From contig DATBFJ010000027.1 of NCBI GenBank assembly GCA_036558545.1, forward strand, positions 946 to 64,945: DNA of 64,000 nt, written 5' to 3'. The notes below the pieces were generated by a model. It did no database searches. It worked only from the letters and a program-made list of their open reading frames with translations, and was not told where the DNA came from. The stretch is from Candidatus Limnocylindrales bacterium. Its GTDB lineage: Bacteria > Chloroflexota > Limnocylindria > Limnocylindrales > CSP1-4. Both the position numbers and the translations under genes were made by a program. Positions within the stretch are counted from its first letter, which is position 1, and every line of letters begins with the position of its first letter. Of this stretch, positions 1 through 64,000 are shown one piece after another.

Positions 1-1250
1 GAGGCACCCGCGAGGCGCGCGCCGAAGCGTCGGAAGTCGGGCAGGTCCTCCAGCTCGCCCTCGATCGTGATCTGGAAGTGGTGTCCTGGCGTAGCCTCGT
101 GATACGTCATCTCGGCCAGCCTGTAGAGCGGCCGGCTTGACGGGTCGTACGTGTTGACGAAGTAGATGCCACTGCGCGAGCCGTCAGGCGCGGGCGGGAA
201 GTAGAAGGCCGGCGGCGCTTCCGCTTCCTGGTACGGCTCGACCGCGCGCACTTCGACTGGAGCTTTGGGCAGGCGGCCGAACCAGCGCGGTGCTTCAGCG
301 TTGGCCTTGTCGATGTAATCGTTGGCGCGGTCGACGATCTCCTGCGCAGTCTTGGCGAAGTTCCACGACTCGGTCGCCAGGGCAGCGCGCATCTGCTCGA
401 CGCTGTCGAAGCCAAGCTCCGCGGCGATTGCCTTGGTCTCTTCCCGGATCGACTCGATCTGATCGAGGCCATATTGGTGCAACGCCGCGGGCGATTCGTC
501 GAGGGTGGTCGATGCCTCGATCATCGTCCGATACACCTCGTCGCCGTCGGGCAATGCCCACAGGCCCTCGTGCTCGCGCGCGAATTCTTCGTAGCCCTCG
601 AGCGCGGCGAGGTGCTCGGCCAGGGCCGGCATGACGTGTTCGTCGATCGCGGCACGAATTCGCGCGCGAGTCGCGTCGTCGAGCTCTGGATGTGCGACAA
701 GCAACGGTGACTGTTCTGCTCCACCCTCGACAGCGCGGCGCGTCTGCTCGACGACGCGAGCAACGACCGGCGCCGCGGCTGTGCGCTTGGCGGCGATGCC
801 CTCGAGCAGATTCGCCCGATGCGCCGCCATGTAGTCCGGGTACTGCTCGAGACGCCTGATCAGCCGATCGACGCGTTCTGGCGTGTCGAGGCGCTGAAAG
901 CGAGACAGATCGCCGGGCAGATTCTGGGGACCGGCGGCCTGATCGATCGCGTCGAAGTGATGCAGGTTGTGGTCAAGCTGCCGGATCCAGATGCGTGCCA
1001 CGGTCTCGAGCATGTCGAGCGTGATCTGGTCCTCAATATCGAGTCCTTCACGCTCGACGTGGCGCGCGTCTTCGAGGAATCCTCGTAGCGCGCTGCGCTG
1101 CTCCGCACGGCCAACGTCTGTTACGTCGGGCAGACGGTCGTCGTAGCGCTCGTCGCCCAGGATCGTGGCATAGATCGGGCTGCGCGACAGGAACCACTGC
1201 CAGAAGCGATCGGAAAGGTCGACGACTGATTCGATGGCGACGTCGGTCAC
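1..1250 (-). CDS. DUF885 family protein (metallopeptidase-like); C-terminus runs off the window start
   Basis: Absent from the ORF track because there is no stop in the window. Manual minus-strand translation from GTG at 1250 (GGAGGA at 1256-1261) gives an open frame VTDVAIESVVDLSDRFWQWFL...LYRLAEMTYHEATPGHHFQITIEG... to position 1. The HEaxPGHH motif is characteristic of DUF885. Confidence 0.75.
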   Translation of the reverse strand, partial: MTDVAIESVVDLSDRFWQWFLSRSPIYATILGDERYDDRLPDVTDVGRAEQRSALRGFLEDARHVEREGLDIEDQITLDMLETVARIWIRQLDHNLHHFDAIDQAAGPQNLPGDLSRFQRLDTPERVDRLIRRLEQYPDYMAAHRANLLEGIAAKRTAAAPVVARVVEQTRRAVEGGAEQSPLLVAHPELDDATRARIRAAIDEHVMPALAEHLAALEGYEEFAREHEGLWALPDGDEVYRTMIEASTTLDESPAALHQYGLDQIESIREETKAIAAELGFDSVEQMRAALATESWNFAKTAQEIVDRANDYIDKANAEAPRWFGRLPKAPVEVRAVEPYQEAEAPPAFYFPPAPDGSRSGIYFVNTYDPSSRPLYRLAEMTYHEATPGHHFQITIEGELEDLPDFRRFGARLAGA

Positions 1251-1283
1251 GCAGATCCTCCGTTGGTGGGGAGACGGAGCCCC

Positions 1284-3974
1284 CTAGAAAAGGGCCAGCT
1301 GCTCCGCTTCGCGTTCGATCTCCGGGTCAAGTCCGAGTAACGGGCCGAGCTCGTCGAGGTTCGCTTCCTCCCGGGCGACGAGCCGGCGCAGGTGATCGGA
1401 CTTGAGGATATGCCAGTTCTGCTCATCCAGCGCCCGCGCCAAGAGCGGCGAGCGGGCAATCTTGAATCGGACCAGCTCCGTGCGCTCCGGCGGGATCACG
1501 AGGAAGCGCACGACAGAGTCGTCGGATGGTATGCGCGGGCCGCGGCGCAACAGTGCGTCAGTGAGCATGGCCGTCCATTCGACCTCGAATAGGAACGTCG
1601 CCTTGCCGCGCAGGTACCAGATGCAGTCGAGCGACTCGAACGTCGCTGCATCACCCGCGGCGATAAGTGGCAGATATGCGCGCTGTTCCTCCTCGCTCAT
1701 AAGGTCCGCGACCGTGCCACCGCGGAATGAGCGCCGGCTTTCGCGCTCTGACACGTGAGCCCGCAGTCCCAGACGATGGCCGTAGTCGACGAGGAGGCCG
1801 CACATCTCCCCGTGCTCCGCATGGCGGGCCGTCAGCTCGTCCTGCGTGCGCAGCTGGATCGAGCTCGAGGTGGGATCCCGATACGAGTCGAGAACGGCGC
1901 GGACGAGCTCGGCGTCCGGCGTGTCGTGGCCCCGGAACATGCCCGCAACGCGCTGGAAATAGGTCTCCTCGTCGATGCCCTGGCTGGTCGAGAGCAGTCC
2001 GTAAGCGGCCCATTCGAGTCGGTCGGAAAGCGGCGGACGGGCCTGCGCCAGATCCGCGTCGCTGCGCAGCCACCAACGGCCGTCGTCGATCTCGATCAGC
2101 CGCGCATGATCCGGCCGCCGCAGCTCACCCATCACGATCTCCATCAACAGCCGGACGTGGTCGGTCGCAGACGCGCTGCCGAGCGCCCATCCGGGAACGT
2201 CTGATGGTTCCGCGCCGGTCTCTTCCTCGCTCTCCGGAGCTGCGTCGTCGGTTTCATCCCCTGCCTGCTCCGCGTCGGTGGCTTGCTCCGTGGCGAACGC
2301 ACTCGCCGCTTCAGACTCACCGAATGTCTGCGTCGCGACCAGGTGGCGAAGGTGACCGAGCCGATCGAGTCCCACGAGGACCTCACCGAGCAGTCGTTCC
2401 CCGCTGGCCGGTTCGCCGCGAGCCTGGAGCACGCTCACGGCAACCTGGGTTACGGCCTGCTCAACGTCCGACAGGGCGAACGGCTGCGTGGGATCCGCTG
2501 TGTTCAGGTCGGCCAGCTCCGAGTGCTGATCGCCGTCTTCTTCGGCCGGCCCGACGTTGAACTCGAGCACGCCTCCGATCTGGTTGCCCGACTCGGCGAG
2601 CACGGCATTGGTCAGGCGCAGCCCGGCACCTACCCCGCCGAGCACGCCGGCGACGAGGCCCGAGGCACCGCCCCGGTCGAGGATGACGACGGCCTTGGCA
2701 TCGCGCGCGAGCACGGGCCTGACGGCGAGCAGCGAGCGCCGCAGGGCAGTCGCCTCCCGGCCGCGATCGTTTGATGGCGGCGCGCCGAAGACCCATTCGA
2801 GCGGCAGCTCTGTCGTCGCGTCACGGCCGAGGACAAACGCAGTAGCGAGATAGGCGAACGAGATGTTCTCCACGGACCAGCGGATGGGCGGCTGGGTCAG
2901 CACGAGTCGGACTCGCGAGCGCGGATCGAGCCGGCCGGGCAGAACCGGCCGGCGCGACCAGAACATCGGCTCGTTGCCACTGACATAGGCGGGGCCGGTG
3001 CGCAGCACGACATTGGCTGTGCCGTCAATCAGCGTCTCGATGTCGTCGCCCGGCCGTGGCTGAAAGGTCGCGGTGCCGTCCTCGACGCGGGTGATGAACG
3101 AGCGCACCTCGCGACAGCCTTCCTCGAAGGCGAGCCACGGATTGTGTTCGCGCCATTGCTTCGAAACAGGAGGCTGGACGTGGCCGTGCCGAATGCGCAG
3201 GGCAGCAACGCGCCCGGGATAGCCGTTGAGCTTGCTCGACGGAAGCAGCGCATGAACCAGACCCAGCTTCAAGCCGGCACTTACGGCGGGTGCCTTGAGC
3301 TGCTTATCGAGCTGTCCGACGATCTCGTCGAGCGCGACGAGCGTCCGTGGTGTGAACAGGTCGAGGATCTCGTCCGGCAGATCCTTGCCGTTGTCGAGAA
3401 CCGGAAAGCGGCCGCGGAGGTTCTGACGCGCCGACTTGGCGTTTGCCTTGCGCGCCAGCTTGACGTCATCTTCATCGACGGGGGCGATGCGGGGATCGCT
3501 GCTGCGAGCCTGTTCGCGACAGAAAGAGCAACGGAAGACCTTACGAGACGGCGCTTCGGCGCCGACCTCCCAGATGTATTCCTGCACGACAACTGGCCGA
3601 CCGCACGTGGGGCAGCGTGACGTGAAGCTCTGCTCGATCAGCCGCTTCAGCTCGACATCACCGCGCGGATGAGTGGCGATCGCGGACATGCCCGCGTCGA
3701 AATGGCGCAGGTCCGGTGGCCTGAGCACGATCTCGGCCAGCAGCCGGGTCAATGCCGTCGACTCGAGCGCGTAGACCCGGCGCAATGCGGCAATCGAGTT
3801 GCGCGCGATCCAGCCACCGCGACCGTGGGTGTCGATGACCACGTCGCCGGGCGCGGTGCGCGCCGCCAGCTCCGCCGCCACGACGTTGTCCGCGGGCGGC
3901 GGCGCGAAACGCTCGAAGGCGGGTAGTTGCGGCCCCTGGTTTGGTCGGATCAGCGACGAGAGAGGGTCCGCCAT
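1284..3974 (-). CDS. Large hypothetical protein (896 aa): methyltransferase-like N-terminus, Cys4 zinc ribbon, acidic linker, PD-(D/E)xK-like C-terminal region
   Basis: Long ORF with protein-like composition. VVIDTHGRGGWIARNSI resembles SAM motif I (DPFxGSGTT) of N6/N4 DNA methylases. CPTCG..(26 aa)..CSFC forms a zinc ribbon. LVLTQPPIRW sits where (D/N/S)PP(Y/F/W) is expected. C-terminal LDCIWYLRGKATFLFEVEWT resembles a nuclease D..ExE/K core. Function is motif-level inference only. Confidence 0.6.
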   Translation of the reverse strand: MADPLSSLIRPNQGPQLPAFERFAPPPADNVVAAELAARTAPGDVVIDTHGRGGWIARNSIAALRRVYALESTALTRLLAEIVLRPPDLRHFDAGMSAIATHPRGDVELKRLIEQSFTSRCPTCGRPVVVQEYIWEVGAEAPSRKVFRCSFCREQARSSDPRIAPVDEDDVKLARKANAKSARQNLRGRFPVLDNGKDLPDEILDLFTPRTLVALDEIVGQLDKQLKAPAVSAGLKLGLVHALLPSSKLNGYPGRVAALRIRHGHVQPPVSKQWREHNPWLAFEEGCREVRSFITRVEDGTATFQPRPGDDIETLIDGTANVVLRTGPAYVSGNEPMFWSRRPVLPGRLDPRSRVRLVLTQPPIRWSVENISFAYLATAFVLGRDATTELPLEWVFGAPPSNDRGREATALRRSLLAVRPVLARDAKAVVILDRGGASGLVAGVLGGVGAGLRLTNAVLAESGNQIGGVLEFNVGPAEEDGDQHSELADLNTADPTQPFALSDVEQAVTQVAVSVLQARGEPASGERLLGEVLVGLDRLGHLRHLVATQTFGESEAASAFATEQATDAEQAGDETDDAAPESEEETGAEPSDVPGWALGSASATDHVRLLMEIVMGELRRPDHARLIEIDDGRWWLRSDADLAQARPPLSDRLEWAAYGLLSTSQGIDEETYFQRVAGMFRGHDTPDAELVRAVLDSYRDPTSSSIQLRTQDELTARHAEHGEMCGLLVDYGHRLGLRAHVSERESRRSFRGGTVADLMSEEEQRAYLPLIAAGDAATFESLDCIWYLRGKATFLFEVEWTAMLTDALLRRGPRIPSDDSVVRFLVIPPERTELVRFKIARSPLLARALDEQNWHILKSDHLRRLVAREEANLDELGPLLGLDPEIEREAEQLALF

Positions 3975-4271
3975 GAATGGCGAGTCTACCTATGCGGTCG
4001 AGGCCAGTAAGTGCCAGTCAGGGATGGCGGCCCCGATCCCCAGGGAGTGGGGCCGCCATCAACCAGATTGTTCCTTTTGGGCGGCACGACCGGAACGAAG
4101 CGAAGGTTAGGCCCGGTCGTTCCCGCTTCGGAGCTCGGCCGCCGCCAAATAGCGACGAAACCATGCGCGCGGCGCCCGAATCTCACCGAATTCTGCTAGC
4201 GCGTACCGCCTGAACCGGATCAAACAATTTCGTTGATATCGGCGAGAAGTCGATGCGAGAAGGAGGAGGCG

Positions 4272-5150
4272 CTACTCCTCGTCCTCATCGGCACGATCGT
4301 CATCGACGTCTTCTTCGGCAATGAATGCCTCATCGGAGGTGAGGTCCTCCGGCACGACGTGGCCGATGTCCTCGATCTCCTCGTCCTCGTCGTCGAGCTC
4401 GAGCTCCTCCTCGAGGTCCATCTCCTCCCGGACGAGCGTGCCCTTGGTGTATGGCCGCAGATCACTGACCTTGGCCGCCGTCGGGAACGACACCTTGCCG
4501 TAGTTGGCCGGGTCCTGGTACGTCTCGCGAATGATGATCCGCACGTCACGCTCGCCGATCGAGGTGACGCCTGCGGTGTACTTGTTACCGTCGGCGATCA
4601 GCTTCAGCAGCCGGGCGGCGACGCGCGGCTCGACATAGCCAATATGCCAGCCGTTGGACATCGCCTTGAGGCGTGGCCCGTCTGACGATAGCTCGACCGC
4701 GTCGCCGGGGTTGACCTGGGCAAGCTGCCTGGGATCGGCCAGGTCGATCAGGTGCGCAAAACCGGTCTTGCCCGTCTCCTCGACGAAGATCGCGACCGGC
4801 GCCTTATCCGTCTTCTTGGCGGCGATCGTCTTCTTGCCTGCCTCGGCGAGAAGCATGCGCAGGCGCGAGATGTTGCGCTCGGCAATACGGTTGGTCGGGT
4901 CGAGAGCCAGCGCGGCCTGGTAGTGCTCGCGCGCCTGGCCGAGCTCGCCCATCTCCCAATAGGACTTGGCTAGCCGGTTCTCGGCCTCCGAATCAGCGCC
5001 AAGTTCCAGGATGCGCTTGTTGAGGTCGGCAGCCTGCTCCCAATCGGCGTCCGTGGCCGCCGCAATGGCCTGCTCGGTCAGCTGCCTCTTGAGCCGGGTC
5101 GCGTTGATGGCTGGCTGCGCCTGGTTGCCGTCGGTAAGTGAAAAGCTCAT
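4272..5150 (-). CDS. TPR repeat protein with possible HIRAN-like middle domain and poly-acidic C-terminal tail
   Basis: The ORF has a TPR-like segment (AENRLAKSYWEMGELGQAREHYQAALALDPTN). A central block NPGDAVELSSDG..NGWHIGYVEPRVAARLLKLIADGNKYTAGV resembles HIRAN. The last ~50 aa are D/E-rich. Confidence 0.6.
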   Translation of the reverse strand: MSFSLTDGNQAQPAINATRLKRQLTEQAIAAATDADWEQAADLNKRILELGADSEAENRLAKSYWEMGELGQAREHYQAALALDPTNRIAERNISRLRMLLAEAGKKTIAAKKTDKAPVAIFVEETGKTGFAHLIDLADPRQLAQVNPGDAVELSSDGPRLKAMSNGWHIGYVEPRVAARLLKLIADGNKYTAGVTSIGERDVRIIIRETYQDPANYGKVSFPTAAKVSDLRPYTKGTLVREEMDLEEELELDDEDEEIEDIGHVVPEDLTSDEAFIAEEDVDDDRADEDEE

Positions 5151-5229
5151 GTTGTGCTACGTGTGTCCTTCGCCTGTGAGATGTCCGTGTCTCCGGGCAC
5201 GCGCTGGCGTACCGCGGGACCTACGGAAA

Positions 5230-5477
5230 AACGGGAAGTAGGTGACTAACTATACTCACCAAGGTCCCCTCGTGCGACCAGCGCGTTTGCGTGTGCCCGA
5301 GCCGGACTGCCTAAATCGCCTGGAGGAAGCTCTCCAATCGTGGACAAAGGTTGCCGTAGTCGCGGCGCACAACGCGCCGCAGGCTCAACAACGGCCCGTC
5401 CCGTCCACTAGGGAGGTGCTCGCTCAGTAGAGCGTCGAGCGCCTCTTAACGGGACGGCCACCCGTCGAGGTATCGAA
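5230..5477 (+). promoter_or_regulatory. Structured 5' leader of the mgtE-like/NRAMP operon; candidate Mg2+ (M-box-like) riboswitch
   Basis: 327-nt non-coding gap. Nested perfect helices are CCGTCCCGT 5396-5404 / ACGGGACGG 5449-5457, enclosing GAGGTGCTCG 5413-5422 / CGAGCGCCTC 5436-5445. A further hairpin is GCGGCGC 5362-5368 / GCGCCGC 5374-5380. Short M-box-like strings occur in the expected order: GTAGGTGA 5238, CTGCCTAAA 5307, CAAAG 5345, GCTCAACA 5383, GTGCT 5416. GAGG SD lies at 5467-5470. Not validated by a covariance model. Confidence 0.3.
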
Positions 5478-6743
5478 ATGCTCTACCTGAGTCAGGTCAT
5501 CGGCCGGCCCGTTCGCGACATGAGCGGGGAACCGATCGGCAAAGTCGCGGATCTGATCGTCGCTGTCGGCGAGAAGTACCCGCCTGTCACCGGGCTGGTA
5601 ATCCGCACTGACGGACGCCAGATCTTTCTGCCGTGGACGTCGGTCGAATCAGTAGACGTCGAGGGCGCGCGGCTCAAGACATCCACGCTCGACATCAACA
5701 AGTTTCGACAGCGCGATAACGAGATCCTGCTCAAGGCGGATCTGATGGACAAGCAGATCGTCGACATCGACGGCCGTCGCGTGGTGCGCGTGAATGACGT
5801 CAGCCTCGACGTCGTGACCGGGTCGCTGCGCCTGGTGGCCGTGGACGTCGGCGCGGCCGGCATCGCGCGCCGCCTTGGTCTCGAGGGTCCGTATCGGACG
5901 ATCGCGCGCAATTTCAGGCTGCACACCGGCGAGCGCTTTATTGACTGGGAGGACGTCGATCCACTTGAGACGTCCATTGCAGCGGTGCGCCTGCGCGTCC
6001 CGCATAAGGGTCTTGCCTCTCTTCATCCGTCGGACCTCGCCACGATCATCGATCAGCTGACTCCGCGCGACCGCGCAGGAGTGCTTGCCTCGCTCGACGA
6101 CGAGCAGGTGGCCGATGCCATCGAGGAGATGGAGCCGGAGACGCAGGTCGAAGTGCTCGAGGATCTCGAGCCGGACCGCGCGGCGGACATCCTCGAGGAG
6201 ATGAGCCCCGACGATGCCGCCGACCTTGTCGCCGATCTCTCCGAGACCGCCCGCGAAGAGATCCTCTCACTCATGGAGAAGGACGAGGCCGAGGAGGTCC
6301 AGGAACTCCTGGGCTATCCCGAGGAGTCGGCCGGCGGGATCATGACCACCGAGTACATCGCCCTGCCCGCGAACCTCACGGCGGCCCAGTCCATCGACCG
6401 ACTGCGCGAGCTCGAACCCGACGCGGAGACGATCTACTACGTGTACGTCGTGGACAAGGACGAATCACTCGTGGGTGTCCTGTCGCTCCGCGACTTGATC
6501 GTGGCAAAGCCTGAAACAGTGATATCCGGTGTGATGATCAAAGAGCCGATCACGGTCAGCGTGCTCGACGATCAGGACCACGTCGCCGGCGTAATCGCCC
6601 GCTACAACCTGCTGGCGGTGCCCGTTGTCGATGACGCCGGGCACCTCGAGGGCATCGTCACGGTTGACGACGCGCTCGATGCAGTGGCGCCTGAGGCGAG
6701 CCGCCTGTGGCATCCCCGGCGCAGCGTCCGACCGGTGCGATGA
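5478..6743 (+). CDS. Soluble MgtE-type regulatory protein: PRC-barrel + MgtE N-domain + CBS pair, no transmembrane domain
   Basis: N-terminal LSQVIGRPVRDMSGEPIGKVADLIV is PRC-barrel-like. The acidic helical repeat HPSDLATIIDQLTPRDRAGVLASLDDEQVADAIEEMEPETQVEVLEDLEPDRAADILEEMSPDDAADLVADL is typical of MgtE_N. Two CBS motifs follow (IMTTEYIALP..., VMIKEPITVS...). The ORF ends without the MgtE membrane domain. Confidence 0.85.
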   Translation: MLYLSQVIGRPVRDMSGEPIGKVADLIVAVGEKYPPVTGLVIRTDGRQIFLPWTSVESVDVEGARLKTSTLDINKFRQRDNEILLKADLMDKQIVDIDGRRVVRVNDVSLDVVTGSLRLVAVDVGAAGIARRLGLEGPYRTIARNFRLHTGERFIDWEDVDPLETSIAAVRLRVPHKGLASLHPSDLATIIDQLTPRDRAGVLASLDDEQVADAIEEMEPETQVEVLEDLEPDRAADILEEMSPDDAADLVADLSETAREEILSLMEKDEAEEVQELLGYPEESAGGIMTTEYIALPANLTAAQSIDRLRELEPDAETIYYVYVVDKDESLVGVLSLRDLIVAKPETVISGVMIKEPITVSVLDDQDHVAGVIARYNLLAVPVVDDAGHLEGIVTVDDALDAVAPEASRLWHPRRSVRPVR

Positions 6744-8032
6744 GCGCGGCGGCGCCGGTCCCAGCGGCGACCGCAACACCGAGTGTGTCGCGCCGCCGCC
6801 TCGGCCGGCGAGCGCGTTTCCTGGCGACGATGGCCGTCCTCGGCCCGGGCATCGTCAGCGGCTTTGCCGACAACGACGCGGGCGGCATCACGACCTACTC
6901 GCTGGCGGGCGCGCGCTTTGGCTATCAACTTCTGTGGGTCCTGCTCGTCACGCAGCTGGCGCTGCTCGTGACCCAGGAGATCGGCGCGCGCATGGGCCTT
7001 GCCACAGGGCAGGGACTCACTGGCCTGATTCGAGAGCGATTCGGCCTGCGCTGGGCCGCCCTCGCGGCGATCACGATGATCATCGCCAACCTGGGCTCGA
7101 CCGTGTCGGAGTTCGCCGGCATTGCCGCCGCCCTGTCACTGTTCGGGGTGCCCGCTGCACTGTCCGCGGTGCTGGCCGCAGTAGCCGTGATGGCGCTCAT
7201 CGGAGCGGGATCGTTCAGCCGTGTCCAGTACGGCTTCGTCGCGATCGGCGTGCTCGTATCGGGCGCGTATCTGTTCTCTGCTGTCCTGGCGAATCCCAAC
7301 TGGGGCCAGGCGCTGCACAGCCTGTTCATCCCGCAGGGGGCGTTCGATGGCGCATACATGCTCGCCGTGGTCGGCGTCGTTGGCACGACCATCACGCCGT
7401 GGGGTCAGCAGTTCATTCAGGCGTACGTCGTCGACAAGCGGCTTCGGCCCGAGGAGATGAACGCCGAGAGGATCGACGTGCTAATCGGCGTCTTCATCAC
7501 CAACGTCGTCGGTGCTTTCATCGTCATCGCCTGTGCGGCGACGCTGTACGCCAGCGGCATCTTCAACATCACCAGTGCCGCCGACGCCGCACAGGCCCTC
7601 GAGCCGATCGCCGGCAACGTCGCTGCCCTGTTTTTCGCCATCGGCCTGCTGGCCGCGTCCCTGTTGGGCCTCGGCGTGGTGCCGCTGGCGAGTGCATATA
7701 CCGCGGCCGAGGTATTCGGCTGGGAGCAGGGGGTGGGCTGGCGCGTCCGCGAGGCACCGGCGTTCTACGGTCTGATCGCGTTCTTCATCGGCTTTGCCGC
7801 GCTGTTCATGCTCATCCCGGGGCTGCCGCTGATCCAGGTCATGTTCGGCGCGCAGGTGCTCAATGGCCTGCTGCTGCCGATAATCCTCGTGTTCGTGATG
7901 CTCCTCGTCGGCGACCGCAAGATCATGGGCAACCTCGTGAGCGGCCGCATCAACCTTTTCCTTGGCTGGGGCGTGACGATCCTGCTGATCGTCATGTCGC
8001 TCGTGCTGGTGGGGACCTCGTTCAGCTCCTGA
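6740..8032 (+). CDS. NRAMP/SLC11 family transporter with non-canonical metal site (NRMT-like, predicted Mg2+)
   Basis: GPGIVSGFADNDAGGITTYSLAGARFGYQLLWVLL matches NRAMP TM1, but DPGN is replaced by DAGG (6875-6886). TM6 reads GTTITPW (7382-7402) instead of A..MPH. About 11 hydrophobic segments. The ORF track starts at 6707; the ATG at 6740 overlaps the upstream stop (ATGA), which favours 6740. Confidence 0.85.
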   Translation: MSAAAPVPAATATPSVSRRRLGRRARFLATMAVLGPGIVSGFADNDAGGITTYSLAGARFGYQLLWVLLVTQLALLVTQEIGARMGLATGQGLTGLIRERFGLRWAALAAITMIIANLGSTVSEFAGIAAALSLFGVPAALSAVLAAVAVMALIGAGSFSRVQYGFVAIGVLVSGAYLFSAVLANPNWGQALHSLFIPQGAFDGAYMLAVVGVVGTTITPWGQQFIQAYVVDKRLRPEEMNAERIDVLIGVFITNVVGAFIVIACAATLYASGIFNITSAADAAQALEPIAGNVAALFFAIGLLAASLLGLGVVPLASAYTAAEVFGWEQGVGWRVREAPAFYGLIAFFIGFAALFMLIPGLPLIQVMFGAQVLNGLLLPIILVFVMLLVGDRKIMGNLVSGRINLFLGWGVTILLIVMSLVLVGTSFSS

Positions 8033-8653
8033 TCACAGAGTGGGCCGCTGCTCCCGCTGCCACTTACGCAGAATGTCCCAGCCTTCACGCAAGAGCACGA
8101 TGGCAATCACGATCGAGGCGACGGCGTCTGCCCACCACAGTCCAAATGATGGTCCGAACTGGCCCGCAACCAGGGCGATCAGCGCGAGGGCGGCACCGGC
8201 GGCGGTAAGCAGCGCGTCCTTGCGCAGCGCGTTGCTCTCGAGACGGTCCGCAACGCGTCGCTTGGCAAAGGCCAGCGGCGGCAGGACGACAATCGAGAAG
8301 CCGAGCAGGACTATTTGAGCGGTGCTCGATTCGGCCTCGCCGTGAGTCAGCAGGGCATGGGCCGCGCCAATGATCAGAGCCGTGGCGGAGATAACCAGCA
8401 CGATCCCGATCAACCTCTCGGCAAGCATTTCGGCTCGTTCACCGTGATGGACACTGCTGCTTTCAAGCGAAAAGCGCCACACGAGAACGACCGACGCGGT
8501 CGCGTCGATGGCCGAGTCGAGGCCAAAGCCAATGAGCGACAGGCTGCCGCTGCCAAGGCCCAGCGCCAGGGCGATCACTGCGACTGCCGCTCCCTCGAGT
8601 ACGCTGATTCCCGACAACCACCGCGCTATGCGGACATCCCGAGCGCGATTCAT
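8033..8653 (-). CDS. Cation diffusion facilitator (CDF) family cation efflux protein, membrane domain only
   Basis: SGSLSLIGFGLDSAIDATASVVLVW and WWADAVASIVIAIVLLREG are typical CDF TM2/TM5 metal-site helices. The start is taken at ATG 8653, which overlaps the GNAT stop (ATGA). The ORF-track start at 8728 is probably an upstream extension. Confidence 0.75.
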   Translation of the reverse strand: MNRARDVRIARWLSGISVLEGAAVAVIALALGLGSGSLSLIGFGLDSAIDATASVVLVWRFSLESSSVHHGERAEMLAERLIGIVLVISATALIIGAAHALLTHGEAESSTAQIVLLGFSIVVLPPLAFAKRRVADRLESNALRKDALLTAAGAALALIALVAGQFGPSFGLWWADAVASIVIAIVLLREGWDILRKWQREQRPTL

Positions 8654-9162
8654 GCGGTCTCGAACAGCAGCCAGTGGTCTGGAGGAATGTGCGGCTTGTC
8701 CGGCACCGGCCGCCACTCCTCGCGCCACGCGGCACCGACCATGTCCGAAGCGACGCGCTTCCAGAACTCAGGAGCGCCGGGGTTGTCGTCCTGGAACGCG
8801 ATCTCCCACGCACCGGGATAACGGTCGATGAGCACGCGCGCGACGAACTCGCCCACGCCGCGACGGCGCACGGCGCGCACCACGAAGAACTCTCCGATGG
8901 TGCGCTTGCCACCCTCCCAGTTCGTGCCGACGAAGGCGAATCCTGCTGGCGCACCGTCATACGTGATCAGGAAGCCCGGCCAATTGACGGCATCGTCACG
9001 AAACCACTGAAGATGGCCCAGCTTGAAAAGGCCGTGCTCGTTGGGCATCGAACCACGCGACTGCGACAGGTCGTGGACGTACAGCTGCCACAGCCGATCA
9101 ATGACGGGCGCGTCATCGTCCGTCAGCTCGCGCAGGCCAACCGTGGCGGCTGTGGCCTCCAT
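8650..9162 (-). CDS. GNAT family N-acetyltransferase
   Basis: FVVRAVRRRGVGEFVARVLI is acetyl-CoA motif A (R/Q-x-x-G-x-G/A). The start is taken at ATG 9162, which overlaps the polX stop (ATGA). Confidence 0.75.
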   Translation of the reverse strand: MEATAATVGLRELTDDDAPVIDRLWQLYVHDLSQSRGSMPNEHGLFKLGHLQWFRDDAVNWPGFLITYDGAPAGFAFVGTNWEGGKRTIGEFFVVRAVRRRGVGEFVARVLIDRYPGAWEIAFQDDNPGAPEFWKRVASDMVGAAWREEWRPVPDKPHIPPDHWLLFETA

Positions 9163-11081
9163 CACCGGTGGTCGGTGACCTGCGTCAGGAAGTCCCCCAG
9201 GGGCAACGTGTTGAGCACGTTGCCCGGCTCGAGCCACGCGCGCCGCGCCTGTGAGATGCCCCAGTCGAGGTTGTCGAACTCGACCAGGTAGTGGGCGTCC
9301 GAGTCGACAACGAAGCGATTCCCGGCATCGAGCGCGGCGCGCGCACGCCGGTCATCAAGGTCAAGACGCTCGGTTTCGCCGTTGAGCTCGAGCACCGTGC
9401 GCGTCTCGGCTGCCTCGCGATAGAAGGCATCCCAGTCGAGATCGAGATCGTCGCGGATGCCGATCTTGCGGCCGGACGGGTGGGCAATGATGTCGACATT
9501 CGGATTGCGCAGCGCCGTTCGATAACGCTCCATGAGCTGCGCGCGCGGCTGACGTCGACCCACGTGCAACGAGCACACGACGACATCGAAGCTGGCGAGC
9601 AGAGCGTCCTCGTAGTCGAGCCGGCCGTCCACGGTGATCTCGAGTTCGCAGCCGTGCAGCAGTCGGAAATCCAGGCCGTCTCGGGCAAACGATTCGTTGA
9701 GCTCGCCGATTACGCGCCGTTCCTGCTCGACACGCTGCGGGGTGAGCCCGTTGGCGATGGTCAGGCTCTGCGTGTGGTCGGTCAGCACCTGGTAATGCAG
9801 CCCACGCTGCCGCGCTTCCGCTGCCATCTGCTCGATGGTGAAATGACCGTCCGACCAATCGGAATGGGTGTGACAGTCGCCCTGGAGATCGGACCGCGTG
9901 ACCAGATTCGGAAGCTTTCCAGCTTTGGCCGCCTCGATCTCGCCGCGGTCCTCGCGCAGCTCCGGATCGATGAACGGCAGCCCGAGGAATTCGTAGACCT
10001 CCCGCTCGGTCGCGAAGGTGACCCGCTTGGCCTCGTCCTGGACGCTGGTGAAGCCATGCTCCGACAGTGACCAGCCGCGATCGCGGGCGATCTCGCGCAA
10101 TCTGACGTTGTGCGCGGCTGACCCAGTGAAATGAATGAGGTACGTTCCGGCGACGTCGGAGGGCATCGTCATCAGGTCAATCTGCGGGCCGCGGGTCATC
10201 TGCACCGACGTGCGTGTGCCACCTGTCGCGCGACCACCGTTTCCGACCCGCTCGATCCACGGTGAGTGGTGAAGCTTGTCGATCGCCGCGGCGGGATCGT
10301 CGGTTTCGACGAGCAGGTCGATGTCGGCGATCGTCTCGCGCCGCCGACGGTAGGAGCCAGCCGGGATGATCGCTTTCACGCCTGGCGCGTTGCGCAGCGA
10401 GCCCGTGACGAGATCGATGACCTCCTGCGCCTGGCCCAGGCGCATCCGCTTGGGCGGCCGCGCGCGCAGCGCCTTCAACCCCTCGAGCAGGCGCGCTTCA
10501 GTCTTTGCGCTGATGCCCTTGACCTCGCGCAACTGGCCCGCGCGCGCGGCCGCCTCCAGGGCATCGAGAGAGTCGATGCCCGCCTGGCGGTACAGGTCGC
10601 CGGCAGTGCGCGGGCCCAGGCCGGGCACCTGCAGAAGTGTCACCACGCTCGGCGGCACATCGCGGCGAAGCCGTTCGTGGTAGCGCAGCCTGCCCGTGTC
10701 CGCTAGCTCCTCGAGCTTCTCGTCGATGGCCTTGCCAACGCCGGGCAGCCTGGGCGGCCTGCCCTCGCGGTAGGCCCGGGCGATGTCCAGCGGTGAATGA
10801 GCGATCGACTCGGCTGCCCGGCGGTACGCACCTACCTTGAACGGCAGGTCGCCCTGGATCTCGAGCATGTCGCCGATCTCGTAGAAGATGCGCGCCAGCT
10901 CATCGTTGCCGAGCAACGGCACGGAGTCTCCACGGGAGAAACGTGGGCGACTCTCGTAAGGCGGCTCGTCTGGCGCGAGCGCGGCCTCCTGGAGCCCGGG
11001 GGCGGGAGTGTCGGCTTCGGTGCGTGTCGGTATATCGACGCGCTTGGGCCTGGGCGGGGCGGATCGTCGAGCCGGGCTCAT
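9162..11081 (-). CDS. polX: Family X DNA polymerase with C-terminal PHP phosphoesterase domain (PolX)
   Basis: N-terminal HhH region (NDELARIFYEIGDMLEIQGDLPFKVGAYRRAAESI, LLQVPGLGPRTAGDLY). Nucleotidyltransferase core GSYRRRRETIADIDLLV. PHP motifs DCHTHSDWSDG and VVDSDAH. The exact start is uncertain: it lies only 26 nt from the divergent ugd. Confidence 0.85.
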   Translation of the reverse strand: MSPARRSAPPRPKRVDIPTRTEADTPAPGLQEAALAPDEPPYESRPRFSRGDSVPLLGNDELARIFYEIGDMLEIQGDLPFKVGAYRRAAESIAHSPLDIARAYREGRPPRLPGVGKAIDEKLEELADTGRLRYHERLRRDVPPSVVTLLQVPGLGPRTAGDLYRQAGIDSLDALEAAARAGQLREVKGISAKTEARLLEGLKALRARPPKRMRLGQAQEVIDLVTGSLRNAPGVKAIIPAGSYRRRRETIADIDLLVETDDPAAAIDKLHHSPWIERVGNGGRATGGTRTSVQMTRGPQIDLMTMPSDVAGTYLIHFTGSAAHNVRLREIARDRGWSLSEHGFTSVQDEAKRVTFATEREVYEFLGLPFIDPELREDRGEIEAAKAGKLPNLVTRSDLQGDCHTHSDWSDGHFTIEQMAAEARQRGLHYQVLTDHTQSLTIANGLTPQRVEQERRVIGELNESFARDGLDFRLLHGCELEITVDGRLDYEDALLASFDVVVCSLHVGRRQPRAQLMERYRTALRNPNVDIIAHPSGRKIGIRDDLDLDWDAFYREAAETRTVLELNGETERLDLDDRRARAALDAGNRFVVDSDAHYLVEFDNLDWGISQARRAWLEPGNVLNTLPLGDFLTQVTDHR

Positions 11082-11107
11082 CTACCCGCAGCGTAAAGGT
11101 CGCCCGT

Positions 11108-12457
11108 ATGATCCGCCCAATGGAGGAACGACAGCGGCCGCTCGACCTGGCAATCCTCGGGGCGGGATACGTGGGCCTCGTCACGGCCGCCTGCCTTGCG
11201 AAGCTTGGTTTCAACGTCCGCTGCATCGACCGAGACACGAAGCGCATCGAAGGACTGCAAAGGGGCGTGATGCCGTTCTTCGAGCCCGGCCTCGAGGATG
11301 CCGTCCACGACGGGGCGTCGAGCGGGCGCCTGCGCTTCTCCAGCGAAGCCTCATTCAGCCATTGGGCGGACGCAGTCTTCCTGTGCATTGGCACGCTCGA
11401 CGAGCGGGGCAACTGGAGTGCTCAGGACGTTGAGCGCGCACTGGCCGGCGTTGTCGCCGACAGCGAGGCACCCAGGACGATCATCGTGCGCAGCACGTTG
11501 ATGCCGACCGAAACGGCGCGGATGGCGCGTATCGCGGCAGAGGTCGATGCATCCGTCGAGATCGCGATCAATCCGGAGTTCACCCGCCAGGGAAATGCTG
11601 TTGGCGACTTCCTGCGACCCGACCGGGTTGTTGTCGGGCTGACGAAGCCAGAATCCGAGTCGAGAGCACTGCCTCTGTTGCAGCGCGTCTACATGAACGT
11701 GCGCGCACCCATCCTCGTAACCGACGCGGCTTCGGCGGAGCTGATCAAGACCGGCTCGAACGTATTCCTGGGCCTGAAGGCTGGCTTCGCCAATGAGCTC
11801 GCCCGCCTCGCCGCCGCCACCGGTGCAGACGTCGCCACGGTCGTGGACGGAATTGGCCTGGACACTCGCATCGGACGTACCTATCTGACACCGGGCCCTG
11901 GCTTCGGCGGCTCGTGTCTGCCGTCCCAGACGCGGTCTCTGCCGGATGTTTCGGCCGCCCAGGGCGTCGACACGCCGATCATCGACTCAGTCGCGAGGTC
12001 CAATGCCCAGCAGGCGCAATGGATAGCGGCCCAGGTCGAGCGGGAGGTTGGAACTCTGCGGGGAAAGCAGATCGCCGTTTTCGGACTCGCGTTCAAGGCG
12101 GGCACGGATGACGTCCGTGAGTCTCCCGCGCTCTCCCTCGCGAGGGCGCTGGCAGCGAAGGGCGCCCAGCTGGCCGGTCACGATCCGCTGGCTGAAGCGG
12201 CCGCGCAAGCGGTGCTCGCGCGCGAAGGCGTGGCGATCCGGCTCGGCGAAAAGGACATTGACGCTGCGGCGGGAGCCGACGCGATCGTCATAGCAACCGA
12301 ATGGCCCGAGTACGCGAATCTCGATTGGACTTCGCTTGCCGCGGCAATGCCGGGCCGCGCTGTTGTCGACGCCCGGCGTGTGGTCGATCAGGAGGCTGCG
12401 GCGGACGCCGGCTTCAAGGTGGTCGTCCTCGGTCGCGTCATCGCACAGCCTGACTGA
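11108..12457 (+). CDS. ugd: UDP-glucose 6-dehydrogenase
   Basis: Rossmann motif LAILGAGYVGLVTAACLA, catalytic-Cys block GFGGSCLPSQ, C-terminal UDP-binding domain (FGLAFKAGTDDVRESPA). The start is moved to ATG 11108; the ORF-track N-terminus is an Arg-rich extension overlapping polX. Confidence 0.9.
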   Translation: MIRPMEERQRPLDLAILGAGYVGLVTAACLAKLGFNVRCIDRDTKRIEGLQRGVMPFFEPGLEDAVHDGASSGRLRFSSEASFSHWADAVFLCIGTLDERGNWSAQDVERALAGVVADSEAPRTIIVRSTLMPTETARMARIAAEVDASVEIAINPEFTRQGNAVGDFLRPDRVVVGLTKPESESRALPLLQRVYMNVRAPILVTDAASAELIKTGSNVFLGLKAGFANELARLAAATGADVATVVDGIGLDTRIGRTYLTPGPGFGGSCLPSQTRSLPDVSAAQGVDTPIIDSVARSNAQQAQWIAAQVEREVGTLRGKQIAVFGLAFKAGTDDVRESPALSLARALAAKGAQLAGHDPLAEAAAQAVLAREGVAIRLGEKDIDAAAGADAIVIATEWPEYANLDWTSLAAAMPGRAVVDARRVVDQEAAADAGFKVVVLGRVIAQPD

Positions 12458-12467
12458 CCCTCGAGTC

Positions 12468-13691
12468 ATGTCCTCGCCGGCGCCTGTCCGCGTCCTCATC
12501 GTGCACCCGCGCGATCCGGCCGCGCCGACTCTTGGTGGCATCCAGACCTTCCTGCGCGACTTCATCAAGTACGCACCGGCGGACTTCGACATCAGCTTCG
12601 TGGGCACCACGCGCGACGAACGGGCTCGCCCCGTTGGCAGCTGGATGACACTCGATGTCTACGGTCGGCGGATCAAGTTCCTTGCCGTTGGAACGAACGC
12701 CGGCGTGCCGCGCTCGCCAGCGGCCATCGCACGGTCGATCAAGGGGCTCGCGCGACTGTGGCGGGCGCTCGCCGTGCATGGGCGGATCCTGCAGGTCCAT
12801 CGCCCGTACCGCAGCTTCGTGCTCAATCACCACCCGGGGCCCATTGTCCAGTTCATTCATCTCGACCTGCGCGATTGGCCGGGGCCGCAGGGCTGGCCAA
12901 AGCTCAAGGGGCTCTATCGCGAGTTCTCGGACGAAGAGTTGGAGCGCATGGACCGCGTCTACATAGTCAACGAGACCGGTGCCCTGATGCTGCGCGAGGC
13001 GCACCCGACGATGGCCGACCGGGTCGAGTTCCTGCCCGTGTGGTTCGATGCGACCATCTTCCACCGGACAGATACCGACGAGCGAGCACGATTGCGCGCA
13101 GCACTCGCAGACCGGCTCGGGCTGATGGCAGCGGACGTCAAGAAGGCCCGTTACGTCCTCTCGGCGGGGCGGCTCACGGAGATCAAGAAGCCATTGCTCG
13201 CGGTCGAGACACTGGCCGCCTTGAACGACGCGGACGTTCACCTTGTGGTGGCCGGAGCTGGTGAGCTGGGCGAGGAGCTCGCCGCGCGGGCCGGGGAGCT
13301 CGACGTTGCCGATCGCGTCCACCTCCTTGGTGACCGGCCGCGGGACGAGATCGCGCAGCTGATGCAGGCGAGTGATGCGCTTCTGCTTACCGCTCGCTCT
13401 GAGGGCGGCGGTCCGAGGGTCGTTCTCGAGGCGCTGGCGTGCGGCCTGCCGGTCGTGTCCACGAGTGTTGTCGAGGTTCGCCGGACCGTGGCCAGCGGCA
13501 TCAACGGCTGGCTAGTCGACGATGCCGCGCCGCAGGCACTGGCGCGCGGGCTGCACTGGGTGCTCAGCCAGCCACACGAGGAGCTGGCCCGTGCCGCGGC
13601 GGCCGCCGTCGAGTCATTCACGGCGGAGCAGATGCTCGACGGGTTGTACGCCGCATATCGCGCCCTCAGCTCGTCATCCGAGAGCAAGTGA
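12468..13691 (+). CDS. Glycosyltransferase, GT4 (GT-B) family
   Basis: N-terminus VRVLIVHPRDPAAPTLGGIQTF and C-terminal E-x7-E region (SEGGGPRVVLEALACGLPVVST) are typical of GT4. The start is moved to ATG 12468. Confidence 0.8.
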   Translation: MSSPAPVRVLIVHPRDPAAPTLGGIQTFLRDFIKYAPADFDISFVGTTRDERARPVGSWMTLDVYGRRIKFLAVGTNAGVPRSPAAIARSIKGLARLWRALAVHGRILQVHRPYRSFVLNHHPGPIVQFIHLDLRDWPGPQGWPKLKGLYREFSDEELERMDRVYIVNETGALMLREAHPTMADRVEFLPVWFDATIFHRTDTDERARLRAALADRLGLMAADVKKARYVLSAGRLTEIKKPLLAVETLAALNDADVHLVVAGAGELGEELAARAGELDVADRVHLLGDRPRDEIAQLMQASDALLLTARSEGGGPRVVLEALACGLPVVSTSVVEVRRTVASGINGWLVDDAAPQALARGLHWVLSQPHEELARAAAAAVESFTAEQMLDGLYAAYRALSSSSESK

Positions 13692-14626
13692 CGCGCAAAC
13701 CCGACCTGTTCATCATCGGCGCACCCAAGTCCGGTACGACGTCGCTGTACGACTACCTCGGCGGGCACCCCGAGATCTACATGTCGCCGATGAAGGAGCC
13801 ACTCTATTTCTGTCCCGACGTGCGCAGCGGCCGCAGCCGGAAGCGCCTCGAGTTCCCGCGCGACGAGGCCAGGTACCTGGCGCTGTTCTCGGACGCCAAG
13901 GATGAGAAGCGACTTGGCGAAGCGACCACGCGCTATCTCGTCTCGCACGACGCGCCCCGGCTGGTGGCCGATTTCCAGCCCAACGCGTATGCGATTGCCA
14001 TGCTGCGCAACCCTGTGGACCTTGTCTACTCGCTGCACAACGAGCGGGTGTCACAGGGCCACGAGCGGATCACGGACTTCGCCGAGGCAATCGCAGCGGA
14101 CGCCAATCGCCAGCGTGGTGTGGACCTGCCCAGGGGCACGAACGTGCTCGGCGGTGTCTACCGCGAGTCGGCGCTGTTCAGCGAGCCGCTGCAGCGCTGG
14201 TTCGAGGCGCTGGGTCGCGAGCGCGTTCACGTCGTCGTGTTCGACGACTTCGCGAGCGACCCAGATGCGGCGCTGCGACGCGTGCTGGCCTTCCTGGACG
14301 TGGGTACCGACTATCAGCCTGAATCCTTCAAGAACCGGAACGCCAGCCACCGCCAGCGCAGATGGGTCCGGCGCATAGTCGACAGCCGGGCCGGCAACTG
14401 GGTGACTCACGACGCCATCTCGGCTGTCGTGGGACCGAACAGGCGTGCACGCTTGGCATTGCGCTTCCGCCATAGCCGCATCAACCGCCGGACCGTTCCT
14501 CGCCAACGGCTCGATCCTGGTCTTCGCAAGCGCCTGGCGGACGAGTTCCGTCCAGACGTGGCCCGTCTCAGCGAGATGCTCGACCGTGACCTGGTCTCTC
14601 TCTGGTTGCCCGATGTGCCGCGCTAG
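13688..14626 (+). CDS. PAPS-dependent sulfotransferase (paralog group A)
   Basis: 5'-phosphosulfate loop IIGAPKSGTTSL and 3'-phosphate motif LRNPVDLVYSLH. GTG 13688 overlaps the upstream stop (GTGA). Confidence 0.85.
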   Translation: MTRKPDLFIIGAPKSGTTSLYDYLGGHPEIYMSPMKEPLYFCPDVRSGRSRKRLEFPRDEARYLALFSDAKDEKRLGEATTRYLVSHDAPRLVADFQPNAYAIAMLRNPVDLVYSLHNERVSQGHERITDFAEAIAADANRQRGVDLPRGTNVLGGVYRESALFSEPLQRWFEALGRERVHVVVFDDFASDPDAALRRVLAFLDVGTDYQPESFKNRNASHRQRRWVRRIVDSRAGNWVTHDAISAVVGPNRRARLALRFRHSRINRRTVPRQRLDPGLRKRLADEFRPDVARLSEMLDRDLVSLWLPDVPR

Positions 14627-15516
14627 AAGCGACTCCTGATCAGGGCATCCAGCGCGGCCGCCTGAACCTGCCAGGCGTAAAGCTGGTGCCTCTCCGCGAG
14701 GGCCCACGGTCGACTCGGCGTGCGGTTGGCGTCGACGACATGGATGCAGCCGTCCTCGCGATCGCGCAGGACGTCGAGCTCGCCGTAGTCCATCTCGATC
14801 GCCCGGGCGAATCGAATGAGCTCGTCCTGCTCGTCGACTGAGTACAGCTCGTCGGCCGTGCGCGGCAACGACAGCGTCGTGCCGAAGAATCTGTTGCTCG
14901 CGGGTCGCCACTTCTCGTACGCCAGCACGATCTGCCCATCGATGATCACGGGCCGCGTCTGGGTCACGTACTCGCCCACCGTCGTGTCGATCAGACGCTC
15001 GTAGGTCTTGCCGCGGCGCGTGTGCTCCAGCGGTCCGCGCACCACCTGGCCACCGTGTCGACCGTTCTCCTCCGGCTTGACGACGATATTGCCGCGGAAC
15101 GTTCGCGGATCGACCACCAGGCTGCGACCCGCGACTTCGTGCCAGATCCGCTGAACGCGGCTCTTCGAGATGTCCAGGCATCGACCGTTGATCGCGTTCG
15201 ACGGTAGCCGCCGGGCCGCACGAGGCGAGAACCACGTGTCGCCGTCCCAGGCGATCGTCGCTTCGTCGGCACGCGGCGAGAAGCCGACGCGCAAGCCCAG
15301 GATGCGGACCATCTCCATGATCGGCGCCCGTGGCTGCGGACGCATCGGGAAGAAGTTGAGCACCGGCGCCGTGGCCGGCAGTGTCGCGTTGTACGCGGTG
15401 ATCGCCCGAGAGGCATGACGCCATCGGCGGAAACGACGGCCGGTCAGCCGTGCGCGCCAGGGCTCCGGGATGCGCGAGAGCACACTGGCGTGCTCAAGCT
15501 GATCCGGCTGCGGCAT
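14623..15516 (-). CDS. ATP-grasp-like amidoligase candidate (paralog 1)
   Basis: Paralog of 16726-17634. Shared blocks are F.PMR.P, DISK..V, VDP.TFRG..VVKP.EN, YERL.D, VAY..WRP and GE.DVLRD..G....VDANRTP.RP, the last resembling the ATP-grasp C-terminal Mg/ATP site. The start is taken at ATG 15516 to match the paralog length and avoid overlap with 15549-16733. Confidence 0.55.
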   Translation of the reverse strand: MPQPDQLEHASVLSRIPEPWRARLTGRRFRRWRHASRAITAYNATLPATAPVLNFFPMRPQPRAPIMEMVRILGLRVGFSPRADEATIAWDGDTWFSPRAARRLPSNAINGRCLDISKSRVQRIWHEVAGRSLVVDPRTFRGNIVVKPEENGRHGGQVVRGPLEHTRRGKTYERLIDTTVGEYVTQTRPVIIDGQIVLAYEKWRPASNRFFGTTLSLPRTADELYSVDEQDELIRFARAIEMDYGELDVLRDREDGCIHVVDANRTPSRPWALAERHQLYAWQVQAAALDALIRSRF

Positions 15517-15548
15517 GCCGAGCTCGGCCGGCAGGTTTTCGCGCGTTG

Positions 15549-16733
15549 TCACCGAATGGACCGCTTTGACGAACCGTCCGGGAAGGCGCGCGGTTCCACG
15601 CCTATGTCGCCGATCAGGCCGCTCCCAATCATCGCGTCGACGGCGGGGTGAGCCGAGCGAACCGCGCGCCGCACGGCCGCCGCCACTACGGGCGAATATG
15701 CGCGCTCGTCGATCTCGATGACTACCTCCAACCCGTCGCGCCTGACGGCCCACGCAACTCCGGGACAGACGGCACCGATCTGCTGCGTGATCACGGAAAG
15801 GCTCAGTGCCTCGCCGTGCTTGATCATCGTCCCTTCTCGTCCCAGATGTGAATCAAAGGCCCAGCGCCTGACCCCGGATACTTCGACCGGACGCAAGTTG
15901 CTGACCAGGTCGCCGGCGGCGTAGCGCACGGCTGGGAAGCCGTCGCGTTCGGTGGACGTCACGACCAGGAGCTCGCCGTCGTCCTCGCGGCGGACCGGCG
16001 GCGCCATCGCTTCGGGCACGATGTGCTCGTGAAACAGGTATCGCCCGTGGTCGTCGTCCGAATAGGCGATCGCGCCGACCTCGATCGACCCGAACACGTC
16101 GACGATGCGGCCCTCCTGCATGCCTAGTCGTCGCTCCATGGCGCGCCGCCACGGCCGTGGCGCAAGATCGCCCAGGACGATGATCCATTTGGGCGTGTAG
16201 CCGGGCCCGCCGGCGCCCACGATGCGCTCGAGGATGACCGGCATCGTGTACAGCAGGTCAGCTCTCAATTCGCGCAACCTCGCCACGTGCCTATCGAGCG
16301 GATCGCGAATGTCGATCTCGTGGCCTTCCAGGCCAATGACTCGAAAAATCTCGATTGCCGACGCCTGCGCGTGTCCGGTGCCAAGATCGGCACACGCACT
16401 TGCGCATGTATCGCCGATGAGCGCTCGAAACAGCCGGGCACGCTGAGCGACATAACGCACATCATCGGCACGCGGCCAGCTGACGGTTCGGCGAGTGTCC
16501 CTGGTCGTGCCGGAGGTCGAGAAAAGGCTCCCCGGCTCAAGGTCGGCGCCCTCAGCTTCGTCCCCGGCATAGTAACCGCGGTCGAGATCCGCCTCCCTTA
16601 TCAAGGGCAGCCGTTCGAACGTCGGCGCGCCCGCAAAACCGGACTGGTTGAGCCGCGACGCGTACCACGGCGAATGGCTCGCAGCGCTCAAGGCAGCAGC
16701 CATGACACGCGACCGCTCCGCCTCGTCAAGCAT
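15549..16733 (-). CDS. Adenylate-forming enzyme, CapK / phenylacetate-CoA ligase (PaaK, F390 synthetase) family
   Basis: AMP-binding core FSTSGTTRDTRR, plus overall length and architecture typical of PaaK/CapK-like ligases found in capsule loci. Confidence 0.7.
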   Translation of the reverse strand: MLDEAERSRVMAAALSAASHSPWYASRLNQSGFAGAPTFERLPLIREADLDRGYYAGDEAEGADLEPGSLFSTSGTTRDTRRTVSWPRADDVRYVAQRARLFRALIGDTCASACADLGTGHAQASAIEIFRVIGLEGHEIDIRDPLDRHVARLRELRADLLYTMPVILERIVGAGGPGYTPKWIIVLGDLAPRPWRRAMERRLGMQEGRIVDVFGSIEVGAIAYSDDDHGRYLFHEHIVPEAMAPPVRREDDGELLVVTSTERDGFPAVRYAAGDLVSNLRPVEVSGVRRWAFDSHLGREGTMIKHGEALSLSVITQQIGAVCPGVAWAVRRDGLEVVIEIDERAYSPVVAAAVRRAVRSAHPAVDAMIGSGLIGDIGVEPRAFPDGSSKRSIR

Positions 16734-17634
16734 TGCGCAGAAGCTCCGCGAATGCCTCGCTCATCGGCCCAAAAACCGCGTCATCGTGCTCGCGGGCCAG
16801 GCTTCTGGGCCGCACCGGCGTGCGGTTTGCATCGACGGCGTAGACAAGACCGGAGACGTTGTCGCGCAGGACATCGATCTCTCCAAACTCGAGCCCGATC
16901 AGCGCGGCAAAACGGACCAGCGTCTCGCGTTCCTCGCTGGAATACAGCCGCTCTGGATCGCCAGGCAGTGTCTCCTCCGGGCCGCGAAACCAGTGCGGAT
17001 ACGGCCGCCACCGGTCGTAGGCAACGACGATCTTGCCGCGCGCCACCATCGCACGCGTCGAGTGGATCCGGTCGCCAATCCGGCTGTCCACGAGCCGCTC
17101 ATAAACCACGTTTGCGCGCGGGCTGCGGATGGGCCCGTCGACGATGCGACCCCCTCGCACCGCATTCTCGAGTGGCTTGACAACCATCGTGCCGCGAAAG
17201 GTCGTTGGGTCGACGCTGATCGAGTAGCCCGCAGCCGTGGCCCACGCCTCGTCGACCGTTCGCTTCGAGATGTCCGCGCACGCGCGGTTCAGCGCGTGAG
17301 CGGGCAACCGGTCCACGTCATCGCGGGAAATCCACGTGCCGGTGTGCCATGCGACAGTGAGGTCCGCTCTGCCCGGGAACGGCGCGATGCGAGCGCCGAC
17401 GCGAGGCAGGACATGGGCCAGGGCAGCGGTCGGCTCGAGGCGCATTGGGTAGAAGCTGACGCTCGGTGCGTCGAGCGGCAGTCGGGCGTTATGAGCACGC
17501 TGAAAGCGCACGGCGCGCAGCCAGCGCCGACCGCGCCGCACGCCAAGCCAGCCACGATATGGATCGGGAATTCGCTCAAACGCCGCTCGCGCCCGGCGCG
17601 CCACAGGACGCGCTTGTGAACCCTCCACCCACAT
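16726..17634 (-). CDS. ATP-grasp-like amidoligase candidate (paralog 2)
   Basis: See 14623-15516. About 40 percent identity by eye across ~250 aa. Overlaps the downstream gene by 8 nt. Confidence 0.55.
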   Translation of the reverse strand: MWVEGSQARPVARRARAAFERIPDPYRGWLGVRRGRRWLRAVRFQRAHNARLPLDAPSVSFYPMRLEPTAALAHVLPRVGARIAPFPGRADLTVAWHTGTWISRDDVDRLPAHALNRACADISKRTVDEAWATAAGYSISVDPTTFRGTMVVKPLENAVRGGRIVDGPIRSPRANVVYERLVDSRIGDRIHSTRAMVARGKIVVAYDRWRPYPHWFRGPEETLPGDPERLYSSEERETLVRFAALIGLEFGEIDVLRDNVSGLVYAVDANRTPVRPRSLAREHDDAVFGPMSEAFAELLRNA

Positions 17635-17647
17635 ATCATCGCTTGCG

Positions 17648-19153
17648 TTGTCTGCCTGGAAGATCGACTACTGCCCGAGCCCGGACCTTCCACCGCTGGC
17701 CTGGGTAGCTCGGGTACACGCGTCGAGGGTCGCCGTTGCGTGCGGCCTATCCATCCGCACACAGGACGACGCGTTCTTCGACGGCACTTGGGTCGGCGGT
17801 CAGGACCTTGCAAGCGTGCTCGATTCGACGACACCATTCGGCGCCGGAATGGTCGTCCGTGACGGGGAGCTGTTCATCGTGCCGGCCGGCCACACATGCG
17901 AGGGTGTCTACCTCTGCCGGCCCGATGGCGCCGACAACACGCTCTACGTGAGCAACTCGATTGCGGGCCTGCTCGAGGCGACGGGTTTGTCGCTGGTCAA
18001 AGGCGTCGACTATGTGAGCCGCATGATCAGGCTCGCAGAAGGGCTCGATTTCACCCCGATAGAGATCCCGACAAGCGGTGCGCCAATCGAGTTTCACTAT
18101 TTCGAGAACCTGCGGATCGACGAACGCGGCCGCGTGACGATCATTCCGAAACCGCGCGAGAAGCCGTTCGTGTCGTACGACGACTACCTCGCGCGCATGG
18201 AGGCAGCCGCCGCCTCGCTCTTTGCCAACGCATCCGGCTACGAGCCGGTCATTGCCCTTTCAAATGGCTACGACAGCACGGCCATGGCCGTCATCGCGCA
18301 GCATGCCGGACTGCGCCGCGCCGTGACGTTCGCCAATGCGCGGCCGGCACGCGAGAACGAGTCGGATACGGAGGACAGCGGAGCCGCAACCGCCGGGCGG
18401 CTGGGTATCGCGGCGCAGGTCATCGATCGTGTCTCGTACATGGAGCGCGACGATTTGCCGGAGGCCGAATTCCTCGCGACCGGCGGCCCCGGCGAGGACG
18501 TCGCGAACAGCGCGATGGAGCCTGAGCTGCACCGCCGCTTGCTGATCACTGGCGATGTCGGCGCGGCCCTGTACCGCTTCGGCCGGCCCAAGCGCTCGGA
18601 CCTGTGGCGACTCGACCTTTCCGGCTCGTCGATGACCGAGTACCGCCTGCGTGTCGACTTCATGTTCGTGCCACTGCCCGTGTTCGGGATGACGGAAATC
18701 CCGAGCCTGCAGGAGATCACGCTCTCAGAAGAGATGAAGCCGTGGTCGATCGGCAGCTACTACGACCGACCCATCGCACGGCGCATAGGCGAGGAGGCAG
18801 GCGGCCTGCCGCGCGGCTCGTTCGCCGCCGTCAAGCACGCCGCGACAGCACTTATTCACCAGGATCCGGAGCGATGCATGTCCGCCGCAAGCCTGCGTGC
18901 GCTGCGCGACTTTGCCGCTGCCGAGGGGACGAAGCTGACGTTGGTGGAGCGTAAGCCGTTGCGCAGGCGAGAGCGCTTCGTGATCAAGGCGTCACGTCGA
19001 TTTCACGTTGATCAAATCGGCCGCGAGCTGGCCGCGCGGCAATGGGCGATGATCCACCACGAGCCGCGCCAGGGCTCTGTGTTATTTCGCTGGGGCGTGT
19101 CCGTCATTCGGCCGCGCTACGCCGCCGTCAGCGAGCTCCTGCCCGAGCGTTAG
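17648..19153 (+). CDS. Asparagine-synthetase-like PP-loop ATP pyrophosphatase lacking the N-terminal Cys nucleophile
   Basis: VIALSNGYDSTAMAV matches the SGGxDS PP-loop of AsnB-type synthetase domains. The N-terminal ~180 aa have an Ntn-like fold flavour but no Cys2. TTG start as in the ORF track; the start is uncertain. Confidence 0.5.
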   Translation: MSAWKIDYCPSPDLPPLAWVARVHASRVAVACGLSIRTQDDAFFDGTWVGGQDLASVLDSTTPFGAGMVVRDGELFIVPAGHTCEGVYLCRPDGADNTLYVSNSIAGLLEATGLSLVKGVDYVSRMIRLAEGLDFTPIEIPTSGAPIEFHYFENLRIDERGRVTIIPKPREKPFVSYDDYLARMEAAAASLFANASGYEPVIALSNGYDSTAMAVIAQHAGLRRAVTFANARPARENESDTEDSGAATAGRLGIAAQVIDRVSYMERDDLPEAEFLATGGPGEDVANSAMEPELHRRLLITGDVGAALYRFGRPKRSDLWRLDLSGSSMTEYRLRVDFMFVPLPVFGMTEIPSLQEITLSEEMKPWSIGSYYDRPIARRIGEEAGGLPRGSFAAVKHAATALIHQDPERCMSAASLRALRDFAAAEGTKLTLVERKPLRRRERFVIKASRRFHVDQIGRELAARQWAMIHHEPRQGSVLFRWGVSVIRPRYAAVSELLPER

Positions 19154-20439
19154 TGCGCGACGACCACGCGATTGCGGCCCTGGCGCTTGGCCGTATAGAG
19201 CGCCTCATCGGCCGCCGCCAGTAGAACCGGTACCTCGCCGGCGCGAACCTCGCCGACGGCGACACCGACCGAGACCGTGATCGGCTCGGCGACGCCGATG
19301 TCGACCGGCGGAATCTCGTTGATCTGGCGACGGATGCGCTCCGCGATCTCAACGGCCTGATCGGCCGTGGCCCTGCGCAACACCACGGCGAACTCTTCGC
19401 CGCCGTAACGCGCCGGCGTGTCCTCCGCTCGCACGGCGATCGAGATGCGCTCGCCGACAGCCCGCAGCACTCGATCGCCAGTGGCGTGGCCGTATCGGTC
19501 GTTGAGCTTCTTGAAGTTGTCGAGGTCGATCATTAACGCTCCCAGTCGATCGACATCGCGTCGCCGCGGCCCCACGCTCGACAGCAGCTCCTCGAGGTAG
19601 CGCCGGTTGGGCAGGCCGGTCAACACGTCGAGATTGGCCTGGTTTTCGGCACGCTCGAAGGCGAATGCGCGGGCGAGCGCCGCCGAGAGCTCGGAAGAGG
19701 CCCACGAAAGGAGCCGCCTGTCGGCAATGGTCCAGTCGCGTCTCTGCCGCCTGGAAAGGATCAACGCACCGATGATCTGGCCGTCCGCCACGAGCGGCAT
19801 CGCCAGCGTGTTGCGCAGCGCATACGATTCGCCCAGACGCTGCGCGATCTCGTCGGCCACGAGCTGTCCATCGTGGTTTTGCGTGTCGTGGCCGGGCACG
19901 GTCTGGCGGCGCAGCTGGGGCAGCCGCGACGGATCGAGGATGCCCGCGGCAAAGACCGTCCTCGAGGGTGGTACGCGGGCACGGCTCGAGACCAGTGTCG
20001 CCTCGACGACATGTTCCACCGGGCGAAGACGAGCGACCAGAATGTGGTCCGCGTCGGCCGCGCTGCGCAACTCGTCGACTATCGTCTGGACGATTGCCTC
20101 GGAGGAGACGGACCGCGACATGCCCTGAAGCATTCGCGTCAATCCCGCGTCGCGTGCGGTCCTACGCGCTGCGAGCCGGCGACTCAGCTCGATCTGCGTC
20201 CAGATTCCAATGCCAACCGCAATCACGCAGCCAAGCTCGAGCACGACCAATGGGTCAACGGGATTTCGTACGAGGCTGACGACGAGCAGCGCGCCGAGCA
20301 ACGCCAGGATCGCGTACATGGTTCGGCGCACTCGACGCAAGAGCGTCCGCTCGAATGCATCGGTGGCGTTGGGAGCGCTGGGAGTGCCGCGGAGGCTCGT
20401 ATCGCTCAGCTGATCCGGCTGTTGCTCAACGGTCGCCAC
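19150..20439 (-). CDS. Membrane-anchored GAF-GGDEF diguanylate cyclase
   Basis: Two N-terminal TM helices (MYAILALLGALLVVSL, LELGCVIAVGIGIWTQI) and a central GAF-like region. GGDEF domain with active site RYGGEEF and I-site RAED five residues upstream. The start is inferred at GTG 20439 (alternative ATG 20319); the ORF-track start overlaps the next gene. Confidence 0.85.
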   Translation of the reverse strand: MATVEQQPDQLSDTSLRGTPSAPNATDAFERTLLRRVRRTMYAILALLGALLVVSLVRNPVDPLVVLELGCVIAVGIGIWTQIELSRRLAARRTARDAGLTRMLQGMSRSVSSEAIVQTIVDELRSAADADHILVARLRPVEHVVEATLVSSRARVPPSRTVFAAGILDPSRLPQLRRQTVPGHDTQNHDGQLVADEIAQRLGESYALRNTLAMPLVADGQIIGALILSRRQRRDWTIADRRLLSWASSELSAALARAFAFERAENQANLDVLTGLPNRRYLEELLSSVGPRRRDVDRLGALMIDLDNFKKLNDRYGHATGDRVLRAVGERISIAVRAEDTPARYGGEEFAVVLRRATADQAVEIAERIRRQINEIPPVDIGVAEPITVSVGVAVGEVRAGEVPVLLAAADEALYTAKRQGRNRVVVAH

Positions 20440-20515
20440 TGTACGTGAGCATCGCTGGCTTTCCGTCGCGCGTATACCCCGCTCTTTCGTACGGGTCAGC
20501 CACCATGACGTCTGG

Positions 20516-21391
20516 CTACGCCGGGTCGTACCCCATCTCGAGCAGACCTCTGTCAAAGGCCTCGAAGCGCCGCTGTTGCCGTGACGTAAGCACCTGGCGC
20601 CAACCCTCGACAGCACCCTGGCCGAGCAGACTGATGCCACTGTGCCTGGCCGCCCGCGGAACGACGTGAGGCGTGGAGCGCATCGCTTCTCGCTCGGCAG
20701 CGCGCATCCGCTCGAGCGAGCAGATCTCAACGACCTCGGCCGCGCGGCCCGCGCTGATATCGAGACCGAGCCACCGCCCGATCTCCATCACGTGAGCCTG
20801 CGGATCGGCGCGAAGATCCTCGTAGCGAACGCGCAGGACTGCGCATCTCCCGTTCCGGGCGGCATCCAACCACGAGTCGAGGTGCGTCTGCCACGTACCG
20901 TGCGCGTCAGCACGACCGTCGACGAAGGCATCGACAAAATGATCGAACGACGCACGCTCATCGTCCGTCGCCAGGACGACGATCTGCTCGACGCGTTGCA
21001 TGTACCGGAAATACGAGACGACGATGTCTCTCGGGTCGCGAACGAGATGTATCGCGCGCCGGTAGACCGGCAGATACGGCTCGTGCGTCTTTATCAGCCG
21101 GCCGCCACCGGGAACCAGGCTGGGAGCGCCCGCCTGCGCGCCAACGTATGGCACCTCGTCATAGGCCGTGTCGAACCCGGAGCGCCGGCCCGTCATCTCG
21201 AGCAGGAGGAAGCGCAGCCAGGCATTTCCCGAGCGCGGGTATGAGGCCACGAAGACATCCTTCTCCGTCAGGCCTCGATGGTCGCGGTCGACCTTGAGGA
21301 TGCGACGCAAGGGCGAGCGCCGGTAGATCCGGCGAAGGACATCGGCACCGTCGGAGCCGCGGGCAATCTTGCCTGCCTTCGCCTGGGTCAC
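20516..21391 (-). CDS. PAPS-dependent sulfotransferase (divergent type B)
   Basis: YPRSGNAWLRFLL (5'-PSB loop) and IHLVRDPRDIVVSYF (3'-PB motif). The GTG start overlaps the upstream stop (GTGA). Confidence 0.8.
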   Translation of the reverse strand: MTQAKAGKIARGSDGADVLRRIYRRSPLRRILKVDRDHRGLTEKDVFVASYPRSGNAWLRFLLLEMTGRRSGFDTAYDEVPYVGAQAGAPSLVPGGGRLIKTHEPYLPVYRRAIHLVRDPRDIVVSYFRYMQRVEQIVVLATDDERASFDHFVDAFVDGRADAHGTWQTHLDSWLDAARNGRCAVLRVRYEDLRADPQAHVMEIGRWLGLDISAGRAAEVVEICSLERMRAAEREAMRSTPHVVPRAARHSGISLLGQGAVEGWRQVLTSRQQRRFEAFDRGLLEMGYDPA

Positions 21392-22491
21392 AGCTCGCGC
21401 AGCGCGTGGCGGTAGACGTCGCGGTGTTGGCCGGCGACGTCGGCCCAGGTCCTGCGGCCGGCGCGCTCGCGGCCGCGCTGCACGAGATCGTCGTGCTGCG
21501 CGAGCGCGCGCACGATGCCGTTTGCGATGTCAGTCTCGTCGCGCGGATCCACCAGCACTGCTGCTCCGCCGGCCGCATCAGGCATGGCCGTCGTGCGCGA
21601 CGTGACGACGGCCGCTCCGATCGCCATGGCGTCCAGGACGGGCATGCCGAACCCCTCGTACAGGGAAACGTACGCGACTGCGCCGCTCTCGCGGATGAGC
21701 TCGCCAAGCTCGTCGTCCGGCAGATAGCCGGTCAGCGAGATGAGACTTCGAGCAGGACTGTCTGCGATTCGTCGATCGATTCCATCCGAACGCCAGCCCC
21801 TGGCGCCGGCCAGGACCAGCTTGAGATCCGGCTCAACTGCCGCGAGCCTTTCGAACGCGCCGACGAGACGCTCGATGTTCTTGCGCGGCTCGACCGTGCC
21901 GAAATACAGGATGTAGCGTCGAGCCTCGAGTCCGAGGCGTGCCAGCACGGCCGTCCCGGGCGCCGCGGCGGCCTGGTCGATTGCGGCAGCGTGCGGAATC
22001 ACGACTACACGTCGCTGCGAGACGCCTATCCGGCCCAGCTCGCGCGCGGTGAAGCGCGATGGAACGATGACAGCTCGCGCGCGAGCCATCGCGACCAGGT
22101 TGATCGGCACGATCGGCCAGCGGGCGAGCGGATGGGTCCAGGGCATGCGCGCGACCGAGAGGTCATGCACGGTCAGCACGTAGGGCAGCCTGGCGGCAAG
22201 CGGCGCCGCCGCGTTCGTGTAGTGCACCAATCTCGCTCCCACGGCCACGGCGTCGAGTTCTGCGGCAAGCTGCATCCAGGCGTGGTAGGTCCGCCTCGTG
22301 AATGTTCGAAAAGTCACCTCGCCAAGAGTCGGCGCCAGCAAACCCTCGGGGCGAACGCCGATCAGGGCGAAGTCGGGCTCAGTCGAACGCATCAACTCGC
22401 GCGCGAGGAGCGCGGCGTAGAGTCCGACACCGGCGGGCTGTGCGCGGACCGGGCCGACGTCCAGCGCGACCGTATCTTTGTGAGCAATCAC
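21388..22491 (-). CDS. Glycosyltransferase, GT4 family
   Basis: DVGPVRAQPAGVGLY N-terminus and C-terminal YEGFGMPVLDAMAIGAAVVTS (E-x7-E). The start is inferred at GTG 22491 rather than 22545, which removes the overlap with the divergent gene. Confidence 0.8.
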   Translation of the reverse strand: MIAHKDTVALDVGPVRAQPAGVGLYAALLARELMRSTEPDFALIGVRPEGLLAPTLGEVTFRTFTRRTYHAWMQLAAELDAVAVGARLVHYTNAAAPLAARLPYVLTVHDLSVARMPWTHPLARWPIVPINLVAMARARAVIVPSRFTARELGRIGVSQRRVVVIPHAAAIDQAAAAPGTAVLARLGLEARRYILYFGTVEPRKNIERLVGAFERLAAVEPDLKLVLAGARGWRSDGIDRRIADSPARSLISLTGYLPDDELGELIRESGAVAYVSLYEGFGMPVLDAMAIGAAVVTSRTTAMPDAAGGAAVLVDPRDETDIANGIVRALAQHDDLVQRGRERAGRRTWADVAGQHRDVYRHALREL

Positions 22492-22530
22492 AGGCCGATA
22501 AGCATGCGCGATCCTACGAGGGGCACGTAA

Positions 22531-23433
22531 GTGGGCGGTCTCCACGAACGGAGTGGCTATCGCATATCAGTCATCGTGCCGACTCGCGTTGGCTGGCCCG
22601 ACATGCGCCGTAGCCTCGACGCGATCCTGCCTCAGCTTGAACGCTCTGGCGCCGAGCTGATCGTCGCCGACTCGAGCGGCCGGCCCCTGCCCGACTTCGC
22701 GGACGCGGACAACGTCACGTGGCTGCTGATGCCCGGCGCGCCCAGTCACGCGCTGCGGCAGGCCGCCTACGCAGCCGCCACTGGACCAGTCATCGCCATC
22801 ACCGAGGACCACTGCATGCCTGAAGCCGCGTGGCTCGAGCACATTCTCGAAGAGCATGAGCGCGACCCGGACGCGGCCGGAATCTTCGGACTGGTCGACA
22901 ACGGCTCGCGCGATCACGCGGTCGATTGGGCGCTGTTCAGCGTGGGCTACCTGGCATGGGCGCCGCCGAAACCGGCGCTGCGCGGTTCGCCTGGGCACGC
23001 GAATCTCTCATTCAAGAGCTGGATCTTTGACGTTATGCCCGCTCTCGACGACCAGGTCCTCGAGTTTCGCTATGTCGCGGCCCTGCGCCTGGCGGGCTAT
23101 CGCGTCGTCGGCACCGACCGAACGCTGGTGACCCATTTCCAATCAGCCGGCCTGCCTGCCACGGCGGCACTGATGTTCCACAACGGCCGAACAATCGCGG
23201 GGCTGAGGCGCAAGCGCATGACGGCGGTGGACTGGCTTCGCGTCGGCGCGCCGGGTCCGGTGGCGATCTTCAGGTCGTGGCGGATGATGCGCCTTGCCAG
23301 GGACAAGCGGCAGATCCAGGGTGCCGTACAACGCAGCCTGCCGCTGATCGTGGTGCTCAATCTTGCCCACACGGTCGGCGAGAGCGTCGGCTATCTTGGA
23401 GGTGCTGGACAAAGCGGTCGCCGGCTCCACTGA
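22531..23433 (+). CDS. GT-A (GT2-like) glycosyltransferase, tandem paralog 1
   Basis: ISVIVPTRVGWPDMRRSLDAILPQ...ELIVADSSG resembles the GT2 N-terminus. ITEDHC sits at the DxD position. C-terminal GGAGQSGRRLH tail is shared with paralogs 2 and 3. Confidence 0.7.
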   Translation: MGGLHERSGYRISVIVPTRVGWPDMRRSLDAILPQLERSGAELIVADSSGRPLPDFADADNVTWLLMPGAPSHALRQAAYAAATGPVIAITEDHCMPEAAWLEHILEEHERDPDAAGIFGLVDNGSRDHAVDWALFSVGYLAWAPPKPALRGSPGHANLSFKSWIFDVMPALDDQVLEFRYVAALRLAGYRVVGTDRTLVTHFQSAGLPATAALMFHNGRTIAGLRRKRMTAVDWLRVGAPGPVAIFRSWRMMRLARDKRQIQGAVQRSLPLIVVLNLAHTVGESVGYLGGAGQSGRRLH

Positions 23434-23443
23434 GGGAGGTTCG

Positions 23444-24364
23444 ATGTCGTCCGAATCGCTGCCCATCACCGCGCTCATCGCGACCATCCGTGGTTGGCCT
23501 GCCTGCCGCCAGGCTGTCACGCTCATCGCCGAACAGGTCGCTCGAGCCGGGGGTGAATTCATCGTCGCCGACGGTTCCCAGAACGCACCGCCCAGTGCGG
23601 AGGAGCTGGAGCAGCTGGGCGGTGCCGTGCGCTGGCTCTCACTGCCGGGCCAATCGGTATTTCAGTTGCGCCACGCCGGCTATCAACAGGCCCGCGGCGA
23701 GGTCGTCGCGATCACCGAGGACCATTGCTACGTTGCCCCCGACTGGGTCGAGCGTGTTATTGAGGCTCACCGCCGGCATCCGGATGCGGCCGCGGTAGGT
23801 GGCACGGTGGTCAACAACACGGACGAGAAGGTGGTCGACTGGGCAGCATTCTTTCTTACCCAGGGGCCGTTCATGCCGCCCCTTGAGAACGGCGTCGCGG
23901 ACCGCATTTCCGGCCCGGCCAACGTTTCGTACAAACGTCACGTGCTCGAGCGGCTCGGGGGCGACGACGAGCAGGGGGTCATCGACTTTCTCGAGCTGCC
24001 GCAGGTACTCGACGGCCAGCAGCTCGTGGCCGACGACACGATCGTCGTGCGCCACAATCAATCGCAGGGCCTCCGAGGCACGTCGCTGGCGGAGTTCGAT
24101 AACGGCCGGACGATCGCCGGCTATCGAAGACGGCAGATGGAGCGCGGCGACTGGCTGCGCATCATGAGCGCGCCTGTGCTGCCAACGTACCGCGCCGTGC
24201 GTCAGATGCGAATCGTGCGCAACAAGCGAATGCCAGACGGCATGACCTCGACGCGCATGGCCAAGGCTCTCCCGGCGCACCTGTGGTTCCAGTACTGCGC
24301 GATGGCCGGCGAGCTGCTCGGCTACGCGACCGGCCCGGGCGACAGCCCTCGCCGGCTGTTCTGA
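23444..24364 (+). CDS. GT-A (GT2-like) glycosyltransferase, tandem paralog 2
   Basis: ITALIATIRGWP...EFIVADGSQ, ITEDHC, ANVSYKR, FDNGRTIAGYRR, GPGDSPRRLF. The start is moved to ATG 23444. Confidence 0.7.
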   Translation: MSSESLPITALIATIRGWPACRQAVTLIAEQVARAGGEFIVADGSQNAPPSAEELEQLGGAVRWLSLPGQSVFQLRHAGYQQARGEVVAITEDHCYVAPDWVERVIEAHRRHPDAAAVGGTVVNNTDEKVVDWAAFFLTQGPFMPPLENGVADRISGPANVSYKRHVLERLGGDDEQGVIDFLELPQVLDGQQLVADDTIVVRHNQSQGLRGTSLAEFDNGRTIAGYRRRQMERGDWLRIMSAPVLPTYRAVRQMRIVRNKRMPDGMTSTRMAKALPAHLWFQYCAMAGELLGYATGPGDSPRRLF

Positions 24365-24369
24365 CAGCC

Positions 24370-25272
24370 GTGGCCGATCGACCGCCGCTCTCGGTCGTCA
24401 TCGGCACCGGCGAGGGTTGGCCCTACGTCCGCGCGCTCGTGCGCGCGTTGCGGCCTGAGATCGAGGGCGTTGGCGGAGAGCTGCTGATCGTCGATGGCAG
24501 CGGCAACTCGCCCCCGCCGGGCGACGAGCTGGGCGATCACGTGCTGTGGCTGACGCGCGATGCAACCTCAGTGTTCGCGTTGTACGCAATCGGCCTGCGC
24601 GAGGCCCGTGGCGAGGTGGTCGCCACAACTGAGGATCATGCGCTGCCAAGGCCGGGCTGGTGCGCGGCGATCGTCGCCGCGCATGCCGCGCATCCCGAGG
24701 CGGCCGCGATTGGCGGTGCGATCGAGAACGGTTCGACGGGTGCCCTGGTCCAGTGGGCGAGCTATTTCACGACGCAGGGTCCGCACATGGCACCGCTCGG
24801 TGATCGGGTCGTGCCCATGACCACGAACGAGGCCAACGTTTCGTACAAGCGCGCCGCGATCGCCGATGTCGACGACAACGGCGGCCTTGGGTTCATGGCC
24901 ATCCTGCACAACCGCCGTCTTGCACAGAGCGGCGCGATCCTGCGCGTCGACGATCGAATGGTCGTGGACCATTTCGAGACAGCCGGATTCGCCTGGACGA
25001 CATCGATCCATTTTCACAACGGCAAGTCGATCGCCGGCTTCCGTCGCTCAGATGGCATGGGCACCGAGGACTGGATTCGCATGGCCACCGCGCTTGTGCT
25101 GCCAGCGTGGCGGACGGTGCGCGTGTGGCGCACCGGCCTGGCCAAGGGCCGCAAAGGGCGCGAGCTGGTGGCCAGTGCGCCGTTCGCGGTGTGGCTCGAA
25201 TACGTCCAGGGAGCGGGCAGCCTGATGGGCTATCTGCTCGGGCCGGGCGGCAGTCCAAGCCACCTGCGCTAG
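24370..25272 (+). CDS. GT-A (GT2-like) glycosyltransferase, tandem paralog 3
   Basis: LSVVIGTGEGWP...ELLIVDGSGN, TTEDHA, ANVSYKR, FHNGKSIAGFRR, GPGGSPSHLR. The start is inferred at GTG 24370. Confidence 0.7.
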   Translation: MADRPPLSVVIGTGEGWPYVRALVRALRPEIEGVGGELLIVDGSGNSPPPGDELGDHVLWLTRDATSVFALYAIGLREARGEVVATTEDHALPRPGWCAAIVAAHAAHPEAAAIGGAIENGSTGALVQWASYFTTQGPHMAPLGDRVVPMTTNEANVSYKRAAIADVDDNGGLGFMAILHNRRLAQSGAILRVDDRMVVDHFETAGFAWTTSIHFHNGKSIAGFRRSDGMGTEDWIRMATALVLPAWRTVRVWRTGLAKGRKGRELVASAPFAVWLEYVQGAGSLMGYLLGPGGSPSHLR

Positions 25273-25295
25273 AACCAGCCACACTCGCAGCTGTC

Positions 25296-26399
25296 ATGCA
25301 AGCCGCGATTGTCCACGACTACTTCGTCCAGGACGGCGGTGCGGAGCGCGTGGCGATCGAGCTGGCCAACCTTCTGCCGACGGCCCGGATCTTCACCACT
25401 TTCTTTGACGCGGCACGCTTCGGCGACCGCATCGACCCAGCACGTGTCCATTGCTGGGCACTGAACGAGCACTTCGACGAGGATCGCTTCCGCTCGCTGC
25501 TGCCGCTTTACCCGGCTTACTTCTCCGCACTGGACCTGCGCGAGTTCGATCTGGTCGTCAGCAGCTCGTCTGCATTCGCGAAGGCCGTGCGCACATCGCG
25601 CCGCCACGTTCACGTCGCGTACATCCACGCGCCGATGCGCTTCGCCTGGCAATTCCGCGACTACGAGCGCGGCTCGTCGCTGGGCACGACGGCACGCTTC
25701 GCCGGCTCGCTGTTGAGCGCTCCGCTGCGGACCTGGGATCGGCGAACCGCGCAACGGCCGACTCACCTTGTCGCCAACTCGGCAGCGGTGCGGGATCGCA
25801 TCAGGAGCTGGTGGGGCCGCGACGCGGACGTCATCTATCCGCCGGTCGACACCCACGAGATAGGGCTGTCGACCGTGGACGACGGCTATCTGCTCGTCGT
25901 CGCCAGGTTGTTGGCTTACCGCCGTGTCGACCTAGCGGTCGACGCGGCCAACGCGACCGGCAGGCGGCTGGTCATCGTTGGCGATGGCCCGGAACGAGCC
26001 GCGCTCGAGAAGCGCGCTGGACCGAGCGTGACGTTCGAAGGCTACGTCCAGCGCGCCCGGCTCGTGGACCTGCTCCGCCGTTGCTCTGCCTATCTCGTGC
26101 CCGGCGAAGAGGACTTTGGCATTGCCCCGGTCGAGGCGATGGCGGCGGGCAAGCCGGTCGTTGCGATAAATCGCGGGGGAACGGCCGAAACGGTCGTCGA
26201 TGGCGTGAGTGGCGTTCTGTTCGAGGAGCAGACGGAACAAGCCCTTGTTGCGGCTCTTGACAAGCTCTCCAACACGCGCCTCGACCCTGCGGCGATACGG
26301 CGTCGCGCCCAGCGATTCGATCGAGGCGCCTTCATCGACGACTTCGCAAATCTGCTGGCGAGGTTGGACGTCGATCCCGCCCTCGTGGCACGAGGCTGA
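25296..26399 (+). CDS. Glycosyltransferase, GT4 family
   Basis: MQAAIVHDYFVQDGGAERV N-terminus and C-terminal GEEDFGIAPVEAMAAGKPVVA (E-x7-E). The start is moved to ATG 25296. Confidence 0.8.
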   Translation: MQAAIVHDYFVQDGGAERVAIELANLLPTARIFTTFFDAARFGDRIDPARVHCWALNEHFDEDRFRSLLPLYPAYFSALDLREFDLVVSSSSAFAKAVRTSRRHVHVAYIHAPMRFAWQFRDYERGSSLGTTARFAGSLLSAPLRTWDRRTAQRPTHLVANSAAVRDRIRSWWGRDADVIYPPVDTHEIGLSTVDDGYLLVVARLLAYRRVDLAVDAANATGRRLVIVGDGPERAALEKRAGPSVTFEGYVQRARLVDLLRRCSAYLVPGEEDFGIAPVEAMAAGKPVVAINRGGTAETVVDGVSGVLFEEQTEQALVAALDKLSNTRLDPAAIRRRAQRFDRGAFIDDFANLLARLDVDPALVARG

Positions 26400-26486
26400 A
26401 TCGTCCGGAGACTCCGTTGAAGCGGCCCGTCCCGCGTTTCCTACCTATACTCCTGCCCTCTCCTGGTGCCCCAGTGAGGAGAGTTC

Positions 26487-27890
26487 ATGGTCAGGCGACA
26501 TACAACGGCTCTTCGAGCGAGTCTGATAGCCGCCGATTTCCTCGGCGCGGCGGTGCTATTCGTGCTCGTATCGATCGCGCGCTACGGCCCAGAGTGGTTC
26601 AAGGCGTGGGATCGGCTGGGCGTCGATCCGCTCGTGGCCGCGGCGCTCTATGGTGCAGGCTGGACGACGCTTGTCGGGCTCCAGGGCCTCTATCGGGTCC
26701 GTGCTCGTTTCGCCGTCCGAAGCGAAGTGATCGCGCTGGCTCGCTCGGGACTCGTCCTCGGCGTCGGGATGATCGTCTTCCTGTATGTCGACCGGGTCTC
26801 CAATGCCAGCCGGCTGCTGATCGGCTCGCTGATCATCGCGACGGTGCTGGCCGGGATCGGCGCGCGACTTTCGCTCAGGACGGCACTCATCAGCTTGCGC
26901 CGGCACGGCTACCTGACGCGCTATGTGCTGGTGGCCGGCGCCGGTCCATACGCCGAGGAGTTCGCCGACTGGCTCGAGGACGCAGATGATCTGGGTCTCC
27001 AGGTGATCGGCCATCTGCAGGCGCCCACGGACGAGGACGGTGAGGTCCACCGACCGGTGCTCGGCATGCTCGACCAGATCGAGACGGTCCTGCACAGGGA
27101 AGTCGTCGATGAGGTCGCCATCTGCCTGCCGGTGAGTGCCTGGAACTTCGTGGAGCCGGTGACGCAGCTGTGCGCGAGCGAGGGCAAGATCGTGCGCATT
27201 CCCGCCGACGGCGGGCCACTCGTTCGCGGAAGCTACGTCGAAGACGTCGACGGCATCAAGATCGCGTCACTTGTCCACGGACCGGATCGGGCGCTCAGTC
27301 TCCTTGCCAAGCGCCTGCTCGACATCGGCGTCGCGTCGGTGGCGCTTGTGCTCGGCAGCCCGCTGATGGTCGGCGTCGCCCTGTACCTGCGGCGCCGGGA
27401 AGGGTCGCCCGTTATCTACCGCCAGACGCGCATTGGCCTCAACGGACGGCCGTTCGAGGTGTTGAAATTCAGGACGATGATCCGCGAGGCAGACAAGCAG
27501 ATCCGTCAGCTTGCCCTTTTCAACGAGGTGCGCGGGCGGGCGTTCAAGATTACCCACGACCCTCGGCTGACCCGGACAGGGTCCTTCCTGCGCCGGACGA
27601 GCATCGACGAGCTGCCCCAGCTGTGGAATGTGCTGCGCGGCGAAATGAGCCTCGTCGGCCCGCGCCCGCCGCTGCCTGAAGAAGTTGCCGGCTACGACGT
27701 CTGGCATCGACGCCGGCTGTCGATGAAGCCGGGAATCACCGGCTTGTGGCAGGTGAGCGCGCGTGACAATCCCGATTTCGATCAGTGGGTGGAACGCGAT
27801 CTCGAGTACATCGACCGCTGGTCGCTGTGGCTCGACGTGAAGATCATGGCGCGCACCGTGCCCGCCGTCGTTAACCAGCAAGGCCGCTGA
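26487..27890 (+). CDS. Polyprenyl-phosphate glycosyl-1-phosphate transferase (WbaP/EpsL-type priming enzyme)
   Basis: Four to five N-terminal TM helices. C-terminal bacterial sugar transferase domain: [65 protein letters not shown] upstream. Confidence 0.9.
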
Positions 27891-27903
27891 CACTCGCCGT
27901 CGA

Positions 27904-29442
27904 ATGACGTCCGCGCCTCTTCCAGAGGGCCGTTTGCGGCTGGCCAGCTCTCGGCTGCGTGCCTTCGACCGCAGCGTGTGGCTGCCGCCCTTGATCGGCG
28001 CGGCCATCCTGCTCCTCATCTCGATAGTCGCGCTGGTCGCTCCAGCGGCGCTGCGCGGCTCTTCCGTGCTGGCCGCCGCGTGCGTCCTTTTCCTCCTCGC
28101 GTACGTTGCGTGGCCCAAGCCGACGCTGCTCGTCTTCGCGCTCTTCGTCCTCTTCTACCACACCATCGGCCGGTGGCTGACGCCCGACCTGCGCCACATC
28201 GACGAGATCCTCGTCCCTGTGTTGTTCGTGCTCGCTTTCCTGCGGACCAAGCCTTGGCGGCGCGGCGTGATTGAGCCGGTCCGCGAGGGATCACTCCTGG
28301 TGATGCTCGTCGCGGGCATCGGCAGCAGCCTCGTCAACGGCGTGCCTGCTTCCGTCTGGCTGCTCGGCCTGCTGCTGCTGTTCAAGATGTTCGCCTTCTT
28401 CTACATCGCCCTTTGGCACGACTTCAACGAGGCCGACGTCCGCCAGCTCTACCCGCTCGTGCTGGCGATCGGCATCGTCGTCATCGCATTGGTGCCGTTC
28501 GAAGTCGCCGACCCGGACCGCTTCCGCTCGATCCTGAACCTGAGCGACATTTCCACCCCGCGAGTTGGCCTGCCCAGCGTCAAATCCCTCTTCTTCCGGC
28601 CGATCCTGTTCTCGTGGTTCACCGCGTTCGTCGGTCTGTTTCTCGTGGCCGGATACGTGTACCTGCGTCGATGGTGGCTGCTCGTGGGCGCGGCGCTATT
28701 CGGTGCCGCCACGATTCTTTCGGGCCGGCGTCGCGCCATCAGCGGTGTGGCCGTCGCACTCATCGCAGGTGTTGCCGGGACCTGGGGGGCGAAGCACTCG
28801 TGGCGCGCCGCCTTGCGGTCGTGGTGGCCCGTCGCCGCGGGCTCACTGCTGCTCGGCATCCTGTTTCTGCCCTCTCTGATCGGCCTCGCGGACATGACCG
28901 TGGGGGCTGGCCCGGAACCGCCTGACGCGCGCGTGGCGCTTTACAGGACGTCCGTGTTGATCGCGCGCGACCGCTTCCCGTTTGGAGTCGGGCTCGGCCG
29001 CTACGGCAGTGGCACTTCACGCGATCCGTACAGCCCCGTCTACCACGAGTACGGCCTCGACCAGATCGACGGCCTCAGCCCACAGCACTCGGCGTTCATC
29101 AGCGACACGTTCTGGCCGCGCATCCTGGGCGAGACGGGCGTCATCGGGCTTGTCGCTCTGCTCGTCTTCACCGCGGTGCTGACGATCCAGATCTGGCGAG
29201 CGGCCCTCGCGAAGCACACGGATTTGCTCATCCGGGCGTTCCTGCTGGGCGCTTGGATGGTCTTTGTCCAGTCCCTGGTGGAGACGCTGGCGAGCTCGAT
29301 GTTCGACTCGCCGCCGCGGATCTACCTGCTCTTCGGCACGGTCGCGGTCGCGCTGGCGATCGCACGCAGGAGCCAGAGTCCAGCTTCAGTCGCCGGCACC
29401 GCGATCGCGGGTCACGCCGAGCGGAGTGGCGTCCAGCCGTAG
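27904..29442 (+). CDS. Wzy_C-domain membrane protein (O-antigen polymerase/ligase family), copy 1
   Basis: About 11 TM segments and a periplasmic loop with FISDTFWPRILGETGVIGLVALL, matching the Wzy_C signature (HN/S-x-[YF]-L-x-x-x-x-E-x-G-x-x-G). Confidence 0.7.
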   Translation: MTSAPLPEGRLRLASSRLRAFDRSVWLPPLIGAAILLLISIVALVAPAALRGSSVLAAACVLFLLAYVAWPKPTLLVFALFVLFYHTIGRWLTPDLRHIDEILVPVLFVLAFLRTKPWRRGVIEPVREGSLLVMLVAGIGSSLVNGVPASVWLLGLLLLFKMFAFFYIALWHDFNEADVRQLYPLVLAIGIVVIALVPFEVADPDRFRSILNLSDISTPRVGLPSVKSLFFRPILFSWFTAFVGLFLVAGYVYLRRWWLLVGAALFGAATILSGRRRAISGVAVALIAGVAGTWGAKHSWRAALRSWWPVAAGSLLLGILFLPSLIGLADMTVGAGPEPPDARVALYRTSVLIARDRFPFGVGLGRYGSGTSRDPYSPVYHEYGLDQIDGLSPQHSAFISDTFWPRILGETGVIGLVALLVFTAVLTIQIWRAALAKHTDLLIRAFLLGAWMVFVQSLVETLASSMFDSPPRIYLLFGTVAVALAIARRSQSPASVAGTAIAGHAERSGVQP

Positions 29443-30693
29443 CCGCCGGGCCGCGAAATACGTCGCGATGACGTTCAGGATCGTGATCGACACGACCGCA
29501 GCCACGCCCGCGCCAGCCGCGCCGAGCATGGGAATGAGCGCGATATCCAGGCTTATACGGACGACGACGGCAGTGCCTATCGCTGCGAAGTTCAAACCCT
29601 GGTAGCCGGTCATCGAAAGCAGCAGCCCACCGATGCCAAAGCCGCAGTCGATGACCTGGGCGAGAGCCAGGAGCGCCATCGTCTGGTTTGCCGCGCTGAA
29701 TTCTTGGCCGAAGAGCAGCAGGAACTGCGGGCCGAAGATCCAGAGCACGATCGCGACCGCGAGGGCAAAGGCAAACGCGCCACGCGCGGCGCGGGTCACG
29801 ACCACCTGCAGCCGCGCGGGCTCGTGCTGCTTCCATAGCTGCGCCGCGGTCGGCGCGAGGGTCGTGCTGACGGCCATTGCGCCGAAAGCGGCGAGACCGG
29901 CGCCGCGCGTAGCCACCGCGTACAGACCGGCGGGCGCGGCGCCGGCGATCCCGCCAACGAGCACCACATCGATCTGGTTCATGAGGGTCGTTGCGGCGGT
30001 CGATAGGGCGAACGGCAGCGCCTGGCTGAGCCAATGGCGGGTCTCGTACGTCGGCCTCGCCTGACGCATCGCCACCGGCATCTGGCGGCGCAGCAGGATG
30101 ACGCCGACAACAAGGGCGACGGCCACGGACGCGAGGTTGAGGGCCATCGCGCCGAGGGCGGTGAGTGCGATGCCGCTGGCGACCGCGAGCAGCAGCAGCA
30201 GTGTGAATAGCCCGGGGCGGATGAGCGCGTCGGGCAGCTGGCTGCTGACGATGTAGCGCAAGCCCTGGGTGATCGCTCGGCGCAACGTGATCAGCACCAG
30301 CAGCGGCACCATCAACAGCGCCAGCCACAGCACCGGCAGCGTGTCGGCCGGGAACGAGCCGAGCAGCAGTGCAGCAGATCCGACGACCATGATCGCCAGC
30401 AACGACACGGGGAAGACGATCTGGACTGCCCGCCGCGCGAGGCCCTGGGCGGGCTCCCAGGACGAGGTCGTGCCCGAAGCGGCGACGTCGCGGACGAGCA
30501 GCCGGTCGAAACCAAGGGTCAGCGGCACGGCCATCAGCAGGACGACTGCGATCGCGGCGGCGTAGACGCCGTAGCCGGATGCGCCGAGCAATCGGGCCAG
30601 CAGCACGCCATTGACGAACGCCAGCCCGGCAGAGGTGATCGTCAGGCCGAGGCTGCCGAAGATGCCGCGGACCAGGTGAGCGCGGAGGCTCAA
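29386..30693 (-). CDS. wzx: Wzx-type polysaccharide flippase (MOP superfamily)
   Basis: 12-14 TM segments. The N-terminus GSLGLTITSAGLAFVNGVLLARLLGASGYGVYAAA is typical of polysaccharide biosynthesis (Wzx) proteins. The 3' end overlaps the convergent gene by 57 nt. Confidence 0.75.
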   Translation of the reverse strand: MSLRAHLVRGIFGSLGLTITSAGLAFVNGVLLARLLGASGYGVYAAAIAVVLLMAVPLTLGFDRLLVRDVAASGTTSSWEPAQGLARRAVQIVFPVSLLAIMVVGSAALLLGSFPADTLPVLWLALLMVPLLVLITLRRAITQGLRYIVSSQLPDALIRPGLFTLLLLLAVASGIALTALGAMALNLASVAVALVVGVILLRRQMPVAMRQARPTYETRHWLSQALPFALSTAATTLMNQIDVVLVGGIAGAAPAGLYAVATRGAGLAAFGAMAVSTTLAPTAAQLWKQHEPARLQVVVTRAARGAFAFALAVAIVLWIFGPQFLLLFGQEFSAANQTMALLALAQVIDCGFGIGGLLLSMTGYQGLNFAAIGTAVVVRISLDIALIPMLGAAGAGVAAVVSITILNVIATYFAARRLRLDATPLGVTRDRGAGD

Positions 30694-30714
30694 CGTCCTA
30701 GGAAGCGCAAGTGT

Positions 30715-31806
30715 CTACTGGAGGGGTCCGAACCACTGCTGCATCAAGGCCCTCACAGTATCGATGTGGAGCTCCTGCTTGCTCGTGCCTGGCACGCTGA
30801 AGGCGTATGTCGAGGGCATCAGCACCGCCTGGTTGGGCATCGTCGCAGCGTCGAACAACTCGTACAGCGCAAGCACACTGGCGGGATCGGTCGGAAGGGT
30901 CGTGTAGAACTCATCCGGATTGCTCAGCGCGGCGAGACGCAGGTCCTCGAGGTTGGTGCCATTGCCGCGTGAAAGGACCCTCTGGATCGCGGCAAAGATG
31001 AAGCCCTGCTGGCGGCGCGCGCGGCGCCAGTCATTGTTGCCGGGGCCGTGCCGGCTGCGCACGTACAGCAGGGCGCGCGTGCAGCTGGGGGTGGCAGTCC
31101 AGTTGATCGGATTGCCCACCGTGTAGCACAGCGGCGCGGATGTTCCCTTCATCAGGGTCGAATCGCTTTCGAGGAACTTGGCGCCGTGCTGACGGTCGGT
31201 CCGGTCGTCGACAATCGTCGGATCGTAGATGTTGTACGGCACGGCCACTGGCACCCCGCCGACCTCGTCGACGAGCCTGTCGACCCCGGTGAAGCGGATG
31301 TACGCGACGTAGTCGATCTCGATCCCGAACGTGTACTCGAAGGAAGTGCGCATGTGATCGAGCGCAAGCTCGCGCGTCCCGTAGGTCTGCTTGAAATACT
31401 TGAACAGGCCATTGATCTTGGCCTTGAACGTTTCGCCCGGTCCGATCGGGACATTGCCCACGTCGCGCGGCAGGCTCACGGCAGATATCTGCTTCTGGTT
31501 GTCAATCGTCAGCAACATCATCGCGTCGGTTCGCTCGCCCGTGCCCACCAGGCGCTCGCGCCAGTCCGAGCCGACCACGAGCACGGTCAGTCGTCCGTCG
31601 CTGCCCTTGTCGATGGAGCCCGGAACGAGCTGATGCAACGTTGCCGCAATCGGTTGGATGATGTTGTCGAGCAGCTCGATCCACGGACCGGGGGCGAAGC
31701 CGTCGGCAGCCGCTGCCTCCGGACCAACGAGGCCGCCGGGCCCGGCCACTATCGCGGCAAGAAGACAGGCCAGCAGCCAGTGTGGTCTTGGACGCGGCTG
31801 AGCCAT
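30715..31806 (-). CDS. LytR-CpsA-Psr (LCP) family glycopolymer phosphotransferase
   Basis: Signal/anchor helix, then ERTDAMMLLTIDNQKQISAVSLPRDV, IEIDYVAYIRFTGVDRLVDEVGGVPV and RSRHGPGNNDWRRARRQQ, which are the conserved LCP blocks. Confidence 0.85.
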   Translation of the reverse strand: MAQPRPRPHWLLACLLAAIVAGPGGLVGPEAAAADGFAPGPWIELLDNIIQPIAATLHQLVPGSIDKGSDGRLTVLVVGSDWRERLVGTGERTDAMMLLTIDNQKQISAVSLPRDVGNVPIGPGETFKAKINGLFKYFKQTYGTRELALDHMRTSFEYTFGIEIDYVAYIRFTGVDRLVDEVGGVPVAVPYNIYDPTIVDDRTDRQHGAKFLESDSTLMKGTSAPLCYTVGNPINWTATPSCTRALLYVRSRHGPGNNDWRRARRQQGFIFAAIQRVLSRGNGTNLEDLRLAALSNPDEFYTTLPTDPASVLALYELFDAATMPNQAVLMPSTYAFSVPGTSKQELHIDTVRALMQQWFGPLQ

Positions 31807-31862
31807 CGATCTCCTCGGGCGACGAAGCTATTACGGACGATAGTCCGCCAGCGATCAGGCGA

Positions 31863-32687
31863 TCAACCGACTTTCGAGGAAGCGCCTTCGTCCTGCGCCG
31901 CGGATCTGCGCCGACGCAGTCGCTCGCGCAGCATCCAGCCGAAGAACGGCGGGTCGTCGATGAAAACGCGCCGGCCGATTCGTCGCGGGTCGCGCACCAT
32001 GCGAAAAGCCCACTCCAATCCGATGCGCGTCATCCAGCTCGGTGCCGCTGGAACGCGACCGCCAAGGATGTCGATGGTCTGGCCGAGGCCTAACATCACG
32101 GTCTGAGGCAGGTCGGCCTGGTGACGCGCCATCCAGCGCTCCTGCTTGGGCGCGCCGAGGCCCACGATCAGGATGCTCGGGCGCGCCTCCACGAGCTGTG
32201 CGACGGCGGCAGCGTCGCTCGCGCCGCCGATCTCGAATCCCATCGGAGCGCTGACGGCAGCCACGACCTTGCCGCCCATCCGCTCGAGAACCTTTGCCGC
32301 GATCTGAGGAGCGTCGTCACGTCCGCCGATGAGCGCAATCGGCACGTCCGCGCCGCCTCTTGCGACGAGGGCTTCGGGGAGGAGGCGGCCCGTAACGCGG
32401 CCCTTGAAGGGCGTGCCCGCCAGGCGCGCGCCATAGATCAGGCCCATTCCGTCGGGCACGCGCAGACGTGCGCCGCGCATCAAGTTTCGAAAATGGATGT
32501 CACGCTTGGCGCGCACCAGGTGATCGACGTTCGGCGTGGAGACGTATCCGCCGCTGCCGTCCCGCGCCCAGGCCAGGATCAGGTCCACAGCCTCGTCAAA
32601 GGTCACGTCGTGAATGGCCACGCCGGCTTCCCTGATCGGAATCTGGCGCACAGGCAAGGCATCCGAGTTCGTTGAAATGCTGGTCAA
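31863..32687 (-). CDS. WecB/TagA/CpsF family glycosyltransferase (GT26)
   Basis: YVSTPNVDHLV, RLRVPDGMGLIYGARL and VGLGAPKQERWM are conserved GT26 motifs. Confidence 0.85.
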   Translation of the reverse strand: MTSISTNSDALPVRQIPIREAGVAIHDVTFDEAVDLILAWARDGSGGYVSTPNVDHLVRAKRDIHFRNLMRGARLRVPDGMGLIYGARLAGTPFKGRVTGRLLPEALVARGGADVPIALIGGRDDAPQIAAKVLERMGGKVVAAVSAPMGFEIGGASDAAAVAQLVEARPSILIVGLGAPKQERWMARHQADLPQTVMLGLGQTIDILGGRVPAAPSWMTRIGLEWAFRMVRDPRRIGRRVFIDDPPFFGWMLRERLRRRRSAAQDEGASSKVG

Positions 32688-32749
32688 ACCCTCCGCGTTC
32701 CTAGACTAGGCGAAATGGCGGCTCCCCAGTCCTGACGAGCGGCCGCGAG

Positions 32750-34504
32750 ATGTCAGTTCAGTCAGCAAAGGTCGAGCCGCTTGCCGTGGAGCGGCCCGAC
32801 ATCCGGCGATCCTCAGTGCTCCAGCGCATCAGCTGGATGCTGCTGCTCGGGACGCTCGTCCTGCTGCCTTACGAATACTGGCTGCCACAGCTGGCTGTTG
32901 GCCGGTTCACCGTCACGACATTGGAAGCCGTCTGGGGGCTGGCGCTCGCAAGCTGGCTCGCTGGCCTACTGGTCGAACGTCGGTCGCCGCATATCCCGAT
33001 GGCCATCCTGGGCGGTATCAGCGTCATGCTCCTGGTCGGTCTCGCGTCCGCCGCGCTCGCGGATGGCGACAACGCCGACGCCACGGTGTTCGTTGGCCGG
33101 AGCGCGGCGGGCTGGTTGCTGTTCATGAGTGCCGCCGACCAGGCAGTCGCCCGGCGCAACGTCAGGCAGCCGCTCGTGGCCATCGTCGTCGGCGCATCCG
33201 TATCCGCGGCGATCGGCCTGGTCCTGTTCGCCAGTCCCACGCTGCGCCAGGCGCTCCACGTGCACGAGTTTGCCGCTGCCGGAGCGCCGCGACTCGACGG
33301 CACGTACGACTATCCGAATACCGCCGCCATGGCCTGGGAGGCGGCCGCGCTGCTGGCCGTGTCGCTCGTCGCAATGGAGACGCGACGAGCGCTGGCCGCG
33401 CTCTGGTTGGGATGCGTTGCGGTGATGGTCGGTGCGATGGTCCTGACCCTCAGCCGTGGCGCGACCGCAGGCGCCGCGATCGGGATGGTCGCCGTGGCCG
33501 TCGTGGCACTGCTGGCGGGCCGCCGGCGCCTTGGCGTTGGAATACTTGGCGCCGCCGCCGTGCTGGTCATAGCCACGCTGCTGATCGAGATAGCCGTGGC
33601 ACCGATCGCCCGCCTCTTCACCGACGCCGAGGCCGGCCTGTACAACGCGACCTATCAGGCCCCGGCCAGTGCGACTTTGAACCAGGGAGCAGCGACCGTC
33701 GAGGTGCAGGTGACCAATACCGGCACGCTGACCTGGAACGATGCCGGCCAGAGTGATTACAGCCTTGGCTACCACTGGCTCATTCCGGAAACGGGCGAGA
33801 TCGTTGCTGACGGCGCCGATCTCACGCCACTGGGAACAGTGGCACCCGGCCAGACAACCACCGTCGAGGCAGTCATCCACGGGCCGGACTCAGCGAGCGG
33901 CTACCAGGTCGGTTGGGACGTGACGCGCGATGCGTCGGGCTGGTTTTCCATTCGCGGTGTGCCGATGGTTGAGACCGCGATCCAGCTCGGCCTGCCCGGT
34001 GGCACCGGCTCGCTGGGCAGTTACGCCGCCGTTGAGCCGCTGGTACCGCCGCGCGAGGATCTTTGGAAGGCTGCGATCGCGATGATCTCGGAGCGGCCGC
34101 TGCTCGGGGTTGGGCCGGGGACGTACCGGCTGCGATACGGCAGCTATCTCGGCATGGCAACCTGGGATGAGCGCGCATATGCCCACAACGTCTACCTCGA
34201 GATCGGCGCGACGACGGGGATTGTTGGATTGTTGGCATTCCTGTTCGTGGTCGGACTTGCCATTGCGCCGCTGGTTCGGTCTCTCGCGCGCCGAAGGAGA
34301 GTCGAACCAGACCCGTTATTTCCCGAGCCACGGACGTGGATCGCGCTTGGCGCCATCCTTGCAGCCGTGATCGCGTTCCTTGGCCACGGCCTGTTCGACT
34401 ACTTCTTCGGCTTCAACCCGATCAACGGCCTGTGGTGGGCGACCGTCGCTCTGGCATTGGCGGCACCGCTCGTTGTACTGCCACGACTCGACGAGACAAC
34501 GTGA
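32750..34504 (+). CDS. Wzy_C-domain membrane protein (O-antigen ligase/polymerase family), copy 2, with inserted beta-sandwich-like extracytoplasmic domain
   Basis: Multiple TM helices and the strong Wzy_C signature AYAHNVYLEIGATTGIVGLLAFLF. A ~110-aa soluble insertion (about 33650-33960; ATVEVQVTNTGTLTWNDAG..YSLGYHW..LGTVAPGQTTTVEAVIHGP..GYQVGWDV) resembles CARDB/NBR1-type Ig-like folds. Confidence 0.75.
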   Translation: MSVQSAKVEPLAVERPDIRRSSVLQRISWMLLLGTLVLLPYEYWLPQLAVGRFTVTTLEAVWGLALASWLAGLLVERRSPHIPMAILGGISVMLLVGLASAALADGDNADATVFVGRSAAGWLLFMSAADQAVARRNVRQPLVAIVVGASVSAAIGLVLFASPTLRQALHVHEFAAAGAPRLDGTYDYPNTAAMAWEAAALLAVSLVAMETRRALAALWLGCVAVMVGAMVLTLSRGATAGAAIGMVAVAVVALLAGRRRLGVGILGAAAVLVIATLLIEIAVAPIARLFTDAEAGLYNATYQAPASATLNQGAATVEVQVTNTGTLTWNDAGQSDYSLGYHWLIPETGEIVADGADLTPLGTVAPGQTTTVEAVIHGPDSASGYQVGWDVTRDASGWFSIRGVPMVETAIQLGLPGGTGSLGSYAAVEPLVPPREDLWKAAIAMISERPLLGVGPGTYRLRYGSYLGMATWDERAYAHNVYLEIGATTGIVGLLAFLFVVGLAIAPLVRSLARRRRVEPDPLFPEPRTWIALGAILAAVIAFLGHGLFDYFFGFNPINGLWWATVALALAAPLVVLPRLDETT

Positions 34505-35616
34505 AGGTCGCCTTCGACGCCACTCCGCTCGCGACACGCGGCGCGGGAGTCACGCACTTCACGCTCGAGCTGCTCCGCGCGCTGCGCGACAACGCGCCAA
34601 GCGTCCAGCTCGCGCTCATGCTCAATCGCCCGATCACAAATTCGGCGCTGGCGGCCGAGTTCAACTCGGTGCCCAGGGTACAAACGCCGACTCTTGTCAG
34701 CCGACAGGCGTGGCTGCAGACCGCGCTGCCGCTGGCCCTCGCGCGCCACAGGGTCGATGTGTGCCATTTCACGAACTTCGACGCGCCGCTGCTCGGCCGA
34801 ACTCCGACAGTGGTCGCGATCCACGACACCTCGCTGCTGACCACCCCTGAGCAACATCCGCGGCGGCGCGTCATCGTGCTCGGTCCGATCATGCGCCGCG
34901 CCGCGGGCGCGGCGCGCGCCGTCGTCTGCCCGACCGAGAGCGCTCGCCGCGACGCGATAGAGGCACTCGGCCTGAATCCGGAGAAGGTGCATGTCATTCC
35001 CGCCATTGCAGCGCCGCGCTTCCGACCGATCCACGACCCTTCGGCCGTACAGGCGGCATGTGCCAGATACGGGCTGCAGCCCGGGTTCATCCTCTTCCTG
35101 GGCACCATCGAGCCGCGCAAGAACCTCGTCCGCCTTGCGCGGGCATACGCCCAGCTGAGGCGCGAGGGCTTCGACAACAAGCTGGTGATGTGTGGCAGCT
35201 GGGGCTGGAAATCGGACGATCTTCGCCCGGAGATCGAGGCGCTTGGCATTGCCGAGGATGTCGTGTTCACCGGATATGTGCCAGACCAGCGCGTGGTTGA
35301 GCTGATCAACGGCGCGGGCGTCTTCGCGTATCCCTCGCTCTACGAGGGTTTCGGCCTGCCGATCGTCGAGGCGCTCGCCTGCGGCGTGCCTGTGGTCACC
35401 TCAGACCGTGGCGCCACGGCCGAGGTCGCGCGCAGTGCCGCCGTGCTGGTCGACCCGACGAGCGACGACGCGATCGCTGAGGGTCTGCGCCGCGCTCTGG
35501 ATCCAACGGGACATGACCATCTCCGGGCCGCTGGCCTGGAGCGCGCGGCCATGTTCAGTCGGCCCAATGCCGCGCTCCAGGCCGTCCGCGTCTACGAGGC
35601 CGCCATCGCGGGCTAG
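34501..35616 (+). CDS. Glycosyltransferase, GT4 family
   Basis: VKVAFDATPLATRGAGVTHF N-terminus and YEGFGLPIVEALACGVPVVTS (E-x7-E). GTG 34501 overlaps the upstream stop (GTGA). Confidence 0.8.
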   Translation: MKVAFDATPLATRGAGVTHFTLELLRALRDNAPSVQLALMLNRPITNSALAAEFNSVPRVQTPTLVSRQAWLQTALPLALARHRVDVCHFTNFDAPLLGRTPTVVAIHDTSLLTTPEQHPRRRVIVLGPIMRRAAGAARAVVCPTESARRDAIEALGLNPEKVHVIPAIAAPRFRPIHDPSAVQAACARYGLQPGFILFLGTIEPRKNLVRLARAYAQLRREGFDNKLVMCGSWGWKSDDLRPEIEALGIAEDVVFTGYVPDQRVVELINGAGVFAYPSLYEGFGLPIVEALACGVPVVTSDRGATAEVARSAAVLVDPTSDDAIAEGLRRALDPTGHDHLRAAGLERAAMFSRPNAALQAVRVYEAAIAG

Positions 35617-35640
35617 GCCGTGGCATCCCGCGCGGAAGGC

Positions 35641-36561
35641 TCAGCGGCTCCAGGCGGACAGGTCGCGGCCAATCAGTGCGCCCAGCTCCGCAACCTGTGG
35701 CGCGAATTCGGCCGTGAGCTGGGCGCGCAGCTCGGGATCCATCTTCGCTCGCTCGGTCGTGGTGCTGTTGACGCTGACGAGGGCGTCACGGACTCGGTGC
35801 ATGACGGGCACGCTGCGCAGCCGGCCGACCACCTTCTTCATCGGCCCACGCGGCGCGAAGATCATCTTCTGGACAGCGCCTGAGCGTGGCTTCTTGTTCG
35901 GGTTGTAGACGGATAGATCGACCTCGAAGGTCGGATCCGCACCGAGAAACTCCAGCGTAGACCGATACACGGCGCGGGGATCGGCAACCAGGTCGTCGAA
36001 GACAATGACATGAACCGACCTCCGACCCAGAACGTCGAAGTAACGCGCAACCTGATCCGGAAAGTTGACACTGTGGCGGTAGTACAGCGCCTCGGGTCGA
36101 ATCGCATCGGCGGGTAGTCGGTGGCCCGCCATCCGGTCGTCTTCGGCGGCGAGCGCTTGCGTGAAGTCGGTCAGATCCTCGCGCTGGTTGAACACCAGCT
36201 GGCTGTGCTGGCTGTACATCACGTCGACGGGGTTGCGCAGCATGACGATCGCCTTGGCGGCCGGGTCGAAGTCGCGGATCTCCTGTGCCGCCGTCTTCGA
36301 ATACAGGTACCAGGGCGAGGCCTCGCCCGCGTGCTGGTCGTCGCGAGCGTCATGGAACAGGGCAAGGTACTCATCAAGGGTCATCCGCCGGTAGCGCGGC
36401 GTCAGATCCTGGCCGAAGTACATCGGCTCCTTCGGGATACTCATGAAGATCTGGGGATGGGCGCGCAGGTATTCGTAGAGCGCGGTCGTGCCTGCCTTGA
36501 ACGCCCCGACGATGAAGAATTCCGGCCTCCTCATCGGCTTATTCGGTCGATTGGACGACAT
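35641..36561 (-). CDS. PAPS-dependent sulfotransferase (paralog group A)
   Basis: FFIVGAFKAGTTALYEYLRAHPQIFMS and LRNPVDVMYSQH. Tandem with its closest paralog at 36700-37662. Confidence 0.85.
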   Translation of the reverse strand: MSSNRPNKPMRRPEFFIVGAFKAGTTALYEYLRAHPQIFMSIPKEPMYFGQDLTPRYRRMTLDEYLALFHDARDDQHAGEASPWYLYSKTAAQEIRDFDPAAKAIVMLRNPVDVMYSQHSQLVFNQREDLTDFTQALAAEDDRMAGHRLPADAIRPEALYYRHSVNFPDQVARYFDVLGRRSVHVIVFDDLVADPRAVYRSTLEFLGADPTFEVDLSVYNPNKKPRSGAVQKMIFAPRGPMKKVVGRLRSVPVMHRVRDALVSVNSTTTERAKMDPELRAQLTAEFAPQVAELGALIGRDLSAWSR

Positions 36562-36699
36562 AGATCCGCGGTTTTCGCGAAGACGTCCTCTTGTGACTCG
36601 GTGGGACGAGATAGATCCACCCGGCAGAAGACACGGGCCTCTGACATGAACGGCGGACGCATCTCGTCTATTCCACGCAAAACAGGCGCGACACGCCCG

Positions 36700-37662
36700 T
36701 CATGCCGATGTCGGGGCCGTTTCTGTCGTGGGATCTGCCGGGCGTGCAGTCGCGGAGGCGGTCGCGGGGGGTAGTTCGGTCCACGACGAGAGGTCTCGAT
36801 CGATGAGCTTGCCCAGCCGCTCGATCTCCGGCGTGAACTCCTCGATCAGCTCGCGGCGTAGCGTCGGATCCATGGGCGGCCGCGGCTTCGCCTCGCTGTT
36901 CATCTCGAGCATCTTCGTGCGCATGGAACGGACGAGCGGAAATCGGCGCAGGAACGGCGCGAGCGGGAGCAGCAGCTTTGGCGCGAAGATCAGCCTCTGG
37001 ACGAGAGGCGAGCGGACGCGCCGGTTCTCGTTCGAATTCGGCGGCGCGGCCGCGAGGCTAGGGTCCACGCCCAAAAACTCGAGAGCGCCACGGACGACAC
37101 CGGCTCCATCGCGCTTCATGTCGTCGGTCAGCATCACGTGTACGCGATCGCGGCCAAAGACGTCGAAATAGCGCTCAAGCTGCTCGGCGAAGTGAACGCT
37201 GTGGCGGTAGAAGAGGTTCTCGACATTTATAGGCCCGGGCGGCAGGCGCTTACCGGCCCTGCGGTCGGGCTCTGCGTCGAGTGCCTGTTTGAAGTCGGGG
37301 ATGTCCTCGATGACGTTGAAGATGAGCTGGTTGTGCTGTGCGTACATGACGTCAACCGGGTTGCGCAGCACCACCATGATCTGGGCGTCCGGTGAGAACT
37401 CCTTGATCTCCTTTGCCGCGGACGTCGAGTAGAGATACCAGGTGCTCGCCTCGCCGACGCGCTGCCCGGGCTTGGCATCCTTGAACAGGCGCAGGTAGTC
37501 GTCAAGGCTCATTCGGCCGTAGCGCCGCGTCAGGTCATCGCCGAAATACAGCGGCTCCTTGTGGAACGGCATGAAAATCTGCGGATGACGGCGCAACTGG
37601 TCGTAGAGGGCGGTGCTGCCGCTCTTGAACGCGCCGACAACGAAAAAGTCCGGTCGGGGCAT
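36700..37662 (-). CDS. PAPS-dependent sulfotransferase (paralog group A)
   Basis: FFVVGAFKSGSTALYDQLRRHPQIFMP and LRNPVDVMYAQH. Colinear similarity to 35641-36561 along the whole length. Confidence 0.85.
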   Translation of the reverse strand: MPRPDFFVVGAFKSGSTALYDQLRRHPQIFMPFHKEPLYFGDDLTRRYGRMSLDDYLRLFKDAKPGQRVGEASTWYLYSTSAAKEIKEFSPDAQIMVVLRNPVDVMYAQHNQLIFNVIEDIPDFKQALDAEPDRRAGKRLPPGPINVENLFYRHSVHFAEQLERYFDVFGRDRVHVMLTDDMKRDGAGVVRGALEFLGVDPSLAAAPPNSNENRRVRSPLVQRLIFAPKLLLPLAPFLRRFPLVRSMRTKMLEMNSEAKPRPPMDPTLRRELIEEFTPEIERLGKLIDRDLSSWTELPPATASATARPADPTTETAPTSA

Positions 37663-37728
37663 GGTTCCGAAGCATAACGTGCCGAGCAGTAGCGTCTCAC
37701 AACGGGTAGCCTCGCGGCGAGTGTTGAA

Positions 37729-38691
37729 ATGCGTGTTCTGCTAACCGGAGCTGCCGGCTTCATCGGCAGCCACCTGAGCGACCGGCTCATCGCCGACGGC
37801 CATGCCGTCGTGGGCGTGGACAACCTGTCCAGTGGCCGGCTTACGAACCTTGCCCAGCTGAGGGCGGAACGGCGGTTCGAGTTCGTCGAGGCGGATGCAG
37901 CCGAGCCCCTATCCGTCAGCGGTCCTTTCGACTGGGTCATGCACTTGGCCAGCCCAGCCTCGCCGCCGCGCTATATGCGCGATCCGATCGCCACCCTCCG
38001 CGTGAACTCTGAGGGAACGCGTCACCTTCTTGAGCTGGCCCGCGCGAACGGAGCGTCCTTCTTCCTGGCCAGCACCAGCGAGGTATATGGCGATCCCCAG
38101 GAGCATCCGCAACCAGAGAGCTACTGGGGCAACGTCAATCCGATCGGACCACGCAGTGTCTACGACGAAGCCAAGCGCTATGGCGAGGCCGTGGCGATGG
38201 CATACCACGGCCAATATCGTGTTCCGTTGCGGATCAGCCGCATCTTCAACACCTACGGTCCGCGGATGCACCCCGAAGACGGCCGCGTAGTCTCGAACCT
38301 GATAGTTCAAGCCCTGCACGATCAGCCGCTGACCGTCTACGGCGACGGTCAGCAGACGCGCAGCTTCCAGTTTGTCGACGATCTTGTCGAGGGAATCATC
38401 CGGCTCATGGCAGTCGACTACGACCGCCCGGTCAACCTGGGCAACCCAGTCGAGTGGACCGTGCTCGAGCTCGGCCAGCTGATCAAGAGCATGACCGGCA
38501 CCGGCGCGAGCCTGGTCTTCGAGCCGCTGCCCGTCGACGATCCACGGCGCCGCAGGCCGGACATCGGCCTGGCCAGGGAATTGCTCGGCTGGGAGCCACA
38601 GGTGCCGCTCGAGCAGGGCCTCCGAAGGACGATCGAAGCGTTTCGCGCCGAGCTCGCGTCCTCTGCAAGGGTCGAGGCCGGCGCCTCGTGA
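37729..38691 (+). CDS. uxs: UDP-glucuronate decarboxylase (UDP-xylose synthase), SDR family
   Basis: [14 protein letters not shown] Rossmann motif. [40 protein letters not shown] is the highly conserved UXS block containing the YxxxK catalytic site. Confidence 0.9.
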
Positions 38692-39614
38692 CCAGGGCAC
38701 GGATCACGGGCGCGATCCTGACGCGCAACGAGGCAGCGAACGTCGAATTTGCGCTGCGCAGCCTGTACACGTGGTGCGACGAGGTGATCGTCGTCGACAT
38801 GCAGAGCTCGGATGCCACCCGCGACATTGCGCGGCGCTACACCAAACTCGTCCTCGATCACGAGCCGATCACGGACTTTGGCCTGGCACGCCAGATGGCC
38901 GTCGACAACGCCACGTCGGATTGGATCCTGTCGATCGATGCCGACGAGGTCGTCACGCCTGGCCTCGCCGCTTGGATCCGCGACTTCATCGATTCGGACC
39001 CGGCCTACGACGTCGCGTTGATCCCACGGGTGAATGTCTTCCTGGGCCGCTGGTTGCGATCGACGCCGTGGTGGCCGGGCAAGCCGCGCTTATTCCGCAA
39101 GGGAACGCTGACGGTCACGGCCGACCTGCACCACAGCCTGCTGCCCAACCCGGACGCACGCATCGCGAAGCTACCCAAGGACCCGCGCATCTCGCTGTGG
39201 CATTTCACGCGGCTCAGCCTCGAAGACATCGCGACCAAGACCAATCGCTACACCTCGATCGAGGCACACACGATGCTGCGTGAAGGTCGCGGCGATCCGT
39301 CCGCCACTGATCTGTTCTGGCGCTCGTTCCGCGAGATAGGCGTGTACTTCTTCAAGCGTGGCTATCGCGACGGATTGGGCGGTCTCGCCTACGCTCTCGA
39401 TCGGGCTTATTACCGGTTCCTGATGCATGCCAAGCGTTGGGACATGACTCGCGCACCGGCGCGTCAGGAGCGCTACGACCGCTGGCGCGACTCGATTTTG
39501 AGCGATTTTCCAGGCGAGGGCAGAGCGCCGCAGAGAGTCAAGGGCCGAGCCGCCAGGAAGTCTTCCTCGGTATCATCGACGCTCGCGGACCCGAGCAAGG
39601 TGGAGCCTGCCTAG
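38688..39614 (+). CDS. Glycosyltransferase, GT2 family (canonical DxD)
   Basis: [21 protein letters not shown]...[13 protein letters not shown] and ILSIDADE (DxD). GTG 38688 overlaps the uxs stop (GTGA). Confidence 0.8.
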
Positions 39615-40603
39615 TGACCCGAACCCCAGACCTGTTCATCGTCGGTGCGCCCAAGAGCGGTACAACGTCGCTGTACGAGTACCTCAAAGGCCATCCCGAG
39701 GTGTTCATGTCCGTGGTCAAGGAGCCCTGCTATTTTGCTCGCGACCTGGCCCTCGACGACTCCGGCAATTTCATGATCTATGGTCGCGACGCAGAGCATT
39801 ACGCGGAGCTGTTCGCTGACGCCGGCGATGCAAAGCGCGCGGGCGAGGGCTCGACGCGCTATCTGTACTCGCTCGACGCACCGACCTTGATCCGCGAGGC
39901 ACAACCGGACGCCTTCGTGATCGCGATGCTGCGCAATCCGGTGGACATGATCCAGTCACTGCACGCGCACAAGCTCGCCGCCGGAACCGAGGACGAGCCC
40001 GACTTCGAGAAGGCGCTCGCCCTGGAAGCCGAGCGACACGCCGGACGCCGGATCCCCAAGCATTCGAACCCAAAGCTGGCGACCTATCGCGACCGGGCGA
40101 TGTTCGCGGATCAACTCCAGCACTGGATCGATGCCTTCGGCCGCGAGCGCGTCCACGTCGGCATCCTCGAGGACATGATCCGCAACCCGGCGGCAGAATT
40201 CCGCAAGACGCTCGAGTTCCTGCAGGTTGATCCCGACTGGCAGCCCGAGTCGTTTTCTGCCTACAACACGGCCCACGGCGCGAGATCCGTGTTCGTGCGC
40301 CGCGTGCTCAACGGCAAGATTCCGCAATGGTTCGTATGGCGGGCCTTGCCGCGCCTGATCGGCGACACGCGAACCCGGGAGCTGGTTCGTGATTTCCGCC
40401 ACTCATGGTTCCATCGCAGGCCGATCAAGAAAGGCCCGATGCGGGCGGAGATGCGCCGCCAGCTCGAGGATGAGTTCATGCCCGACGTCACGCGCGTGTC
40501 GCAGATGCTCGGCCGCGATCTCGGCCAGCTGTGGTTCAAACGGCCGGCCCTGGGTACGCCCGCAACGCCACGGCCAAAGAAGGAGACGGTCACCGCCTCG
40601 TGA
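39614..40603 (+). CDS. PAPS-dependent sulfotransferase (paralog group A)
   Basis: [41 protein letters not shown] is nearly identical in pattern to the N-terminus of 13688-14626. LRNPVDMIQSLH is present. GTG 39614 abuts the upstream TAG. Confidence 0.85.
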   Translation: MTRTPDLFIVGAPKSGTTSLYEYLKGHPEVFMSVVKEPCYFARDLALDDSGNFMIYGRDAEHYAELFADAGDAKRAGEGSTRYLYSLDAPTLIREAQPDAFVIAMLRNPVDMIQSLHAHKLAAGTEDEPDFEKALALEAERHAGRRIPKHSNPKLATYRDRAMFADQLQHWIDAFGRERVHVGILEDMIRNPAAEFRKTLEFLQVDPDWQPESFSAYNTAHGARSVFVRRVLNGKIPQWFVWRALPRLIGDTRTRELVRDFRHSWFHRRPIKKGPMRAEMRRQLEDEFMPDVTRVSQMLGRDLGQLWFKRPALGTPATPRPKKETVTAS

Positions 40604-40613
40604 GGCTGGCTCG

Positions 40614-41168
40614 ATGACGCACCCCACGGGCCGCGGCGCGTGCCTGTGGTTCACCGGGCTGTCCGGCGCCGGCAAGACGACGACCGCAGATGCTCTCGTG
40701 CCGATGCTCGAGGCACGCGGCAGGACTGTGACGGTTCTGGACGGGGACATAGTCCGGACTCATCTGTCCAAGGGACTGGGGTTTTCAAAAGAGGACCGCG
40801 ACGAGAACGTCCGGCGCGTCGGCTTCGTGGCGGCGGAGATCGTGCGCCACGGGGGCATGGTCGTGTGTTCGCTCGTGTCGCCGTACCGAGCGACACGCGA
40901 CGAGGTCCGCGCGATGGTCGATGATGCGGGCGGACCCGGATCGTTCATCGAGATATTCGTGGACACGCCACTTGACGAGGTCGTGCGCCGCGACGTCAAG
41001 GGCTGGTATGCCGGCGCCGAACGCGGCGAGGTCAAGAACATGACCGGCGTGTCCGATCCCTACGAACCTCCCGAAGCCCCCGAGATGCGCCTGACCACTC
41101 TCAATCGCAGTGTCGACGAGAACGTTCACATCGTCGTCTCATTCCTCGAGGAACGCCGGCTGCTGTAG
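40614..41168 (+). CDS. cysC: Adenylylsulfate (APS) kinase
   Basis: P-loop WFTGLSGAGKTTTA, then LDGDIVRTHLSKGLGFSKEDRDENVRRVGFVA and SPYRATRD, the conserved APS kinase blocks. The start is moved to ATG 40614. Confidence 0.9.
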   Translation: MTHPTGRGACLWFTGLSGAGKTTTADALVPMLEARGRTVTVLDGDIVRTHLSKGLGFSKEDRDENVRRVGFVAAEIVRHGGMVVCSLVSPYRATRDEVRAMVDDAGGPGSFIEIFVDTPLDEVVRRDVKGWYAGAERGEVKNMTGVSDPYEPPEAPEMRLTTLNRSVDENVHIVVSFLEERRLL

Positions 41169-41252
41169 GTCAATTTGCGCCATTTGGCCCTTGTGGGGCA
41201 CAGGGTCGCCGCACGAGTGTGATTGCCACAGTTGGCTCTAGGAGGTGCGTTG

Positions 41253-41633
41253 ATGCACATCACCCAGTCCGGTTCAACGGATCTAATGCAGATCGTCCTC
41301 AACAACGACGACTTCCGGCGCGTCATCGAGACGGGCGAACACGAGCAGGTCGTCGCAATGACTCTCAAGGAAGGCGAGGACATCGGATCGGAGGTCCATC
41401 CGACCACTGATCAGGTGTTCATTTTCGTCGCCGGCGAGGGAGAGGCCGTCCTCGACGGTCGGTCGCAACGGTTTGACGACGGTGACCTCGTCTTTGTCCG
41501 TGCCGGCACAGAGCACAACATCGTCAACCGCGGCGGAGTTCCGCTGCGGCTGATAACGATCTATGCGCCGCCAGAGCATGCGCCAGGGACCGTGCACCGC
41601 ACCAAGGCGGAAGCGCAGGCCGAGGAGCACTGA
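41253..41633 (+). CDS. Cupin domain protein
   Basis: Cupin motifs GEDIGSEVHPTTDQVFIFVAGEG and GDLVFVRAGTEHNIVN. ATG 41253 is preceded by GGAGGT. The ORF-track start at 41223 is also possible. Confidence 0.7.
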   Translation: MHITQSGSTDLMQIVLNNDDFRRVIETGEHEQVVAMTLKEGEDIGSEVHPTTDQVFIFVAGEGEAVLDGRSQRFDDGDLVFVRAGTEHNIVNRGGVPLRLITIYAPPEHAPGTVHRTKAEAQAEEH

Positions 41634-41934
41634 CTGCCGCCGCCTGACGTTCGGGCCGGACGGAACTGGCGGTGTCCTTCAAACAGGGCAAATAGGGGGA
41701 GTTGGCTTGATGGAGTTTTCGGCTGCTTCGCCGACGACCCATCCGCGCAAACCGCTCTTTGCGCGCTGGAGCAATGGCGCGTGGGTGAACGTCTCCGGGC
41801 CCTGGACGGGATTCGGGGTGATGAATGCAGTCAGGGCTGTCAGCTTGTCCAACGCCTGGTCAGTGGGATCGATCGGCTCGTACACGTTCTGGACGGTCGG
41901 AACCGTGCAGAAGAACTCGTGTGTACTGCGCCCG

Positions 41935-42684
41935 CTACATCATAACGAGGCCGCCGTCGACGGCGAGAACCTGTCCGGTGATGTACGCGGCTTCATCGGA
42001 GGCCAGAAAGGCGACCGCGTAGGCAACCTCCTCGGTCGTGCCGAAGCGGCCGAGGGGCGTCCTGTCGGTGATCTGTGACTTGAGGTCGTCATTGAGGTCC
42101 TGAGTCAGCTCGGTCAGGACGAAGCCCGGCGCGACTGCATTGACCGTGATGCCTCGTGATGCGAGCTCCCGTGCCGCTGCCTTGGTAAGGCCGATCAGGC
42201 CGGCCTTGGCGGACGAATAGTTGGCCTGGCCCATCTGGCCGGCCTGACCGCTCACGCTGGTGATCTGGATGATCCGGCCGGACTTGGCCCGGAGCATCGG
42301 ACGGGTAACGGCCTTGAGCGTGTAGAACGCGCCGAAGAGGTTCGTCTCGAGCACGTCGCGCCAGGCGTCCACCGACATGCGCATGATCAGATCATCTCGC
42401 GTGACGCCGGCGTTATTGACGAGGATGTCGACCTTGCCGAACGCATCGAGGGCAGCCTTGATCAGCGCCTCGGCCGCCTCCGGATCGGTCACGTTGGCCT
42501 GGACCGCGAGCGCCTTGCGGTCGAGCGCCTCGATCTCCGTGACCGTCTGCCTGGCGGCGCCCGCGTTGCTGACGTACGAAAAACAGATATCGGAACCCTG
42601 CTCGGCCAGGCGCAGCGCGATGGCCCTGCCGATGCCCCGCGACCCGCCAGTGACGACCGCGGCTTTTCCGGTCAGATCAATCAT
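41935..42684 (-). CDS. fabG: 3-oxoacyl-[ACP] reductase
   Basis: TGGSRGIGRAIA cofactor motif, NNAG, catalytic YSSAKAG, and full-length similarity to the FabG pattern. Confidence 0.9.
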   Translation of the reverse strand: MIDLTGKAAVVTGGSRGIGRAIALRLAEQGSDICFSYVSNAGAARQTVTEIEALDRKALAVQANVTDPEAAEALIKAALDAFGKVDILVNNAGVTRDDLIMRMSVDAWRDVLETNLFGAFYTLKAVTRPMLRAKSGRIIQITSVSGQAGQMGQANYSSAKAGLIGLTKAAARELASRGITVNAVAPGFVLTELTQDLNDDLKSQITDRTPLGRFGTTEEVAYAVAFLASDEAAYITGQVLAVDGGLVMM

Positions 42685-43090
42685 GGCGTGAGTCTAAGGT
42701 CGAGATCAGCCTTCGTTCGACGATGGTTATCGGCGTCGTGCCTCTGATGGAGTTCGGGATCTCGGCAATTCGATCGACCTCGTCAAGCAAAGCGCCCAGG
42801 TCATCTTGAGTCGCGTCTCCGGTAATCGAGACGGTCACCGAGATCGGCGAAGACGGCTCGCCGCGTCCCGGAAAATCGCCGTCAACTGATAGAGCGACGT
42901 CGCGCAGGCTGATTCCACGAGATGAAGCTTCGCGGAAGAGATCGTTGGAGATACATGCCGCGATAGAGAGGTAAAGCAGCTGGCCGCCGTTGAAGCCCCG
43001 GCCTCCGCCGGCTGGAGCGGGTCGGTCGGCTACGAGCGTGAAGTGCCCTCCCCATCCAAGCGCCGTCGGTCCACCATCGACCGAGTGCAT
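42677..43090 (-). CDS. OsmC/Ohr family peroxiredoxin-like protein
   Basis: GFNGGQLLYLSIAACISNDL plus the length fit the OsmC family. Start is ATG 43090, or alternatively TTG 43114 overlapping the fabH stop (TTGA). The ORF-track N-terminus is an Arg-rich extension. Confidence 0.6.
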   Translation of the reverse strand: MHSVDGGPTALGWGGHFTLVADRPAPAGGGRGFNGGQLLYLSIAACISNDLFREASSRGISLRDVALSVDGDFPGRGEPSSPISVTVSITGDATQDDLGALLDEVDRIAEIPNSIRGTTPITIVERRLISTLDSRHD

Positions 43091-43110
43091 CTCGACACGG
43101 AAGGTGTCGC

Positions 43111-44295
43111 TCAAGCGAGCACCTCGTGGTGCGCGTGCTCGGGCTCGCCGGGCACTACGTCGTCGAGGGGCACGGGCGGTCCGGCGGCCTCCAGGACTTG
43201 GCGCAGCCGGTCGGGAATCGGATCGACCGAGCCCCATTCGACCGGCTCGCGCACGCTCGCGACCGGCTCAACTGCCAGCGCTCGCTGTCCGCACGTCGGA
43301 TCGGCCGTCCACTCGAGCGCAATTCCACCTGAGGTCAGGCCGGCGCCAAACGCGACCAGCACAATCTTGTCGCCGATCTTGATACGGCCAGAGTCGACTG
43401 CCTCCGCAAGGGCGATGCCCACCGAGGCTGCCGACGTGTTCCCGTAGCGATCGACATTGACGAACATCTTGTCCATAGGCAGGCCAAGCCCCTTTGCGAC
43501 CGATTCGATGATGCGGACGTTGGCCTGGTGAGGAATGAACAGGTCGATATCGTCGGGCTTCCAACCGGCCCGTTCGATCGCGGTCAGGGCCGTCGTGGCC
43601 ATCGTCTTGGTGGCGAACCGGTAAGTCTCTTTTCCTTCCATGCGGACGTAGTGCTCGCCGCGGGCGAGCGTGCCGCCCGTCACGGGCGACCGCGAGCCGC
43701 CGGACGGCAGCCAGATCATGTATGCGCCATCCGGGTCGGTCGTCATCTCGATGCCCTGCATGCCGCCGCCCTCTTCCTCGGAGGCGGACAGCACCACGGC
43801 TCCGGCACCGTCTCCGAACAGGATGCACGTCGAGCGATCGGAGAAATCGAGGAAGCGCGTTAGCGTCTCAGCGCCGATTACCAGCGCGTTCTTGTAGATC
43901 CCGGAGCGGATATAGGCGTCGGCCACCGAGTAGGCGTAGACAAAGCCCGAGCAGGCGGCCATTACGTCCATTGCCGCTGCTCGCGTGTTGCCGATCGCCT
44001 CCTTCACCAGCGCCCCGGTCGAAGGCATCCAGTAGTCGGGCGTGAGCGTCGCGACGAGGATCACGTCGATGTCGTCGGGTTGGAGCCCGGCGACGGCGAT
44101 CGCCCGCTTGCCGGCGATCGCCGACAAGGTGGCCGTGGTTTCGTGCGCTGCGGCGACGCGGCGTTCGCGGATGCCTGTGCGCTGGACGATCCACTCGTCC
44201 GATGTGTCGACGACGCGTTCCAGGTCCGCATTGGTCAGCCGGCGCTCCGGTGCGTACATCCCCCAGCCGGTGACGCGAACGCTCTTTGGAGTCAT
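43111..44295 (-). CDS. fabH: 3-oxoacyl-[ACP] synthase III with ~65-aa C-terminal extension
   Basis: Catalytic triad contexts MAACSGF (Cys), IPHQAN (His) and YGNTSAAS (Asn). The core ends at ..GGIALEW (aa 329). An additional 65 aa follow (43111-43308). Confidence 0.9.
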   Translation of the reverse strand: MTPKSVRVTGWGMYAPERRLTNADLERVVDTSDEWIVQRTGIRERRVAAAHETTATLSAIAGKRAIAVAGLQPDDIDVILVATLTPDYWMPSTGALVKEAIGNTRAAAMDVMAACSGFVYAYSVADAYIRSGIYKNALVIGAETLTRFLDFSDRSTCILFGDGAGAVVLSASEEEGGGMQGIEMTTDPDGAYMIWLPSGGSRSPVTGGTLARGEHYVRMEGKETYRFATKTMATTALTAIERAGWKPDDIDLFIPHQANVRIIESVAKGLGLPMDKMFVNVDRYGNTSAASVGIALAEAVDSGRIKIGDKIVLVAFGAGLTSGGIALEWTADPTCGQRALAVEPVASVREPVEWGSVDPIPDRLRQVLEAAGPPVPLDDVVPGEPEHAHHEVLA

Positions 44296-44771
44296 GCCTC
44301 GACCTCGATCAGCGGCTGCTTTGCCTTCACCAGTGCACCATCCTCGGGATAGATACGCGTAACGCGACCGGCGCGGTCGCTCTTGATCTCGTTAAACAGC
44401 TTCATTGCCTCGATCAGGCCGATCACCTGTCCGATCGTGATCGTGCCTCCAACCGTCACGTAGGGCTGCGCACCGGGAGAGGGAGACGAGTAGAAAAGTC
44501 CCGTCAACGGCGCCATGACGGCATTGAGCGGAGGCCCATCCGATGCGGCCGACGCGGGTGCCGCTCCGGCTGCCGCTCCGTCCGTTGCAGCCGCCGCCGT
44601 CGGAGCGGCGGCGGTTTGTGGCGCGATGGCATTCGGCTTGCGCAGCACGAGGCCGGTGGCTCCCGCCTCGACCTCTATCTCGGACAGGCCGGAGTCGTTG
44701 AGCAGGCGCTCGAGGCGGTCGATCAGGTCGACCAGCTCCGGGGCATCCTGGCCGGGGTTGGAGTCGCTCAC
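44292..44771 (-). CDS. accB: Biotin carboxyl carrier protein (canonical, biotinylatable)
   Basis: Ala/Pro-rich linker, then VIGLIEAMKLFNEIKSDRAGRV with the EAMK biotinylation motif. Confidence 0.9.
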   Translation of the reverse strand: MSDSNPGQDAPELVDLIDRLERLLNDSGLSEIEVEAGATGLVLRKPNAIAPQTAAAPTAAAATDGAAAGAAPASAASDGPPLNAVMAPLTGLFYSSPSPGAQPYVTVGGTITIGQVIGLIEAMKLFNEIKSDRAGRVTRIYPEDGALVKAKQPLIEVEA

Positions 44772-46042
44772 GCCTCGTCCCAGCGTCTGATGAGCAGTGC
44801 GCTGTTCTGGCCCCCGAAACCGAACGCGTTGACCAGGGCCACACGCATGTCACGCGAGCGCGACTTGAGCGGCGTGCAATCAAGGTCGCCCATGGCCGGT
44901 GACGGATCGACCAGGTTCAACGTCGGAGGCACACAGCCGTCGCGGAGTGCCGAGATTGCCGCTACCGCGCCAATGCCGCCCGCCGCGCCGAGGGTGTGAC
45001 CGATCGCGCCCTTCGTGGCCGTGATCGAGATGTTGGGCGCGTGCGCCCCGAAGATCGTCTTGAACGCCTCCAGCTCGGCCGGATCGCCTTCCGGTGTCGA
45101 TGTCGCGTGCGCGCTGACGTGGTCAACGTCGTGTGGCTGCATGCCGGCCTTGGCGAGGGCCATGCGGGCGGCGCGGACTCCGCCCGCGCCGCCCGGCGCC
45201 GGCAGCGTGATGTGATTGGCGTCAGCCGTGGCGCCGTAGCCGCACAACTCGGCCAAGATGGGGACGCCGCGCCGGCGCGCGTGGCTCAACTCCTCGAGTA
45301 CGAGCACGCCGGCGCCCTCGGCGATGACGAACCCGTCGCGGCCCTCATCGAACGGCCGGCTCGCGCCCGGTGGATCGTCGTTGCGCGTCGACAGCGCTCG
45401 CATCGCGGCGAAGGCACCCACCAGCGGCTCGAATACGGGCGCCTCCGATCCGCCCGCGACCATCACGTCGGCGTCGCCGCGCATGATCGTCTCGGCCGCC
45501 TCGCCGATCGCGTGACCGGCCGTGGCACATGCACTGACGGTGGCCCAGTTGGGACCGCGGGCGCCGAAGCTGATCGCAGTCTGGCCGCTGGCCAGGTTGG
45601 CGATGGCCATCGGGATGAAGAACGGCGAAAGCCGGTCCGGTCCGCGCGTGGCGTTGATGGTTATCTGCTCGACGAGCGTGCCCGATCCGCCCAGGCCGCT
45701 GCCGATGATGGTGCCCGTCCGATCCGCGAGATCTCCTTCGAGGCGCTCAGGCAGGCCAGCCTGGTCCATTGCCTCGCGTGCGGCGACAAGCGCGAACTGC
45801 GTGTAGCGATCGGTGCGCCTCATCTCCTTGCGATCGAGCACATTGGAGGGATCGAAATCCTTGACCTCGCCGGCAATCTTGCTCGTGACCCGCTCCGGGT
45901 CCCAGGCCGCGATCGTTGCGACGCCCGAATCGCCGGCGACAAGGTGCCGCCAGAAAGCGGGCGCGTTGTTGCCCAAGGGGGTGACGGCGCCCATTCCGGT
46001 GATGACCACACGGCGCCGCGGCGGCTGCACCGGCGACGTCAC
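44768..46042 (-). CDS. fabF: 3-oxoacyl-[ACP] synthase II
   Basis: VVITGMGAVTPLGN, active-site VSACATAGHAIG, HATSTPEGD, GHTLGAAG. GTG 46042 overlaps the upstream stop (GTGA). The ORF-track N-terminal 146 aa are an Arg-rich extension. Confidence 0.9.
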   Translation of the reverse strand: MTSPVQPPRRRVVITGMGAVTPLGNNAPAFWRHLVAGDSGVATIAAWDPERVTSKIAGEVKDFDPSNVLDRKEMRRTDRYTQFALVAAREAMDQAGLPERLEGDLADRTGTIIGSGLGGSGTLVEQITINATRGPDRLSPFFIPMAIANLASGQTAISFGARGPNWATVSACATAGHAIGEAAETIMRGDADVMVAGGSEAPVFEPLVGAFAAMRALSTRNDDPPGASRPFDEGRDGFVIAEGAGVLVLEELSHARRRGVPILAELCGYGATADANHITLPAPGGAGGVRAARMALAKAGMQPHDVDHVSAHATSTPEGDPAELEAFKTIFGAHAPNISITATKGAIGHTLGAAGGIGAVAAISALRDGCVPPTLNLVDPSPAMGDLDCTPLKSRSRDMRVALVNAFGFGGQNSALLIRRWDEA

Positions 46043-46836
46043 CTGATCAGCCTTCCCATCCGGATCGTCGCGGCGCGGTAGACATCGCCCGGCAGGCCGC
46101 GCGCGGAAACTTCCTCCGCCGCCGTTTCCGAGTCGTATCTGGACCTGAAGAGCTGGGCCTCGGGCCGGGCCGCGTCCATTGGTTCGTCGTCGTTGTCGCC
46201 CATGGCTGAGTCGGCCACCGACGCATCTGGAATGGTGAGCAGCGCCCATCCCGCGTTCGGATCGCCGTCGAACGAATAGCCGCACGAACCCGGATTGACG
46301 ATCAGCTTGCGGCCCAGCTCCCGCGTATCGGCGATATGGGTGTGGCCGCAGCAGATGACGCGCGCGTCGGTGCGGGTGACCCGCTCGACCGTCACCGTCG
46401 GATCGAGGTCCGTGCCCAGACCGGACGTGACCGATCCCGGCGACGCGTGGCACACGAGCACGAGCACGTCTCCAGACCACACGCGGCGCTCATTTGGCAG
46501 GCCGCGCAGCCAGTCGAGCTGCTCGTCGGACAGCTGTTCGTGGGCCCATTCGGCAGCATCGCGGTAGCTCGAGGGCACGTCCTCCATCCATGGAAAAGCA
46601 GCGCTGAAGTCGTAGTCGGCCACGGCAATATCCGTGTTTCCGGCGACGATCATGGCGCCGTCCGTCTCGAGAGATCGAAGACGATCGACCACTTCGCCCG
46701 GGCGAGGACCGTTGAACACGAGATCGCCGGTGATGGCGATCCGGTCGGGGCGATGACGCTTGATGTCGGCCAGGGCCGCGTCGAGCGCACCGATGTTGCC
46801 GTGGATGTCGCCCAGGACGGCCAGACGCATGACCAT
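46039..46836 (-). CDS. Metallophosphoesterase (YfcE/MJ0936-like)
   Basis: LAVLGDIHGN, ITGDLVFNGP, VAGNTD and CGHTH are the calcineurin-like phosphoesterase motifs. Confidence 0.8.
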   Translation of the reverse strand: MVMRLAVLGDIHGNIGALDAALADIKRHRPDRIAITGDLVFNGPRPGEVVDRLRSLETDGAMIVAGNTDIAVADYDFSAAFPWMEDVPSSYRDAAEWAHEQLSDEQLDWLRGLPNERRVWSGDVLVLVCHASPGSVTSGLGTDLDPTVTVERVTRTDARVICCGHTHIADTRELGRKLIVNPGSCGYSFDGDPNAGWALLTIPDASVADSAMGDNDDEPMDAARPEAQLFRSRYDSETAAEEVSARGLPGDVYRAATIRMGRLIR

Positions 46837-47342
46837 CAGCGAAGCACGCCTTCGGTGGGGATGATGAACGAGATCGTCGCCTCACAGCATGTCTCGCCGT
46901 CGACGCTGGCGACGGCCTTGCCACGGCCGAAGCGCTTGCCCAGCTTGTCCATTGTCACTTCGAGGCTCAGACGATCACCGGGTTGCACCACGCGCTTGAA
47001 ACGGCATTCGTCGATGCCGGCGAACAGGCCGATGCGATCGCCAAAGCCCTCCTGCTGGGCCACGTAGACGGCCATCGTCTGGGCCAGCGCCTCGACCTGG
47101 AACACACCCGGCATGACGGGCAACCCAGGAAAGTGGCCCTGGAAATACCACTCGGTAGCCGTGATGGCCTTCTCGCCCCGTATGTAGCCGCGCACCGGGT
47201 CGTAATCGACGATTCGGTCGACCAGGAGCATGGGCCAGCGATGCGGGATGAGCTTCTGGATCTCGGCAGTTGTCAGCAAAACGCCGTCACGCTTGAGAGG
47301 GTTGTCGTTTGCAGCCGGCGGGGCGGCGGTCGCGTCGGTCAA
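46836..47342 (-). CDS. fabZ: 3-hydroxyacyl-[ACP] dehydratase
   Basis: LIPHRWPMLLVDRIV and FQGHFPGLPVMPGV are hallmark FabZ motifs. The start is inferred at TTG 47342 with GGAGAG at 47347-47352. The ORF-track start overlaps accC. Confidence 0.85.
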   Translation of the reverse strand: MTDATAAPPAANDNPLKRDGVLLTTAEIQKLIPHRWPMLLVDRIVDYDPVRGYIRGEKAITATEWYFQGHFPGLPVMPGVFQVEALAQTMAVYVAQQEGFGDRIGLFAGIDECRFKRVVQPGDRLSLEVTMDKLGKRFGRGKAVASVDGETCCEATISFIIPTEGVLR

Positions 47343-47359
47343 GAGTCTCTCCGTAAACC

Positions 47360-48727
47360 TCAGGCTGCGGCGGCCGCGTTGAGGAACGCGGCGCTCCCCA
47401 CCCGGTCGAGCAGATTGGTCGTGAATTGTCCGTTCAGGAAAGTTTCGTGTTCGAGCAGCGCCCGATGGAGCGGCAGATTGGTGACGAGCCCGTCGAGGAC
47501 GATCTCGTCGAGCGCATCGCGCGATCGGGCGATCGCCTCGTCCCTGTCGCTGCCCCACACGACGAGCTTGCCGAGCATCGAATCGTAGTAGGGCGGCACT
47601 TCATAGCCGCTGTACAGGTGCGAGTCGATGCGAACGCCGGGGCCGCCGGGGGGCAGGTATGTCTCGACGATGCCGGCCTGCGGCCGGAAATCGTGGGCCG
47701 TGTCCTCGGCGTTGATGCGGAACTCGATGGCGTGACCGCGCAGCGCCACGGCATCCTGACCGTAGCCCAACGGCTCACCAGAGGCGATGCGGATCTGCTC
47801 CGTCACCAGGTCCATGCCCGACAGCATCTCCGTGATCGGATGCTCGACCTGGATGCGGCAGTTGATCTCGATGAAATAGAAGTTGCCCTGACGGTCGAGC
47901 AGGAACTCGAGCGTGCCCAGGTTCTCGTAGCCGGCGGCCACGACCGCGCTGATCGCCGCTTCGCACAGCGCCTCGCGCTGTGCCTCGGTCATTGCCGGAG
48001 AGCGAGCCTCCTCGAGCACCTTCTGGTGGCGACGCTGGACCGAACAGTCGCGTTCGCCGACGTGAACGCCGTTGCCGTAGCGATCGACGATGACCTGGAC
48101 CTCGACATGACGGTTGTCCTCGAGCCACTTCTCGATGTACAGCGAATCGTCGTGGAACGCGGCCATGGCCTCTGAGCGGCAGATGGTCATGGCCTGCTGC
48201 AGCTCCCTCGGCGAGCGGGCCCTGCGCATGCCCTTCCCACCGCCACCGGCGCTGGGCTTGATCAGAACCGGGTAGCCGATGCGATCCGCCTCGGCGAGCG
48301 CGTGCGCATCGTCGCGCAACATCGGCGAGCCTGGGATGGTGGGCAGGCCGTGCTTGCCCAGCAGGGTCCTCGTACCAGCCTTCGAAGCGAAGCGCTCGAG
48401 CACCTCGGGCGGCGGCCCGATGAACGTCAGGCCATGGGCACGGACCATCTCGGCGAACGTGTCGTCCTCGGAAAGAAAGCCGTATCCGGGGTGGACTGCG
48501 TCGCAGCCCGAGACGAGGGCGGCCGACAGCAGCGCGGACGCGGACAGGTACGAGCGACGCGATTCCGCGGGCCCGATGCACACTGCTTCGTCGGCCAGCT
48601 GCACTGCGCGCGAGTCCCGATCCGCCTCGCTGTACGCGACGACGGACGCGATGCCCATCTTTCGGCACGCCCGCTGGATGCGCAGCGCGATCTCGCCGCG
48701 ATTCGCGATCAGTATCTTGCTGAACAC
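47360..48727 (-). CDS. accC: Acetyl-CoA carboxylase, biotin carboxylase subunit
   Basis: KILIANRGEIALRI, ATP-grasp GGGGKGMR, EINCRIQVEHPITE. Confidence 0.95.
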   Translation of the reverse strand: MFSKILIANRGEIALRIQRACRKMGIASVVAYSEADRDSRAVQLADEAVCIGPAESRRSYLSASALLSAALVSGCDAVHPGYGFLSEDDTFAEMVRAHGLTFIGPPPEVLERFASKAGTRTLLGKHGLPTIPGSPMLRDDAHALAEADRIGYPVLIKPSAGGGGKGMRRARSPRELQQAMTICRSEAMAAFHDDSLYIEKWLEDNRHVEVQVIVDRYGNGVHVGERDCSVQRRHQKVLEEARSPAMTEAQREALCEAAISAVVAAGYENLGTLEFLLDRQGNFYFIEINCRIQVEHPITEMLSGMDLVTEQIRIASGEPLGYGQDAVALRGHAIEFRINAEDTAHDFRPQAGIVETYLPPGGPGVRIDSHLYSGYEVPPYYDSMLGKLVVWGSDRDEAIARSRDALDEIVLDGLVTNLPLHRALLEHETFLNGQFTTNLLDRVGSAAFLNAAAAA

Positions 48728-48730
48728 GTG

Positions 48731-49228
48731 CTAAGCCTCGGCTTCCACGCGGGCAATCGGCTGGCCGAACTCCACTGCCTGGCCCGACTCGACCTCAAAC
48801 GCCTTCAGCGCGCCGTCGACCGGGCTGACGACATCCTGACGCACGCCGAGCACGTCTACGTACCCGAGCAGGTCACCGCTGCGCAGTTGCGAGCCGACTT
48901 CGACGCCGCTGCGCGGCGCGAAATAGCCGACTGCAGGCGAGGCCACGATGCCGCGCATGGCATCCCGCGGCGCAGCTGTCCCGGAGGCTCCGGAGGCCAT
49001 GACCGGGTGGGGCTGGCGCTGCGCGGCATGAGCACTCTCCGGGCCGTCGATAACACCCGCAACCCCCCTGCGCAGGCGAATCCGCCAACCGTGCTCGCGC
49101 ACTTCGAGCTCGCCGAGCTGACTGTTTGTCAGCCGTTCAATCAGCCCGGGTACGACCTCGTCCGCCAGGCGCGCGATGGTCGCCCGTGCTTCCGCTCCGT
49201 CCAGCAAATCGCTGTCGTCGCCCATCAA
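48731..49228 (-). CDS. BCCP-like biotinyl-domain protein lacking the biotinylation lysine
   Basis: Aligns to the BCCP C-terminal domain (VASPAVGYFAPRSG.EVGSQLRSGDLLGYVDVLGVRQDVVSPVDGALKAFEVESGQAVEFGQPIARVE), but the (E/V)AMK tetrapeptide is replaced by DVLG, so there is no Lys at the modification site. Confidence 0.8.
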   Translation of the reverse strand: MMGDDSDLLDGAEARATIARLADEVVPGLIERLTNSQLGELEVREHGWRIRLRRGVAGVIDGPESAHAAQRQPHPVMASGASGTAAPRDAMRGIVASPAVGYFAPRSGVEVGSQLRSGDLLGYVDVLGVRQDVVSPVDGALKAFEVESGQAVEFGQPIARVEAEA

Positions 49229-50235
49229 ATGTCCTCACGCAAGGGTGGCTGCTCGTCGCCGTCGGTCATCGAATTGGGCAATGCCGCTGCATTGCCGGCG
49301 ATCGCGACGCGGCCTCCTTCGAGCATGCGCCGAATACGATCGAACATGCCCGCTCGCTCGACCTTCGCCTCGCCGGTCTGGGTCGCCACGGCAAACTCGC
49401 CCATCTGCCGATAGCGCATGTAGCGCGCGTCGACGATCGCCCTGCGGTCACGCCCGGCGAGCGCGTCGAGGTGCGCGGTGATGCGCGCACGCAAACGGCG
49501 GGCGACCTCCTCGGGGTTTTCGTGGGCGCCGCCGGCGGGCTCGGGCACGACCTCGTCGATGACGCCCAGCGCCAGCTGCTCGGCTGCCGTAAGGCGCATG
49601 GCGACGGCCGCCTGCTGCGAATAGTCGGCACTGCGCCACAGGATGCTCGCGGCGCCCTCCGGGCTGATCACCGAGTAGATCGAGTTTTCGAGTGCCAGCA
49701 CGACGTCGCCAACGGCGAGTGCGAGTGCACCACCGCTGCCTCCCTCGCCGGTGATGATCGTGAGGATCGGTGTTCGCAGCTGGGTCATCGTCATGATCGA
49801 GCGCGCGATTGCCTCGGCCACGCCGCGCTCCTCCGATGCGGAACCGGGAAATGCTCCAGGTGTGTCGACGAAGGTCACGACTGGCAGCTGCAGACGCTCC
49901 GCCAGCCGGTACAGCCGGATCGCCTTGCGATATCCCTCTGGATGCGGCATGCCGAAATTGCGCCGGATGTTCTCCTCTGTCTCGGCGCCCTTCTGATGAC
50001 CGACGAACACGGCGCGACGGCCGTCAAAGCGACAGAAGCCACCGACCACGGCCGGATCGTCACGAAACAGACGGTCGCCGTGCAGCTCGACTACGTCGGT
50101 TGCCATTGCCGCTACGAGCTCGAGCGTGTGCGGCCGCTTGACGTTGCGCGCCATACGTACGCGATCCCAAACCGCGGCGCGCAGCTCCTCGGGATTGACC
50201 TGCTGAGTCTGATCCGGTGTCGCCACGTCAACCAT
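49225..50235 (-). CDS. accA: Acetyl-CoA carboxylase carboxyltransferase alpha subunit
   Basis: FVDTPGAFPGSASEERGVAEAIARS and ITGEGGSGGALA are conserved AccA blocks. Confidence 0.9.
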   Translation of the reverse strand: MVDVATPDQTQQVNPEELRAAVWDRVRMARNVKRPHTLELVAAMATDVVELHGDRLFRDDPAVVGGFCRFDGRRAVFVGHQKGAETEENIRRNFGMPHPEGYRKAIRLYRLAERLQLPVVTFVDTPGAFPGSASEERGVAEAIARSIMTMTQLRTPILTIITGEGGSGGALALAVGDVVLALENSIYSVISPEGAASILWRSADYSQQAAVAMRLTAAEQLALGVIDEVVPEPAGGAHENPEEVARRLRARITAHLDALAGRDRRAIVDARYMRYRQMGEFAVATQTGEAKVERAGMFDRIRRMLEGGRVAIAGNAAALPNSMTDGDEQPPLREDI

Positions 50236-51154
50236 GGACTGCGGGCTCCCGGCCCATCAGGTTGTCGAGGAGCGCCGGTGCACGAACGATCGGGCCCGTG
50301 CCGTTGCCGCTCGACTTGTCCGCCGCTGGTGCCTTCATGTAGCGCAACAGACCCTGGAGCGTCTCGCGCAGCTTGTCACGCGGCACGACCATGTCGACGA
50401 AGCCGTGATCGAACAGGAACTCGGCGCGCTGGAAGCCTTCGGGCAGCTCCTCCGCGATCGTCCCTGCCGCGACTCGCGCGCCGGCAAATCCGATCAGCGC
50501 CTTGGGCTCGGCGATGTTCACGTCACCGAGCGCTGAGAACGAGGCGAACACACCGCCGGTCGTCGGATCGGTCATCAGACTGATGTACGGCACGCCCGCC
50601 TCGGCCATGCGCCCCAGTGCGGCGCATGTCTTGGCCAGCTGCATCAGCGAGAGGGTACCTTCCTGCATGCGCGCGCCCCCCGACGCCGAGATGACGATCA
50701 GTGGCAGGCGCTCGGAAAGTGCGTACTCAGCGGCGCGCGTGACTTTCTCGCCAACAACGGTGCCCATCGAGCCGCCCATGAAGGCAAAGTCCATGGCGCA
50801 GATGGCAACGCGCGTGCCACCAATGGATGCCGTGCCCCATACCGCCGCGTCCCGGACGCCGGTCGAGTCACGCGCTGCGGCGAGCCGATCCGGGTAGGGC
50901 TTCTGGTCGACGAATGCGAGCACGTCGACCGATTCGAGACCGGCGTCCTGCTCCACGAAGCTGTCGCGATCGAGGAGCAGCGTGAGTCGGGCGTCGACGC
51001 GCAGTCTGAAATGGTGGCCACAGCGCGGGCATACGCGCAGGCCCTTGTCGAGCGTCTTGTTGTAGAGCATCTCCTGGCAGTCGGGACACTGCGTCCAGAG
51101 ATCCTTGGGGTATTGCTCATCGCGGCGGCCCGCAAACGGCAACTTGATCGGCAT
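50228..51154 (-). CDS. accD: Acetyl-CoA carboxylase carboxyltransferase beta subunit
   Basis: N-terminal zinc ribbon CPDCQ..(14)..CPRCGHH, then FMGGSMGTVVGEKV and SASGGARMQEG. Confidence 0.9.
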   Translation of the reverse strand: MPIKLPFAGRRDEQYPKDLWTQCPDCQEMLYNKTLDKGLRVCPRCGHHFRLRVDARLTLLLDRDSFVEQDAGLESVDVLAFVDQKPYPDRLAAARDSTGVRDAAVWGTASIGGTRVAICAMDFAFMGGSMGTVVGEKVTRAAEYALSERLPLIVISASGGARMQEGTLSLMQLAKTCAALGRMAEAGVPYISLMTDPTTGGVFASFSALGDVNIAEPKALIGFAGARVAAGTIAEELPEGFQRAEFLFDHGFVDMVVPRDKLRETLQGLLRYMKAPAADKSSGNGTGPIVRAPALLDNLMGREPAVHG

Positions 51155-51513
51155 CAGCCCTGCCTCCGCCGCCAGGCAAACATCGCCGCAGCACCGATCG
51201 ATACGCCCGACGCGATCGCGCCACCCATCAGCAGCCTGCGATCCAGCGCCACCATGGAGTCGCCGGGCGCGCCGCCTGCCGCGCGTAGCTGCTCGGCGAG
51301 CCGCTCCTCGAACAGGAACGACGGGTGAAAACGCGGCAGGCCGGTCTCGAGCAGCCGGATCACCTGGCGCACGTTGTGCTCTGGCGTCGAGGGAGCGCGG
51401 GAGAGCGTGATGGGGAGTCGAGCGTGGCCGTTGAGCAACGCGTCGATGTAAGCGTCGCTCTGGACCGCCTCGTCGTCCGCATCGAGGCGCAATGCCGGCT
51501 GGGCTGGCTCCAT
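51154..51513 (-). CDS. Putative tail-anchored anti-sigma factor / hypothetical membrane protein
   Basis: Immediately follows and overlaps (ATGA) the ECF sigma gene. Single C-terminal TM helix (GGAIASGVSIGAAAMFAW). No recognisable zinc-binding ZAS motif. Functional call rests on position only. Confidence 0.4.
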   Translation of the reverse strand: MEPAQPALRLDADDEAVQSDAYIDALLNGHARLPITLSRAPSTPEHNVRQVIRLLETGLPRFHPSFLFEERLAEQLRAAGGAPGDSMVALDRRLLMGGAIASGVSIGAAAMFAWRRRQG

Positions 51514-52142
51514 CAATTGGCCGCGCGCTTGCGCGGGAAGCGGACTCCCGACTTCTCTGCCCGGCTCATCTGACGCGCCACGGATTGCAGCGAGCGGTGG
51601 ATCAGGACGCGCGTGGCGCCCTCTGACCGGCCCAGGATCTCGCCGATCTCACGAGTCGACATCTCGTTCACGAAGCGCAGCACGAGCGCGCGTCGCCTGT
51701 CCGCGGGCAACCGTTCGATGAGCTCCCACGCGCGCGCCAGCTCGATGCGGTTGCTCGCCACGGCATGTGTGTCGTCGCCGGCCGGGTACTCGAGTGCCAG
51801 ATCGATCGGCGATGTCGGGTGGCGCCGAGCGTGGCGCTTCTCGTTCGACAGCGCGTTGCGAGCAATCTGGAAAAGCCATACACGGAAGCTGGAGTCGAGA
51901 CCTTCGGACTGCTCGTGAAAGTGGGGCAGCCCGGCCAGGGCACGCAGAAAGACGAGTGCAGTCACGTCCTCCGCCGCGTGCGGATCGCGGAGCTCGTAGA
52001 GCGCAAAGCTGTACACCTGGGCGACGTACTTCCGATAAAGCGCCTCGAAGGCGGCAGGATCACGTCGTGAACGCTCAACGGCGGAGCGGTCCACGTCGAG
52101 GCTATCCAGGGCCGCAACGCGGTCCTTCCCTCTCCTCAACAC
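51513..52142 (-). CDS. ECF-type RNA polymerase sigma-70 family factor
   Basis: Region 2 (FEALYRKYVAQVYSFALYELRDPHAAEDVTALVFLRA) and region 4 HTH (MSTREIGEILGRSEGATRVLIHRSLQ). Confidence 0.85.
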   Translation of the reverse strand: MLRRGKDRVAALDSLDVDRSAVERSRRDPAAFEALYRKYVAQVYSFALYELRDPHAAEDVTALVFLRALAGLPHFHEQSEGLDSSFRVWLFQIARNALSNEKRHARRHPTSPIDLALEYPAGDDTHAVASNRIELARAWELIERLPADRRRALVLRFVNEMSTREIGEILGRSEGATRVLIHRSLQSVARQMSRAEKSGVRFPRKRAAN

Positions 52143-52312
52143 CGGCCGAGTCTAGCCGTTACACGTTGATTACCAACATGCGCTCACGCGGCGCTGCCGC
52201 GGGCTGATCGCCAAGAGCGCGCGCCGGGAGCACTTCAAGCTGCGCCCGAACGACATCTTGTCGCCCTGGTCTGCGATGCGAGTCCGTGGATAGCGCGGGG
52301 CAGCGCGCTCGA

Positions 52313-53092
52313 CTAAATGACCCGGCAGCGAATGACTTCGCCTGAGTCGACAGCAACGACGCCGCCGAAGTCCGGTTGGACGAGCAGCGCACCTGACTCG
52401 GGATCGACGCCGACTCCTTTTCCGGTCACCGAGCTGTCTCCCGCATCGACAACCACGGTCCGGCCCGTGGTGCGCTGCGCAGACGACCAACCGCCGTTGT
52501 CGAATCTCCCGCTCAGCAACGCCTCGTAGCGCGGTTCGAGCCGGTCCAGAAAGCCCTGCAGCAGCAGCTGGTTGTCGATCGGCCGCTTGCCCGATAGCTC
52601 GTGGAGGCTGTTCATCGTCGCCGCGATGCCCCACGGGAAGTCGGTCATCTTCCACTCCGTGTTGACCCCGATTCCCACGATTGCCGACTCGACGCGCTCG
52701 CCCGCTGCGACCGACTCGCCAAGAACGCCGGCCACCTTGCGAATGCCGCCGTCATGTGCGTCGGCGACGATGTCGTTCGGCCACTTCAGCCAAAGAGTTC
52801 CTTCCTTGAGACCCGCGACATCCTCGGCGGCATCGCGCATGGCCAGCGCCACGACGGCGGCCAGGCGCCAGGCATGACCAGCGGCAAGGTAGGCGGGCCG
52901 CAGGCCGACCGACAGAAGCAGAGCCGCGCCGGGCGGTGCCACCCACTCGCGGCCGTTGCGTCCGCGACCGGAGGTCTGATAGTCGGCCACGGCCACGCAC
53001 ACTTCTGGAACACCCTCAGCGAGCCATTCACGGACAACATGCTGGGTGCTGTCGACGGCCCTGAAGCGTTCTATTCGGTTGGGAAAAGTCAT
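52313..53092 (-). CDS. birA: Biotin--[acetyl-CoA-carboxylase] ligase (class I, no HTH)
   Basis: QTSGRGRNGREWVAPPG matches the GRGRxGRxW biotin-binding loop, followed by LKWPNDI. There is no N-terminal DNA-binding domain. Confidence 0.85.
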   Translation of the reverse strand: MTFPNRIERFRAVDSTQHVVREWLAEGVPEVCVAVADYQTSGRGRNGREWVAPPGAALLLSVGLRPAYLAAGHAWRLAAVVALAMRDAAEDVAGLKEGTLWLKWPNDIVADAHDGGIRKVAGVLGESVAAGERVESAIVGIGVNTEWKMTDFPWGIAATMNSLHELSGKRPIDNQLLLQGFLDRLEPRYEALLSGRFDNGGWSSAQRTTGRTVVVDAGDSSVTGKGVGVDPESGALLVQPDFGGVVAVDSGEVIRCRVI

Positions 53093-54036
53093 CGTTTAGG
53101 CACACCTACGATTCGAGCGCCATGCGCTGCCGGCCGGACGACTACGGCACGTCCGGGCAAGTTCGTCCTCTTTGCCGCATCTGACATGGCGCGCGCAGCG
53201 CCGTCAGCGGCAGTCCTGTTGTCGGCGAGCGCCAGGATCGCCGATCCCGCACCCGACAGCGCCGCGCCCAGGGCGCCCGCACCACGCGCCGCGGCGACGA
53301 TGGCGGGCAGCTGGCTGATGTGCCGCGACCGATATGGCTCGTGCATCCGGTCGTCGCCCATGCCCGCCAAGAGTTCGAGCTGGCCGCTCGTCAAGGCGGC
53401 CACGACCAGCGCCGTGCCACCCACGTTGCGCGCGGCATCGGCATGCTTCACGAAAGCGGGCAACGCCGCGCGCATCTCGGCGGTGCGCAGCTCCGAGTCG
53501 GGTATGAAGACGGCTGCGTGAAGTTTTTCGGGCGGATCGAAGCGCGCGGCCCTCGGAGCGCCGTCGTCGTCGTGGCCGACGATCACAAAGCCGCCGAACA
53601 GCGCTGCGGCGACGTTGTCCGGGTGGCCATCGATGTCTGTCGCGATGCGCAGGATGCGCTGGTCACCAAGCTTGGCGCGTGCCATGGCCTCTGCCGCCAG
53701 CAGCCCTGCAACGCAGGCTGCCGCTGACGAGCCCAATCCGCGCGCGAGCGGGATCTCGTTGTCCATATCGATACGCATAACAGGCGGTTCCAGCTGGAAC
53801 TCCTGCAATCCATGCTCGAGACCGATCAGAAACCTATTGCCTGCGTCGATGCCGATTTCGTCGGCCCCCTCGCCGATGACCGTCAATTGCTCAGCGCCGG
53901 CGGTCAGCGGCGTAACGGTCACTCGCAGATGCAACTCCAGCGCGAGCGCAAGTGAATCAAAACCCGGTCCGAGATTTGCACTGCTCGCCGGAGCCTCGAC
54001 CGTGACCGGAGCGTCGTGCAGCTTTGCGCGGGCCAT
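53089..54036 (-). CDS. thrB: Homoserine kinase
   Basis: APASSANLGPGFDSLALAL and the GHMP motif PLARGLGSSAAACVAG. ATG 54036 overlaps the thrC stop (ATGA). Confidence 0.9.
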   Translation of the reverse strand: MARAKLHDAPVTVEAPASSANLGPGFDSLALALELHLRVTVTPLTAGAEQLTVIGEGADEIGIDAGNRFLIGLEHGLQEFQLEPPVMRIDMDNEIPLARGLGSSAAACVAGLLAAEAMARAKLGDQRILRIATDIDGHPDNVAAALFGGFVIVGHDDDGAPRAARFDPPEKLHAAVFIPDSELRTAEMRAALPAFVKHADAARNVGGTALVVAALTSGQLELLAGMGDDRMHEPYRSRHISQLPAIVAAARGAGALGAALSGAGSAILALADNRTAADGAARAMSDAAKRTNLPGRAVVVRPAAHGARIVGVPKR

Positions 54037-55157
54037 CACCAACCGAGCGCTGCCCTGAGCTCCTGCGCTGTGGCACCAGCGAGATGAGGAGCTGTGGCGA
54101 CTCGCGAAGCGGTGTCTGGGTCCTTGAGCCCGTGTCCGGTCAGCACGCATACGATGGTCGCACCGGGGTCCAATCGATGCGCTTCGGCCATCTTGCGAAC
54201 GCCGGCCAGAGACGCGGCCGAGGCAGGCTCGCAGAAGATGCCCTCGTGGCGCGCGAGATCTCGATACGCGGCGAGAATCTCGTCGTCGGTGACTGCCTCG
54301 ATCACGCCGCCCGACTCATCACGGGCGGCCAGTGCCAAAGCACCGCTCGCGGGCCGGCCGATCTTTATCGCCGTCGCCACGGTCTGCGGATTGTCGATGG
54401 GCTTGCCGGTAACGAGCGGCGCTGCGCCGGCAGCCTGAAAGCCCAACAGCACGGGGCGCGTCTCGACCATCTGTGCGTCGCGGTATTCGGTGAATCCCGC
54501 CCAGTACGCGGTGATATTGCCCGCGTTACCGACCGGGATAGCCAGGTAATCGGGTGCGCCGCCAAGGTCCTCGCAGATCTCGAACGCGGCCGTTTTCTGC
54601 CCCGCTATCCGGAAAGGGTTGACCGAGTTGACCAGGGTCGCGATCCGCGCGCCGTCTGAGCGGGTGTCTTCGACGAGCTCGCGCACCGCACTCAGGGCAG
54701 CGTCGAAGTTGCCTTTCACGGCAACCACCTTGGCTCCTGCCGCTTGGGCCTGGAGGAGCTTGCCGGCTGCGATCTGTCCTTCCGGGATGACGACCACGAC
54801 TTCGAGCCCCGTCGCGGCGCCATATGCGGCTGCCGAAGCGGCCGTGTTGCCGGTCGAGGCACAGATGATCGCGCTCGACCCTTGCTCCATCGCCTTGGCA
54901 ACCGCGACGACCATGCCGCGGTCCTTGAACGAGCCCGTTGGGTTCATGCCCTCGACCTTGAGATAGAGCAAAGGGCAGCCGATCATGCGGCCCAGGTTGC
55001 GGGCATGGACGAGCGGCGTATAGCCCTCACCGAGCGTGATGTTCGGCGTGGATCCACTGACCGGAAGAAAGGCCGCGTAGCGCTCCATCAGGCGCGGCCG
55101 GGCGTCGGCCGTCGTGTGTTGCTGACGAAGTTGGCGCAGCACGTCGCTCATGCGCAA
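54036..55157 (-). CDS. thrC: Threonine synthase
   Basis: PLP-lysine block EGMNPTGSFKDRGM, STGNTAASAAAY, and overall fold-type II PLP pattern. Confidence 0.9.
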   Translation of the reverse strand: MRMSDVLRQLRQQHTTADARPRLMERYAAFLPVSGSTPNITLGEGYTPLVHARNLGRMIGCPLLYLKVEGMNPTGSFKDRGMVVAVAKAMEQGSSAIICASTGNTAASAAAYGAATGLEVVVVIPEGQIAAGKLLQAQAAGAKVVAVKGNFDAALSAVRELVEDTRSDGARIATLVNSVNPFRIAGQKTAAFEICEDLGGAPDYLAIPVGNAGNITAYWAGFTEYRDAQMVETRPVLLGFQAAGAAPLVTGKPIDNPQTVATAIKIGRPASGALALAARDESGGVIEAVTDDEILAAYRDLARHEGIFCEPASAASLAGVRKMAEAHRLDPGATIVCVLTGHGLKDPDTASRVATAPHLAGATAQELRAALGW

Positions 55158-55285
55158 TTTGAAATGTCTCCGCTCGTACGCTGCGGCTTCTCGCTGCGCG
55201 GCGGCACGCGACGTCCCGCTGATGCGGGCTGTCGCGACCTCCTCGCGGTCAGATTGTCACGGACGCGCGACTAGACTGCTCAATC

Positions 55286-58200
55286 ATGAGCGGACCCGCC
55301 GTCTGCCCCACCTGCGGCGCGCCTGTGGGGGTTGGCGCCCGCTTCTGCGCGTCGTGCGGCAGCCACCTTGGGCCGGAGCTGGCCGAGGAACGCAAGCTCG
55401 CCACGATCGTCTTCGCCGACGTCACCGGTTCGACCGACCTGGGCGATCAGCTCGATCCCGAGCGCGTCCGGGCACTCCTCCAGGAGTATTTCGCGGCCAT
55501 GGCGGCGATCGTCACGACCTGGGGCGGCACGATCGAGAAGTACATCGGCGATGCGATCCTGGCCGTTTGGGGCGTTCCAGCGGCTCGCGAGGACGACGCA
55601 ATCCGTGCTCTTCACGCGGTGCGCGAGATGATCGACGAGATCGACCGCCTCAACGGATCGTTCAAGGTTCGCCACGGCGTGCAACTGCGCGTCCGCATCG
55701 GCGTGAACACAGGCGAGGTTTTGGCACCAGTTGGTGCTCGACCGGGCGGGCAATTCCTCGTCTCGGGCGATGCCGTGAACGTCGCTTCGCGCCTCGAGCA
55801 GGCCGCCGAACCCGGAACGGCGATCGTCGGCGAGCGGACGTGGGCCAGCGCACGGCACGCCTTCGACTTTGGCGAGCCCTGGTCGCTGCAGCTCAAAGGC
55901 AAGCGCGAGCCGGTTATCGCGCGCGTGCTCCGCGAGCCATTGCACAGCGACGTCCAGCGAACGCCGTTTCAGGGCGCGATGGTCGGCCGGGATCGCGAGC
56001 TCGCCACTGTCATCGGCCTGCTCGACGAGGCGATCGAAGGCGCCAGCCCGCGCCTGGTGCTGATCGCTGGTCCAGCGGGCATCGGCAAGAGCCGGCTGCT
56101 GCGTGAAACGATCAGCGAGGCTGGAGAACGGTTCGATCGGCTGCTGGTGCTCCGTGGTCGCTGCCTGGCGGCCGGCCACGGCATCACCTTCTGGGCGCTC
56201 GGCGAGATCCTGCGCGCGGCCTGTTCCATCTCGCTCGACGAGCCAGCTGAAAGCGCGGTTGCCAAGCTAGAGCAATCTGTCGCCGGGCCGCTGGCATCGA
56301 TCGGCTTGGGCATCGACGACATCGCGCGCACCGTGGCCGCACTGGCCACGAGCGCGAACATCACCCTGCCCGACAACCTGCTCGAAGGCCTCGATCCAGA
56401 GGTTGTCTTCGAAGAAATCTCGCGCTCGTGGCCACGGTTTCTGACCGGTCTCGCTCGATCCTGGCCGTTGGCGATCGTGCTCGAGGACATCCACTGGGCC
56501 GACGATCGGATGCTCACGCTCATCGAGATGCTCGCCGCGCGATCCCAGGGCCAGATCCTGATTGTGGCGACCGCGCGGCCGGAGTTCCTCGAAGCGCACC
56601 CGGGCTTTGGGACGGGCCAGGACATCTCCGTCGTCTCACTTCGGCCGTTGACCGGCGTCCAGAGCGAGCGCCTCATAGACGAGCTCATTGGCTCCGCCGG
56701 ACTGCCGTCCGGAATCGTCGACGAGATGCGCGCCAAGGCCGACGGCAACCCGTTCTTTCTCGAGGAGATGCTCCAGCGCTTCGTCGACGAGGGCGCGCTG
56801 GTCAGCGAAAACGGTGCATGGCATGCAACCGAGCGTGCTGCCACGGTCAAGCTCTCGGACAACGTCCACAGCCTGCTCGCGGCGCGCATCGACGCGCTTC
56901 CTGTGGCCGAAAAGCAGTTTCTGCAGGAAGCATCCGTGGTCGGTCGGATCTTCTGGCCCGGTGCGCTGAGTCGAGAGACCGCATTGTCGCCAGCCGCCGC
57001 TGGCGAGGTGCTGCACTCGCTCGAACGTCGGGGCCTGATTGCCGTGCGGCCCACCTCGACGATCGGTGACGAGCCCGAATACATGTTTCGACACATGCTC
57101 ATCCACGACGTCGCCTACGGCAGCGTTCCAAAGGCACGCCGAGCTCGGGCCCACGCGGATGTCGGGCGGTGGCTCGAGAGCCTCGCCGTTGACCGGCAGG
57201 ATGAGTACGAGGAGCTGATCGCCTATCACTACTCGGCCGCGATCACGGCCGAGGATGCCGACCTGGCGTGGTCCGATCGGCGCGACGAGCACGAGCAAGT
57301 GCGCCGCCGCGCGTTCGAGATGCTCGTCCGCGCCGGAGCCTCGGCGCGCCACCGATTCGCCACGGACAAGGCGCTGCAGCTCCACGGCGAAGCCCTGGCC
57401 ATCGCCAAGGGTACGGCCGAGCTCGCACTGATCCACGAGGAGCTCGGCGACGACCACGAAGCGCTGTACCGTGGCGACGACACGGTTGCGGCGTATCTGG
57501 CAGCGATCGAAGAGGCACGTCAGCTGTCGGATGCCGACGAGCGCATCCCGTCGCTCGTGGCCAAGGCTGCGCGAATGGCCATTCGGTGGGGCGCTTTCCG
57601 TGATGCGCCTCCGGTAGATGAGCTACAGGCACTCATCGCGGAGTGCCTGGCGCGGCCGGTGTCGGACGATGTCCGTGCGCCACTGCTCATCGCATCGGCG
57701 GGCCTGGCGCGCGGTCGCAACAACATCCCGATTGGCGCCGGTCGGACGCTGCTCAGCAAGGATGAGCTGCCTGACCTTGACGAGCGCATCGCCGACGTCG
57801 AGGAGGGCATGCGCATCGCCGAGCAGATCGGCGACCCATCTCTGCAGTACATGGCCTTTGCCTTGCTCTCGATCCTGTACCAGGCCAGCGAGCAGGAACA
57901 ACGCTACCGCGAGAAGTGCGAAGAGGCGCTGTCGCTGATCAACAAGCTGCCCTCGCGCCGTGAGCAGGTCGATCTCCTCGTATCGGTTGCCGGGGCGCGA
58001 GCGGACGCGGGTCGCTACGAAGACTCACTTCTCGCGGGCGAAGATGCGTTCGCCCGATCGACAGATCTCAGCCCACACGAACGGATGCATGCCGCCTGGG
58101 AGATCTATCGCGCCGCGGAGCCGCTGGGTCGTTGGGACCGGATGCTCGAGATCCTGCCGTGGTACGCCGAGGCCGCAGCGAGCGAGGGAGAGGTGACTTG

Positions 58201-58810
58201 TGCGGCGGTCCGTGCCGGCCCCGCCTTGGGCGCCACGGTCCTGGCGCGGCGCGGCGACAGCGATCGCGCCACACTGCTGGTTCCCGTCGCGGTCGACACA
58301 GCGCGCACGAGCACGTTCGGCGGCTCGGCAGTGTCAGCGCTGTACGCCAGCTCTTTGGGCGTGGCCGAGGCCAACCCGATTGTCGACGACGCGCTGTCCA
58401 GACCGAGCTCCGGCTTCATCGGCACCGGCATCGCACCGCTGTTGGATACGCTGGTCGCGCTCGAGCGCTACGACGATCTCGAGCAGTTCCTGCCATTCGC
58501 CGAGGGCCAGGCCTTTGCCAACGAGCTTGCCGCGCCATCGATCGCGCGGGCCAAGGCTGTGCTCGCGTTGCGCCGGGGCGAACGCGAGTCGGCGACAGAC
58601 ATGGTGAGAACCGCCCTCGCTCGATTTACGGAACTCTCGGCAGCGTTCCAGGTGGCCAGGACGAGCGAACTGCTTGCCGAGCTTGTCGACGAACCCGAAC
58701 GAACACGTTTGCTCCGGGCGGCGCTCGACGCCTACGAGGACCTGGGCGCCAACCCGTTTGCCGATCGGATCCGCGCGACGGTCCGCGCAAAAGTGGAGCT
58801 CAGCTCCTAG
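55286..58810 (+). CDS. Zinc-ribbon / class III adenylate-guanylate cyclase / AAA(STAND) ATPase / TPR-like multidomain protein
   Basis: N-terminal CPTCG..FCASCG. Cyclase core ATIVFADVTGSTDL, EKYIGDAILAVWG, RIGVNTGEV, GDAVNVASRLE. P-loop LIAGPAGIGKSRLL with Walker B VLEDIHWAD. A long helical-repeat C-terminus follows. No LuxR-type HTH at the end. Confidence 0.85.
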   Translation: MSGPAVCPTCGAPVGVGARFCASCGSHLGPELAEERKLATIVFADVTGSTDLGDQLDPERVRALLQEYFAAMAAIVTTWGGTIEKYIGDAILAVWGVPAAREDDAIRALHAVREMIDEIDRLNGSFKVRHGVQLRVRIGVNTGEVLAPVGARPGGQFLVSGDAVNVASRLEQAAEPGTAIVGERTWASARHAFDFGEPWSLQLKGKREPVIARVLREPLHSDVQRTPFQGAMVGRDRELATVIGLLDEAIEGASPRLVLIAGPAGIGKSRLLRETISEAGERFDRLLVLRGRCLAAGHGITFWALGEILRAACSISLDEPAESAVAKLEQSVAGPLASIGLGIDDIARTVAALATSANITLPDNLLEGLDPEVVFEEISRSWPRFLTGLARSWPLAIVLEDIHWADDRMLTLIEMLAARSQGQILIVATARPEFLEAHPGFGTGQDISVVSLRPLTGVQSERLIDELIGSAGLPSGIVDEMRAKADGNPFFLEEMLQRFVDEGALVSENGAWHATERAATVKLSDNVHSLLAARIDALPVAEKQFLQEASVVGRIFWPGALSRETALSPAAAGEVLHSLERRGLIAVRPTSTIGDEPEYMFRHMLIHDVAYGSVPKARRARAHADVGRWLESLAVDRQDEYEELIAYHYSAAITAEDADLAWSDRRDEHEQVRRRAFEMLVRAGASARHRFATDKALQLHGEALAIAKGTAELALIHEELGDDHEALYRGDDTVAAYLAAIEEARQLSDADERIPSLVAKAARMAIRWGAFRDAPPVDELQALIAECLARPVSDDVRAPLLIASAGLARGRNNIPIGAGRTLLSKDELPDLDERIADVEEGMRIAEQIGDPSLQYMAFALLSILYQASEQEQRYREKCEEALSLINKLPSRREQVDLLVSVAGARADAGRYEDSLLAGEDAFARSTDLSPHERMHAAWEIYRAAEPLGRWDRMLEILPWYAEAAASEGEVTCAAVRAGPALGATVLARRGDSDRATLLVPVAVDTARTSTFGGSAVSALYASSLGVAEANPIVDDALSRPSSGFIGTGIAPLLDTLVALERYDDLEQFLPFAEGQAFANELAAPSIARAKAVLALRRGERESATDMVRTALARFTELSAAFQVARTSELLAELVDEPERTRLLRAALDAYEDLGANPFADRIRATVRAKVELSS

Positions 58811-59802
58811 CGAGCGAAACCCATCCTCTCGTACATCTGGTCGAGTGTGGGCTGAGCGCTCGAGCGCGCCTTCTCGGCTCCCAGTGTGAGCATCCGACGC
58901 AGCTCCGCGTCGTCCGAGCGCAGCTCGTGGTAACGGGCCTGCAGCGGCGCAAGCAGGTCCACGACTGCTTCGCCCACATCCTGCTTGAACTGGCCGTAGC
59001 CCTGGCCGTCGTAGTCGGCCACGATGTCCTTGACGCTCCGGCCCGTCGCTACGGCCATGATCTCGATCAGGTTCGAGATGCCGGGCTTGGACTCTGGCTC
59101 GTGGACGATCTCGCGCCCGGAGTCGGTAACTGCAGTTTTGAACTTGCGCCTGATCTCGTCCGGCGGATCGACCAGGCGAATGACGCCCGCGGGCGCGCCG
59201 CGCGACGTCGACATCAGCTTGTCGGGCTCCTGGAGGTTGCGCATCCGCGCACCTTCCTGTGGATAGACGCCGCGCGGAACGGTGAAGGTGTCGCCAAAAC
59301 GCTGGTTGAAGCGCTCGGCGATGTTGCGCGTAAGCTCGAGGTGTTGGCGCTGGTCGTCGCCGATCGGCACTATGTCCGCCTGGTACAGCAGGATGTCGCC
59401 GGCCATCAGGACCGGGTAGTTGAAGAGCCCGGCCGAGACGAAATCCTGGCCCTCTGACTTTTCCTTGAACTGGGTCATCCGGCGCAGCTCCCCGTAAGCC
59501 GTCACGGCGCCGAGCAGCCATGCCGCCTCGGCATGCGCGGTGACGTGGCTCTGCACGAAGACCGTCGACCGCTCCGGATCGAGGCCGGTGGCGAACAGCC
59601 ACGCGCCGACAGACAGTGTCGATTCGCGCAACAGGTCGGGATCGAGCGACGTGGTTATCGAGTGCAGATCGACGACACAGAAGAAGGCCTGGCCGCCGTC
59701 GCGAACTGCCTCATCCTGTGTCGCGACGTACTGGCGAAACCCGCCGCTGTAGTTGCCCAGCGTCTTATCGCCAGTGGCACGAATTCCTGAGAACACACGC
59801 AT
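58807..59802 (-). CDS. trpS: Tryptophan--tRNA ligase
   Basis: VFSGIRATGDKTLGNY (HIGH-equivalent), IVPIGDDQRQHLE, and the KMSKS-equivalent KLMSTS. The start is moved to ATG 59802. Confidence 0.85.
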   Translation of the reverse strand: MRVFSGIRATGDKTLGNYSGGFRQYVATQDEAVRDGGQAFFCVVDLHSITTSLDPDLLRESTLSVGAWLFATGLDPERSTVFVQSHVTAHAEAAWLLGAVTAYGELRRMTQFKEKSEGQDFVSAGLFNYPVLMAGDILLYQADIVPIGDDQRQHLELTRNIAERFNQRFGDTFTVPRGVYPQEGARMRNLQEPDKLMSTSRGAPAGVIRLVDPPDEIRRKFKTAVTDSGREIVHEPESKPGISNLIEIMAVATGRSVKDIVADYDGQGYGQFKQDVGEAVVDLLAPLQARYHELRSDDAELRRMLTLGAEKARSSAQPTLDQMYERMGFAR

Positions 59803-59878
59803 ATGTCGCGGATTGTGCCGTATCTCGCGCTCAGCCAGGCCATTGAGCATGCAGGGCCGAAGGTAGACTCAGCGCGCC

Positions 59879-61141
59879 ATGGAAATCCAGCTGCCGGAAT
59901 CCGAGCGACGCTGGCTGCACGCGGCCCTCGTCCTGGGCACCCTGGTCCTTGCCCTCGTGCTCGTCGCCCAGGTGGCAGTGATCCTGTCGTTCTTCAGCGA
60001 CATCCTGCTCGTCCTGCTCCTGGCGTGGCTCCTGGCATTCATGCTCTCGCCGCTCGTCGGCATGCTGGATCGAGCCGTTCCGCAGCTCCCGCGGGTGCTC
60101 GTCGTGGGCGGCGTCTACCTGGGCATGTTCATCATCCTGAGCTGGATCGCGCTGGTCGTCGCAGGCAATCTCGCATCCTCGATCAGCGGCTTCATCACTC
60201 AGCTGCCAACGTTCCAGGCGCGGTTACCGGAGATCCTGGCGCCGATTCAGAGCATCGTCAGCTCGCTCGGCTTCCAGGTTGACGTCGCCGCAACGGCCAA
60301 GGACATCCTTGCGAACCTGGGCAGCCTCGGCGGCAATCTCGTCGAGCCGCTCACCGGCGTCGCCCTTTTCAGCCTCGGCATCGTCGGCAACCTGCTGATC
60401 GTGATCTTCCTGTCGCTCTTCATCCTGCTCGACAAGGACCGCATCCTGGCCTACGCCAATCGGCTCGTACCACCTCAGTACAGCGAGCAGGCAAACCTGT
60501 TCGAGACGAGCGTCGCGTCGTCATTCGGTGGCTTCATTCGTGGCCAGTTCATCCAGGGCCTGATCTATGCGGGCGTCGCGGCGTTCGCCCACATCCTGTT
60601 CGGACTGGATTTCCTGCCCGCGTCGGCCGCGCTCTCTGGCGTCCTGCAGGCGATCCCATTCTTCGGACCGTTCGTGTCCTGGGCGCCGCCTGTCATCGTC
60701 GCCGTTCTGACCAAGCCGGAAGCGGCACTGCCGACGCTGATCGTGATGGGCATTGGCTGGTTCATCGTCATGAACATCGTCCAGCCGCGAGTCATGTCCC
60801 AGGCGATCGGCCTGCATCCGGTGATCGTCCTTGTCTCCGTGCTGATAGGCGTCAAGATCGCCGGCATTGCCGGCGCCGTCTTCGCGCTCCCCTTCGCGGC
60901 GGTGATCGCGGCTTTCTTCCAGCACTTCCTGTCACGCAACGTGCGCGTGCCGCGCGACGTGACGACGATGGCCGCCAAACGCGTCGGTGAACGCGAAGGA
61001 AGACCGGTACGCGTGCCCAAGCCACCGCCCGTGAACGCGGGCGGCTCGGCCGCTGCCAATGAGCCGGTTCCTGACGAAGTGCCCAGCGTTTCGCACAAAT
61101 CCGACACGCCTGCAGAAGCCAACGCCGATTCGTCGGCGTGA
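59879..61141 (+). CDS. AI-2E family transporter (PerM/UPF0118)
   Basis: Eight TM segments, and the LQAIPFFGPFVSWAPP motif typical of the AI-2E family. Confidence 0.8.
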   Translation: MEIQLPESERRWLHAALVLGTLVLALVLVAQVAVILSFFSDILLVLLLAWLLAFMLSPLVGMLDRAVPQLPRVLVVGGVYLGMFIILSWIALVVAGNLASSISGFITQLPTFQARLPEILAPIQSIVSSLGFQVDVAATAKDILANLGSLGGNLVEPLTGVALFSLGIVGNLLIVIFLSLFILLDKDRILAYANRLVPPQYSEQANLFETSVASSFGGFIRGQFIQGLIYAGVAAFAHILFGLDFLPASAALSGVLQAIPFFGPFVSWAPPVIVAVLTKPEAALPTLIVMGIGWFIVMNIVQPRVMSQAIGLHPVIVLVSVLIGVKIAGIAGAVFALPFAAVIAAFFQHFLSRNVRVPRDVTTMAAKRVGEREGRPVRVPKPPPVNAGGSAAANEPVPDEVPSVSHKSDTPAEANADSSA

Positions 61142-62169
61142 CGGACCGCAAAAGCGACATCGCGCGCGACCAGGAAAGAGTCGAGCGGCGCGACGTCGAC
61201 CGTGAGCGAGGCGAGCCACTGGCCCAGCGCGACCGGCGGATGGCTCCGCCGAGGTCGCGCCCGCGCGTCGCGCGACCGCTCGCAGAGTGGGATCCGCGAC
61301 CACGCATCCTCGTCACCAACGACGACGGCATCGAATCGCGCGGCCTGCTGGCGCTCAAGCAGGCTCTCGAGCCACTCGGCGACGTCTACGTTCTCGCGCC
61401 CGAAACGAACCAATCGGCGGTGGGCCACACAAAAACGTTCATGCGTCCGCTCAGAGTCCGTGAACGAACGCTCGCGGACGGCGGTCGTGGTTGGTCGGTA
61501 GACGGCTCTCCGACCGACGCGGTCAGTCTCGCTTTCCTCGGCTACTTCGATGTCGGCGGCTTTGATCTCGTGGCCTCGGGCATCAACTACGGAGCCAACC
61601 TGGGCGACGACATCACGTACTCGGGCACGGTCAGTGCAGCCATGGAAGCGGTCATGTCGTCATGCCCGGCATTCGCGATCTCGCAGGAGTACTACGAGCA
61701 TCCCGATTTCACGCTGGCGGCGCGCATCGCGTACCGAGCTGCCGTGAACATCCTCGAGAACGGCCTCGAGGACGGCGAGCTGATCAACATCAACGTGCCC
61801 GCCGTGCCGCTCGACGAGTTCGGCGGCGTGGAGGTCACGAGGATGGGCAAGCGTATCTACCAGGACGAGCTCGTGGAGCGCCTCGACCCGCGCGGCACGC
61901 CGTATTACTGGATCGGCGGACCACCGCCCTCGGGTCTGGCCGAGCCGGGCACCGACTTCGACGCGGTGGTCAACAAACGCATCGCGGTCACGCCAATCCA
62001 GCTCGATTTGACGGCCCGTCGACTGCTGAGCAGACTCAACAGCTGGAGTTGGACGCTGCCTTCAGATGCGGACGAGAAGGCGCCTTCTGCCACGCCCAGG
62101 ACGACGACAGACGAACGTCAGGACGAAATCGTCACCGCGCAGTCCGAGCCGAAGGAAGAGCGCCGCTAG
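61138..62169 (+). CDS. surE: 5'/3'-nucleotidase SurE with N- and C-terminal extensions
   Basis: ILVTNDDGIESRGLLAL and SGINYGANLGDDITYSGTVSAAMEA are SurE signatures. GTG 61138 overlaps the upstream stop (GTGA). An alternative start is ATG 61240. A charged ~45-aa tail follows the core. Confidence 0.85.
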   Translation: MTDRKSDIARDQERVERRDVDRERGEPLAQRDRRMAPPRSRPRVARPLAEWDPRPRILVTNDDGIESRGLLALKQALEPLGDVYVLAPETNQSAVGHTKTFMRPLRVRERTLADGGRGWSVDGSPTDAVSLAFLGYFDVGGFDLVASGINYGANLGDDITYSGTVSAAMEAVMSSCPAFAISQEYYEHPDFTLAARIAYRAAVNILENGLEDGELININVPAVPLDEFGGVEVTRMGKRIYQDELVERLDPRGTPYYWIGGPPPSGLAEPGTDFDAVVNKRIAVTPIQLDLTARRLLSRLNSWSWTLPSDADEKAPSATPRTTTDERQDEIVTAQSEPKEERR

Positions 62170-64000
62170 CGACCGAGGACCTCGCGCAGGTTGTCGACGA
62201 GCAGGAAGACGGCGAGGCCGACGATGCCGACGATGACGATTTCGGCGCTGTAGTTGATTACCAGCAGGGCGACTGCGATGAACGCGAGTATCAGGACCAG
62301 CCGCAGCGTCAACTGCGTCAGGCGCCGCCGGAATGCTGATTCGATCAAGAGGTAGCCGGCAAGCGCCACGGGAATCGCGGCCCACCACGGCAAGACCTCG
62401 AACCACACGAGCACGGCGACCGCGACGAGAAGCAATGCCGCGCTGACCGCGGACCAGATCTCGATGAACAGTCCGTGGCGGATCTCGTCGGGCGGCACTG
62501 GTCGATGAGGGTGCGTCAGATGGGCACGCGGATCGCCCAGATCGCCGGCAACGACGCGGATCCGCTCGCGGCGCGTTGCCGAGACCTGGTCGTCGATTGC
62601 GGCGCGTTCAGCGCGCAGCCTGCGCAGCTCGAGCTCGCCCGCTGTCAGCGCGGCTTCCCGCTTGCGGTGAAGCGCCTCCATCCCGCCATCCTCGGCCAGC
62701 GCCTGGACCTCGAGGGATAGTCCGGGCAGCGTGTCGGTCTGATCCTTGATCTTGCTGTCGAGGACATCGGCCTCGGAGTTGAGTTCCTGCTCGCGCGCCA
62801 GGAGCGTCTGTGGCCACTGGAAGGGCGGATCCGCCTTATCCAGGCCGGCGAAACCGAGGGGGTCCTGCCATGACAAGCGCTGCTCTCCGGAGCGGGCGTA
62901 CTTAGGGCCGGCGGGCGAACGTTCTCCGCCAAATCGGTCGTGTGTGTCCAGGCCAAACAGGCCACGGTAACCGTCGACCCAACCGTCAGCGTCGGAGATC
63001 AGGATCGGTGACCACGCACCATCGCCGCCCGGGCCAAGGGATGTGCCATCGCCGCGAGCGTAGTCGACGAAGGACGCCGAAAAGGTCGACTCGAGCTTTT
63101 TGGCCAGGTCGCCGGGATCCGGCTGGCGCAGCGAGTTGACCCAGAAGTTGCGACCAGCCTCGAGCAGTCCGACAACGCCGCGCAGCCCCGAGATCGGTGC
63201 GCTGGTCATGTACTCGCCCTGTTCGAAATACGTCGCGTGGGAACCGGCGCCGGCGAAAACGACCGGATGGTCACCGCTCTTGACGAACGTCGGGTCGTCC
63301 CAGCGCCGGCGCAGCTGATCGCCTATGTAGTCATGCGCGGCGGCCGCTATCCAGACCGGCTTCGGTCCACCGGGTGCGTCCTCGAGGTAGACGAATACCT
63401 GCTCCCAGTCCGCTTCGTGATCGTTCACGCCGTGGAACGTCGAGCGGTAGTCGTTCATGAAGTAGAAGTACAGGTACTGCAGGACGATCCAGCCGCGGCG
63501 GCGCACGACACGGCCGTAGTACACGTAGCGCGGATCCTTTTCACGAGCGGCGGCGTACTTGATCTGGGCCGCCGCGGCCGTGCCACCGGGGACCGTGCCG
63601 CGCAGCAGCAATGACACGTTGAAGCCCGCGTCGAGCAGCCGGCCGAAGAGCCCGACGCGGGCAAGGCGACCGGCTGCGCGGAAGCGCGGCCGGTCGCTGC
63701 GCACCTGCCAGCGCGCCAGCTCGAAGCCGTTCAGGGGTTTCTGTACGAGGCGCAGATAGAGCGATTTGCCCGGTTCGGCGATGTGCTCACCGAGGTTCTC
63801 GCGAGACAGCTCACCGGCCTGGGCCACGACTACCTGATCGCGCTGCGTCCGGCCCATGAGCATGTCGCAATCGGCCAGGTAGCTGTCGACCGCGGTGGGG
63901 AAGAACAACTCGCCCTGGTTGTAATGGACTATCGGCTCGTATTTCTGAAGCAATGCGAGATCGATCGGATCCTGGACTGTCTCGCCGGACGTGGAAAGAT
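62166..64000 (-). CDS. Vps62-like domain / coiled-coil / multi-TM hypothetical protein (frame open to the window edge)
   Basis: IVLQYLYFYFMNDYRSTFHGVNDHEADWEQVFVYLE resembles the Vps62 (DUF946-type) core. A coiled-coil segment follows (LLAREQELNSEADVLDSKIK...LRRLRAERAAIDDQ), then 3-4 C-terminal TM helices. The listed start (63953) is a TTG, and the frame stays open upstream to 64000, so the true N-terminus may lie outside the window. Confidence 0.65.
   Translation of the reverse strand, partial: LSTSGETVQDPIDLALLQKYEPIVHYNQGELFFPTAVDSYLADCDMLMGRTQRDQVVVAQAGELSRENLGEHIAEPGKSLYLRLVQKPLNGFELARWQVRSDRPRFRAAGRLARVGLFGRLLDAGFNVSLLLRGTVPGGTAAAAQIKYAAAREKDPRYVYYGRVVRRRGWIVLQYLYFYFMNDYRSTFHGVNDHEADWEQVFVYLEDAPGGPKPVWIAAAAHDYIGDQLRRRWDDPTFVKSGDHPVVFAGAGSHATYFEQGEYMTSAPISGLRGVVGLLEAGRNFWVNSLRQPDPGDLAKKLESTFSASFVDYARGDGTSLGPGGDGAWSPILISDADGWVDGYRGLFGLDTHDRFGGERSPAGPKYARSGEQRLSWQDPLGFAGLDKADPPFQWPQTLLAREQELNSEADVLDSKIKDQTDTLPGLSLEVQALAEDGGMEALHRKREAALTAGELELRRLRAERAAIDDQVSATRRERIRVVAGDLGDPRAHLTHPHRPVPPDEIRHGLFIEIWSAVSAALLLVAVAVLVWFEVLPWWAAIPVALAGYLLIESAFRRRLTQLTLRLVLILAFIAVALLVINYSAEIVIVGIVGLAVFLLVDNLREVLGR

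Follow-up and report, generated by a model that had tools for sequence, protein, structure and literature searches.

A pore-less MgtE-like protein encoded in overlap with an NRMT-type SLC11 transporter in Candidatus Limnocylindrales, a candidate Mg2+ sensor acting in trans

Why should a gene for the Mg2+-sensing part of an MgtE channel, lacking the channel pore, stand directly before a gene for a transporter of the structurally unrelated NRAMP family? The question is raised by a two-gene operon of Candidatus Limnocylindrales, an uncultured Chloroflexota lineage, within a stretch of 64,000 nucleotides (GCA_036558545.1 DATBFJ010000027.1:946-64945; hereafter the window). An earlier note on this DNA had proposed that an MgtE sensor regulates an NRAMP-related Mg2+ transporter (NRMT) in trans, and had taken the arrangement to be uncharacterised. 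The latter belief has to be withdrawn: Shin et al. 2014 (PLoS Genet, PMC4072509) reported that most NrmT genes adjoin a gene for an MgtE cytoplasmic domain, forming 'mgtE-nramp operons', and suggested that the MgtE-like partner either exerts feedback regulation from the cytoplasm or serves as a chaperone. The pairing is thus already reported and widespread, and the locus itself is ordinary as a discovery. Here we describe what the two proteins retain, how constantly they occur together, and which account of the partner fits best. The features of the locus are listed in Table 1.

Table 1. Coordinates of the features of the accessory-NRMT locus, counted from the first letter of the window.
Feature	Coordinates	Strand	Basis
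Upstream intergenic region, presumed promoter/leader of the operon	5151..5477	+	Position before accessory gene
Accessory protein gene	5478..6743	+	ORF, 421 aa: two PRC-barrels, MgtE_N, CBS pair, basic tail
First PRC-barrel, aa 2-66	5481..5675	+	Best Pfam PF05239 stretch; beta-strands at pLDDT 85-90 in AF2 model
Second PRC-like barrel with helical insert, aa 82-156	5721..5945	+	Second Pfam PRC stretch
MgtE_N domain, aa 182-283	6021..6326	+	Pfam, 4.6e-28; net charge about -27
CBS pair, aa 287-405	6336..6692	+	Pfam, two stretches, 2.1e-16
Basic C-terminal tail EASRLWHPRRSVRPVR, net +4, replacing the MgtE plug helix	6693..6740	+	Alignment, charge
ATGA, accessory stop (TGA) overlapping transporter start (ATG)	6740..6743	+	Direct sequence reading
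NRMT-type SLC11/NRAMP transporter gene	6740..8032	+	430 aa; Pfam Nramp (PF01566), 8.7e-84
TM1 metal-site motif D46-A-G-G49 (DxxG; NRAMP DPGN)	6875..6886	+	HMMER alignment to solved structures
TM6 metal-site motif T216-T-I-T219-P-W221 (TxxT; NRAMP AxxMPH)	7385..7402	+	HMMER alignment to solved structures
Q372, equivalent to EleNRMT Q379 on helix 10	7853..7855	+	Alignment

The two genes lie on the same strand with a 4-nt overlap, in the arrangement of the mgtE-nramp operons. The gene called in one relative (L001), 431 aa long, supports ATG 6740 over the upstream GTG 6707 as the transporter start. Of 98 related pairs, 17 allow an identical stop/start overlap, and in 72 a candidate NRMT start overlaps the partner stop or lies at most 30 nt from it. 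The two genes probably form a co-transcribed and translationally coupled module. Neither has a second copy elsewhere in the window, and a convergent CDF gene considered as a third component was rejected, being absent from the loci of relatives. An M-box riboswitch (RF00380) was not found upstream: Rfam gave no match over the whole window at the gathering threshold, and at E <= 10 over 4900-5700 only two chance-level matches, neither of them an M-box. None was found in 13 related loci, and no sigma-70-like consensus was found in the upstream intergenic region.

To place the transporter, it was compared with Pfam, NCBIfam and solved structures. The Nramp profile aligned over positions 1-355 of 357, consistent with the NRAMP fold. 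The best solved relative is EleNRMT (7qia; 322 bits, E = 7e-95, 43% identity over about 400 residues), whereas every Mn2+ NRAMP structure scored at most 107 bits (E about 1e-29 or weaker), and the protein falls far under the cutoffs of the NCBIfam MntH and Nramp subfamily models. As the earlier note had supposed, it is by sequence an NRMT-clade SLC11 protein and not a Mn2+-type MntH. The two motifs that the note had read in TM1 and TM6 do occupy the metal site: in the HMMER alignment D46/G49 fall on D55/G58 of EleNRMT (D55-A-G-G58) and on D56-P-G-N59 of DraNramp, and T216/T219/W221 on T224/A227/W229 and A227/M230/H232, respectively. TM1 therefore carries DxxG instead of DxxN, TM6 carries TxxA/T instead of A/CxxM (T216-T-I-T219, against T224-T-I-A227 in EleNRMT), and the His of the NRAMP proton pathway is replaced by W221. 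This is the NRMT signature DxxG-TxxA/T (PMC8806188), found with the same motifs in 643 NRMT-like clusters. TxxT and TxxA are equally common in close NRMT clusters; among 59 partnered NRMT loci they number 18 and 33. In EleNRMT, T224 is specifically needed for Mg2+ interaction and mutation of Q379 strongly impairs transport (PMC8806188). EleNRMT carries both Mg2+ and Mn2+ and is not H+-coupled; by analogy, the Limnocylindrales transporter would import Mg2+ without H+ coupling.

In the accessory protein Pfam finds PRC, MgtE_N and CBS domains, and Pfam, PDB sequence search and Foldseek together bear out its description as the complete MgtE cytosolic module without a pore. Its closest solved relatives are the MgtE cytosolic domains 2oux/2yvy (E about 1e-45). 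PF05239 matches in two stretches (E = 1.5e-11), corresponding to two barrels in the AF2 model. A model from a shallow alignment was poor at residues 72-177, and addition of five divergent homologues yielded a good one (pLDDT 83.5), which superposes on the Mg2+-bound MgtE cytosolic domain 2yvy with a TM-score of 0.86, an rmsd of 2.3 Å and 41% identity. The MgtE membrane domain PF01769 (five-helix pore, D432 site) has no Pfam match in the protein, TIGR00400 mgtE covers it at profile positions 27-256 of 450 only, with a score below cutoff, and no TM-like segment is present (maximum 19-residue hydropathy 1.56), so that it does not qualify as an MgtE channel. Its net charge of -38 makes it extremely acidic overall.

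The Mg2+ sites defined in Thermus thermophilus MgtE (TtMgtE; PMC5882242) were then located in the accessory protein. Within MgtE_N, D213, D245 and D249 are equivalent to E59 (Mg7), D91 (Mg4) and D95 (Mg6), and within the CBS pair D398 and D401 are equivalent to D247 (Mg4) and D250 (Mg5). Carboxylates of all four cytosolic sites, Mg4-Mg7, are thus present (D245/D398, D401, D249, D213), with half of Mg5 kept, its ligand D226 being Asn here (N377). The same positions are conserved among 57 family members: Asp at D91 in 48, at D247 in 50 and at D95 in 56, and Glu or Asp at E59 in 44. At the plug-helix sites Mg2/Mg3 the family has K/R or no counterpart, and here the ligands E258/D259 of these sites are replaced by R409/L410 of the basic tail. 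Judged from these alignments, the accessory family keeps the acidic N-domain/CBS Mg2+ sites, and a basic tail, in some lineages a membrane anchor, has taken the place of the pore-coupling plug sites; the literature searched contains no mention of this combination. ATP sensing as in TtMgtE is not claimed, since the phosphate and ribose ligands are kept and the adenine-pocket residues N203/F227 (PMC5529423) are not, being I354/L378.

The tails themselves speak for action at the membrane. A net charge of at least +2 was calculated for 73 of 97 distinct tails, and seven of the 97 contain a TM-like hydrophobic stretch, which in six is a single C-terminal TM helix. The seventh (L155) is a 192-aa MgtE-like membrane extension, encoded directly upstream of an NRMT.

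A PRC-barrel had been noticed earlier and given no role. No other part of the partner proves as conserved as the tandem PRC-barrel, and in some variants nothing else is left. In the cross-phylum alignments (A2/A5) from which the invariant columns were taken, the residues that vary least in the family sit in the second PRC-like barrel (Q93, D96, R104, V105, N106, D107, G128 and R131). This barrel is kept in PRC-only and PRC+MgtE_N-only proteins that adjoin NRMTs, which marks the PRC tandem as the constant element of the family. We found no mention of its conservation in the literature searched.

The gene identities, the site residues and the conservation of the pair and of the sensor residues are observed; that the partner binds the NRMT, which way the regulation runs, and that the physiological ion is Mg2+ and not Mn2+ are inferred. 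Taken as a whole, the explanation that we favour, and to which we give an even chance, is that an MgtE-derived, Mg2+-sensing partner brakes an uncoupled NRMT in trans by feedback. In this proposal, the NRMT, a LeuT-fold protein, would take up largely hydrated Mg2+, and also Mn2+, at an enlarged site (D46, G49, T216, T219, Q372), and would import the ion without proton coupling, by homology with EleNRMT. The partner would be a cytosolic sensor descended from an MgtE with PRC-barrels; it would have lost the pore and kept the acidic, Mg2+-bridging residues of the N domain and CBS pair. It would dock on the cytoplasmic face of the NRMT via the conserved PRC tandem, with the basic tail keeping it at the membrane. 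When cytosolic Mg2+ is high, the N domain would clamp the CBS pair in the way known from closed MgtE, and the clamped partner would block or lock the NRMT, exerting negative feedback on an otherwise unbraked uniporter; at low Mg2+, repulsion inside the very acidic N domain would release the brake.

The identity of the ion is where this explanation is most seriously contested. Although we consider it unlikely, the pair may be mainly a Mn2+ uptake system whose partner senses Mn2+ or another signal rather than Mg2+. The only pair tested, Acp2976/2977 of A. capsulatum, behaved mainly as a Mn2+ importer: its NrmT, encoded downstream of the MgtE-like gene, gave full rescue of a Mn2+-transport mutant and only weak rescue of Mg2+ deficiency (PMC4072509). 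T216, matching the EleNRMT residue needed for Mg2+ interaction, is kept here and argues for Mg2+. EleNRMT itself transports Mn2+ besides Mg2+. Four partnered Acidobacteriaceae loci (L037, L055, L071, L079) share its DAGG/TxxA signature, which is therefore unlikely to tell the two ions apart. The lack of an M-box in the window and the 13 related loci also fits a Mn2+ system; in the account of Shin et al., this riboswitch stands upstream of a subset of mgtE-nramp operons, is not obligatory, and marks the Mg2+-proven Clostridium genes. The partner speaks against a Mn2+ system, keeping MgtE residues that bind Mg2+ at millimolar levels. Cytosolic free Mn2+ lies far under the range sensed by such low-affinity carboxylate sites.

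A second question is whether the partner restrains the transporter at all. It could instead be a metal chaperone or buffer, the alternative named by Shin et al., or a positive activator that takes over the ion at the cytoplasmic exit or aids the transporter cycle. The net charge of -38 would suit such a role, as would the stoichiometric co-expression to which the stop/start overlap points. We nevertheless find it rather improbable, for NRMTs transport without a partner, CabNRMT in vivo (PMC4072509) and EleNRMT in liposomes, and co-expression of the A. capsulatum partner in B. subtilis left Mg2+ rescue unchanged (PMC4072509). The conserved residues, moreover, are those of the MgtE regulatory clamp. 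Mg2+ is abundant, and we know of no requirement for chaperones in its handling.

The pair is conserved in relatives; a lack of such conservation was among the findings that the note would have taken as a refutation. Of 80 genome loci with an NRMT, sampled at species level, 57 have a full partner, and these come from many phyla, archaea among them; at 50 of the 80 it lies immediately upstream on the same strand. From the partner side, in a metagenome scan run with a 13-sequence alignment, an NRMT is directly downstream at 64 of the 80 partner loci sampled (64 of the 72 informative ones), and the adjacent, co-oriented arrangement is found at 63 of the 80. Recurrence in 57/80 and 64/80 independently sampled loci makes the pair more than chance, and since flanking genes vary between relatives, it is the pair that forms the conserved unit. 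EleNRMT is represented too, through a 92%-identical relative with a partner (PRC+MgtE_N+CBS) 3 nt upstream.

The association has exceptions. No partner is near 14 NRMT loci whose upstream sequence extends for 1.3 kb or more, and eight partner loci have no NRMT within 1.4-3 kb downstream; at these eight, ORF lists inspected by eye showed nothing NRAMP- or MgtE-like, and the few recognisable neighbours looked mutually unrelated. At 6 of 20 loci the partner was at least 65% identical while the NRMT was below 50%; the lineages are thus partly decoupled, which argues against a highly lineage-specific interface. Partner-NRMT fusions were not found: 10 NRAMP-family matches of 496-571 aa had no extra Pfam domain, and PF01566 was absent among the accessory-protein matches listed. 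An apparent fusion at L005 was rejected as a frameshift splitting the CBS pair, probably an assembly error.

Partner loci without an NRMT and partly decoupled lineages could also mean that the partner shares no more than expression with the transporter and acts on another target, such as the ribosome or RNA, through its PRC-barrels, or another membrane protein. PRC-barrels are found in the ribosome-maturation factor RimM, to which the accessory protein has a weak match. Against the very strong adjacency in both directions across phyla, with other neighbours varying, and given that PRC-only variants still adjoin NRMTs and that some partner tails are membrane-anchored or bear MgtE TM segments, we judge this very improbable. 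That the upstream ORF is a decaying MgtE fragment without a function of its own, as its resemblance to a truncated MgtE with a TIGR00400 score below cutoff might suggest, is effectively refuted by more than 7,900 homologues of ~420 aa with the same architecture, residues invariant across phyla, an ORF intact in 57/80 loci and a confidently predicted fold.

Several of the observations above count against a brake as well: the function of NRMTs without a partner, the A. capsulatum co-expression without effect, the better rescue of Mn2+ than of Mg2+ deficiency by that transporter, the lack of fusions among the matches examined, the 14 partnerless NRMT loci and eight NRMT-less partner loci, the partial decoupling, the change of D226 to Asn and the loss of the adenine pocket.

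A bolder reading we put forward tentatively and at less than even confidence. The partner family may be a portable, trans-acting gate, in which the PRC tandem docks on the cytoplasmic face of the NRMT and the MgtE_N-CBS clamp turns cytosolic Mg2+ into the opening or closing of a transporter of unrelated fold. Its ancestor would be a PRC-bearing MgtE channel whose pore was lost stepwise, from a full membrane domain to a single TM anchor to a basic tail. Docking by PRC would resemble that of the H subunit of the photosynthetic reaction centre, whose PRC-barrel rests on the L/M membrane subunits.

NRMTs are the fourth known bacterial Mg2+ uptake route. Being uncoupled uniporters, by homology with EleNRMT, they should leave Mg2+-replete cells in need of some means of shutting them off. 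If the feedback brake is correct, an MgtE-type sensor regulating a LeuT-fold carrier in trans would be a new form of post-translational control over metal import, and would explain the pore-less 'magnesium transporter' annotations in thousands of genomes; if the portable gate is also correct, it would be a rare documented re-use of a channel regulatory domain to control a carrier. The present locus adds a clean example from the Limnocylindrales, and the comparative data supply targets for mutagenesis: Q93, R104, N106, D107 and R131 of the PRC tandem, D245, D249 and D398 of the clamp, and the basic C-terminal tail.

Compared with known systems, the locus has the gene order of the operons of Shin et al. 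2014 (C. acetobutylicum Ca_c0685 and A. capsulatum Acp2976/2977), with the MgtE-like gene directly upstream of NrmT. It differs from C. acetobutylicum in having the partner as one gene rather than split into two, and from the Mg2+-proven Clostridium genes in lacking an M-box. In the available part of that study the partner is described as a homologue of the MgtE N-terminal cytoplasmic domain, and the PRC tandem, present here and at 57/80 loci, is unmentioned. With the canonical Mn2+/Fe2+ NRAMPs (DraNramp, ScaDMT, EcoDMT) the transporter has in common the Pfam family, the LeuT fold and the TM1 Asp; DPGN has become DAGG, AxxMPH has become TxxTPW, and the proton-coupling His is lost. To our knowledge, no MgtE-like partner has been reported for these canonical transporters. 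Correspondence is closest with EleNRMT (PDB 7QIA/7QIC/7QJI/7QJJ; Ramanadane et al. 2022), whose D55/G58/T224/Q379 equal D46/G49/T216/Q372 and which likewise has Trp for the NRAMP His. The NRAMP Met position is T219 here and A227 in EleNRMT, both within DxxG-TxxA/T. EleNRMT was studied without its partner, and Eggerthella-type partners end in a TM helix, whereas the Limnocylindrales partner ends in a short basic tail. With T. thermophilus MgtE (PDB 2YVX/2YVY/2ZY9) the accessory protein shares the fold of the N domain and CBS pair and the carboxylates of Mg4, Mg6, Mg7 and half of Mg5. Unlike MgtE, it has no pore domain, carries a basic tail in place of Mg2/Mg3, has two additional N-terminal PRC-barrels and has not kept adenine-pocket N203/F227, and it would exert its control in trans, on a protein of unrelated fold.

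A gene for an MgtE-type cytosolic sensor and a gene for an NRMT-type importer (NRAMP-related Mg2+ transporter) are co-oriented in the window and joined by a stop/start overlap, in which the TGA of the former shares bases with the ATG of the latter. The ORF coordinates, the overlap and the positions of two motifs, DAGG (residues 46-49) and TTITPW (residues 216-221), were read from the sequence and agree with those of the earlier note. An upstream GTG at 6707 is, judging from gene calls, an unlikely alternative start, because the 81% identical transporter gene of the related locus L001 is called at 431 aa, starting 9 nt past the partner stop.

Coordinates of the gene pair, its motifs and the neighbouring genes in the window
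Feature	Position	Strand	Product
ORF with CxxC pairs	1284-3974	-	896 aa
Divergent neighbour, one TPR repeat match	4272-5150	-	292 aa
Soluble protein (partner) gene	5478-6743	+	ORF, 421 aa
ATGA overlap	6740-6743		
NRAMP-family transporter gene	6740-8032	+	ORF, 430 aa counted from ATG
DAGG motif	6875-6886		
TTITPW motif	7385-7402		
Short cation-diffusion-facilitator gene	8033-8728	-	231 aa
GNAT acetyltransferase	8650-9237	-	
Family-X DNA polymerase with PHP domain	9162-11081	-	
UDP-glucose/GDP-mannose dehydrogenase	10943-12457	+	

The transporter carries a full-length Nramp domain (Pfam). Against all PDB sequences, its top match by far was EleNRMT, the Eggerthella lenta relative of known structure (7QIA and related entries; E=7e-95, 43% identity), and Mn2+-type NRAMPs all scored 1e-29 or weaker. 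EleNRMT carries Mg2+ and Mn2+, not Ca2+, without proton coupling (Ramanadane et al. 2022). The NRMT clade is defined by a DxxG-TxxA/T signature; in EleNRMT, T224 is required for Mg2+ interaction, and D55 and Q379 for transport (Ramanadane et al. 2022, PMC8806188). Window residues D46, G49, T216, T219 and W221 align to EleNRMT D55, G58, T224, A227 and W229, and to D56, N59, A227, M230 and H232 of the Mn2+-type DraNramp, while Q372 aligns to EleNRMT Q379; the alignment proposed in the earlier note thereby places DAGG and TxxT on the published site residues. A search among 1.84 billion cluster representatives returned 643 NRMT-like clusters at E<=1e-30. In 87 aligned matches of 395-580 aa, DAGG with TxxT-x-W (window type) and DAGG with TxxA-x-W (EleNRMT type) were both among the commonest signatures, and Thr at the NRAMP Met position is, by this alignment, a normal NRMT variant. 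The top match, site residues and common signatures together establish that the NRMT classification first made from the sequence was correct.

In the soluble protein, Pfam identified two PRC-barrel stretches, MgtE_N (aa 182-283) and two CBS domains, and neither an MgtE membrane domain (Pfam) nor a hydrophobic segment was found, in agreement with the pore-less architecture originally described. The NCBIfam mgtE model covers the protein over positions 27-256 of 450 only, with a score below cutoff, and the C-terminal 240 residues match MgtE cytosolic domains among PDB sequences (E ~1e-45). The AlphaFold2 model (mean pLDDT 83.5) comprises beta-barrels at aa 1-66 and 82-156, a helical N domain and a CBS pair, the N+CBS part superposing on the Mg2+-bound MgtE cytosolic domain 2YVY with a TM-score of 0.86 and rmsd of 2.3 A (Foldseek). 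The experimentally defined Mg2+ sites of Thermus thermophilus MgtE (TtMgtE; PMC5882242) were mapped onto an alignment that adds 56 partners from other phyla to the window protein (n=57).

TtMgtE Mg2+-site residues and their counterparts in the partner family (n=57)
Site	TtMgtE	Window	Partners
Mg4	D91	D245	D in 48/57
Mg4	D247	D398	D in 50/57
Mg6	D95	D249	D in 56/57
Mg7	E59	D213	E or D in 44/57
Mg5	D250	D401	D or E in 37/57
Mg5	D226	N377	N in 39/57
Mg2	E258	R409	K or R in 38/57, gap in 12/57
Mg3	D259	L410	K or R in 21/57, gap in 21/57

This mapping indicates that the residues of the inter-domain Mg2+ clamp are retained, and that Mg2 and Mg3, the plug-helix sites that link clamp and pore in MgtE, are absent. 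Among the ATP-site residues defined in MgtE (PMC5529423), Y170, R187 and D188 are retained; ATP sensing is not claimed, because N203 and F227 of the adenine pocket are replaced by Ile and Leu.

All of the soluble protein's nearest homologs, at 75-94% identity, share its domain architecture at a length of ~420 aa and, where the source names them, come from Candidatus Limnocylindrales (Chloroflexota); on the 1.9-Mb contig of a relative with 77% identity, the gene pair is present and every other neighbour is different. An NRMT profile, scanned against a single genome for each GTDB species, gave 80 loci, spanning Chloroflexota, Actinomycetota, Acidobacteriota, Nitrospirota, Syntrophales, Patescibacteria, Methanocellaceae, Nanoarchaeota and others. 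With domain HMMs built from the partner family, a full PRC+MgtE_N+CBS gene was detected at 57/80: directly 5' of the NRMT on the same strand at 50, more distantly upstream at 3, directly 3' on the same strand at 3 and convergent at 1. The partner is interrupted by a contig end at 2 loci, consists of PRC+MgtE_N only at 2 and is a PRC-barrel-only ORF of ~200 aa at 2; 17 loci are without a partner, 3 of them with <1.3 kb of upstream sequence. In the opposite direction, a partner profile scanned against metagenome contigs likewise gave 80 loci, with an NRMT directly downstream at 64 (same strand in 63); 8 end too early to judge, and at 8 no NRMT was found within 1.4-3 kb downstream. A candidate NRMT start codon overlaps the partner stop or lies at most 30 nt away in 72 of 98 pairs, with the 4-nt overlap of the window in 17. 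In a relative 92% identical to crystallised EleNRMT, a PRC+MgtE_N+CBS gene of 450 aa stops 3 nt short of the transporter gene. Co-occurrence and conservation in relatives, both named as checks at the outset, were found, the pair being present in many phyla. The pair and the sensor's Mg2+-clamp carboxylates are conserved, and the pore-coupling sites are lost.

In two Limnocylindrales/Chloroflexota loci (L004, 1585-4133; L010, 4384-6955), a single partner gene precedes a tandem pair of NRMT genes, both at 64-67% identity to the window NRMT. At the related locus L005 (3609-6230), one open frame spans the NRMT and the first 346 residues of its partner; a fusion was rejected, the second CBS domain lying in another frame, and the arrangement is probably a frameshift from long-read assembly error.

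The PRC-barrel tandem belongs to the conserved partner architecture of all phyla sampled, and most cross-phylum invariant residues lie in the second barrel (Q93, D96, R104, V105, N106, D107, G128, R131). In reduced partners beside NRMTs, the PRC part is what persists. Two Actinomycetota loci with DPAG-type sites (L034, ~4106-4918; L064, ~4165-5001) have PRC and a degenerate MgtE_N without CBS, and two others (L057, 6253-6804; L073, 4647-5228) a PRC-barrel-only ORF of ~200 aa directly downstream of the NRMT. Past the CBS pair, net charge is at least +2 in 73 of 97 distinct tails, the basic tails frequently bearing an RLPRLF motif or KKRRK run, and 6/97 (Eggerthellaceae type) have a single C-terminal TM helix, which points to a C-terminus directed to the membrane. 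The gut Eggerthellaceae-type partners (L083, 3645-4997; L124, L128, L146, L148, L151) lack the basic tail and are predicted to end in one TM helix (TVLKAVGIALAAVLFLALYTLVLFQIMGF is an example); they include the neighbour of the closest relative of crystallised EleNRMT. Directly upstream of an NRMT, metagenome contig NPID01000053.1 (L155, ~3001-4812) encodes a 603-aa PRC+MgtE_N+CBS protein with ~190 hydrophobic C-terminal residues; their match to PF01769, the MgtE membrane domain, is weak and below cutoff (E=3.4e-4). This protein may be an intermediate from MgtE channel toward soluble partner; taken together, the tails suggest that a PRC-bearing MgtE channel was reduced stepwise to a soluble sensor.

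Among 20 loci with partners at least 65% identical to that of the window, 6 carry an NRMT <50% identical, with a GNDAGG/TTITPY signature where the motif was read. Partners at 70-75% identity accompany NRMTs that are either 44-48% identical (L062, L078, L086, L087, L091, L093; motif read in L062 and L078) or 59-69% identical with DNDAGG/TTITPWG (L003-L011, L088-L094), and L157/L158 present the reverse case (partner 44%, NRMT 59-61%). By these identities, partner and transporter lineages are partly decoupled and have been re-assorted.

The cation-diffusion-facilitator gene runs toward the NRMT gene and abuts it: the two stop codons are immediately adjacent, with no bases in between, which puts a divalent-cation exporter tail to tail with the importer. 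Its protein matches the membrane part of the family only (PF01545 positions 9-192 of 198), with no match to the C-terminal cytoplasmic domain. The 896-aa ORF has CxxC pairs (CPTCGRP ... CSFCRE) near its N-terminus and no Pfam match at E<=0.01. The TPR gene, whose product ends in a strongly acidic stretch (…EEELELDDEDEEIEDIG…DDDRADEDEE), was not found beside the pair in L001. The downstream genes (8650-12457) are ordinary and unconnected with metal transport. Rfam at gathering score returned no family on either strand of the whole window (1-64000), including tRNA, rRNA and riboswitch. The M-box, an Mg2+ riboswitch, was found neither in the window nor in 13 other loci, which agrees with its presence in a subset only, as found by Shin et al. 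2014 (PMC4072509).

We propose that the NRMT would import Mg2+ and Mn2+ along the membrane potential, uncoupled from protons, with the partner docked via its PRC-barrels and anchored to the membrane through the basic tail. At high cytosolic Mg2+, the N domain would close onto the CBS pair, and the closed partner would inhibit the NRMT. Taken whole, this Mg2+-dependent brake on import has in our estimation an even chance of being right. The earlier note was not aware of a characterisation of the split system, but both the observation and the hypothesis are already in print: the same 2014 paper (PMC4072509) names the NrmT group, reports that most of its genes neighbour one for the MgtE cytoplasmic domain, suggests that this partner acts in feedback control or as a chaperone, and finds the partner gene dispensable for Mg2+ rescue by Clostridium transporters. 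There, the A. capsulatum transporter fully rescues a Mn2+-uptake mutant and rescues a Mg2+ mutant at millimolar Mg2+ only, and co-expression of its partner brings no change. This negative result, obtained in B. subtilis, speaks neither against the brake, from which no better rescue would be expected, nor for it. That Mn2+ is the main physiological substrate, to be weighed with the A. capsulatum rescue pattern and the retained Mg2+ clamp, we consider rather improbable; it overlaps partly with the brake, and the two estimates are not exclusive. A partner acting as chaperone or activator, to be set beside its dispensability and the unchanged co-expression, receives smaller weight, as does action on a target other than the NRMT, to be set beside the frequent adjacency of the two genes.

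In the literature searched, no later paper characterising the partner and none mentioning PRC-barrel and MgtE together was found, and the structural paper on EleNRMT contains no discussion of the adjacent gene. The initial interpretation is partly supported: the identities were right and the arrangement was already known, the regulation being predicted. The pair raises a directly testable question, the effect of a pore-less MgtE sensor on an NRMT, and adds an uncultured Chloroflexota example of a known two-gene module.

Follow-up and report, generated by a model that had tools for sequence, protein, structure and literature searches.

A sulfotransferase-rich glycan-assembly island in a Limnocylindrales genome, predicted to make a multiply sulfated surface polymer

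Sulfated glycans are common in animals and algae; to our knowledge, bacterial glycan sulfation is genetically almost uncharted outside the cyanobacteria. Genetic evidence indicates that xssA is needed for synechan production (PMC8205485), and a sulfated polysaccharide was earlier put forward as the product of an S. meliloti pSymB cluster with three sulfotransferases and nodP2Q2 (PMC5498481). On Roseobacter plasmids, too, a sulfotransferase is linked to sat/cysC. We analysed a window of 64,000 nucleotides from a metagenome-assembled genome (MAG) of Candidatus Limnocylindrales (Chloroflexota; uncultured, soil and freshwater), in which positions 11108–41633 form a single glycan-assembly island of ~30 kb (Table 1). 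The proposed comparison with the xss cluster returned homologues of three synechan proteins: four sulfotransferases of the island (family A) are distantly homologous to XssA (E = 1e-16 to 1e-20), the priming transferase (PGT) shares 47% identity with XssP over the catalytic domain, and the GT26 enzyme shares 32% identity with XssN. We know of no near-identical locus that makes a non-sulfated polymer.

Table 1. Genes of the island, by position in the window, with the matches and motifs that identify them (values after profile names are E-values)
Product	Position	Strand	Evidence
Ugd, UDP-glucose 6-dehydrogenase (UDP-GlcA supply)	11108..12457	+	three UDPG_MGDP_dh domains
GT4a glycosyltransferase	12468..13691	+	Glycos_transf_1 1.8e-30
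ST1, family-A PAPS-type sulfotransferase	13688..14626	+	Sulfotransfer_3 1.4e-14, Sulfotransfer_1 3e-10; GAPKSGTT, KEP, LRNPVD..S
ATP-grasp-fold ligase, paralogue A (family without Pfam model)	14623..15516	-	41% identity to 16726-17634
DdaG-like adenylate-forming (ANL/PaaK-type) amide ligase	15549..16733	-	NCBIfam NF041596
ATP-grasp-fold ligase, paralogue B	16726..17634	-	AF2 model + Foldseek
AsnB-fold, β-lactam-synthetase-like adenylating enzyme (no N-terminal Cys)	17648..19153	+	AF2 model + Foldseek
GAF-GGDEF diguanylate cyclase	19150..20319 (start uncertain, 20319 to ~20440)	-	GGDEF 1e-44, GAF 4.5e-10
ST2, Sulfotransfer_1-type (StaL/SULT-like) sulfotransferase	20516..21391	-	Sulfotransfer_1 5.5e-29
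GT4b glycosyltransferase	21388..22545	-	Glycos_transf_1 1.3e-23, Glyco_transf_4 1.6e-11
GT2a glycosyltransferase	22531..23433	+	Glycos_transf_2 1.3e-7, above cutoff
GT2b glycosyltransferase	23444..24364	+	Glycos_transf_2 8.8e-11
GT2-like protein (weak call, start uncertain)	24283..25272	+	Glycos_transf_2 3.5e-4, 21 bits, below Pfam cutoff 23.3
GT4c glycosyltransferase	25296..26399	+	Glycos_transf_1 2.7e-28, Glyco_transf_4 4e-14
PGT, priming polyprenyl-phosphate hexose-1-phosphate transferase	26487..27890	+	Bac_transf 2.9e-67, CoA_binding_3
Divergent Wzy/O-antigen-ligase-like polytopic membrane protein	27904..29442	+	9-10 TM; orthologue matches
Wzx flippase (MOP superfamily)	29386..30693	-	Polysacc_synt 2e-19, Polysacc_synt_3, MatE
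LCP (LytR-CpsA-Psr) glycopolymer ligase	30715..31806	-	LytR_cpsA_psr 7.5e-22, above cutoff
GT26 WecG/TagA/CpsF glycosyltransferase	31863..32687	-	Glyco_tran_WecG 6.7e-43
Wzy_C-family membrane protein (polymerase or ligase)	32750..34504	+	Wzy_C 3e-15, above cutoff
GT4d glycosyltransferase (start uncertain)	34618..35616	+	Glycos_transf_1 5.6e-35, Glyco_transf_4 4e-15
ST3, family-A sulfotransferase	35641..36561	-	Sulfotransfer_3 2e-15; GAFKAGTT, KEP, LRNPVD..S
ST4, family-A sulfotransferase	36700..37662	-	Sulfotransfer_3 1.8e-10, Sulfotransfer_1 6.7e-9; GAFKSGST, KEP, LRNPVD
UXS, UDP-glucuronate decarboxylase (UDP-xylose supply)	37729..38691	+	human UXS1 match
GT2d glycosyltransferase	38688..39614	+	Glycos_transf_2 5.9e-14
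ST5, family-A sulfotransferase	39614..40603	+	Sulfotransfer_3 1.3e-11, Sulfotransfer_1 6e-11; GAPKSGTT, KEP, LRNPVD..S
CysC, adenylyl-sulfate (APS) kinase, PAPS-making	40614..41168	+	APS_kinase 8e-58, 195 bits
Small cupin, mannose-6-P-isomerase C-terminal-like; last gene of the island	41253..41633	+	Cupin_2 3e-15, MannoseP_isomer 2e-7

Here, as in relatives, the island is placed between PolX and FabH. Profile searches identified housekeeping genes on both sides: to the left MgtE, Nramp, cation efflux and PolX, and to the right a FabG-like SDR, FabH, FabZ and acetyl-CoA carboxylase. Within the 64-kb window there was no match to a transposase, integrase, tRNA or Rfam family, in agreement with an earlier remark that no mobile-element genes flank the locus, and GC content is level at ~66% throughout. 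In three gene pairs, GT4a/ST1 (GTGA), GT4b/ST2 and UXS/GT2d, the start codon of the second gene overlaps the stop codon of the first, and at most one base separates GT2d from ST5. The island holds only one PGT and one Wzx, which fits a single pathway. Its gene assignments all come from profile searches, and these bore out the coordinates of the genes called. The first-pass annotation placed essentially every gene in one pathway; it overlooked a cassette of four amide-forming ligase genes at 14623–19153, whose members are not classical glycan genes. The sequence-level checks it proposed all came out favourably, and the observation is confirmed as real, and well supported, in silico.

Both enzymes named for sugar-nucleotide supply are genuine by their scores: Ugd exceeds the TIGR03026 cutoff (364 bits; closest NCBIfam equivalogs TuaD, 297 bits, and AglM), and UXS matches human UXS1 at 377 bits (E = 7e-112) vs. 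176 bits for the runner-up family. The priming transferase call is upheld by Bac_transf together with TIGR03025 (367 bits, above cutoff), the Wzx call by its Polysacc_synt and MatE profiles and 11 predicted TM segments, and the LCP call by its profile and a single N-terminal TM segment. Nine glycosyltransferases had been counted; four GT4, three GT2 and the GT26 enzyme (TIGR00696, above cutoff) are clear, but the GT2-like protein is weak; its orthologue is kept in the related loci L005 and L082. Similarly, of two supposed Wzy_C proteins one is clear, with at least 10 TM segments and a large loop, whereas the divergent one had no Pfam match by itself and is supported through two of its six orthologues that reach Wzy_C (best E = 3e-6; the L084 orthologue is weakly flagged). 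Alternatively, this second protein may act as a ligase or an O-oligosaccharyltransferase. The small cupin adjoins cysC in L004, L017 and L028 as well.

Five sulfotransferases had been predicted, and Sulfotransfer_1 or Sulfotransfer_3 proteins lie at exactly those coordinates. ST1, ST3, ST4 and ST5 are paralogues, with the bacterial structure 3RNL as their closest PDB match (E = 6.5e-65) and heparan-sulfate 3-OST (6.5e-12) and NDST (5e-10) as further relatives; ST2 is separate and matches StaL, Teg and SULT1A1 (E ~1e-15), with PRSGN, KTHEP and RDPRD..S aligned. Alignment to enzymes of known structure indicates that the PAPS pocket and catalytic base are kept in all five: the 5′-PSB Lys (Arg in ST2), the 3′-PB Arg, and either the KEP Glu of family A, which aligns with the catalytic Glu of 3-OST-3, or the KTHEP His of ST2, which aligns with that of StaL/SULT. 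In a set of 164 family-A ORFs, the Lys is conserved in 150/156, the Glu in 152/156 and the Arg in 156/157. Counting against this assignment, the 3′-PB Ser position is Ala in ST4 and many orthologues. The closest characterised relatives of ST2 act on small molecules, which counts against a glycan substrate for this enzyme; its start overlaps the GT4b stop, and its L084 orthologue occupies the equivalent position.

No TM segments were predicted in ST1–ST5, which appear to be soluble cytoplasmic proteins. Estimates of dN/dS range from 0.10 to 0.32 across the five (ST1: 0.28, at 67% identity to its L084 orthologue; ST3: 0.10, at 86% identity to its L004 orthologue; ST4: 0.10; ST5: 0.125), with 0.11 for cysC, and are rough because dS is near saturation; they indicate purifying selection on all five sulfotransferases. 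Identical copies of ST4 occur in three metagenomes. Five sulfotransferase genes need not equal five sulfates per repeat. CysC is well above cutoff in both Pfam and TIGR00455 (197 vs. 139 bits), and its ATG lies 10 nt past the ST5 stop, exactly as first described. Neither ATP sulfurylase (sat/cysDN) nor PAP phosphatase was found within the 64-kb window, so that the PAPS pathway as seen there is incomplete.

The clustering is not due to chance, as the arrangement recurs in many related genomes. A core of cysC, sulfotransferase, GT26 and LCP genes recurs across Limnocylindrales MAGs, GT26 being present in 21/32 Limnocylindria-type loci. A glycosyltransferase, PGT or Wzx gene lies within 10 kb of a family-A sulfotransferase in 31/32 of these loci and in 33/46 loci of other phyla, and cysC is linked with family-A sulfotransferases in 13 and 4 loci, respectively. 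One other species (L004 and L084) shares all five sulfotransferase types, together with cysC, in a PolX–FabH island. The earlier claim that characterised loci carry one or two sulfotransferases is overstated, since the pSymB cluster has three and clusters of three to five are the norm in Limnocylindria; with the S. meliloti and Roseobacter precedents, the locus is less unprecedented than that claim implied.

The likely product of the island is a surface heteroglycan, acidic and multiply O-sulfated, that a monoderm member of the Chloroflexota would assemble by a Wzx/Wzy-type route. This interpretation, first proposed on reading the sequence, gains support from the PAPS motifs, the genuine CysC, Ugd and UXS, and the xss homologues. 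By homology at every step, Ugd would provide UDP-GlcA, part of which UXS would turn into UDP-Xyl, and the Bac_transf enzyme would load hexose-1-phosphate onto polyprenyl phosphate. At the cytoplasmic face, the lipid-linked unit would be lengthened by the TagA-like GT26 together with as many as eight GT4/GT2 enzymes, and there the five PAPS-dependent sulfotransferases may modify distinct positions of it, using Glu as catalytic base in the four heparan-sulfate-type/XssA-type paralogues and His in the StaL/SULT-type enzyme. Co-transcribed CysC would boost local PAPS, using APS whose synthesis is encoded elsewhere in the genome. Wzx would then flip the sulfated unit, a Wzy_C protein would polymerise it, and the membrane-anchored LCP enzyme would move the polymer to peptidoglycan, giving a sulfated teichuronic-acid-like wall polymer, a portion of which may be released. 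The label exopolysaccharide may not fit: the conserved GT26 and LCP core points to wall attachment. No TagO/WecA-type GlcNAc-1-P transferase was found in the island, and a canonical linkage unit for a wall polymer is therefore not apparent.

Two of the four cassette genes within the island encode ATP-grasp proteins; the others encode a DdaG-like ligase and a β-lactam-synthetase-like protein of AsnB fold. The DdaG-like ligase scores 214 bits (4e-63) against NF041596 DdaG, below the cutoff of 700, and has weak PaaK matches in the PDB; its L082 orthologue carries Pfam PF27279 DdaG_C. Paralogue B had no sequence match in Pfam, NCBIfam or the PDB, and the best Foldseek matches of its AF2 model (pLDDT 92.8) were inositol-pyrophosphate kinases (PPIP5K/Vip1/Asp1) and several ligases (RimK, PsnB, LysX/ArgX, Ddl), at E ~1e-8 and TM ~0.5; K153, E252, D254, D268 and N270 are conserved. 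For the AsnB-fold protein, which had no match in Pfam or the PDB by sequence and no TM segments, the AF2 model (pLDDT 94.5) was best matched in Foldseek by β-lactam synthetase (2.5e-11), carbapenam synthetase and asparagine synthetase, and the PP-loop S205-x-G207-x-D209 is invariant. The predicted ATP-grasp and AsnB folds are of high confidence. Capsule loci are known to include ATP-grasp amidoligases (PMC11382117). The cassette probably joins amino acids or amines to carboxylates, most plausibly those of GlcA, through amide bonds as a strain-variable decoration; its tie to the glycan is one of neighbourhood, because the cassette is missing from a relative's otherwise collinear island and a distant homologue occurs in a non-glycan context.

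The GGDEF cyclase gene noted earlier is upheld by its GGDEF and GAF profiles, a GGEEF motif and an RxxD I-site (RAED). No receptor was found for the proposed c-di-GMP control; the conserved neighbouring cyclase gene suggests c-di-GMP input: it occupies the equivalent place in L082, L084 and L085 (82% identity, dN/dS 0.14).

Genes were called by codon-position GC, because GC is ~66% throughout the window, and the calls were checked by sequence searches of Pfam, NCBIfam, and PDB. Every gene that the first-pass annotation had listed for the glycan-assembly island between PolX and FabH was present, by profile and sequence searches, in the position assigned to it (Table), and the island also holds a cassette of four amide-forming genes that the annotation had missed. 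Sugar-nucleotide supply is represented by Ugd and UXS; the latter scored 377 bits against human UXS1 (UDP-glucuronate decarboxylase) vs. 176 bits against the next SDR family, and its sequence places it closest to characterized UXS enzymes, not to other extended SDRs. There is one priming transferase (PGT) and one flippase (Wzx) in the island. Nine glycosyltransferases had been proposed, and four GT4, three clear GT2, and one GT26 (WecG/TagA) enzymes were found; the fourth GT2-like protein is a weak call with a score below cutoff. The APS kinase gene cysC, noted earlier as following the last sulfotransferase gene, has its ATG 10 nt downstream of the ST5 stop codon, and its product exceeded the APS kinase profile cutoffs. 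Neither sat/cysDN (ATP sulfurylase) nor cysQ was found within the 64-kb window. The GAF-GGDEF protein has intact GGEEF and RxxD motifs. Housekeeping genes flank the island. The window has neither transposase nor integrase genes, in agreement with the earlier statement that mobile-element genes are absent from the flanks, and scans for tRNAs and Rfam families came back empty. An origin by mobile elements or horizontal transfer is ruled out by the flat GC, the lack of transposase and integrase genes, and the same housekeeping flanks in relatives.

Table. Positions of features in the island (11108-41633) and elsewhere in the window, with identifying matches and motifs
Feature	Position	Strand	Match, motif, or remark
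ORF, 896 aa	1284-3974	-	Strong coding signature; no Pfam match at E <= 0.01
Ugd	11108-12457		Nearest NCBIfam model TuaD
ST1 (family A)	13688-14626		5'-PSB GAPKSGTT; 3'-PB LRNPVD....S
Cassette, predicted ATP-grasp protein	14623-15516		Paralogue of 16726-17634
Cassette, DdaG-like adenylate-forming ligase	15549-16733		NF041596, 4e-63, 214 bits vs. cutoff 700
Cassette, predicted ATP-grasp protein	16726-17634	-	Paralogue of 14623-15516
Cassette, predicted AsnB-fold protein	17648-19153	+	PP-loop of SxGxDS type
ST2	20516-21391		5'-PSB YPRSGN; 3'-PB VRDPRDIVVS
GT2-like protein (weak call)	24283-25272		Below cutoff
Priming transferase (PGT)	26487-27890		Bac_transf, 2.9e-67; TIGR03025 above cutoff
Probable divergent Wzy_C relative	27904-29442		9-10 TM segments
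Wzy_C protein	32750-34504		Wzy_C, 3e-15
ST3 (family A)	35641-36561		5'-PSB GAFKAGTT; 3'-PB LRNPVD....S
ST4 (family A)	36700-37662		5'-PSB GAFKSGST; Ala at 3'-PB Ser position
UXS	37729-38691		Human UXS1
ST5 (family A)	39614-40603		5'-PSB GAPKSGTT; 3'-PB LRNPVD....S
CysC			APS_kinase (Pfam), 195 bits; TIGR00455, 197 bits vs. cutoff 139
Biotin_lipoyl ORF (biotin-carboxyl-carrier-like)	44292-44771	-	Right of island; fatty-acid/acetyl-CoA carboxylase neighborhood
Biotin_lipoyl ORF (biotin-carboxyl-carrier-like)	48731-49228	-	Right of island; same neighborhood
Predicted large signaling protein, 1174 aa	55286-58810	+	Outside island; zinc ribbon, adenylate/guanylate cyclase, AAA_16 (STAND-like) ATPase
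ORF, 595 aa	62166-63953	-	Strong coding signature; no Pfam match at E <= 0.01

The five proteins (ST1-ST5) described earlier as PAPS-type sulfotransferases hold up as such: all exceeded the gathering score of Sulfotransfer_1 and/or Sulfotransfer_3, and each has a 5'-PSB loop, the 3'-PB Arg, and a catalytic base. ST1, ST3, ST4, and ST5 are paralogues with a mutual identity of 39-54%, and ST2 shares 22-24% identity with them; by sequence, the five fall into two lineages, family A (the four paralogues) and ST2. Conservation in family A was examined in 164 ORFs from 80+ loci, and is nearly complete for the 5'-PSB Lys (150/156), the catalytic Glu (152/156), and the 3'-PB Arg (156/157). The replacement of the 3'-PB Ser by Ala seen in ST4 is a clade-specific change in the PAPS pocket: among family-A ORFs, 61 of the 98 of Limnocylindria type have it, vs. 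7 of 59 from other phyla. With a profile of the four paralogues, the best PDB match was the bacterial sulfotransferase 3RNL (6.5e-65), and the heparan-sulfate enzymes 3-OST-3/-1/-5 and the NDST domain were also matched (6.5e-12 to 3e-6), the Glu of the family-A "KEP" motif aligning with the catalytic Glu of 3-OST-3 ("AEPHFF"). The 5'-PSB and 3'-PB motifs are common to family A and these animal enzymes, but the His and Asp that partner the catalytic Glu in 3-OST are not conserved in family A, and its identity to the animal enzymes is low (E 1e-12 to 1e-7). ST2 matched StaL, Teg12/14, and cytosolic SULTs (E ~1e-15), with the His of its "KTHEP" motif aligned to the catalytic His of StaL ("ATH") and of the cytosolic SULTs. 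No TM segment was found in any of the five sulfotransferases, so they should act in the cytoplasm, the site of PAPS; whereas the animal 3-OST/NDST enzymes are Golgi lumenal, family A is predicted to be soluble and is presumed to act on lipid-linked units.

Most junctions between sulfotransferase and glycosyltransferase genes overlap or nearly so. Compared with the orthologous island of another species, dN/dS was 0.10 for ST3, 0.10 for ST4, 0.125 for ST5, 0.28 for ST1, 0.32 for ST2, and 0.11 for cysC, values that are rough because dS is near saturation. These data bear on the alternative that some or all of the sulfotransferase homologues are inactive or act on lipids, peptides, or small metabolites, and that the polymer is non-sulfated or singly sulfated. 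The nearest characterized relatives of ST2 do sulfate small molecules, the Ala in ST4 occupies a position in the 3'-PB motif, the name of the 3RNL entry states no substrate, and none of the five proteins reached an NCBIfam model that would give it a specific function. However, the catalytic Lys, Glu/His, and Arg are conserved, dN/dS is low in all five, translational coupling ties the sulfotransferase genes to glycosyltransferase genes, and the operon includes a dedicated cysC. Family A is, furthermore, found in glycan neighborhoods across phyla and is homologous to XssA, which is required for a sulfated EPS. We consider this alternative very improbable.

The island is a real feature, and its interpretation as a locus for a sulfated glycan is supported in silico. 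In the pathway that we consider most likely, deduced from homology at every step, Ugd and UXS would supply UDP-GlcA and UDP-Xyl, and PGT and GT26 would begin a repeat unit to be extended by the GT4 and GT2 enzymes on a polyprenyl carrier. The five cytoplasmic sulfotransferases would then sulfate the unit with PAPS, the supply of which would be boosted by the CysC of the locus, before Wzx flips it, a Wzy_C protein polymerizes it, and the LCP ligase joins the polymer to peptidoglycan. Synechan, the sulfated polysaccharide of Synechocystis, is made with eight glycosyltransferase and two sulfotransferase genes for eight sugars and two sulfates (PMC8205485). The same gene-count logic applied to the ~10 transferases and five sulfotransferases of the island would give ~0.5 sulfate per sugar, in the range of glycosaminoglycans. 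The conserved GGDEF neighbor suggests an input from c-di-GMP; no c-di-GMP receptor was identified for the island, and the Rfam scan revealed no riboswitch in the window, the c-di-GMP type included.

The export genes are partly as described earlier. Wzx has Polysacc_synt and MatE domains and 11 TM segments. Two Wzy_C proteins had been reported, of which 32750-34504 matches the profile, whereas 27904-29442 gave no match by itself; two of its six orthologues reach Wzy_C, and we therefore regard it as a probable divergent relative. The polymerase role of these proteins is a prediction, because the family also includes ligases and O-oligosaccharyltransferases (O-OTases). The LCP ligase matched LytR_cpsA_psr (7.5e-22) and has an N-terminal TM anchor, and GT26 matched Glyco_tran_WecG (6.7e-43), with TarA and EpsA equivalog scores below cutoff. 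The scanned window proteins included no PCP (Wzz/tyrosine kinase) or OPX protein. Such proteins should be dispensable in a monoderm, the cell type generally attributed to Chloroflexota, and the absence of their genes fits such a host.

The same pathway, with sulfation, could also yield a product that is not attached to peptidoglycan: either a released EPS, or a glycan of the S-layer or another surface protein if one of the two Wzy_C-family proteins acts as an O-oligosaccharyltransferase. The presence of two Wzy_C-type proteins speaks for this, as do the weak matches of 32750-34504 to the NCBIfam O-glycosylation ligase (1.3e-8) and TfpM O-OTase (0.005). No MraY/WecA-family protein (TagO/WecA GlcNAc-1-P transferase) was found in the window, and priming is left to a single Bac_transf enzyme, a type shared with systems for S-layer glycosylation and EPS; the homologous xss cluster makes a released EPS (PMC8205485). 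On the other hand, across species no non-sulfation genes of the island are better conserved than LCP and the TagA-like GT26, some relatives carry a second LCP gene, and the island has neither a candidate glycoprotein gene nor a PCP/OPX export gene. A product off peptidoglycan is, in our judgment, unlikely but quite possible, and attachment by LCP is the reading we prefer.

The close relatives of the island proteins all come from MAGs of Chloroflexota/Ca. Limnocylindria. Sequences identical to ST4 occur in three metagenomes (JGI 3300036826, SRR11614855, and SRR11613357). In CAVQDZ010000001, two loci (L004 and L084) are contiguous, and together they reproduce the island, again bounded by FabH/FabG and PolX and again with cysC and all five sulfotransferase types. 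Another locus (L082) matches the left half of the window in gene order, MgtE-Nramp-PolX flank included. Among 32 Limnocylindria-type loci of ~21 kb each, 21 have GT26, 13 have LCP, and 13 have cysC, and there are usually three to five family-A sulfotransferases per locus. These comparisons show the island to be a conserved site on the chromosome, constant in its core (cysC, sulfotransferases, GT26, and LCP) and variable in its glycosyltransferases, a pattern typical of surface-glycan loci.

The variation among relatives also raises the question of whether the island is a composite, in which at least two glycan pathways lie side by side and the sulfotransferases are divided among products that are each lightly sulfated. 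Two Wzy_C-like proteins and ten transferases exceed the need of a typical repeat unit, and the halves vary independently, L082 having the left half without ugd and ST2. Many MAGs hold only the right-hand core within 20 kb, and the two flanks are ~95 kb apart in OY969885. Nevertheless, there is one priming PGT and one Wzx in the island, and another species has kept both halves and all five sulfotransferase types between PolX and FabH. We find such a composite, made up of a conserved right-hand core (cysC, ST3-ST5, GT26, LCP, Wzx, and Wzy) and a variable left-hand set (PGT, GT4/GT2, ST1, ST2, and the second Wzy-like protein), distinctly unlikely. OY969885.1 is a complete Limnocylindria chromosome in which the loci L028 and L085 (~606-706 kb) between them cover the PolX-side and FabH-side parts; the island there may be three times larger, or interrupted by other genes.

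The amide-ligase cassette (14623-19153) gave no hits in Pfam profile searches. The L082 orthologue of its DdaG-like ligase bears Pfam DdaG_C. The two paralogues that accompany this ligase have, according to structure prediction, an ATP-grasp fold (pLDDT 92.8), with Foldseek matches at probability 1.0 to PPIP5K/Asp1 inositol-pyrophosphate kinases, RimK, PsnB, LysX, and Ddl, and residues K153, E252, D254, D268, and N270 are conserved in the family. An initial impression that this family is tiny and lineage-restricted (85 proteins in a word-indexed search) was refuted by an exhaustive profile search (1503 clusters at 50% identity). The model of 17648-19153 (pLDDT 94.5) likewise indicates a two-domain AsnB fold resembling β-lactam synthetase (Foldseek 2.5e-11) and the carbapenam synthetase CarA (3.5e-10), not AsnB. 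Its PP-loop residues S205, G207, and D209 are invariant, the N-terminal Cys nucleophile is absent (the protein starts LSAWKIDY), and no Cys is conserved near the N terminus among 39 members, so we predict an adenylating, amide-forming enzyme and not a glutamine amidotransferase. A "memC" label for this protein is ruled out by its zero TM segments and AsnB fold. For both families, PDB sequence and profile searches returned no match, the folds coming from structure prediction and Foldseek, and the Pfam library used has no model; the cassette contributes two enzyme families in this category. The start codons at 17634 (-, ATG, ATP-grasp gene) and 17648 (+, TTG, AsnB-fold gene) are divergent with only 13 bp between them, so that either each promoter must sit within the coding region of the other gene or the start positions are wrongly assigned.

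L082 also has the cassette, which adjoins LCP in three other loci (L010-L012) but is missing from the collinear L004+L084 island and is thus an accessory module. The adjacency of four carboxylate-activating enzymes to a locus that supplies GlcA suggests that uronic acids are amidated with amino acids or amines; the alternative is modification of peptidoglycan by Asl-type or LtsA-type enzymes. A distant homologue of the AsnB-fold protein (39% identity) sits in a non-glycan neighborhood, so that this family is not exclusively glycan-linked. DdaG, DdaH, and DdaF of the dapdiamide set (Pantoea) represent the classes of AMP-forming ligase, AsnB-fold enzyme, and ATP-grasp ligase, and the cassette unites the same classes. 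It differs in the low score of its DdaG-like ligase (Table), in its location within a glycan island, and in the lack of the glutaminase Cys in the AsnB-fold protein. A dapdiamide-like small-molecule pathway was judged unlikely, as no Dap-synthesis, epoxidase, or exporter genes were found in the island. An ATP-grasp amidoligase has been reported from a Vibrio CPS locus, and such amidoligases occur in capsule loci (PMC11382117).

The closest characterized system, judged from sequence, is the synechan xss cluster on pSYSM of Synechocystis sp. PCC 6803 (NC_005229, sll5042-5060), whose product is a released EPS (PMC8205485). The xss genes have also been transferred to a heterologous host (PMC13125312). 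The first-pass annotation had proposed this comparison, and tblastn against pSYSM (E <= 1e-3) did find homologues of XssA (25-28% identity to ST1, ST3, ST4, and ST5, E 1e-16 to 1e-20), XssP (47% to PGT), and XssN (32% to GT26). At the same threshold, no window protein matched the XssE sulfotransferase, the XssK PCP, or the XssQ/R/S regulators. Both are clusters for a Wzx/Wzy-dependent heteroglycan with sulfotransferases among GT4 and GT2 genes. Unlike xss, however, the island has five sulfotransferases instead of two, with none of the XssE type and with ST2 lacking an xss counterpart; it adds its own cysC, LCP ligase, Ugd/UXS, GGDEF cyclase, and amide-ligase cassette, is without PCP (XssK), OPX, and XssQRS regulators, and is chromosomal in a monoderm Chloroflexota host, in contrast to a cyanobacterial megaplasmid.

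A second likeness is to the Clr-activated cluster on pSymB of S. meliloti, for which a sulfated polysaccharide was proposed and which has the sulfotransferases SMb21237, SMb21243, and SMb21249, nodP2Q2, and 13 glycosyltransferases (PMC5498481). Both clusters are large, with several sulfotransferases, many glycosyltransferases, Wzx/Wzy/Wzz-type genes in pSymB and Wzx/Wzy-type genes in the island, their own sulfate-activation genes, and a predicted sulfated product, and one of the pSymB sulfotransferases is a family-A homologue (~31% identity). They differ in that the pSymB cluster belongs to a diderm proteobacterium, with PCP/OPX export, no LCP, cAMP/Clr control, and three sulfotransferases, whereas the island has a GGDEF neighbor and five. 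In pSymB CP140934.1 (898899-917693, our locus L088), the three annotated sulfotransferases lie among Wzx/Wzy/Wzz/OPX genes. On a plasmid of Sulfitobacter pontiacus (NZ_CP081119.1, L089), IS3 copies flank a group of genes for a family-A sulfotransferase, a bifunctional sat/cysC, and glycosyltransferases. Both features, several sulfotransferases in one cluster and a PAPS supply borne by the locus, therefore have precedent, and the concept is not unprecedented. Other predicted cases are Actinoplanes wps-1 with two sulfotransferases (PMC13390465) and a Pontiella cluster with one (PMC7356697). The island is new in having as many as five sulfotransferases, which come from two lineages, in its LCP/TagA wall-polymer setting within a monoderm, in its host lineage, and in the amide cassette; our literature search found no paper linking Limnocylindria and sulfotransferases.

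In the tua system of B. subtilis, Ugd, Bac_transf priming, a Wzx-like flippase, and GT4/GT2 enzymes make an anionic, phosphate-free uronic-acid polymer that LCP proteins (TagTUV) attach to peptidoglycan. The island resembles it in its Ugd, Bac_transf priming enzyme, flippase, GT4/GT2 enzymes, and LCP ligase, a likeness at the family level, with all equivalog scores below cutoff. Teichuronic acid is unsulfated, however, whereas the island adds UXS, five sulfotransferases, and cysC. We tentatively propose that Limnocylindria may use an LCP-attached, sulfate-based, phosphate-free anionic wall polymer (a "sulfated teichuronic acid"), with up to five sulfated positions and, in some strains, amide-linked amino acids added by the two enzyme families without a Pfam model, as a functional equivalent of teichoic acids, and that family A marks producers of sulfated GAG-like polymers; this proposal is doubtful but not far-fetched. 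The island suggests a way for a monoderm to make its wall anionic without phosphate, and would represent a gene set for heavy sulfation, conserved and constrained by selection, in an uncultured lineage that is abundant in soil and freshwater. In animals and algae, sulfated polysaccharides underlie hydration, metal binding, adhesion, and bioactivity. Their bacterial genetics is nearly limited to synechan, and recent papers describe them as confined to cyanobacteria (PMC8205485, PMC13390465). ST1-ST5 are possible parts for sulfated-glycan engineering, and glycobiologists and EPS researchers may find testable marker genes here, derived by sequence inference from an uncultured organism.

Family A is usable as a marker across phyla. 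Elsewhere, at 41-48% identity, it occurs in anammox bacteria, Nitrospirota, Verrucomicrobiota, Planctomycetota, Actinoplanes, and others, and 33 of 46 such loci have a glycosyltransferase, PGT, or Wzx gene within 10 kb, with cysC linked in four. Chemical surveys of sludge and anammox granules detect "sulfated GAG-like" material without naming producers or enzymes (PMC10483923, PMC7356697). If our proposal is true, the anammox, Nitrospirota, and Verrucomicrobiota genomes with family A would belong to producers of GAG-like polymers in granular sludges and sediments. The anammox sulfotransferases are candidates for making the sulfated GAG-like material that chemistry has revealed in anammox granules. 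In Ca. Brocadia pituitae (AP021856, 3822382-3842185, L059), two family-A sulfotransferases have Wzx/GT4 genes adjoining, and in L057 and L061 (Ca. Kuenenia) family-A sulfotransferases likewise lie beside Wzx and GT4 genes.

Follow-up and report, generated by a model that had tools for sequence, protein, structure and literature searches.

A candidate amide-ligase cassette in a sulfated Wzx/Wzy polysaccharide locus of a Candidatus Limnocylindrales bacterium

In the Campylobacter jejuni capsule, glucuronic acid (GlcA) is amidated by the TupA-like ATP-grasp domain of Cj1438, which is itself fused to a GT2 domain; the C-terminal domain of this protein (HS:2) amidates GlcA at its C6 carboxylate while the glycan is growing (PMC11800379). 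For O-antigen pathways, AsnB-type enzymes, e.g., WbpS, were proposed to convert uronate carboxylates to amides (PMC6025236), and a further AsnB homolog is McjC (PMC5067487). Three enzyme classes come together in dapdiamide assembly, where the amide-bond synthetase DdaG, the ATP-grasp ligase DdaF and the AsnB-type amidotransferase DdaH are encoded together (PMC12568646).

Here, we describe four adjacent genes, A to D, with predicted products of these same three classes in a bacterial polysaccharide locus. The original prediction called the redundancy of three activation chemistries and duplicated ATP-grasp genes unusual; the combination is not without precedent, since dapdiamide-type clusters likewise hold an ATP-grasp enzyme, an adenylating ligase and an AsnB-like enzyme. 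The reading that the cassette amidates a glycan is supported but unproven.

Gene layout of the locus

The window, i.e., the whole analysed stretch of 64,000 nucleotides, contains a Wzx/Wzy polysaccharide locus of about 30 kb, which encloses the four genes and also encodes Ugd, five sulfotransferases, an APS kinase and a GGDEF cyclase. Ugd, of the UDP-glucose/GDP-mannose dehydrogenase family (11135..12457, plus strand; Pfam UDPG_MGDP_dh N-terminal, central and C-terminal domains), is likely the uronic acid source for the locus. The region 12336..14626 (plus strand) encodes a GT4 glycosyltransferase (to 13691; Pfam Glycos_transf_1) and the sulfotransferase ST1 (about 13700-14626; Sulfotransfer_3/_1), which is convergent with gene A. 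On the other side, a gene for a GAF-GGDEF diguanylate cyclase (19150-20730, minus strand; Pfam GGDEF, GAF) converges on D with a 4-nt overlap, and the cassette thus lies between ST1 and the GGDEF gene. Sulfotransferase ST2 (20516-21391, minus strand; Sulfotransfer_1) is followed by the remainder of the sulfated-polysaccharide locus (21388..41168, no single strand), in which Pfam scans and a hydropathy profile of 27841-29442 revealed a GT4, three GT2, a priming sugar transferase, a 10-TM protein, Wzx, LCP and WecG as well as a Wzy_C (Wzy-like) protein, a GT4, three more sulfotransferases, an epimerase/dehydratase and the APS kinase.

Genes A (14623..15552, or to 15516 with an ATG start), B (15549..16733) and C (16726..17634) are located on the minus strand and D (17648..19153) on the plus strand. 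The tight packing described in the original prediction was confirmed: C and B share 8 nt (16726-16733), and 32 nt lie between B and A when A is read from ATG 15516. For A (297 aa from this codon), an alternative GTG start at 15552 gives 309 aa and corresponds to the start of the database protein P0001 (100% identical); it overlaps the stop codon of B as GTGA, and the B/A pair may therefore be translationally coupled. C and D start divergently, with 13 nt of sequence between their start codons (17635..17647, no strand), as stated before, and the same spacing is found in the syntenic loci L001 and L004. Third-position GC bias is 0.75-0.79 across A to D, which argues that all four are real genes, and their products are all soluble, with no transmembrane segment. 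The locus holds no gene for making a dedicated amine substrate. Neither the cassette, in which intergenic space is essentially nil, nor its flanks encode a candidate for an acceptor protein or a precursor peptide.

Folds and motifs of the four proteins

A and C share 43% identity over 280 aa (BLASTP, E = 4e-78), in line with the earlier estimate of ~40 percent; C keeps the blocks VVKP, GEIDVLRD and VDANRTP, and the window holds no further copy. The AF2 model of A (mean pLDDT 94.8) includes a pre-ATP-grasp N-terminal alpha/beta domain, which is typical of carboxylate-amine ligases. Its top Foldseek PDB matches are without exception ATP-grasp enzymes, with probability 1.0; they include RimK, LysX/ArgX, Ddl, an L-amino-acid ligase and PsnB but also, at TM-scores like those of these ligases, the inositol-phosphate kinases PPIP5K2, Asp1/Vip1 and ITPK1. 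A and C have no match in Pfam and only sub-threshold matches in NCBIfam, including a weak one to MptN; the family profile matches RimK with E = 1.2e-3, aligning D248 of RimK to D248 of A. Within the family, K147, R188, D248, R251 and D262 (A numbering) are invariant and N264 is conserved in at least 90%, i.e., the Lys and the Asp/Asp/Asn ligands (for Mg) are retained. Based on model and profile, A and C can be placed with confidence in the ATP-grasp superfamily, as the original prediction had it.

Its TupA-like label, in contrast, had to be dropped. None of 60 family members matches PF14305 (ATPgrasp_TupA), even at E <= 10, which rules out a TupA-like assignment by profile; RimK is the nearest Pfam family (8 of 60 members), and a few members weakly match Ins134_P3_kin. 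The closest sequence relatives are thus the alpha-L-glutamate ligases RimK/LysX/MptN, whose alignment to A/C covers the C-terminal half of the ATP-grasp core with its Mg-ligand Asp, although the matches stay below family thresholds. Like Cj1438, A and C are ATP-grasp enzymes encoded in a capsule/EPS locus together with Ugd, and both families include GT2 fusions. A and C differ from it, however, in being stand-alone proteins (about 300 aa) whose N-terminal helix is basic and conserved (A itself is basic), and some of their relatives are fused to a Wzx flippase; to our knowledge, such flippase fusions have not been described for TupA-like enzymes. PF14305 is the one ATP-grasp family known to amidate glycan uronates, and its absence from A and C counts against the glycan reading.

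Gene B encodes a protein that matches the NCBIfam DdaG model NF041596 over nearly its full length (E = 4e-63), with 213 bits against an equivalog cut-off of 700 bits, and matches PaaK weakly (NCBIfam; PDB entry 2y4o). Pfam PF27279 (DdaG_C) is annotated on the database protein P0216, which is 100% identical to B, and on 72 of the 77 other B homologs among those listed. The acyl-adenylate motif FSTSGTTRDTRR noted earlier is present in the translation, and the invariant residues T73-S74-G75-T76, E218, D275, R299, K305 and K390 fit the ANL core motifs. Judged by sequence, B is a DdaG-type (PaaK/ANL-like) adenylating amide-bond synthetase, so that the original CapK/PaaK-type call survives in this more specific form. 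Its distant homologs sit in bona fide dapdiamide-like clusters and not in glycan loci, a second observation counting against the glycan reading.

D is a two-domain asparagine-synthetase fold with an intact PP-loop and without an N-terminal Cys. Its AF2 model (mean pLDDT 95.5) best matches beta-lactam synthetase (BLS; 1mc1/1jgt, E = 2.7e-11) and carbapenam synthetase (CarA; 1q19), then AsnB/ASNS and TsnB9. The PP-loop LSNGYDST is seen in the translation, and G207 and D209 of S205-x-G207-Y-D209-S210 are invariant in a 60-member family alignment, in which nothing ahead of W4 is conserved and an N-terminal Cys is not conserved either; the open frame offers no in-frame start codon upstream of 17648. 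Family alignment and Foldseek hence agree with the earlier description of a Cys-less AsnB-like protein, whose N-terminal domain is strongly conserved although it lacks the nucleophile. D has no match in Pfam, including Asn_synthase, and only sub-threshold matches in NCBIfam, while its profile weakly matches the PP-loops of LarE, NAD synthetase and GMP synthase. Among curated sequence models, that of the lasso-type macrolactam cyclases (NF033561) fits best, with hits in 16 of 60 family members (best E = 1.1e-6).

BLS, CarA and lasso cyclases activate a carboxylate by adenylation and join it to an amine borne by the substrate. D shares with them the two-domain AsnB fold, a non-glutaminase N-terminal domain and the intact PP-loop, but sequence similarity is marginal, TM-scores are about 0.45-0.5, and a beta-lactam or RiPP context is missing. 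Canonical AsnB carries an N-terminal Cys glutaminase domain and matches Pfam GATase_7 and Asn_synthase. With WbpS-type amidotransferases D has in common the AsnB fold and the encoding in polysaccharide loci, but neither the N-terminal Cys glutaminase feature nor these Pfam matches.

Homolog neighbourhoods and the variable slot

Where the contig is long enough to reveal the neighbours, most close relatives adjoin D or B and the same EPS genes, with L002, L086 and L100 as exceptions; in L002, an A homolog stands alone between uvrB and pyk, outside a glycan locus. Likewise outside a glycan locus, L003 has B and D as a pair next to BioY, rhomboid and MFS genes. For distant A-family members (30-40% identical), GT4 is the commonest neighbour (17 of ~35 loci), and GT2, sulfotransferase, Stealth and GT9 genes recur. 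The D family, found in at least eight phyla and often tandemly duplicated, recurrently neighbours Wzx-type flippases, GT4, DegT, sugar dehydratases and other AsnB-like genes. Mycolicibacterium vaccae, e.g., has D and an A-like gene in the vicinity of genes for a UDP-sugar dehydrogenase and an acyltransferase_3, and Microvirga massiliensis has the order A-like, D, GT2, GT2, AsnB. All co-occurrence counts given here derive from anchor-selected, partly related and often incomplete contigs and carry no background rate. Moreover, the A/C domain is fused to GT2 glycosyltransferases (P0308, P0353, P0382) and to Wzx flippases (P0392, P0437, P0294), and none of the fusions is to a peptide-processing domain. 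The expectation that homologs elsewhere accompany glycan genes was therefore borne out in many phyla. New here are these fusions and the finding that A/C and D are large, widespread unnamed families linked to glycan loci across phyla.

Also new is the mosaic make-up of the cassette. C-type genes adjoin an opposite-strand D gene in 15 of 22 related cases, and the C|D and B-to-A pairs assort independently among related genomes, whose cassette content differs at one variable slot beside the GGDEF gene. The original prediction of a four-gene sub-module thus holds as to four neighbouring amide-ligase-type genes, but not as to a fixed unit. Of the genes in the slot, D is found most constantly.

Proposed function and competing readings

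We consider it probable that the four genes form a cytoplasmic cassette of stand-alone, ATP-dependent amide ligases, which decorates the lipid-linked repeat unit of a sulfated, uronic-acid Wzx/Wzy EPS prior to its flipping across the membrane; the amidation of GlcA by Cj1438 is a precedent. The substrates, the sequence of steps and the action of every enzyme on the glycan are what we infer; folds, motifs, glycan context and domain fusions are seen directly. A and C would act as ADP-forming carboxylate-amine ligases via an acyl-phosphate, and B as an AMP-forming synthetase via an acyl-adenylate. D, a putative adenylating synthetase whose glutaminase nucleophile is lost, would join a carboxylate, once adenylated, to an amine carried by the substrate or to free ammonia rather than to ammonia from glutamine, as proposed by likeness to BLS and lasso cyclases. 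The carboxylate would most likely be C6 of Ugd-supplied GlcA, uronates being the inferred acyl substrate, or the free carboxylate of an attached amino or dicarboxylic acid. C could work together with D, and B with A, and the independent assortment of these two pairs at one slot could generate polymer variants.

An alternative option, a soluble dapdiamide-like pseudopeptide made by a cassette merely located in the polysaccharide locus, appears very unlikely to us. The one relative of B that has been characterised, DdaG, serves to make a soluble antibiotic, the three enzyme classes are those of dapdiamide assembly (PMC12568646), distant B homologs (Streptomyces, Paenibacillus) cluster with DAP-synthesis genes, a true AsnB, an ATP-grasp gene and an MFS exporter, and the L003 pair lies outside a glycan locus. 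However, genes for precursor supply (PALP plus OCD), a tailoring oxygenase or an exporter are absent around the cassette, D lacks the glutaminase Cys, A/C belong to another, unnamed ATP-grasp family, and neither A/C nor D significantly matches curated NCBIfam ATP-grasp or AsnB models. Moreover, A/C and D track glycan genes across phyla, and the cassette always keeps the same slot of a conserved EPS locus. Equally improbable is that A/C, as kinases or phosphotransferases, modify the hydroxyl of a sugar or polyol, with amides formed by B and D only: the structural matches to inositol-phosphate kinases and the few Ins134_P3_kin hits would fit, but the sequence-level relatives are ligases, the pre-ATP-grasp domain is of the ligase type, and the GT2 fusions mirror the architecture of the amidoligase Cj1438.

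The acceptor could also be a poly-amino-acid chain of the RimK or poly-glutamate kind, a protein C-terminus or a cell-wall polymer, co-regulated with or attached to the EPS (teichuronopeptide-like). This is consistent with the relatedness of A/C to ligases extending poly-Glu tails, with the weak lasso-type cyclase matches of D, which point to peptide-like carboxylate substrates, and with the LCP ligase encoded in the locus, which shows the polymer to be wall-attached; yet no acceptor is encoded nearby and the fusion partners are glycan enzymes, so that we hold it to be quite unlikely. Context and fusions likewise point to a glycan rather than a protein or cofactor as substrate of A/C. Also unlikely, though less so, is D as an ammonia-dependent uronamide synthase, a WbpS equivalent without glutaminase that works independently of A, B and C. 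AsnB-type enzymes are proposed uronamide makers (PMC6025236), the PP-loop of D is intact, and D, constant in the slot, stands alone in some related EPS loci (L009). Against this, the N-terminal domain is strongly conserved despite the missing nucleophile, C-type genes are tightly paired with D, with starts 13 nt apart, in other phyla as well, and the best structural and sequence relatives of D use a substrate-borne amine. In some loci (L045, L077), canonical AsnB-type genes adjoin the D homologs.

Fold and family of the four proteins

The cassette comprises the paralogs A (14623–15516 or, in the database model, to 15552) and C (16726–17634) and the ligase gene B (15549–16733), all on the minus strand, as well as D (17648–19153, plus strand). 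In a window of about 66% GC, third-position GC bias backs each of them as a real gene. The paralogy of A and C, originally put at about 40%, amounted to 43% identity over 280 aa (E = 4e-78), and no third copy was present elsewhere in the window. The product of A is 100% identical to P0001, a hypothetical protein of a Candidatus Limnocylindrales MAG (Chloroflexota). For its AlphaFold2 model, built on an alignment of 60 family sequences (mean pLDDT 94.8), Foldseek returned 146 PDB matches at E ≤ 1e-3, the 50 best of which were all ATP-grasp enzymes (probability 1.0), in line with a three-domain ATP-grasp fold. Neighbors include L-amino-acid ligase, PsnB, RimK, LysX/ArgX, Ddl, PylC, synapsin and inositol-phosphate kinases; TM-scores against the PDB ATP-grasp enzymes went up to 0.59; the Foldseek TM-scores as a whole were moderate (0.4–0.59), probably owing to domain orientation. 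Ligand residues expected of such enzymes were found as well: K147, R188, D248, R251 and D262 are invariant among the 60 sequences and N264 is kept in at least 90% of them. K147 sits in VVKP..N..GG before the Gly-rich loop, a match of the family profile to RimK (E = 1.2e-3) aligned the Mg ligand D248 of RimK with D248 of A, and D262-x-N264 would correspond to the E-x-N motif of ATP-grasp enzymes. Together, K147, R188, D248, R251, D262 and N264 fit an ATP-grasp nucleotide and Mg site.

The TupA-like identity proposed for the paralogs was not borne out, as PF14305 matched neither A nor C (E ≤ 1), nor any of the 60 sequences of the family when the limit was relaxed to E ≤ 10. In fact, A and C had no Pfam match whatsoever at E ≤ 1. 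The sole recurrent Pfam signal of the family was RimK (PF08443), which appeared weakly in 8 of the 60 members (best E = 0.0039), stayed below the gathering score and was absent from A and C themselves; Ins134_P3_kin and YheCD were matched by three of the 60 each. Given the fold, the RimK profile match, the K/D/N site residues and the absence of PF14305, catalysis by A and C as ATP-grasp enzymes is plausible; their family, which lacks a Pfam or NCBIfam model, is nearest to RimK-type carboxylate-amine ligases, not TupA-like. PDB searches with the single sequence of either A or D gave nothing useful.

The AlphaFold2 model of D (pLDDT 95.5) was best matched in Foldseek by beta-lactam synthetase (BLS; E = 2.7e-11, TM-score about 0.49), followed by carbapenam synthetase (CarA) and then by AsnB/ASNS and TsnB9, with AsnB (1ct9) and human ASNS at E = 2e-7 to 3e-7 (probability 1.0); the two-domain AsnB architecture is common to all of these. 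Sequence searches with D or its family profile did not reach BLS, whose lactam-forming site residues are Tyr348, Glu382 and Lys443. The anticipated PP-loop is present as S205-N-G207-Y-D209-S210, with G207 and D209 invariant in 60 sequences. Likewise, the N-terminal Cys is truly missing: D starts with MSAWK, neither a Cys nor any other residue before W4 is conserved in the 60 sequences, and no in-frame start codon lies upstream of the D start. At E ≤ 1, D had no Pfam match, including Asn_synthase (PF00733) and GATase_7, and when the family was compared with true AsnB (hhalign), only the 30-residue PP-loop region aligned, at low probability. D-family members had weak but recurrent sequence matches to NAD synthetase (21/60), the lasso-type macrolactam cyclase NF033561 (16/60, best E = 1.1e-6, D itself without a match), asparagine synthase (8/60) and LarE (7/60).

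For B, expected to be a CapK/PaaK-type enzyme, the PaaK match was weak and the only NCBIfam assignment among the four proteins was obtained, i.e., DdaG (NF041596; E = 4e-63, B residues 20–379, model positions 13–373 of 390). With 213.6 bits against an equivalog cut-off of 700, the equivalog level (fumarate-DAP ligase) was not reached. A Pfam scan of the A, B, C and D sequences gave no match for any of the four; the database protein P0216, 100% identical to B, carries PF27279 (DdaG_C), as do 72 of 77 other B homologs among the matches listed. Residues T73, S74, G75, T76, E218, D275, R299 and K390 of B are invariant (36 sequences), which we take to be the ANL core motifs, i.e., the P-loop T/S-S-G-T-T, G-x-x-E, G-D, the hinge G-R and the C-terminal catalytic Lys.

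The polysaccharide locus and its variable slot

Pfam scans of flanking ORFs placed A–D inside a Wzx/Wzy-type polysaccharide locus of about 30 kb. It runs from the UDP-sugar dehydrogenase gene ugd (about 11135–12457) via a GT4 gene, the sulfotransferase gene ST1 and the cassette to a GAF-GGDEF cyclase, a second sulfotransferase (ST2), a GT4 and three GT2 genes. These are followed by a priming sugar transferase, a 10-TM protein without Pfam match, Wzx, LCP, WecG and a Wzy_C protein, and finally by a GT4, three further sulfotransferases, an epimerase/dehydratase and an APS kinase (to about 41168). Beyond this end lie genes for fatty-acid synthesis and housekeeping. A single polysaccharide locus of the window thus holds five sulfotransferase genes and an APS kinase (13403–14626, 20516–21391, 35641–36699, 36700–37740, 39311–40603 and 40359–41168). 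Four of the five sulfotransferases are ST1-type paralogs (38–46% identical), and no ATP sulfurylase was identified in the ORFs scanned. The 10-TM protein (27841–29442, 533 aa, about 10 predicted transmembrane segments) is conserved in related loci (43–47% identical in L088–L090) and may represent a second Wzy-like polymerase or ligase besides the Wzy_C protein (32705–34504).

The sequence statements of the original prediction, including the quoted motifs, were upheld, among them the 8-nt overlap of C and B. The 32-nt gap from B to A is correct when counted from the ATG at 15516, whereas the database model (309 aa) starts A at the GTG at 15552, which overlaps the stop codon of B as GTGA (15549–15552) and suggests a translational coupling of B and A. 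C and D diverge from start codons 13 nt apart (17635–17647), and this spacing is kept in the syntenic loci L001 (7980–7992) and L004 (6238–6250); so short a distance implies promoters inside the partner genes or leaderless mRNAs. Upstream of the locus, the genes for a TPR protein, an MgtE_N/CBS protein, Nramp and PolX (window 4272–11081) recur in synteny on L001, a 372-kb contig (13679–19353), with about 65% identity of their products; the stretch of L001 from PolX to the GT4 gene, however, showed no match to Ugd.

With regard to the proposed four-gene module, the associations of C with D and of B with A were recovered, but not a fixed unit, as the content varies across related loci. When relatives were typed by best match, 15 of 22 C-type genes had a D gene of opposite orientation as their neighbor, and A-type genes came after B or, as in L083, stood alone between the GGDEF gene and ST1. 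In related Limnocylindria-type loci, the slot beside GGDEF contains [A], [B D], [C D], [C D D C], [A B C D] or [B C D A]. Since gene content differs at this same position, the cassette is a mosaic, and the slot it occupies varies while the rest of the locus is conserved, a pattern that would be expected of surface-polymer decoration under diversifying selection.

The GAF-GGDEF diguanylate cyclase gene (19150–20730), convergent with D and overlapping it by 4 nt, keeps its position in related loci (60–81% identical) and marks the edge of this variable amide-ligase slot. In other Chloroflexota EPS loci, we observed four D-family copies with one ATP-grasp gene (L007, 10001–16907) and the order ATP-grasp, D, D, ATP-grasp (L010, 6699–11562), arrays which suggest that the AsnB-like gene has been duplicated rapidly and locally.

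Relatives, neighborhoods and fusion proteins

The A/C family comprises at least 1,489 representatives at 50% identity (E ≤ 1e-3), 931 of them at E ≤ 1e-30. Most close relatives with visible flanks adjoin D or B together with the same EPS genes. Among distant relatives, GT4 was the most common neighbor (in 17 of the about 35 loci whose flanks could be used), and GT2, sulfotransferases, Stealth and GT9 also recurred; these and the following co-occurrence counts are descriptive only, as contigs were anchor-selected, often truncated and partly related. Relatives of D, sought in species-representative genomes, were found in at least eight phyla (Chloroflexota, Actinomycetota, Pseudomonadota, Gemmatimonadota, Acidobacteriota, Planctomycetota, Bacillota and Rokubacteria), often as tandem copies. 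Neighbors were clustered over 79 loci and cluster representatives scanned, which revealed a second, 517-aa Asn_synthase-like protein in 13 loci, Wzx-type flippases in 11, and true AsnB and AMP-binding enzymes in four each, next to GT4, DegT aminotransferase and GDP-mannose-dehydratase-type enzymes as further recurrent partners. In profile–profile comparison, the D family aligned with the 517-aa protein in the PP-loop region alone, at low probability. Cultured examples are Mycolicibacterium vaccae (NBRC 14118, L019), where a D homolog occurs with a UDP-sugar dehydrogenase, GH113, acyltransferase_3, an AMP-binding enzyme and an A/C-like gene, and Microvirga massiliensis (JC119, L045) with the order A-like, D, GT2, GT2, true AsnB. 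Glycan genes recur beside both families, but there are counter-examples: in L002, a 453-kb contig, uvrB and pyk (pyruvate kinase) flank a solitary A-family gene (10001–10903, 49% identical) that is distant from any glycan gene, in L003 a B+D pair lies in a non-glycan neighborhood, and distant B homologs occur in dapdiamide-like clusters (see below).

About one in ten of the best 150 A/C-family representatives is a fusion protein. A glycan-assembly domain was present in six of the 10 fusions scanned, the other four having an extra segment without Pfam domain. ATP-grasp is joined to GT2 in either order (P0308, P0353, P0382) or to a Wzx flippase (P0392, P0437 and P0294, the latter with two ATP-grasp copies), and two fusions are continuous ORFs on their contigs, the contigs of the fusion proteins being 1.8–3 kb long. 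The best argument for an action of the A/C family on a lipid-linked glycan at the cytoplasmic membrane face comes from these fusions. Both the A/C and the D family are consistently tied to glycan assembly.

Flippase fusions with one or two A/C-type ATP-grasp domains were found on soil metagenome contigs (P0294, P0296, about 1020 aa; P0392, P0437, about 700 aa; L165, 48–2156), and we know of no description of this architecture.

A possible role in polysaccharide amidation

In many O-antigens, capsules and exopolysaccharides, uronic acids occur as amides of ammonia, amino acids or amino alcohols and, to our knowledge, the responsible enzymes are known in very few such glycans. From the observed folds, motifs, gene context and fusions, we infer substrates and step order as follows. 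All four enzymes are soluble, without transmembrane segments, which together with their ATP dependence places them in the cytoplasm, and the uronic acid would be supplied by Ugd. By analogy to Cj1438C, A and C most likely join a carboxylate to an amine via an acyl-phosphate, and B and D would form an acyl-adenylate. Lacking a glutaminase, D would need an amine carried by its substrate, or else free ammonia. The tight C/D pairing suggests sequential action, in which C could e.g., add an amino acid whose free carboxylate is then amidated or cyclized by D.

Glycan amidation as such is already known for the TupA-like ATP-grasp enzyme Cj1438C, which amidates GlcA of the growing Campylobacter jejuni capsule in an ATP-dependent manner (PMC11800379), and for AsnB-type amidotransferases like WbpS (PMC6025236). 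DdaG-type ligases are known, too. In contrast, A/C and D fail the profile tests of known glycan-modifying families; new are their large families without Pfam match and with sub-threshold NCBIfam matches only, as well as the fusion to flippases, the combinatorial slot and the tie to a heavily sulfated EPS locus in Limnocylindria. A literature search on Limnocylindria EPS, on sulfated EPS with amide ligases and on characterized A/C or D members found nothing specific.

The combination of three activation chemistries had been considered unusual. It is not unique to this locus, as dapdiamide-like clusters with distant B homologs in Streptomyces and Paenibacillus share it; it is known natural-product logic of the dapdiamide type (PMC12568646). 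The cassette could hence be read as a dapdiamide-like natural-product pathway itself, an option we rank low: unlike L163 and L164, it has no PALP and OCD pair (DAP biosynthesis) beside it, and the only PALP gene in the window (54036–55256) lies 35 kb off among housekeeping genes. The weak PsnB and lasso-type matches also prompted a RiPP reading, i.e., a graspetide ATP-grasp with a lasso cyclase. It was rejected, since the surroundings of the cassette offer neither intergenic space for a precursor gene nor a leader peptidase, and the A/C family is fused to glycan enzymes.

Of the clusters with distant B homologs, L164 of Streptomyces griseorubiginosus (5922–16153) encodes PALP and OCD (DAP synthesis), a DdaG_C ligase, AsnB, ATP-grasp_4, MFS and an Asp/Arg hydroxylase-type oxygenase, and L163 of Paenibacillus sp. 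YPG26 (7032–11200) is a smaller dapdiamide-like cluster with a YheCD-type ATP-grasp.

Taken further, the glycan-amidation reading would see in the two large families an unrecognized toolkit for amide-linked, peptide-like or lactam substituents on bacterial polysaccharides, joined in Limnocylindria by a DdaG-type ligase, a proposal we consider rather improbable in this full form. One family would be the RimK-related ATP-grasp enzymes, sometimes fused to Wzx flippases or GT2, the other the Cys-less AsnB/beta-lactam-synthetase-like proteins. The combinatorial slot could then furnish a sulfated glucuronic-acid polymer with a dapdiamide-like pseudopeptide, assembled directly on the polymer, with the C-type ATP-grasp adding an amino acid and D amidating, cyclizing or cross-linking its free carboxylate. 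If confirmed as glycan amidoligases, both families would provide new annotation markers for amide-decorated polysaccharides and stand-alone amide-forming biocatalysts, as well as a first insight into how a sulfated surface polymer is diversified in Limnocylindria, an uncultured lineage that abounds in soil and freshwater. The cultured carriers M. vaccae and M. massiliensis make the glycan-amidoligase idea directly testable.

Beside distant A-family genes, a SerA-like D-2-hydroxyacid dehydrogenase with ACT domain recurs in L119, L120, L135 and L140 (e.g., L140, 880–2079), four contigs that may stem from related organisms, and is reminiscent of the genes that supply phospho-amines for GlcA amidation in C. 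jejuni.
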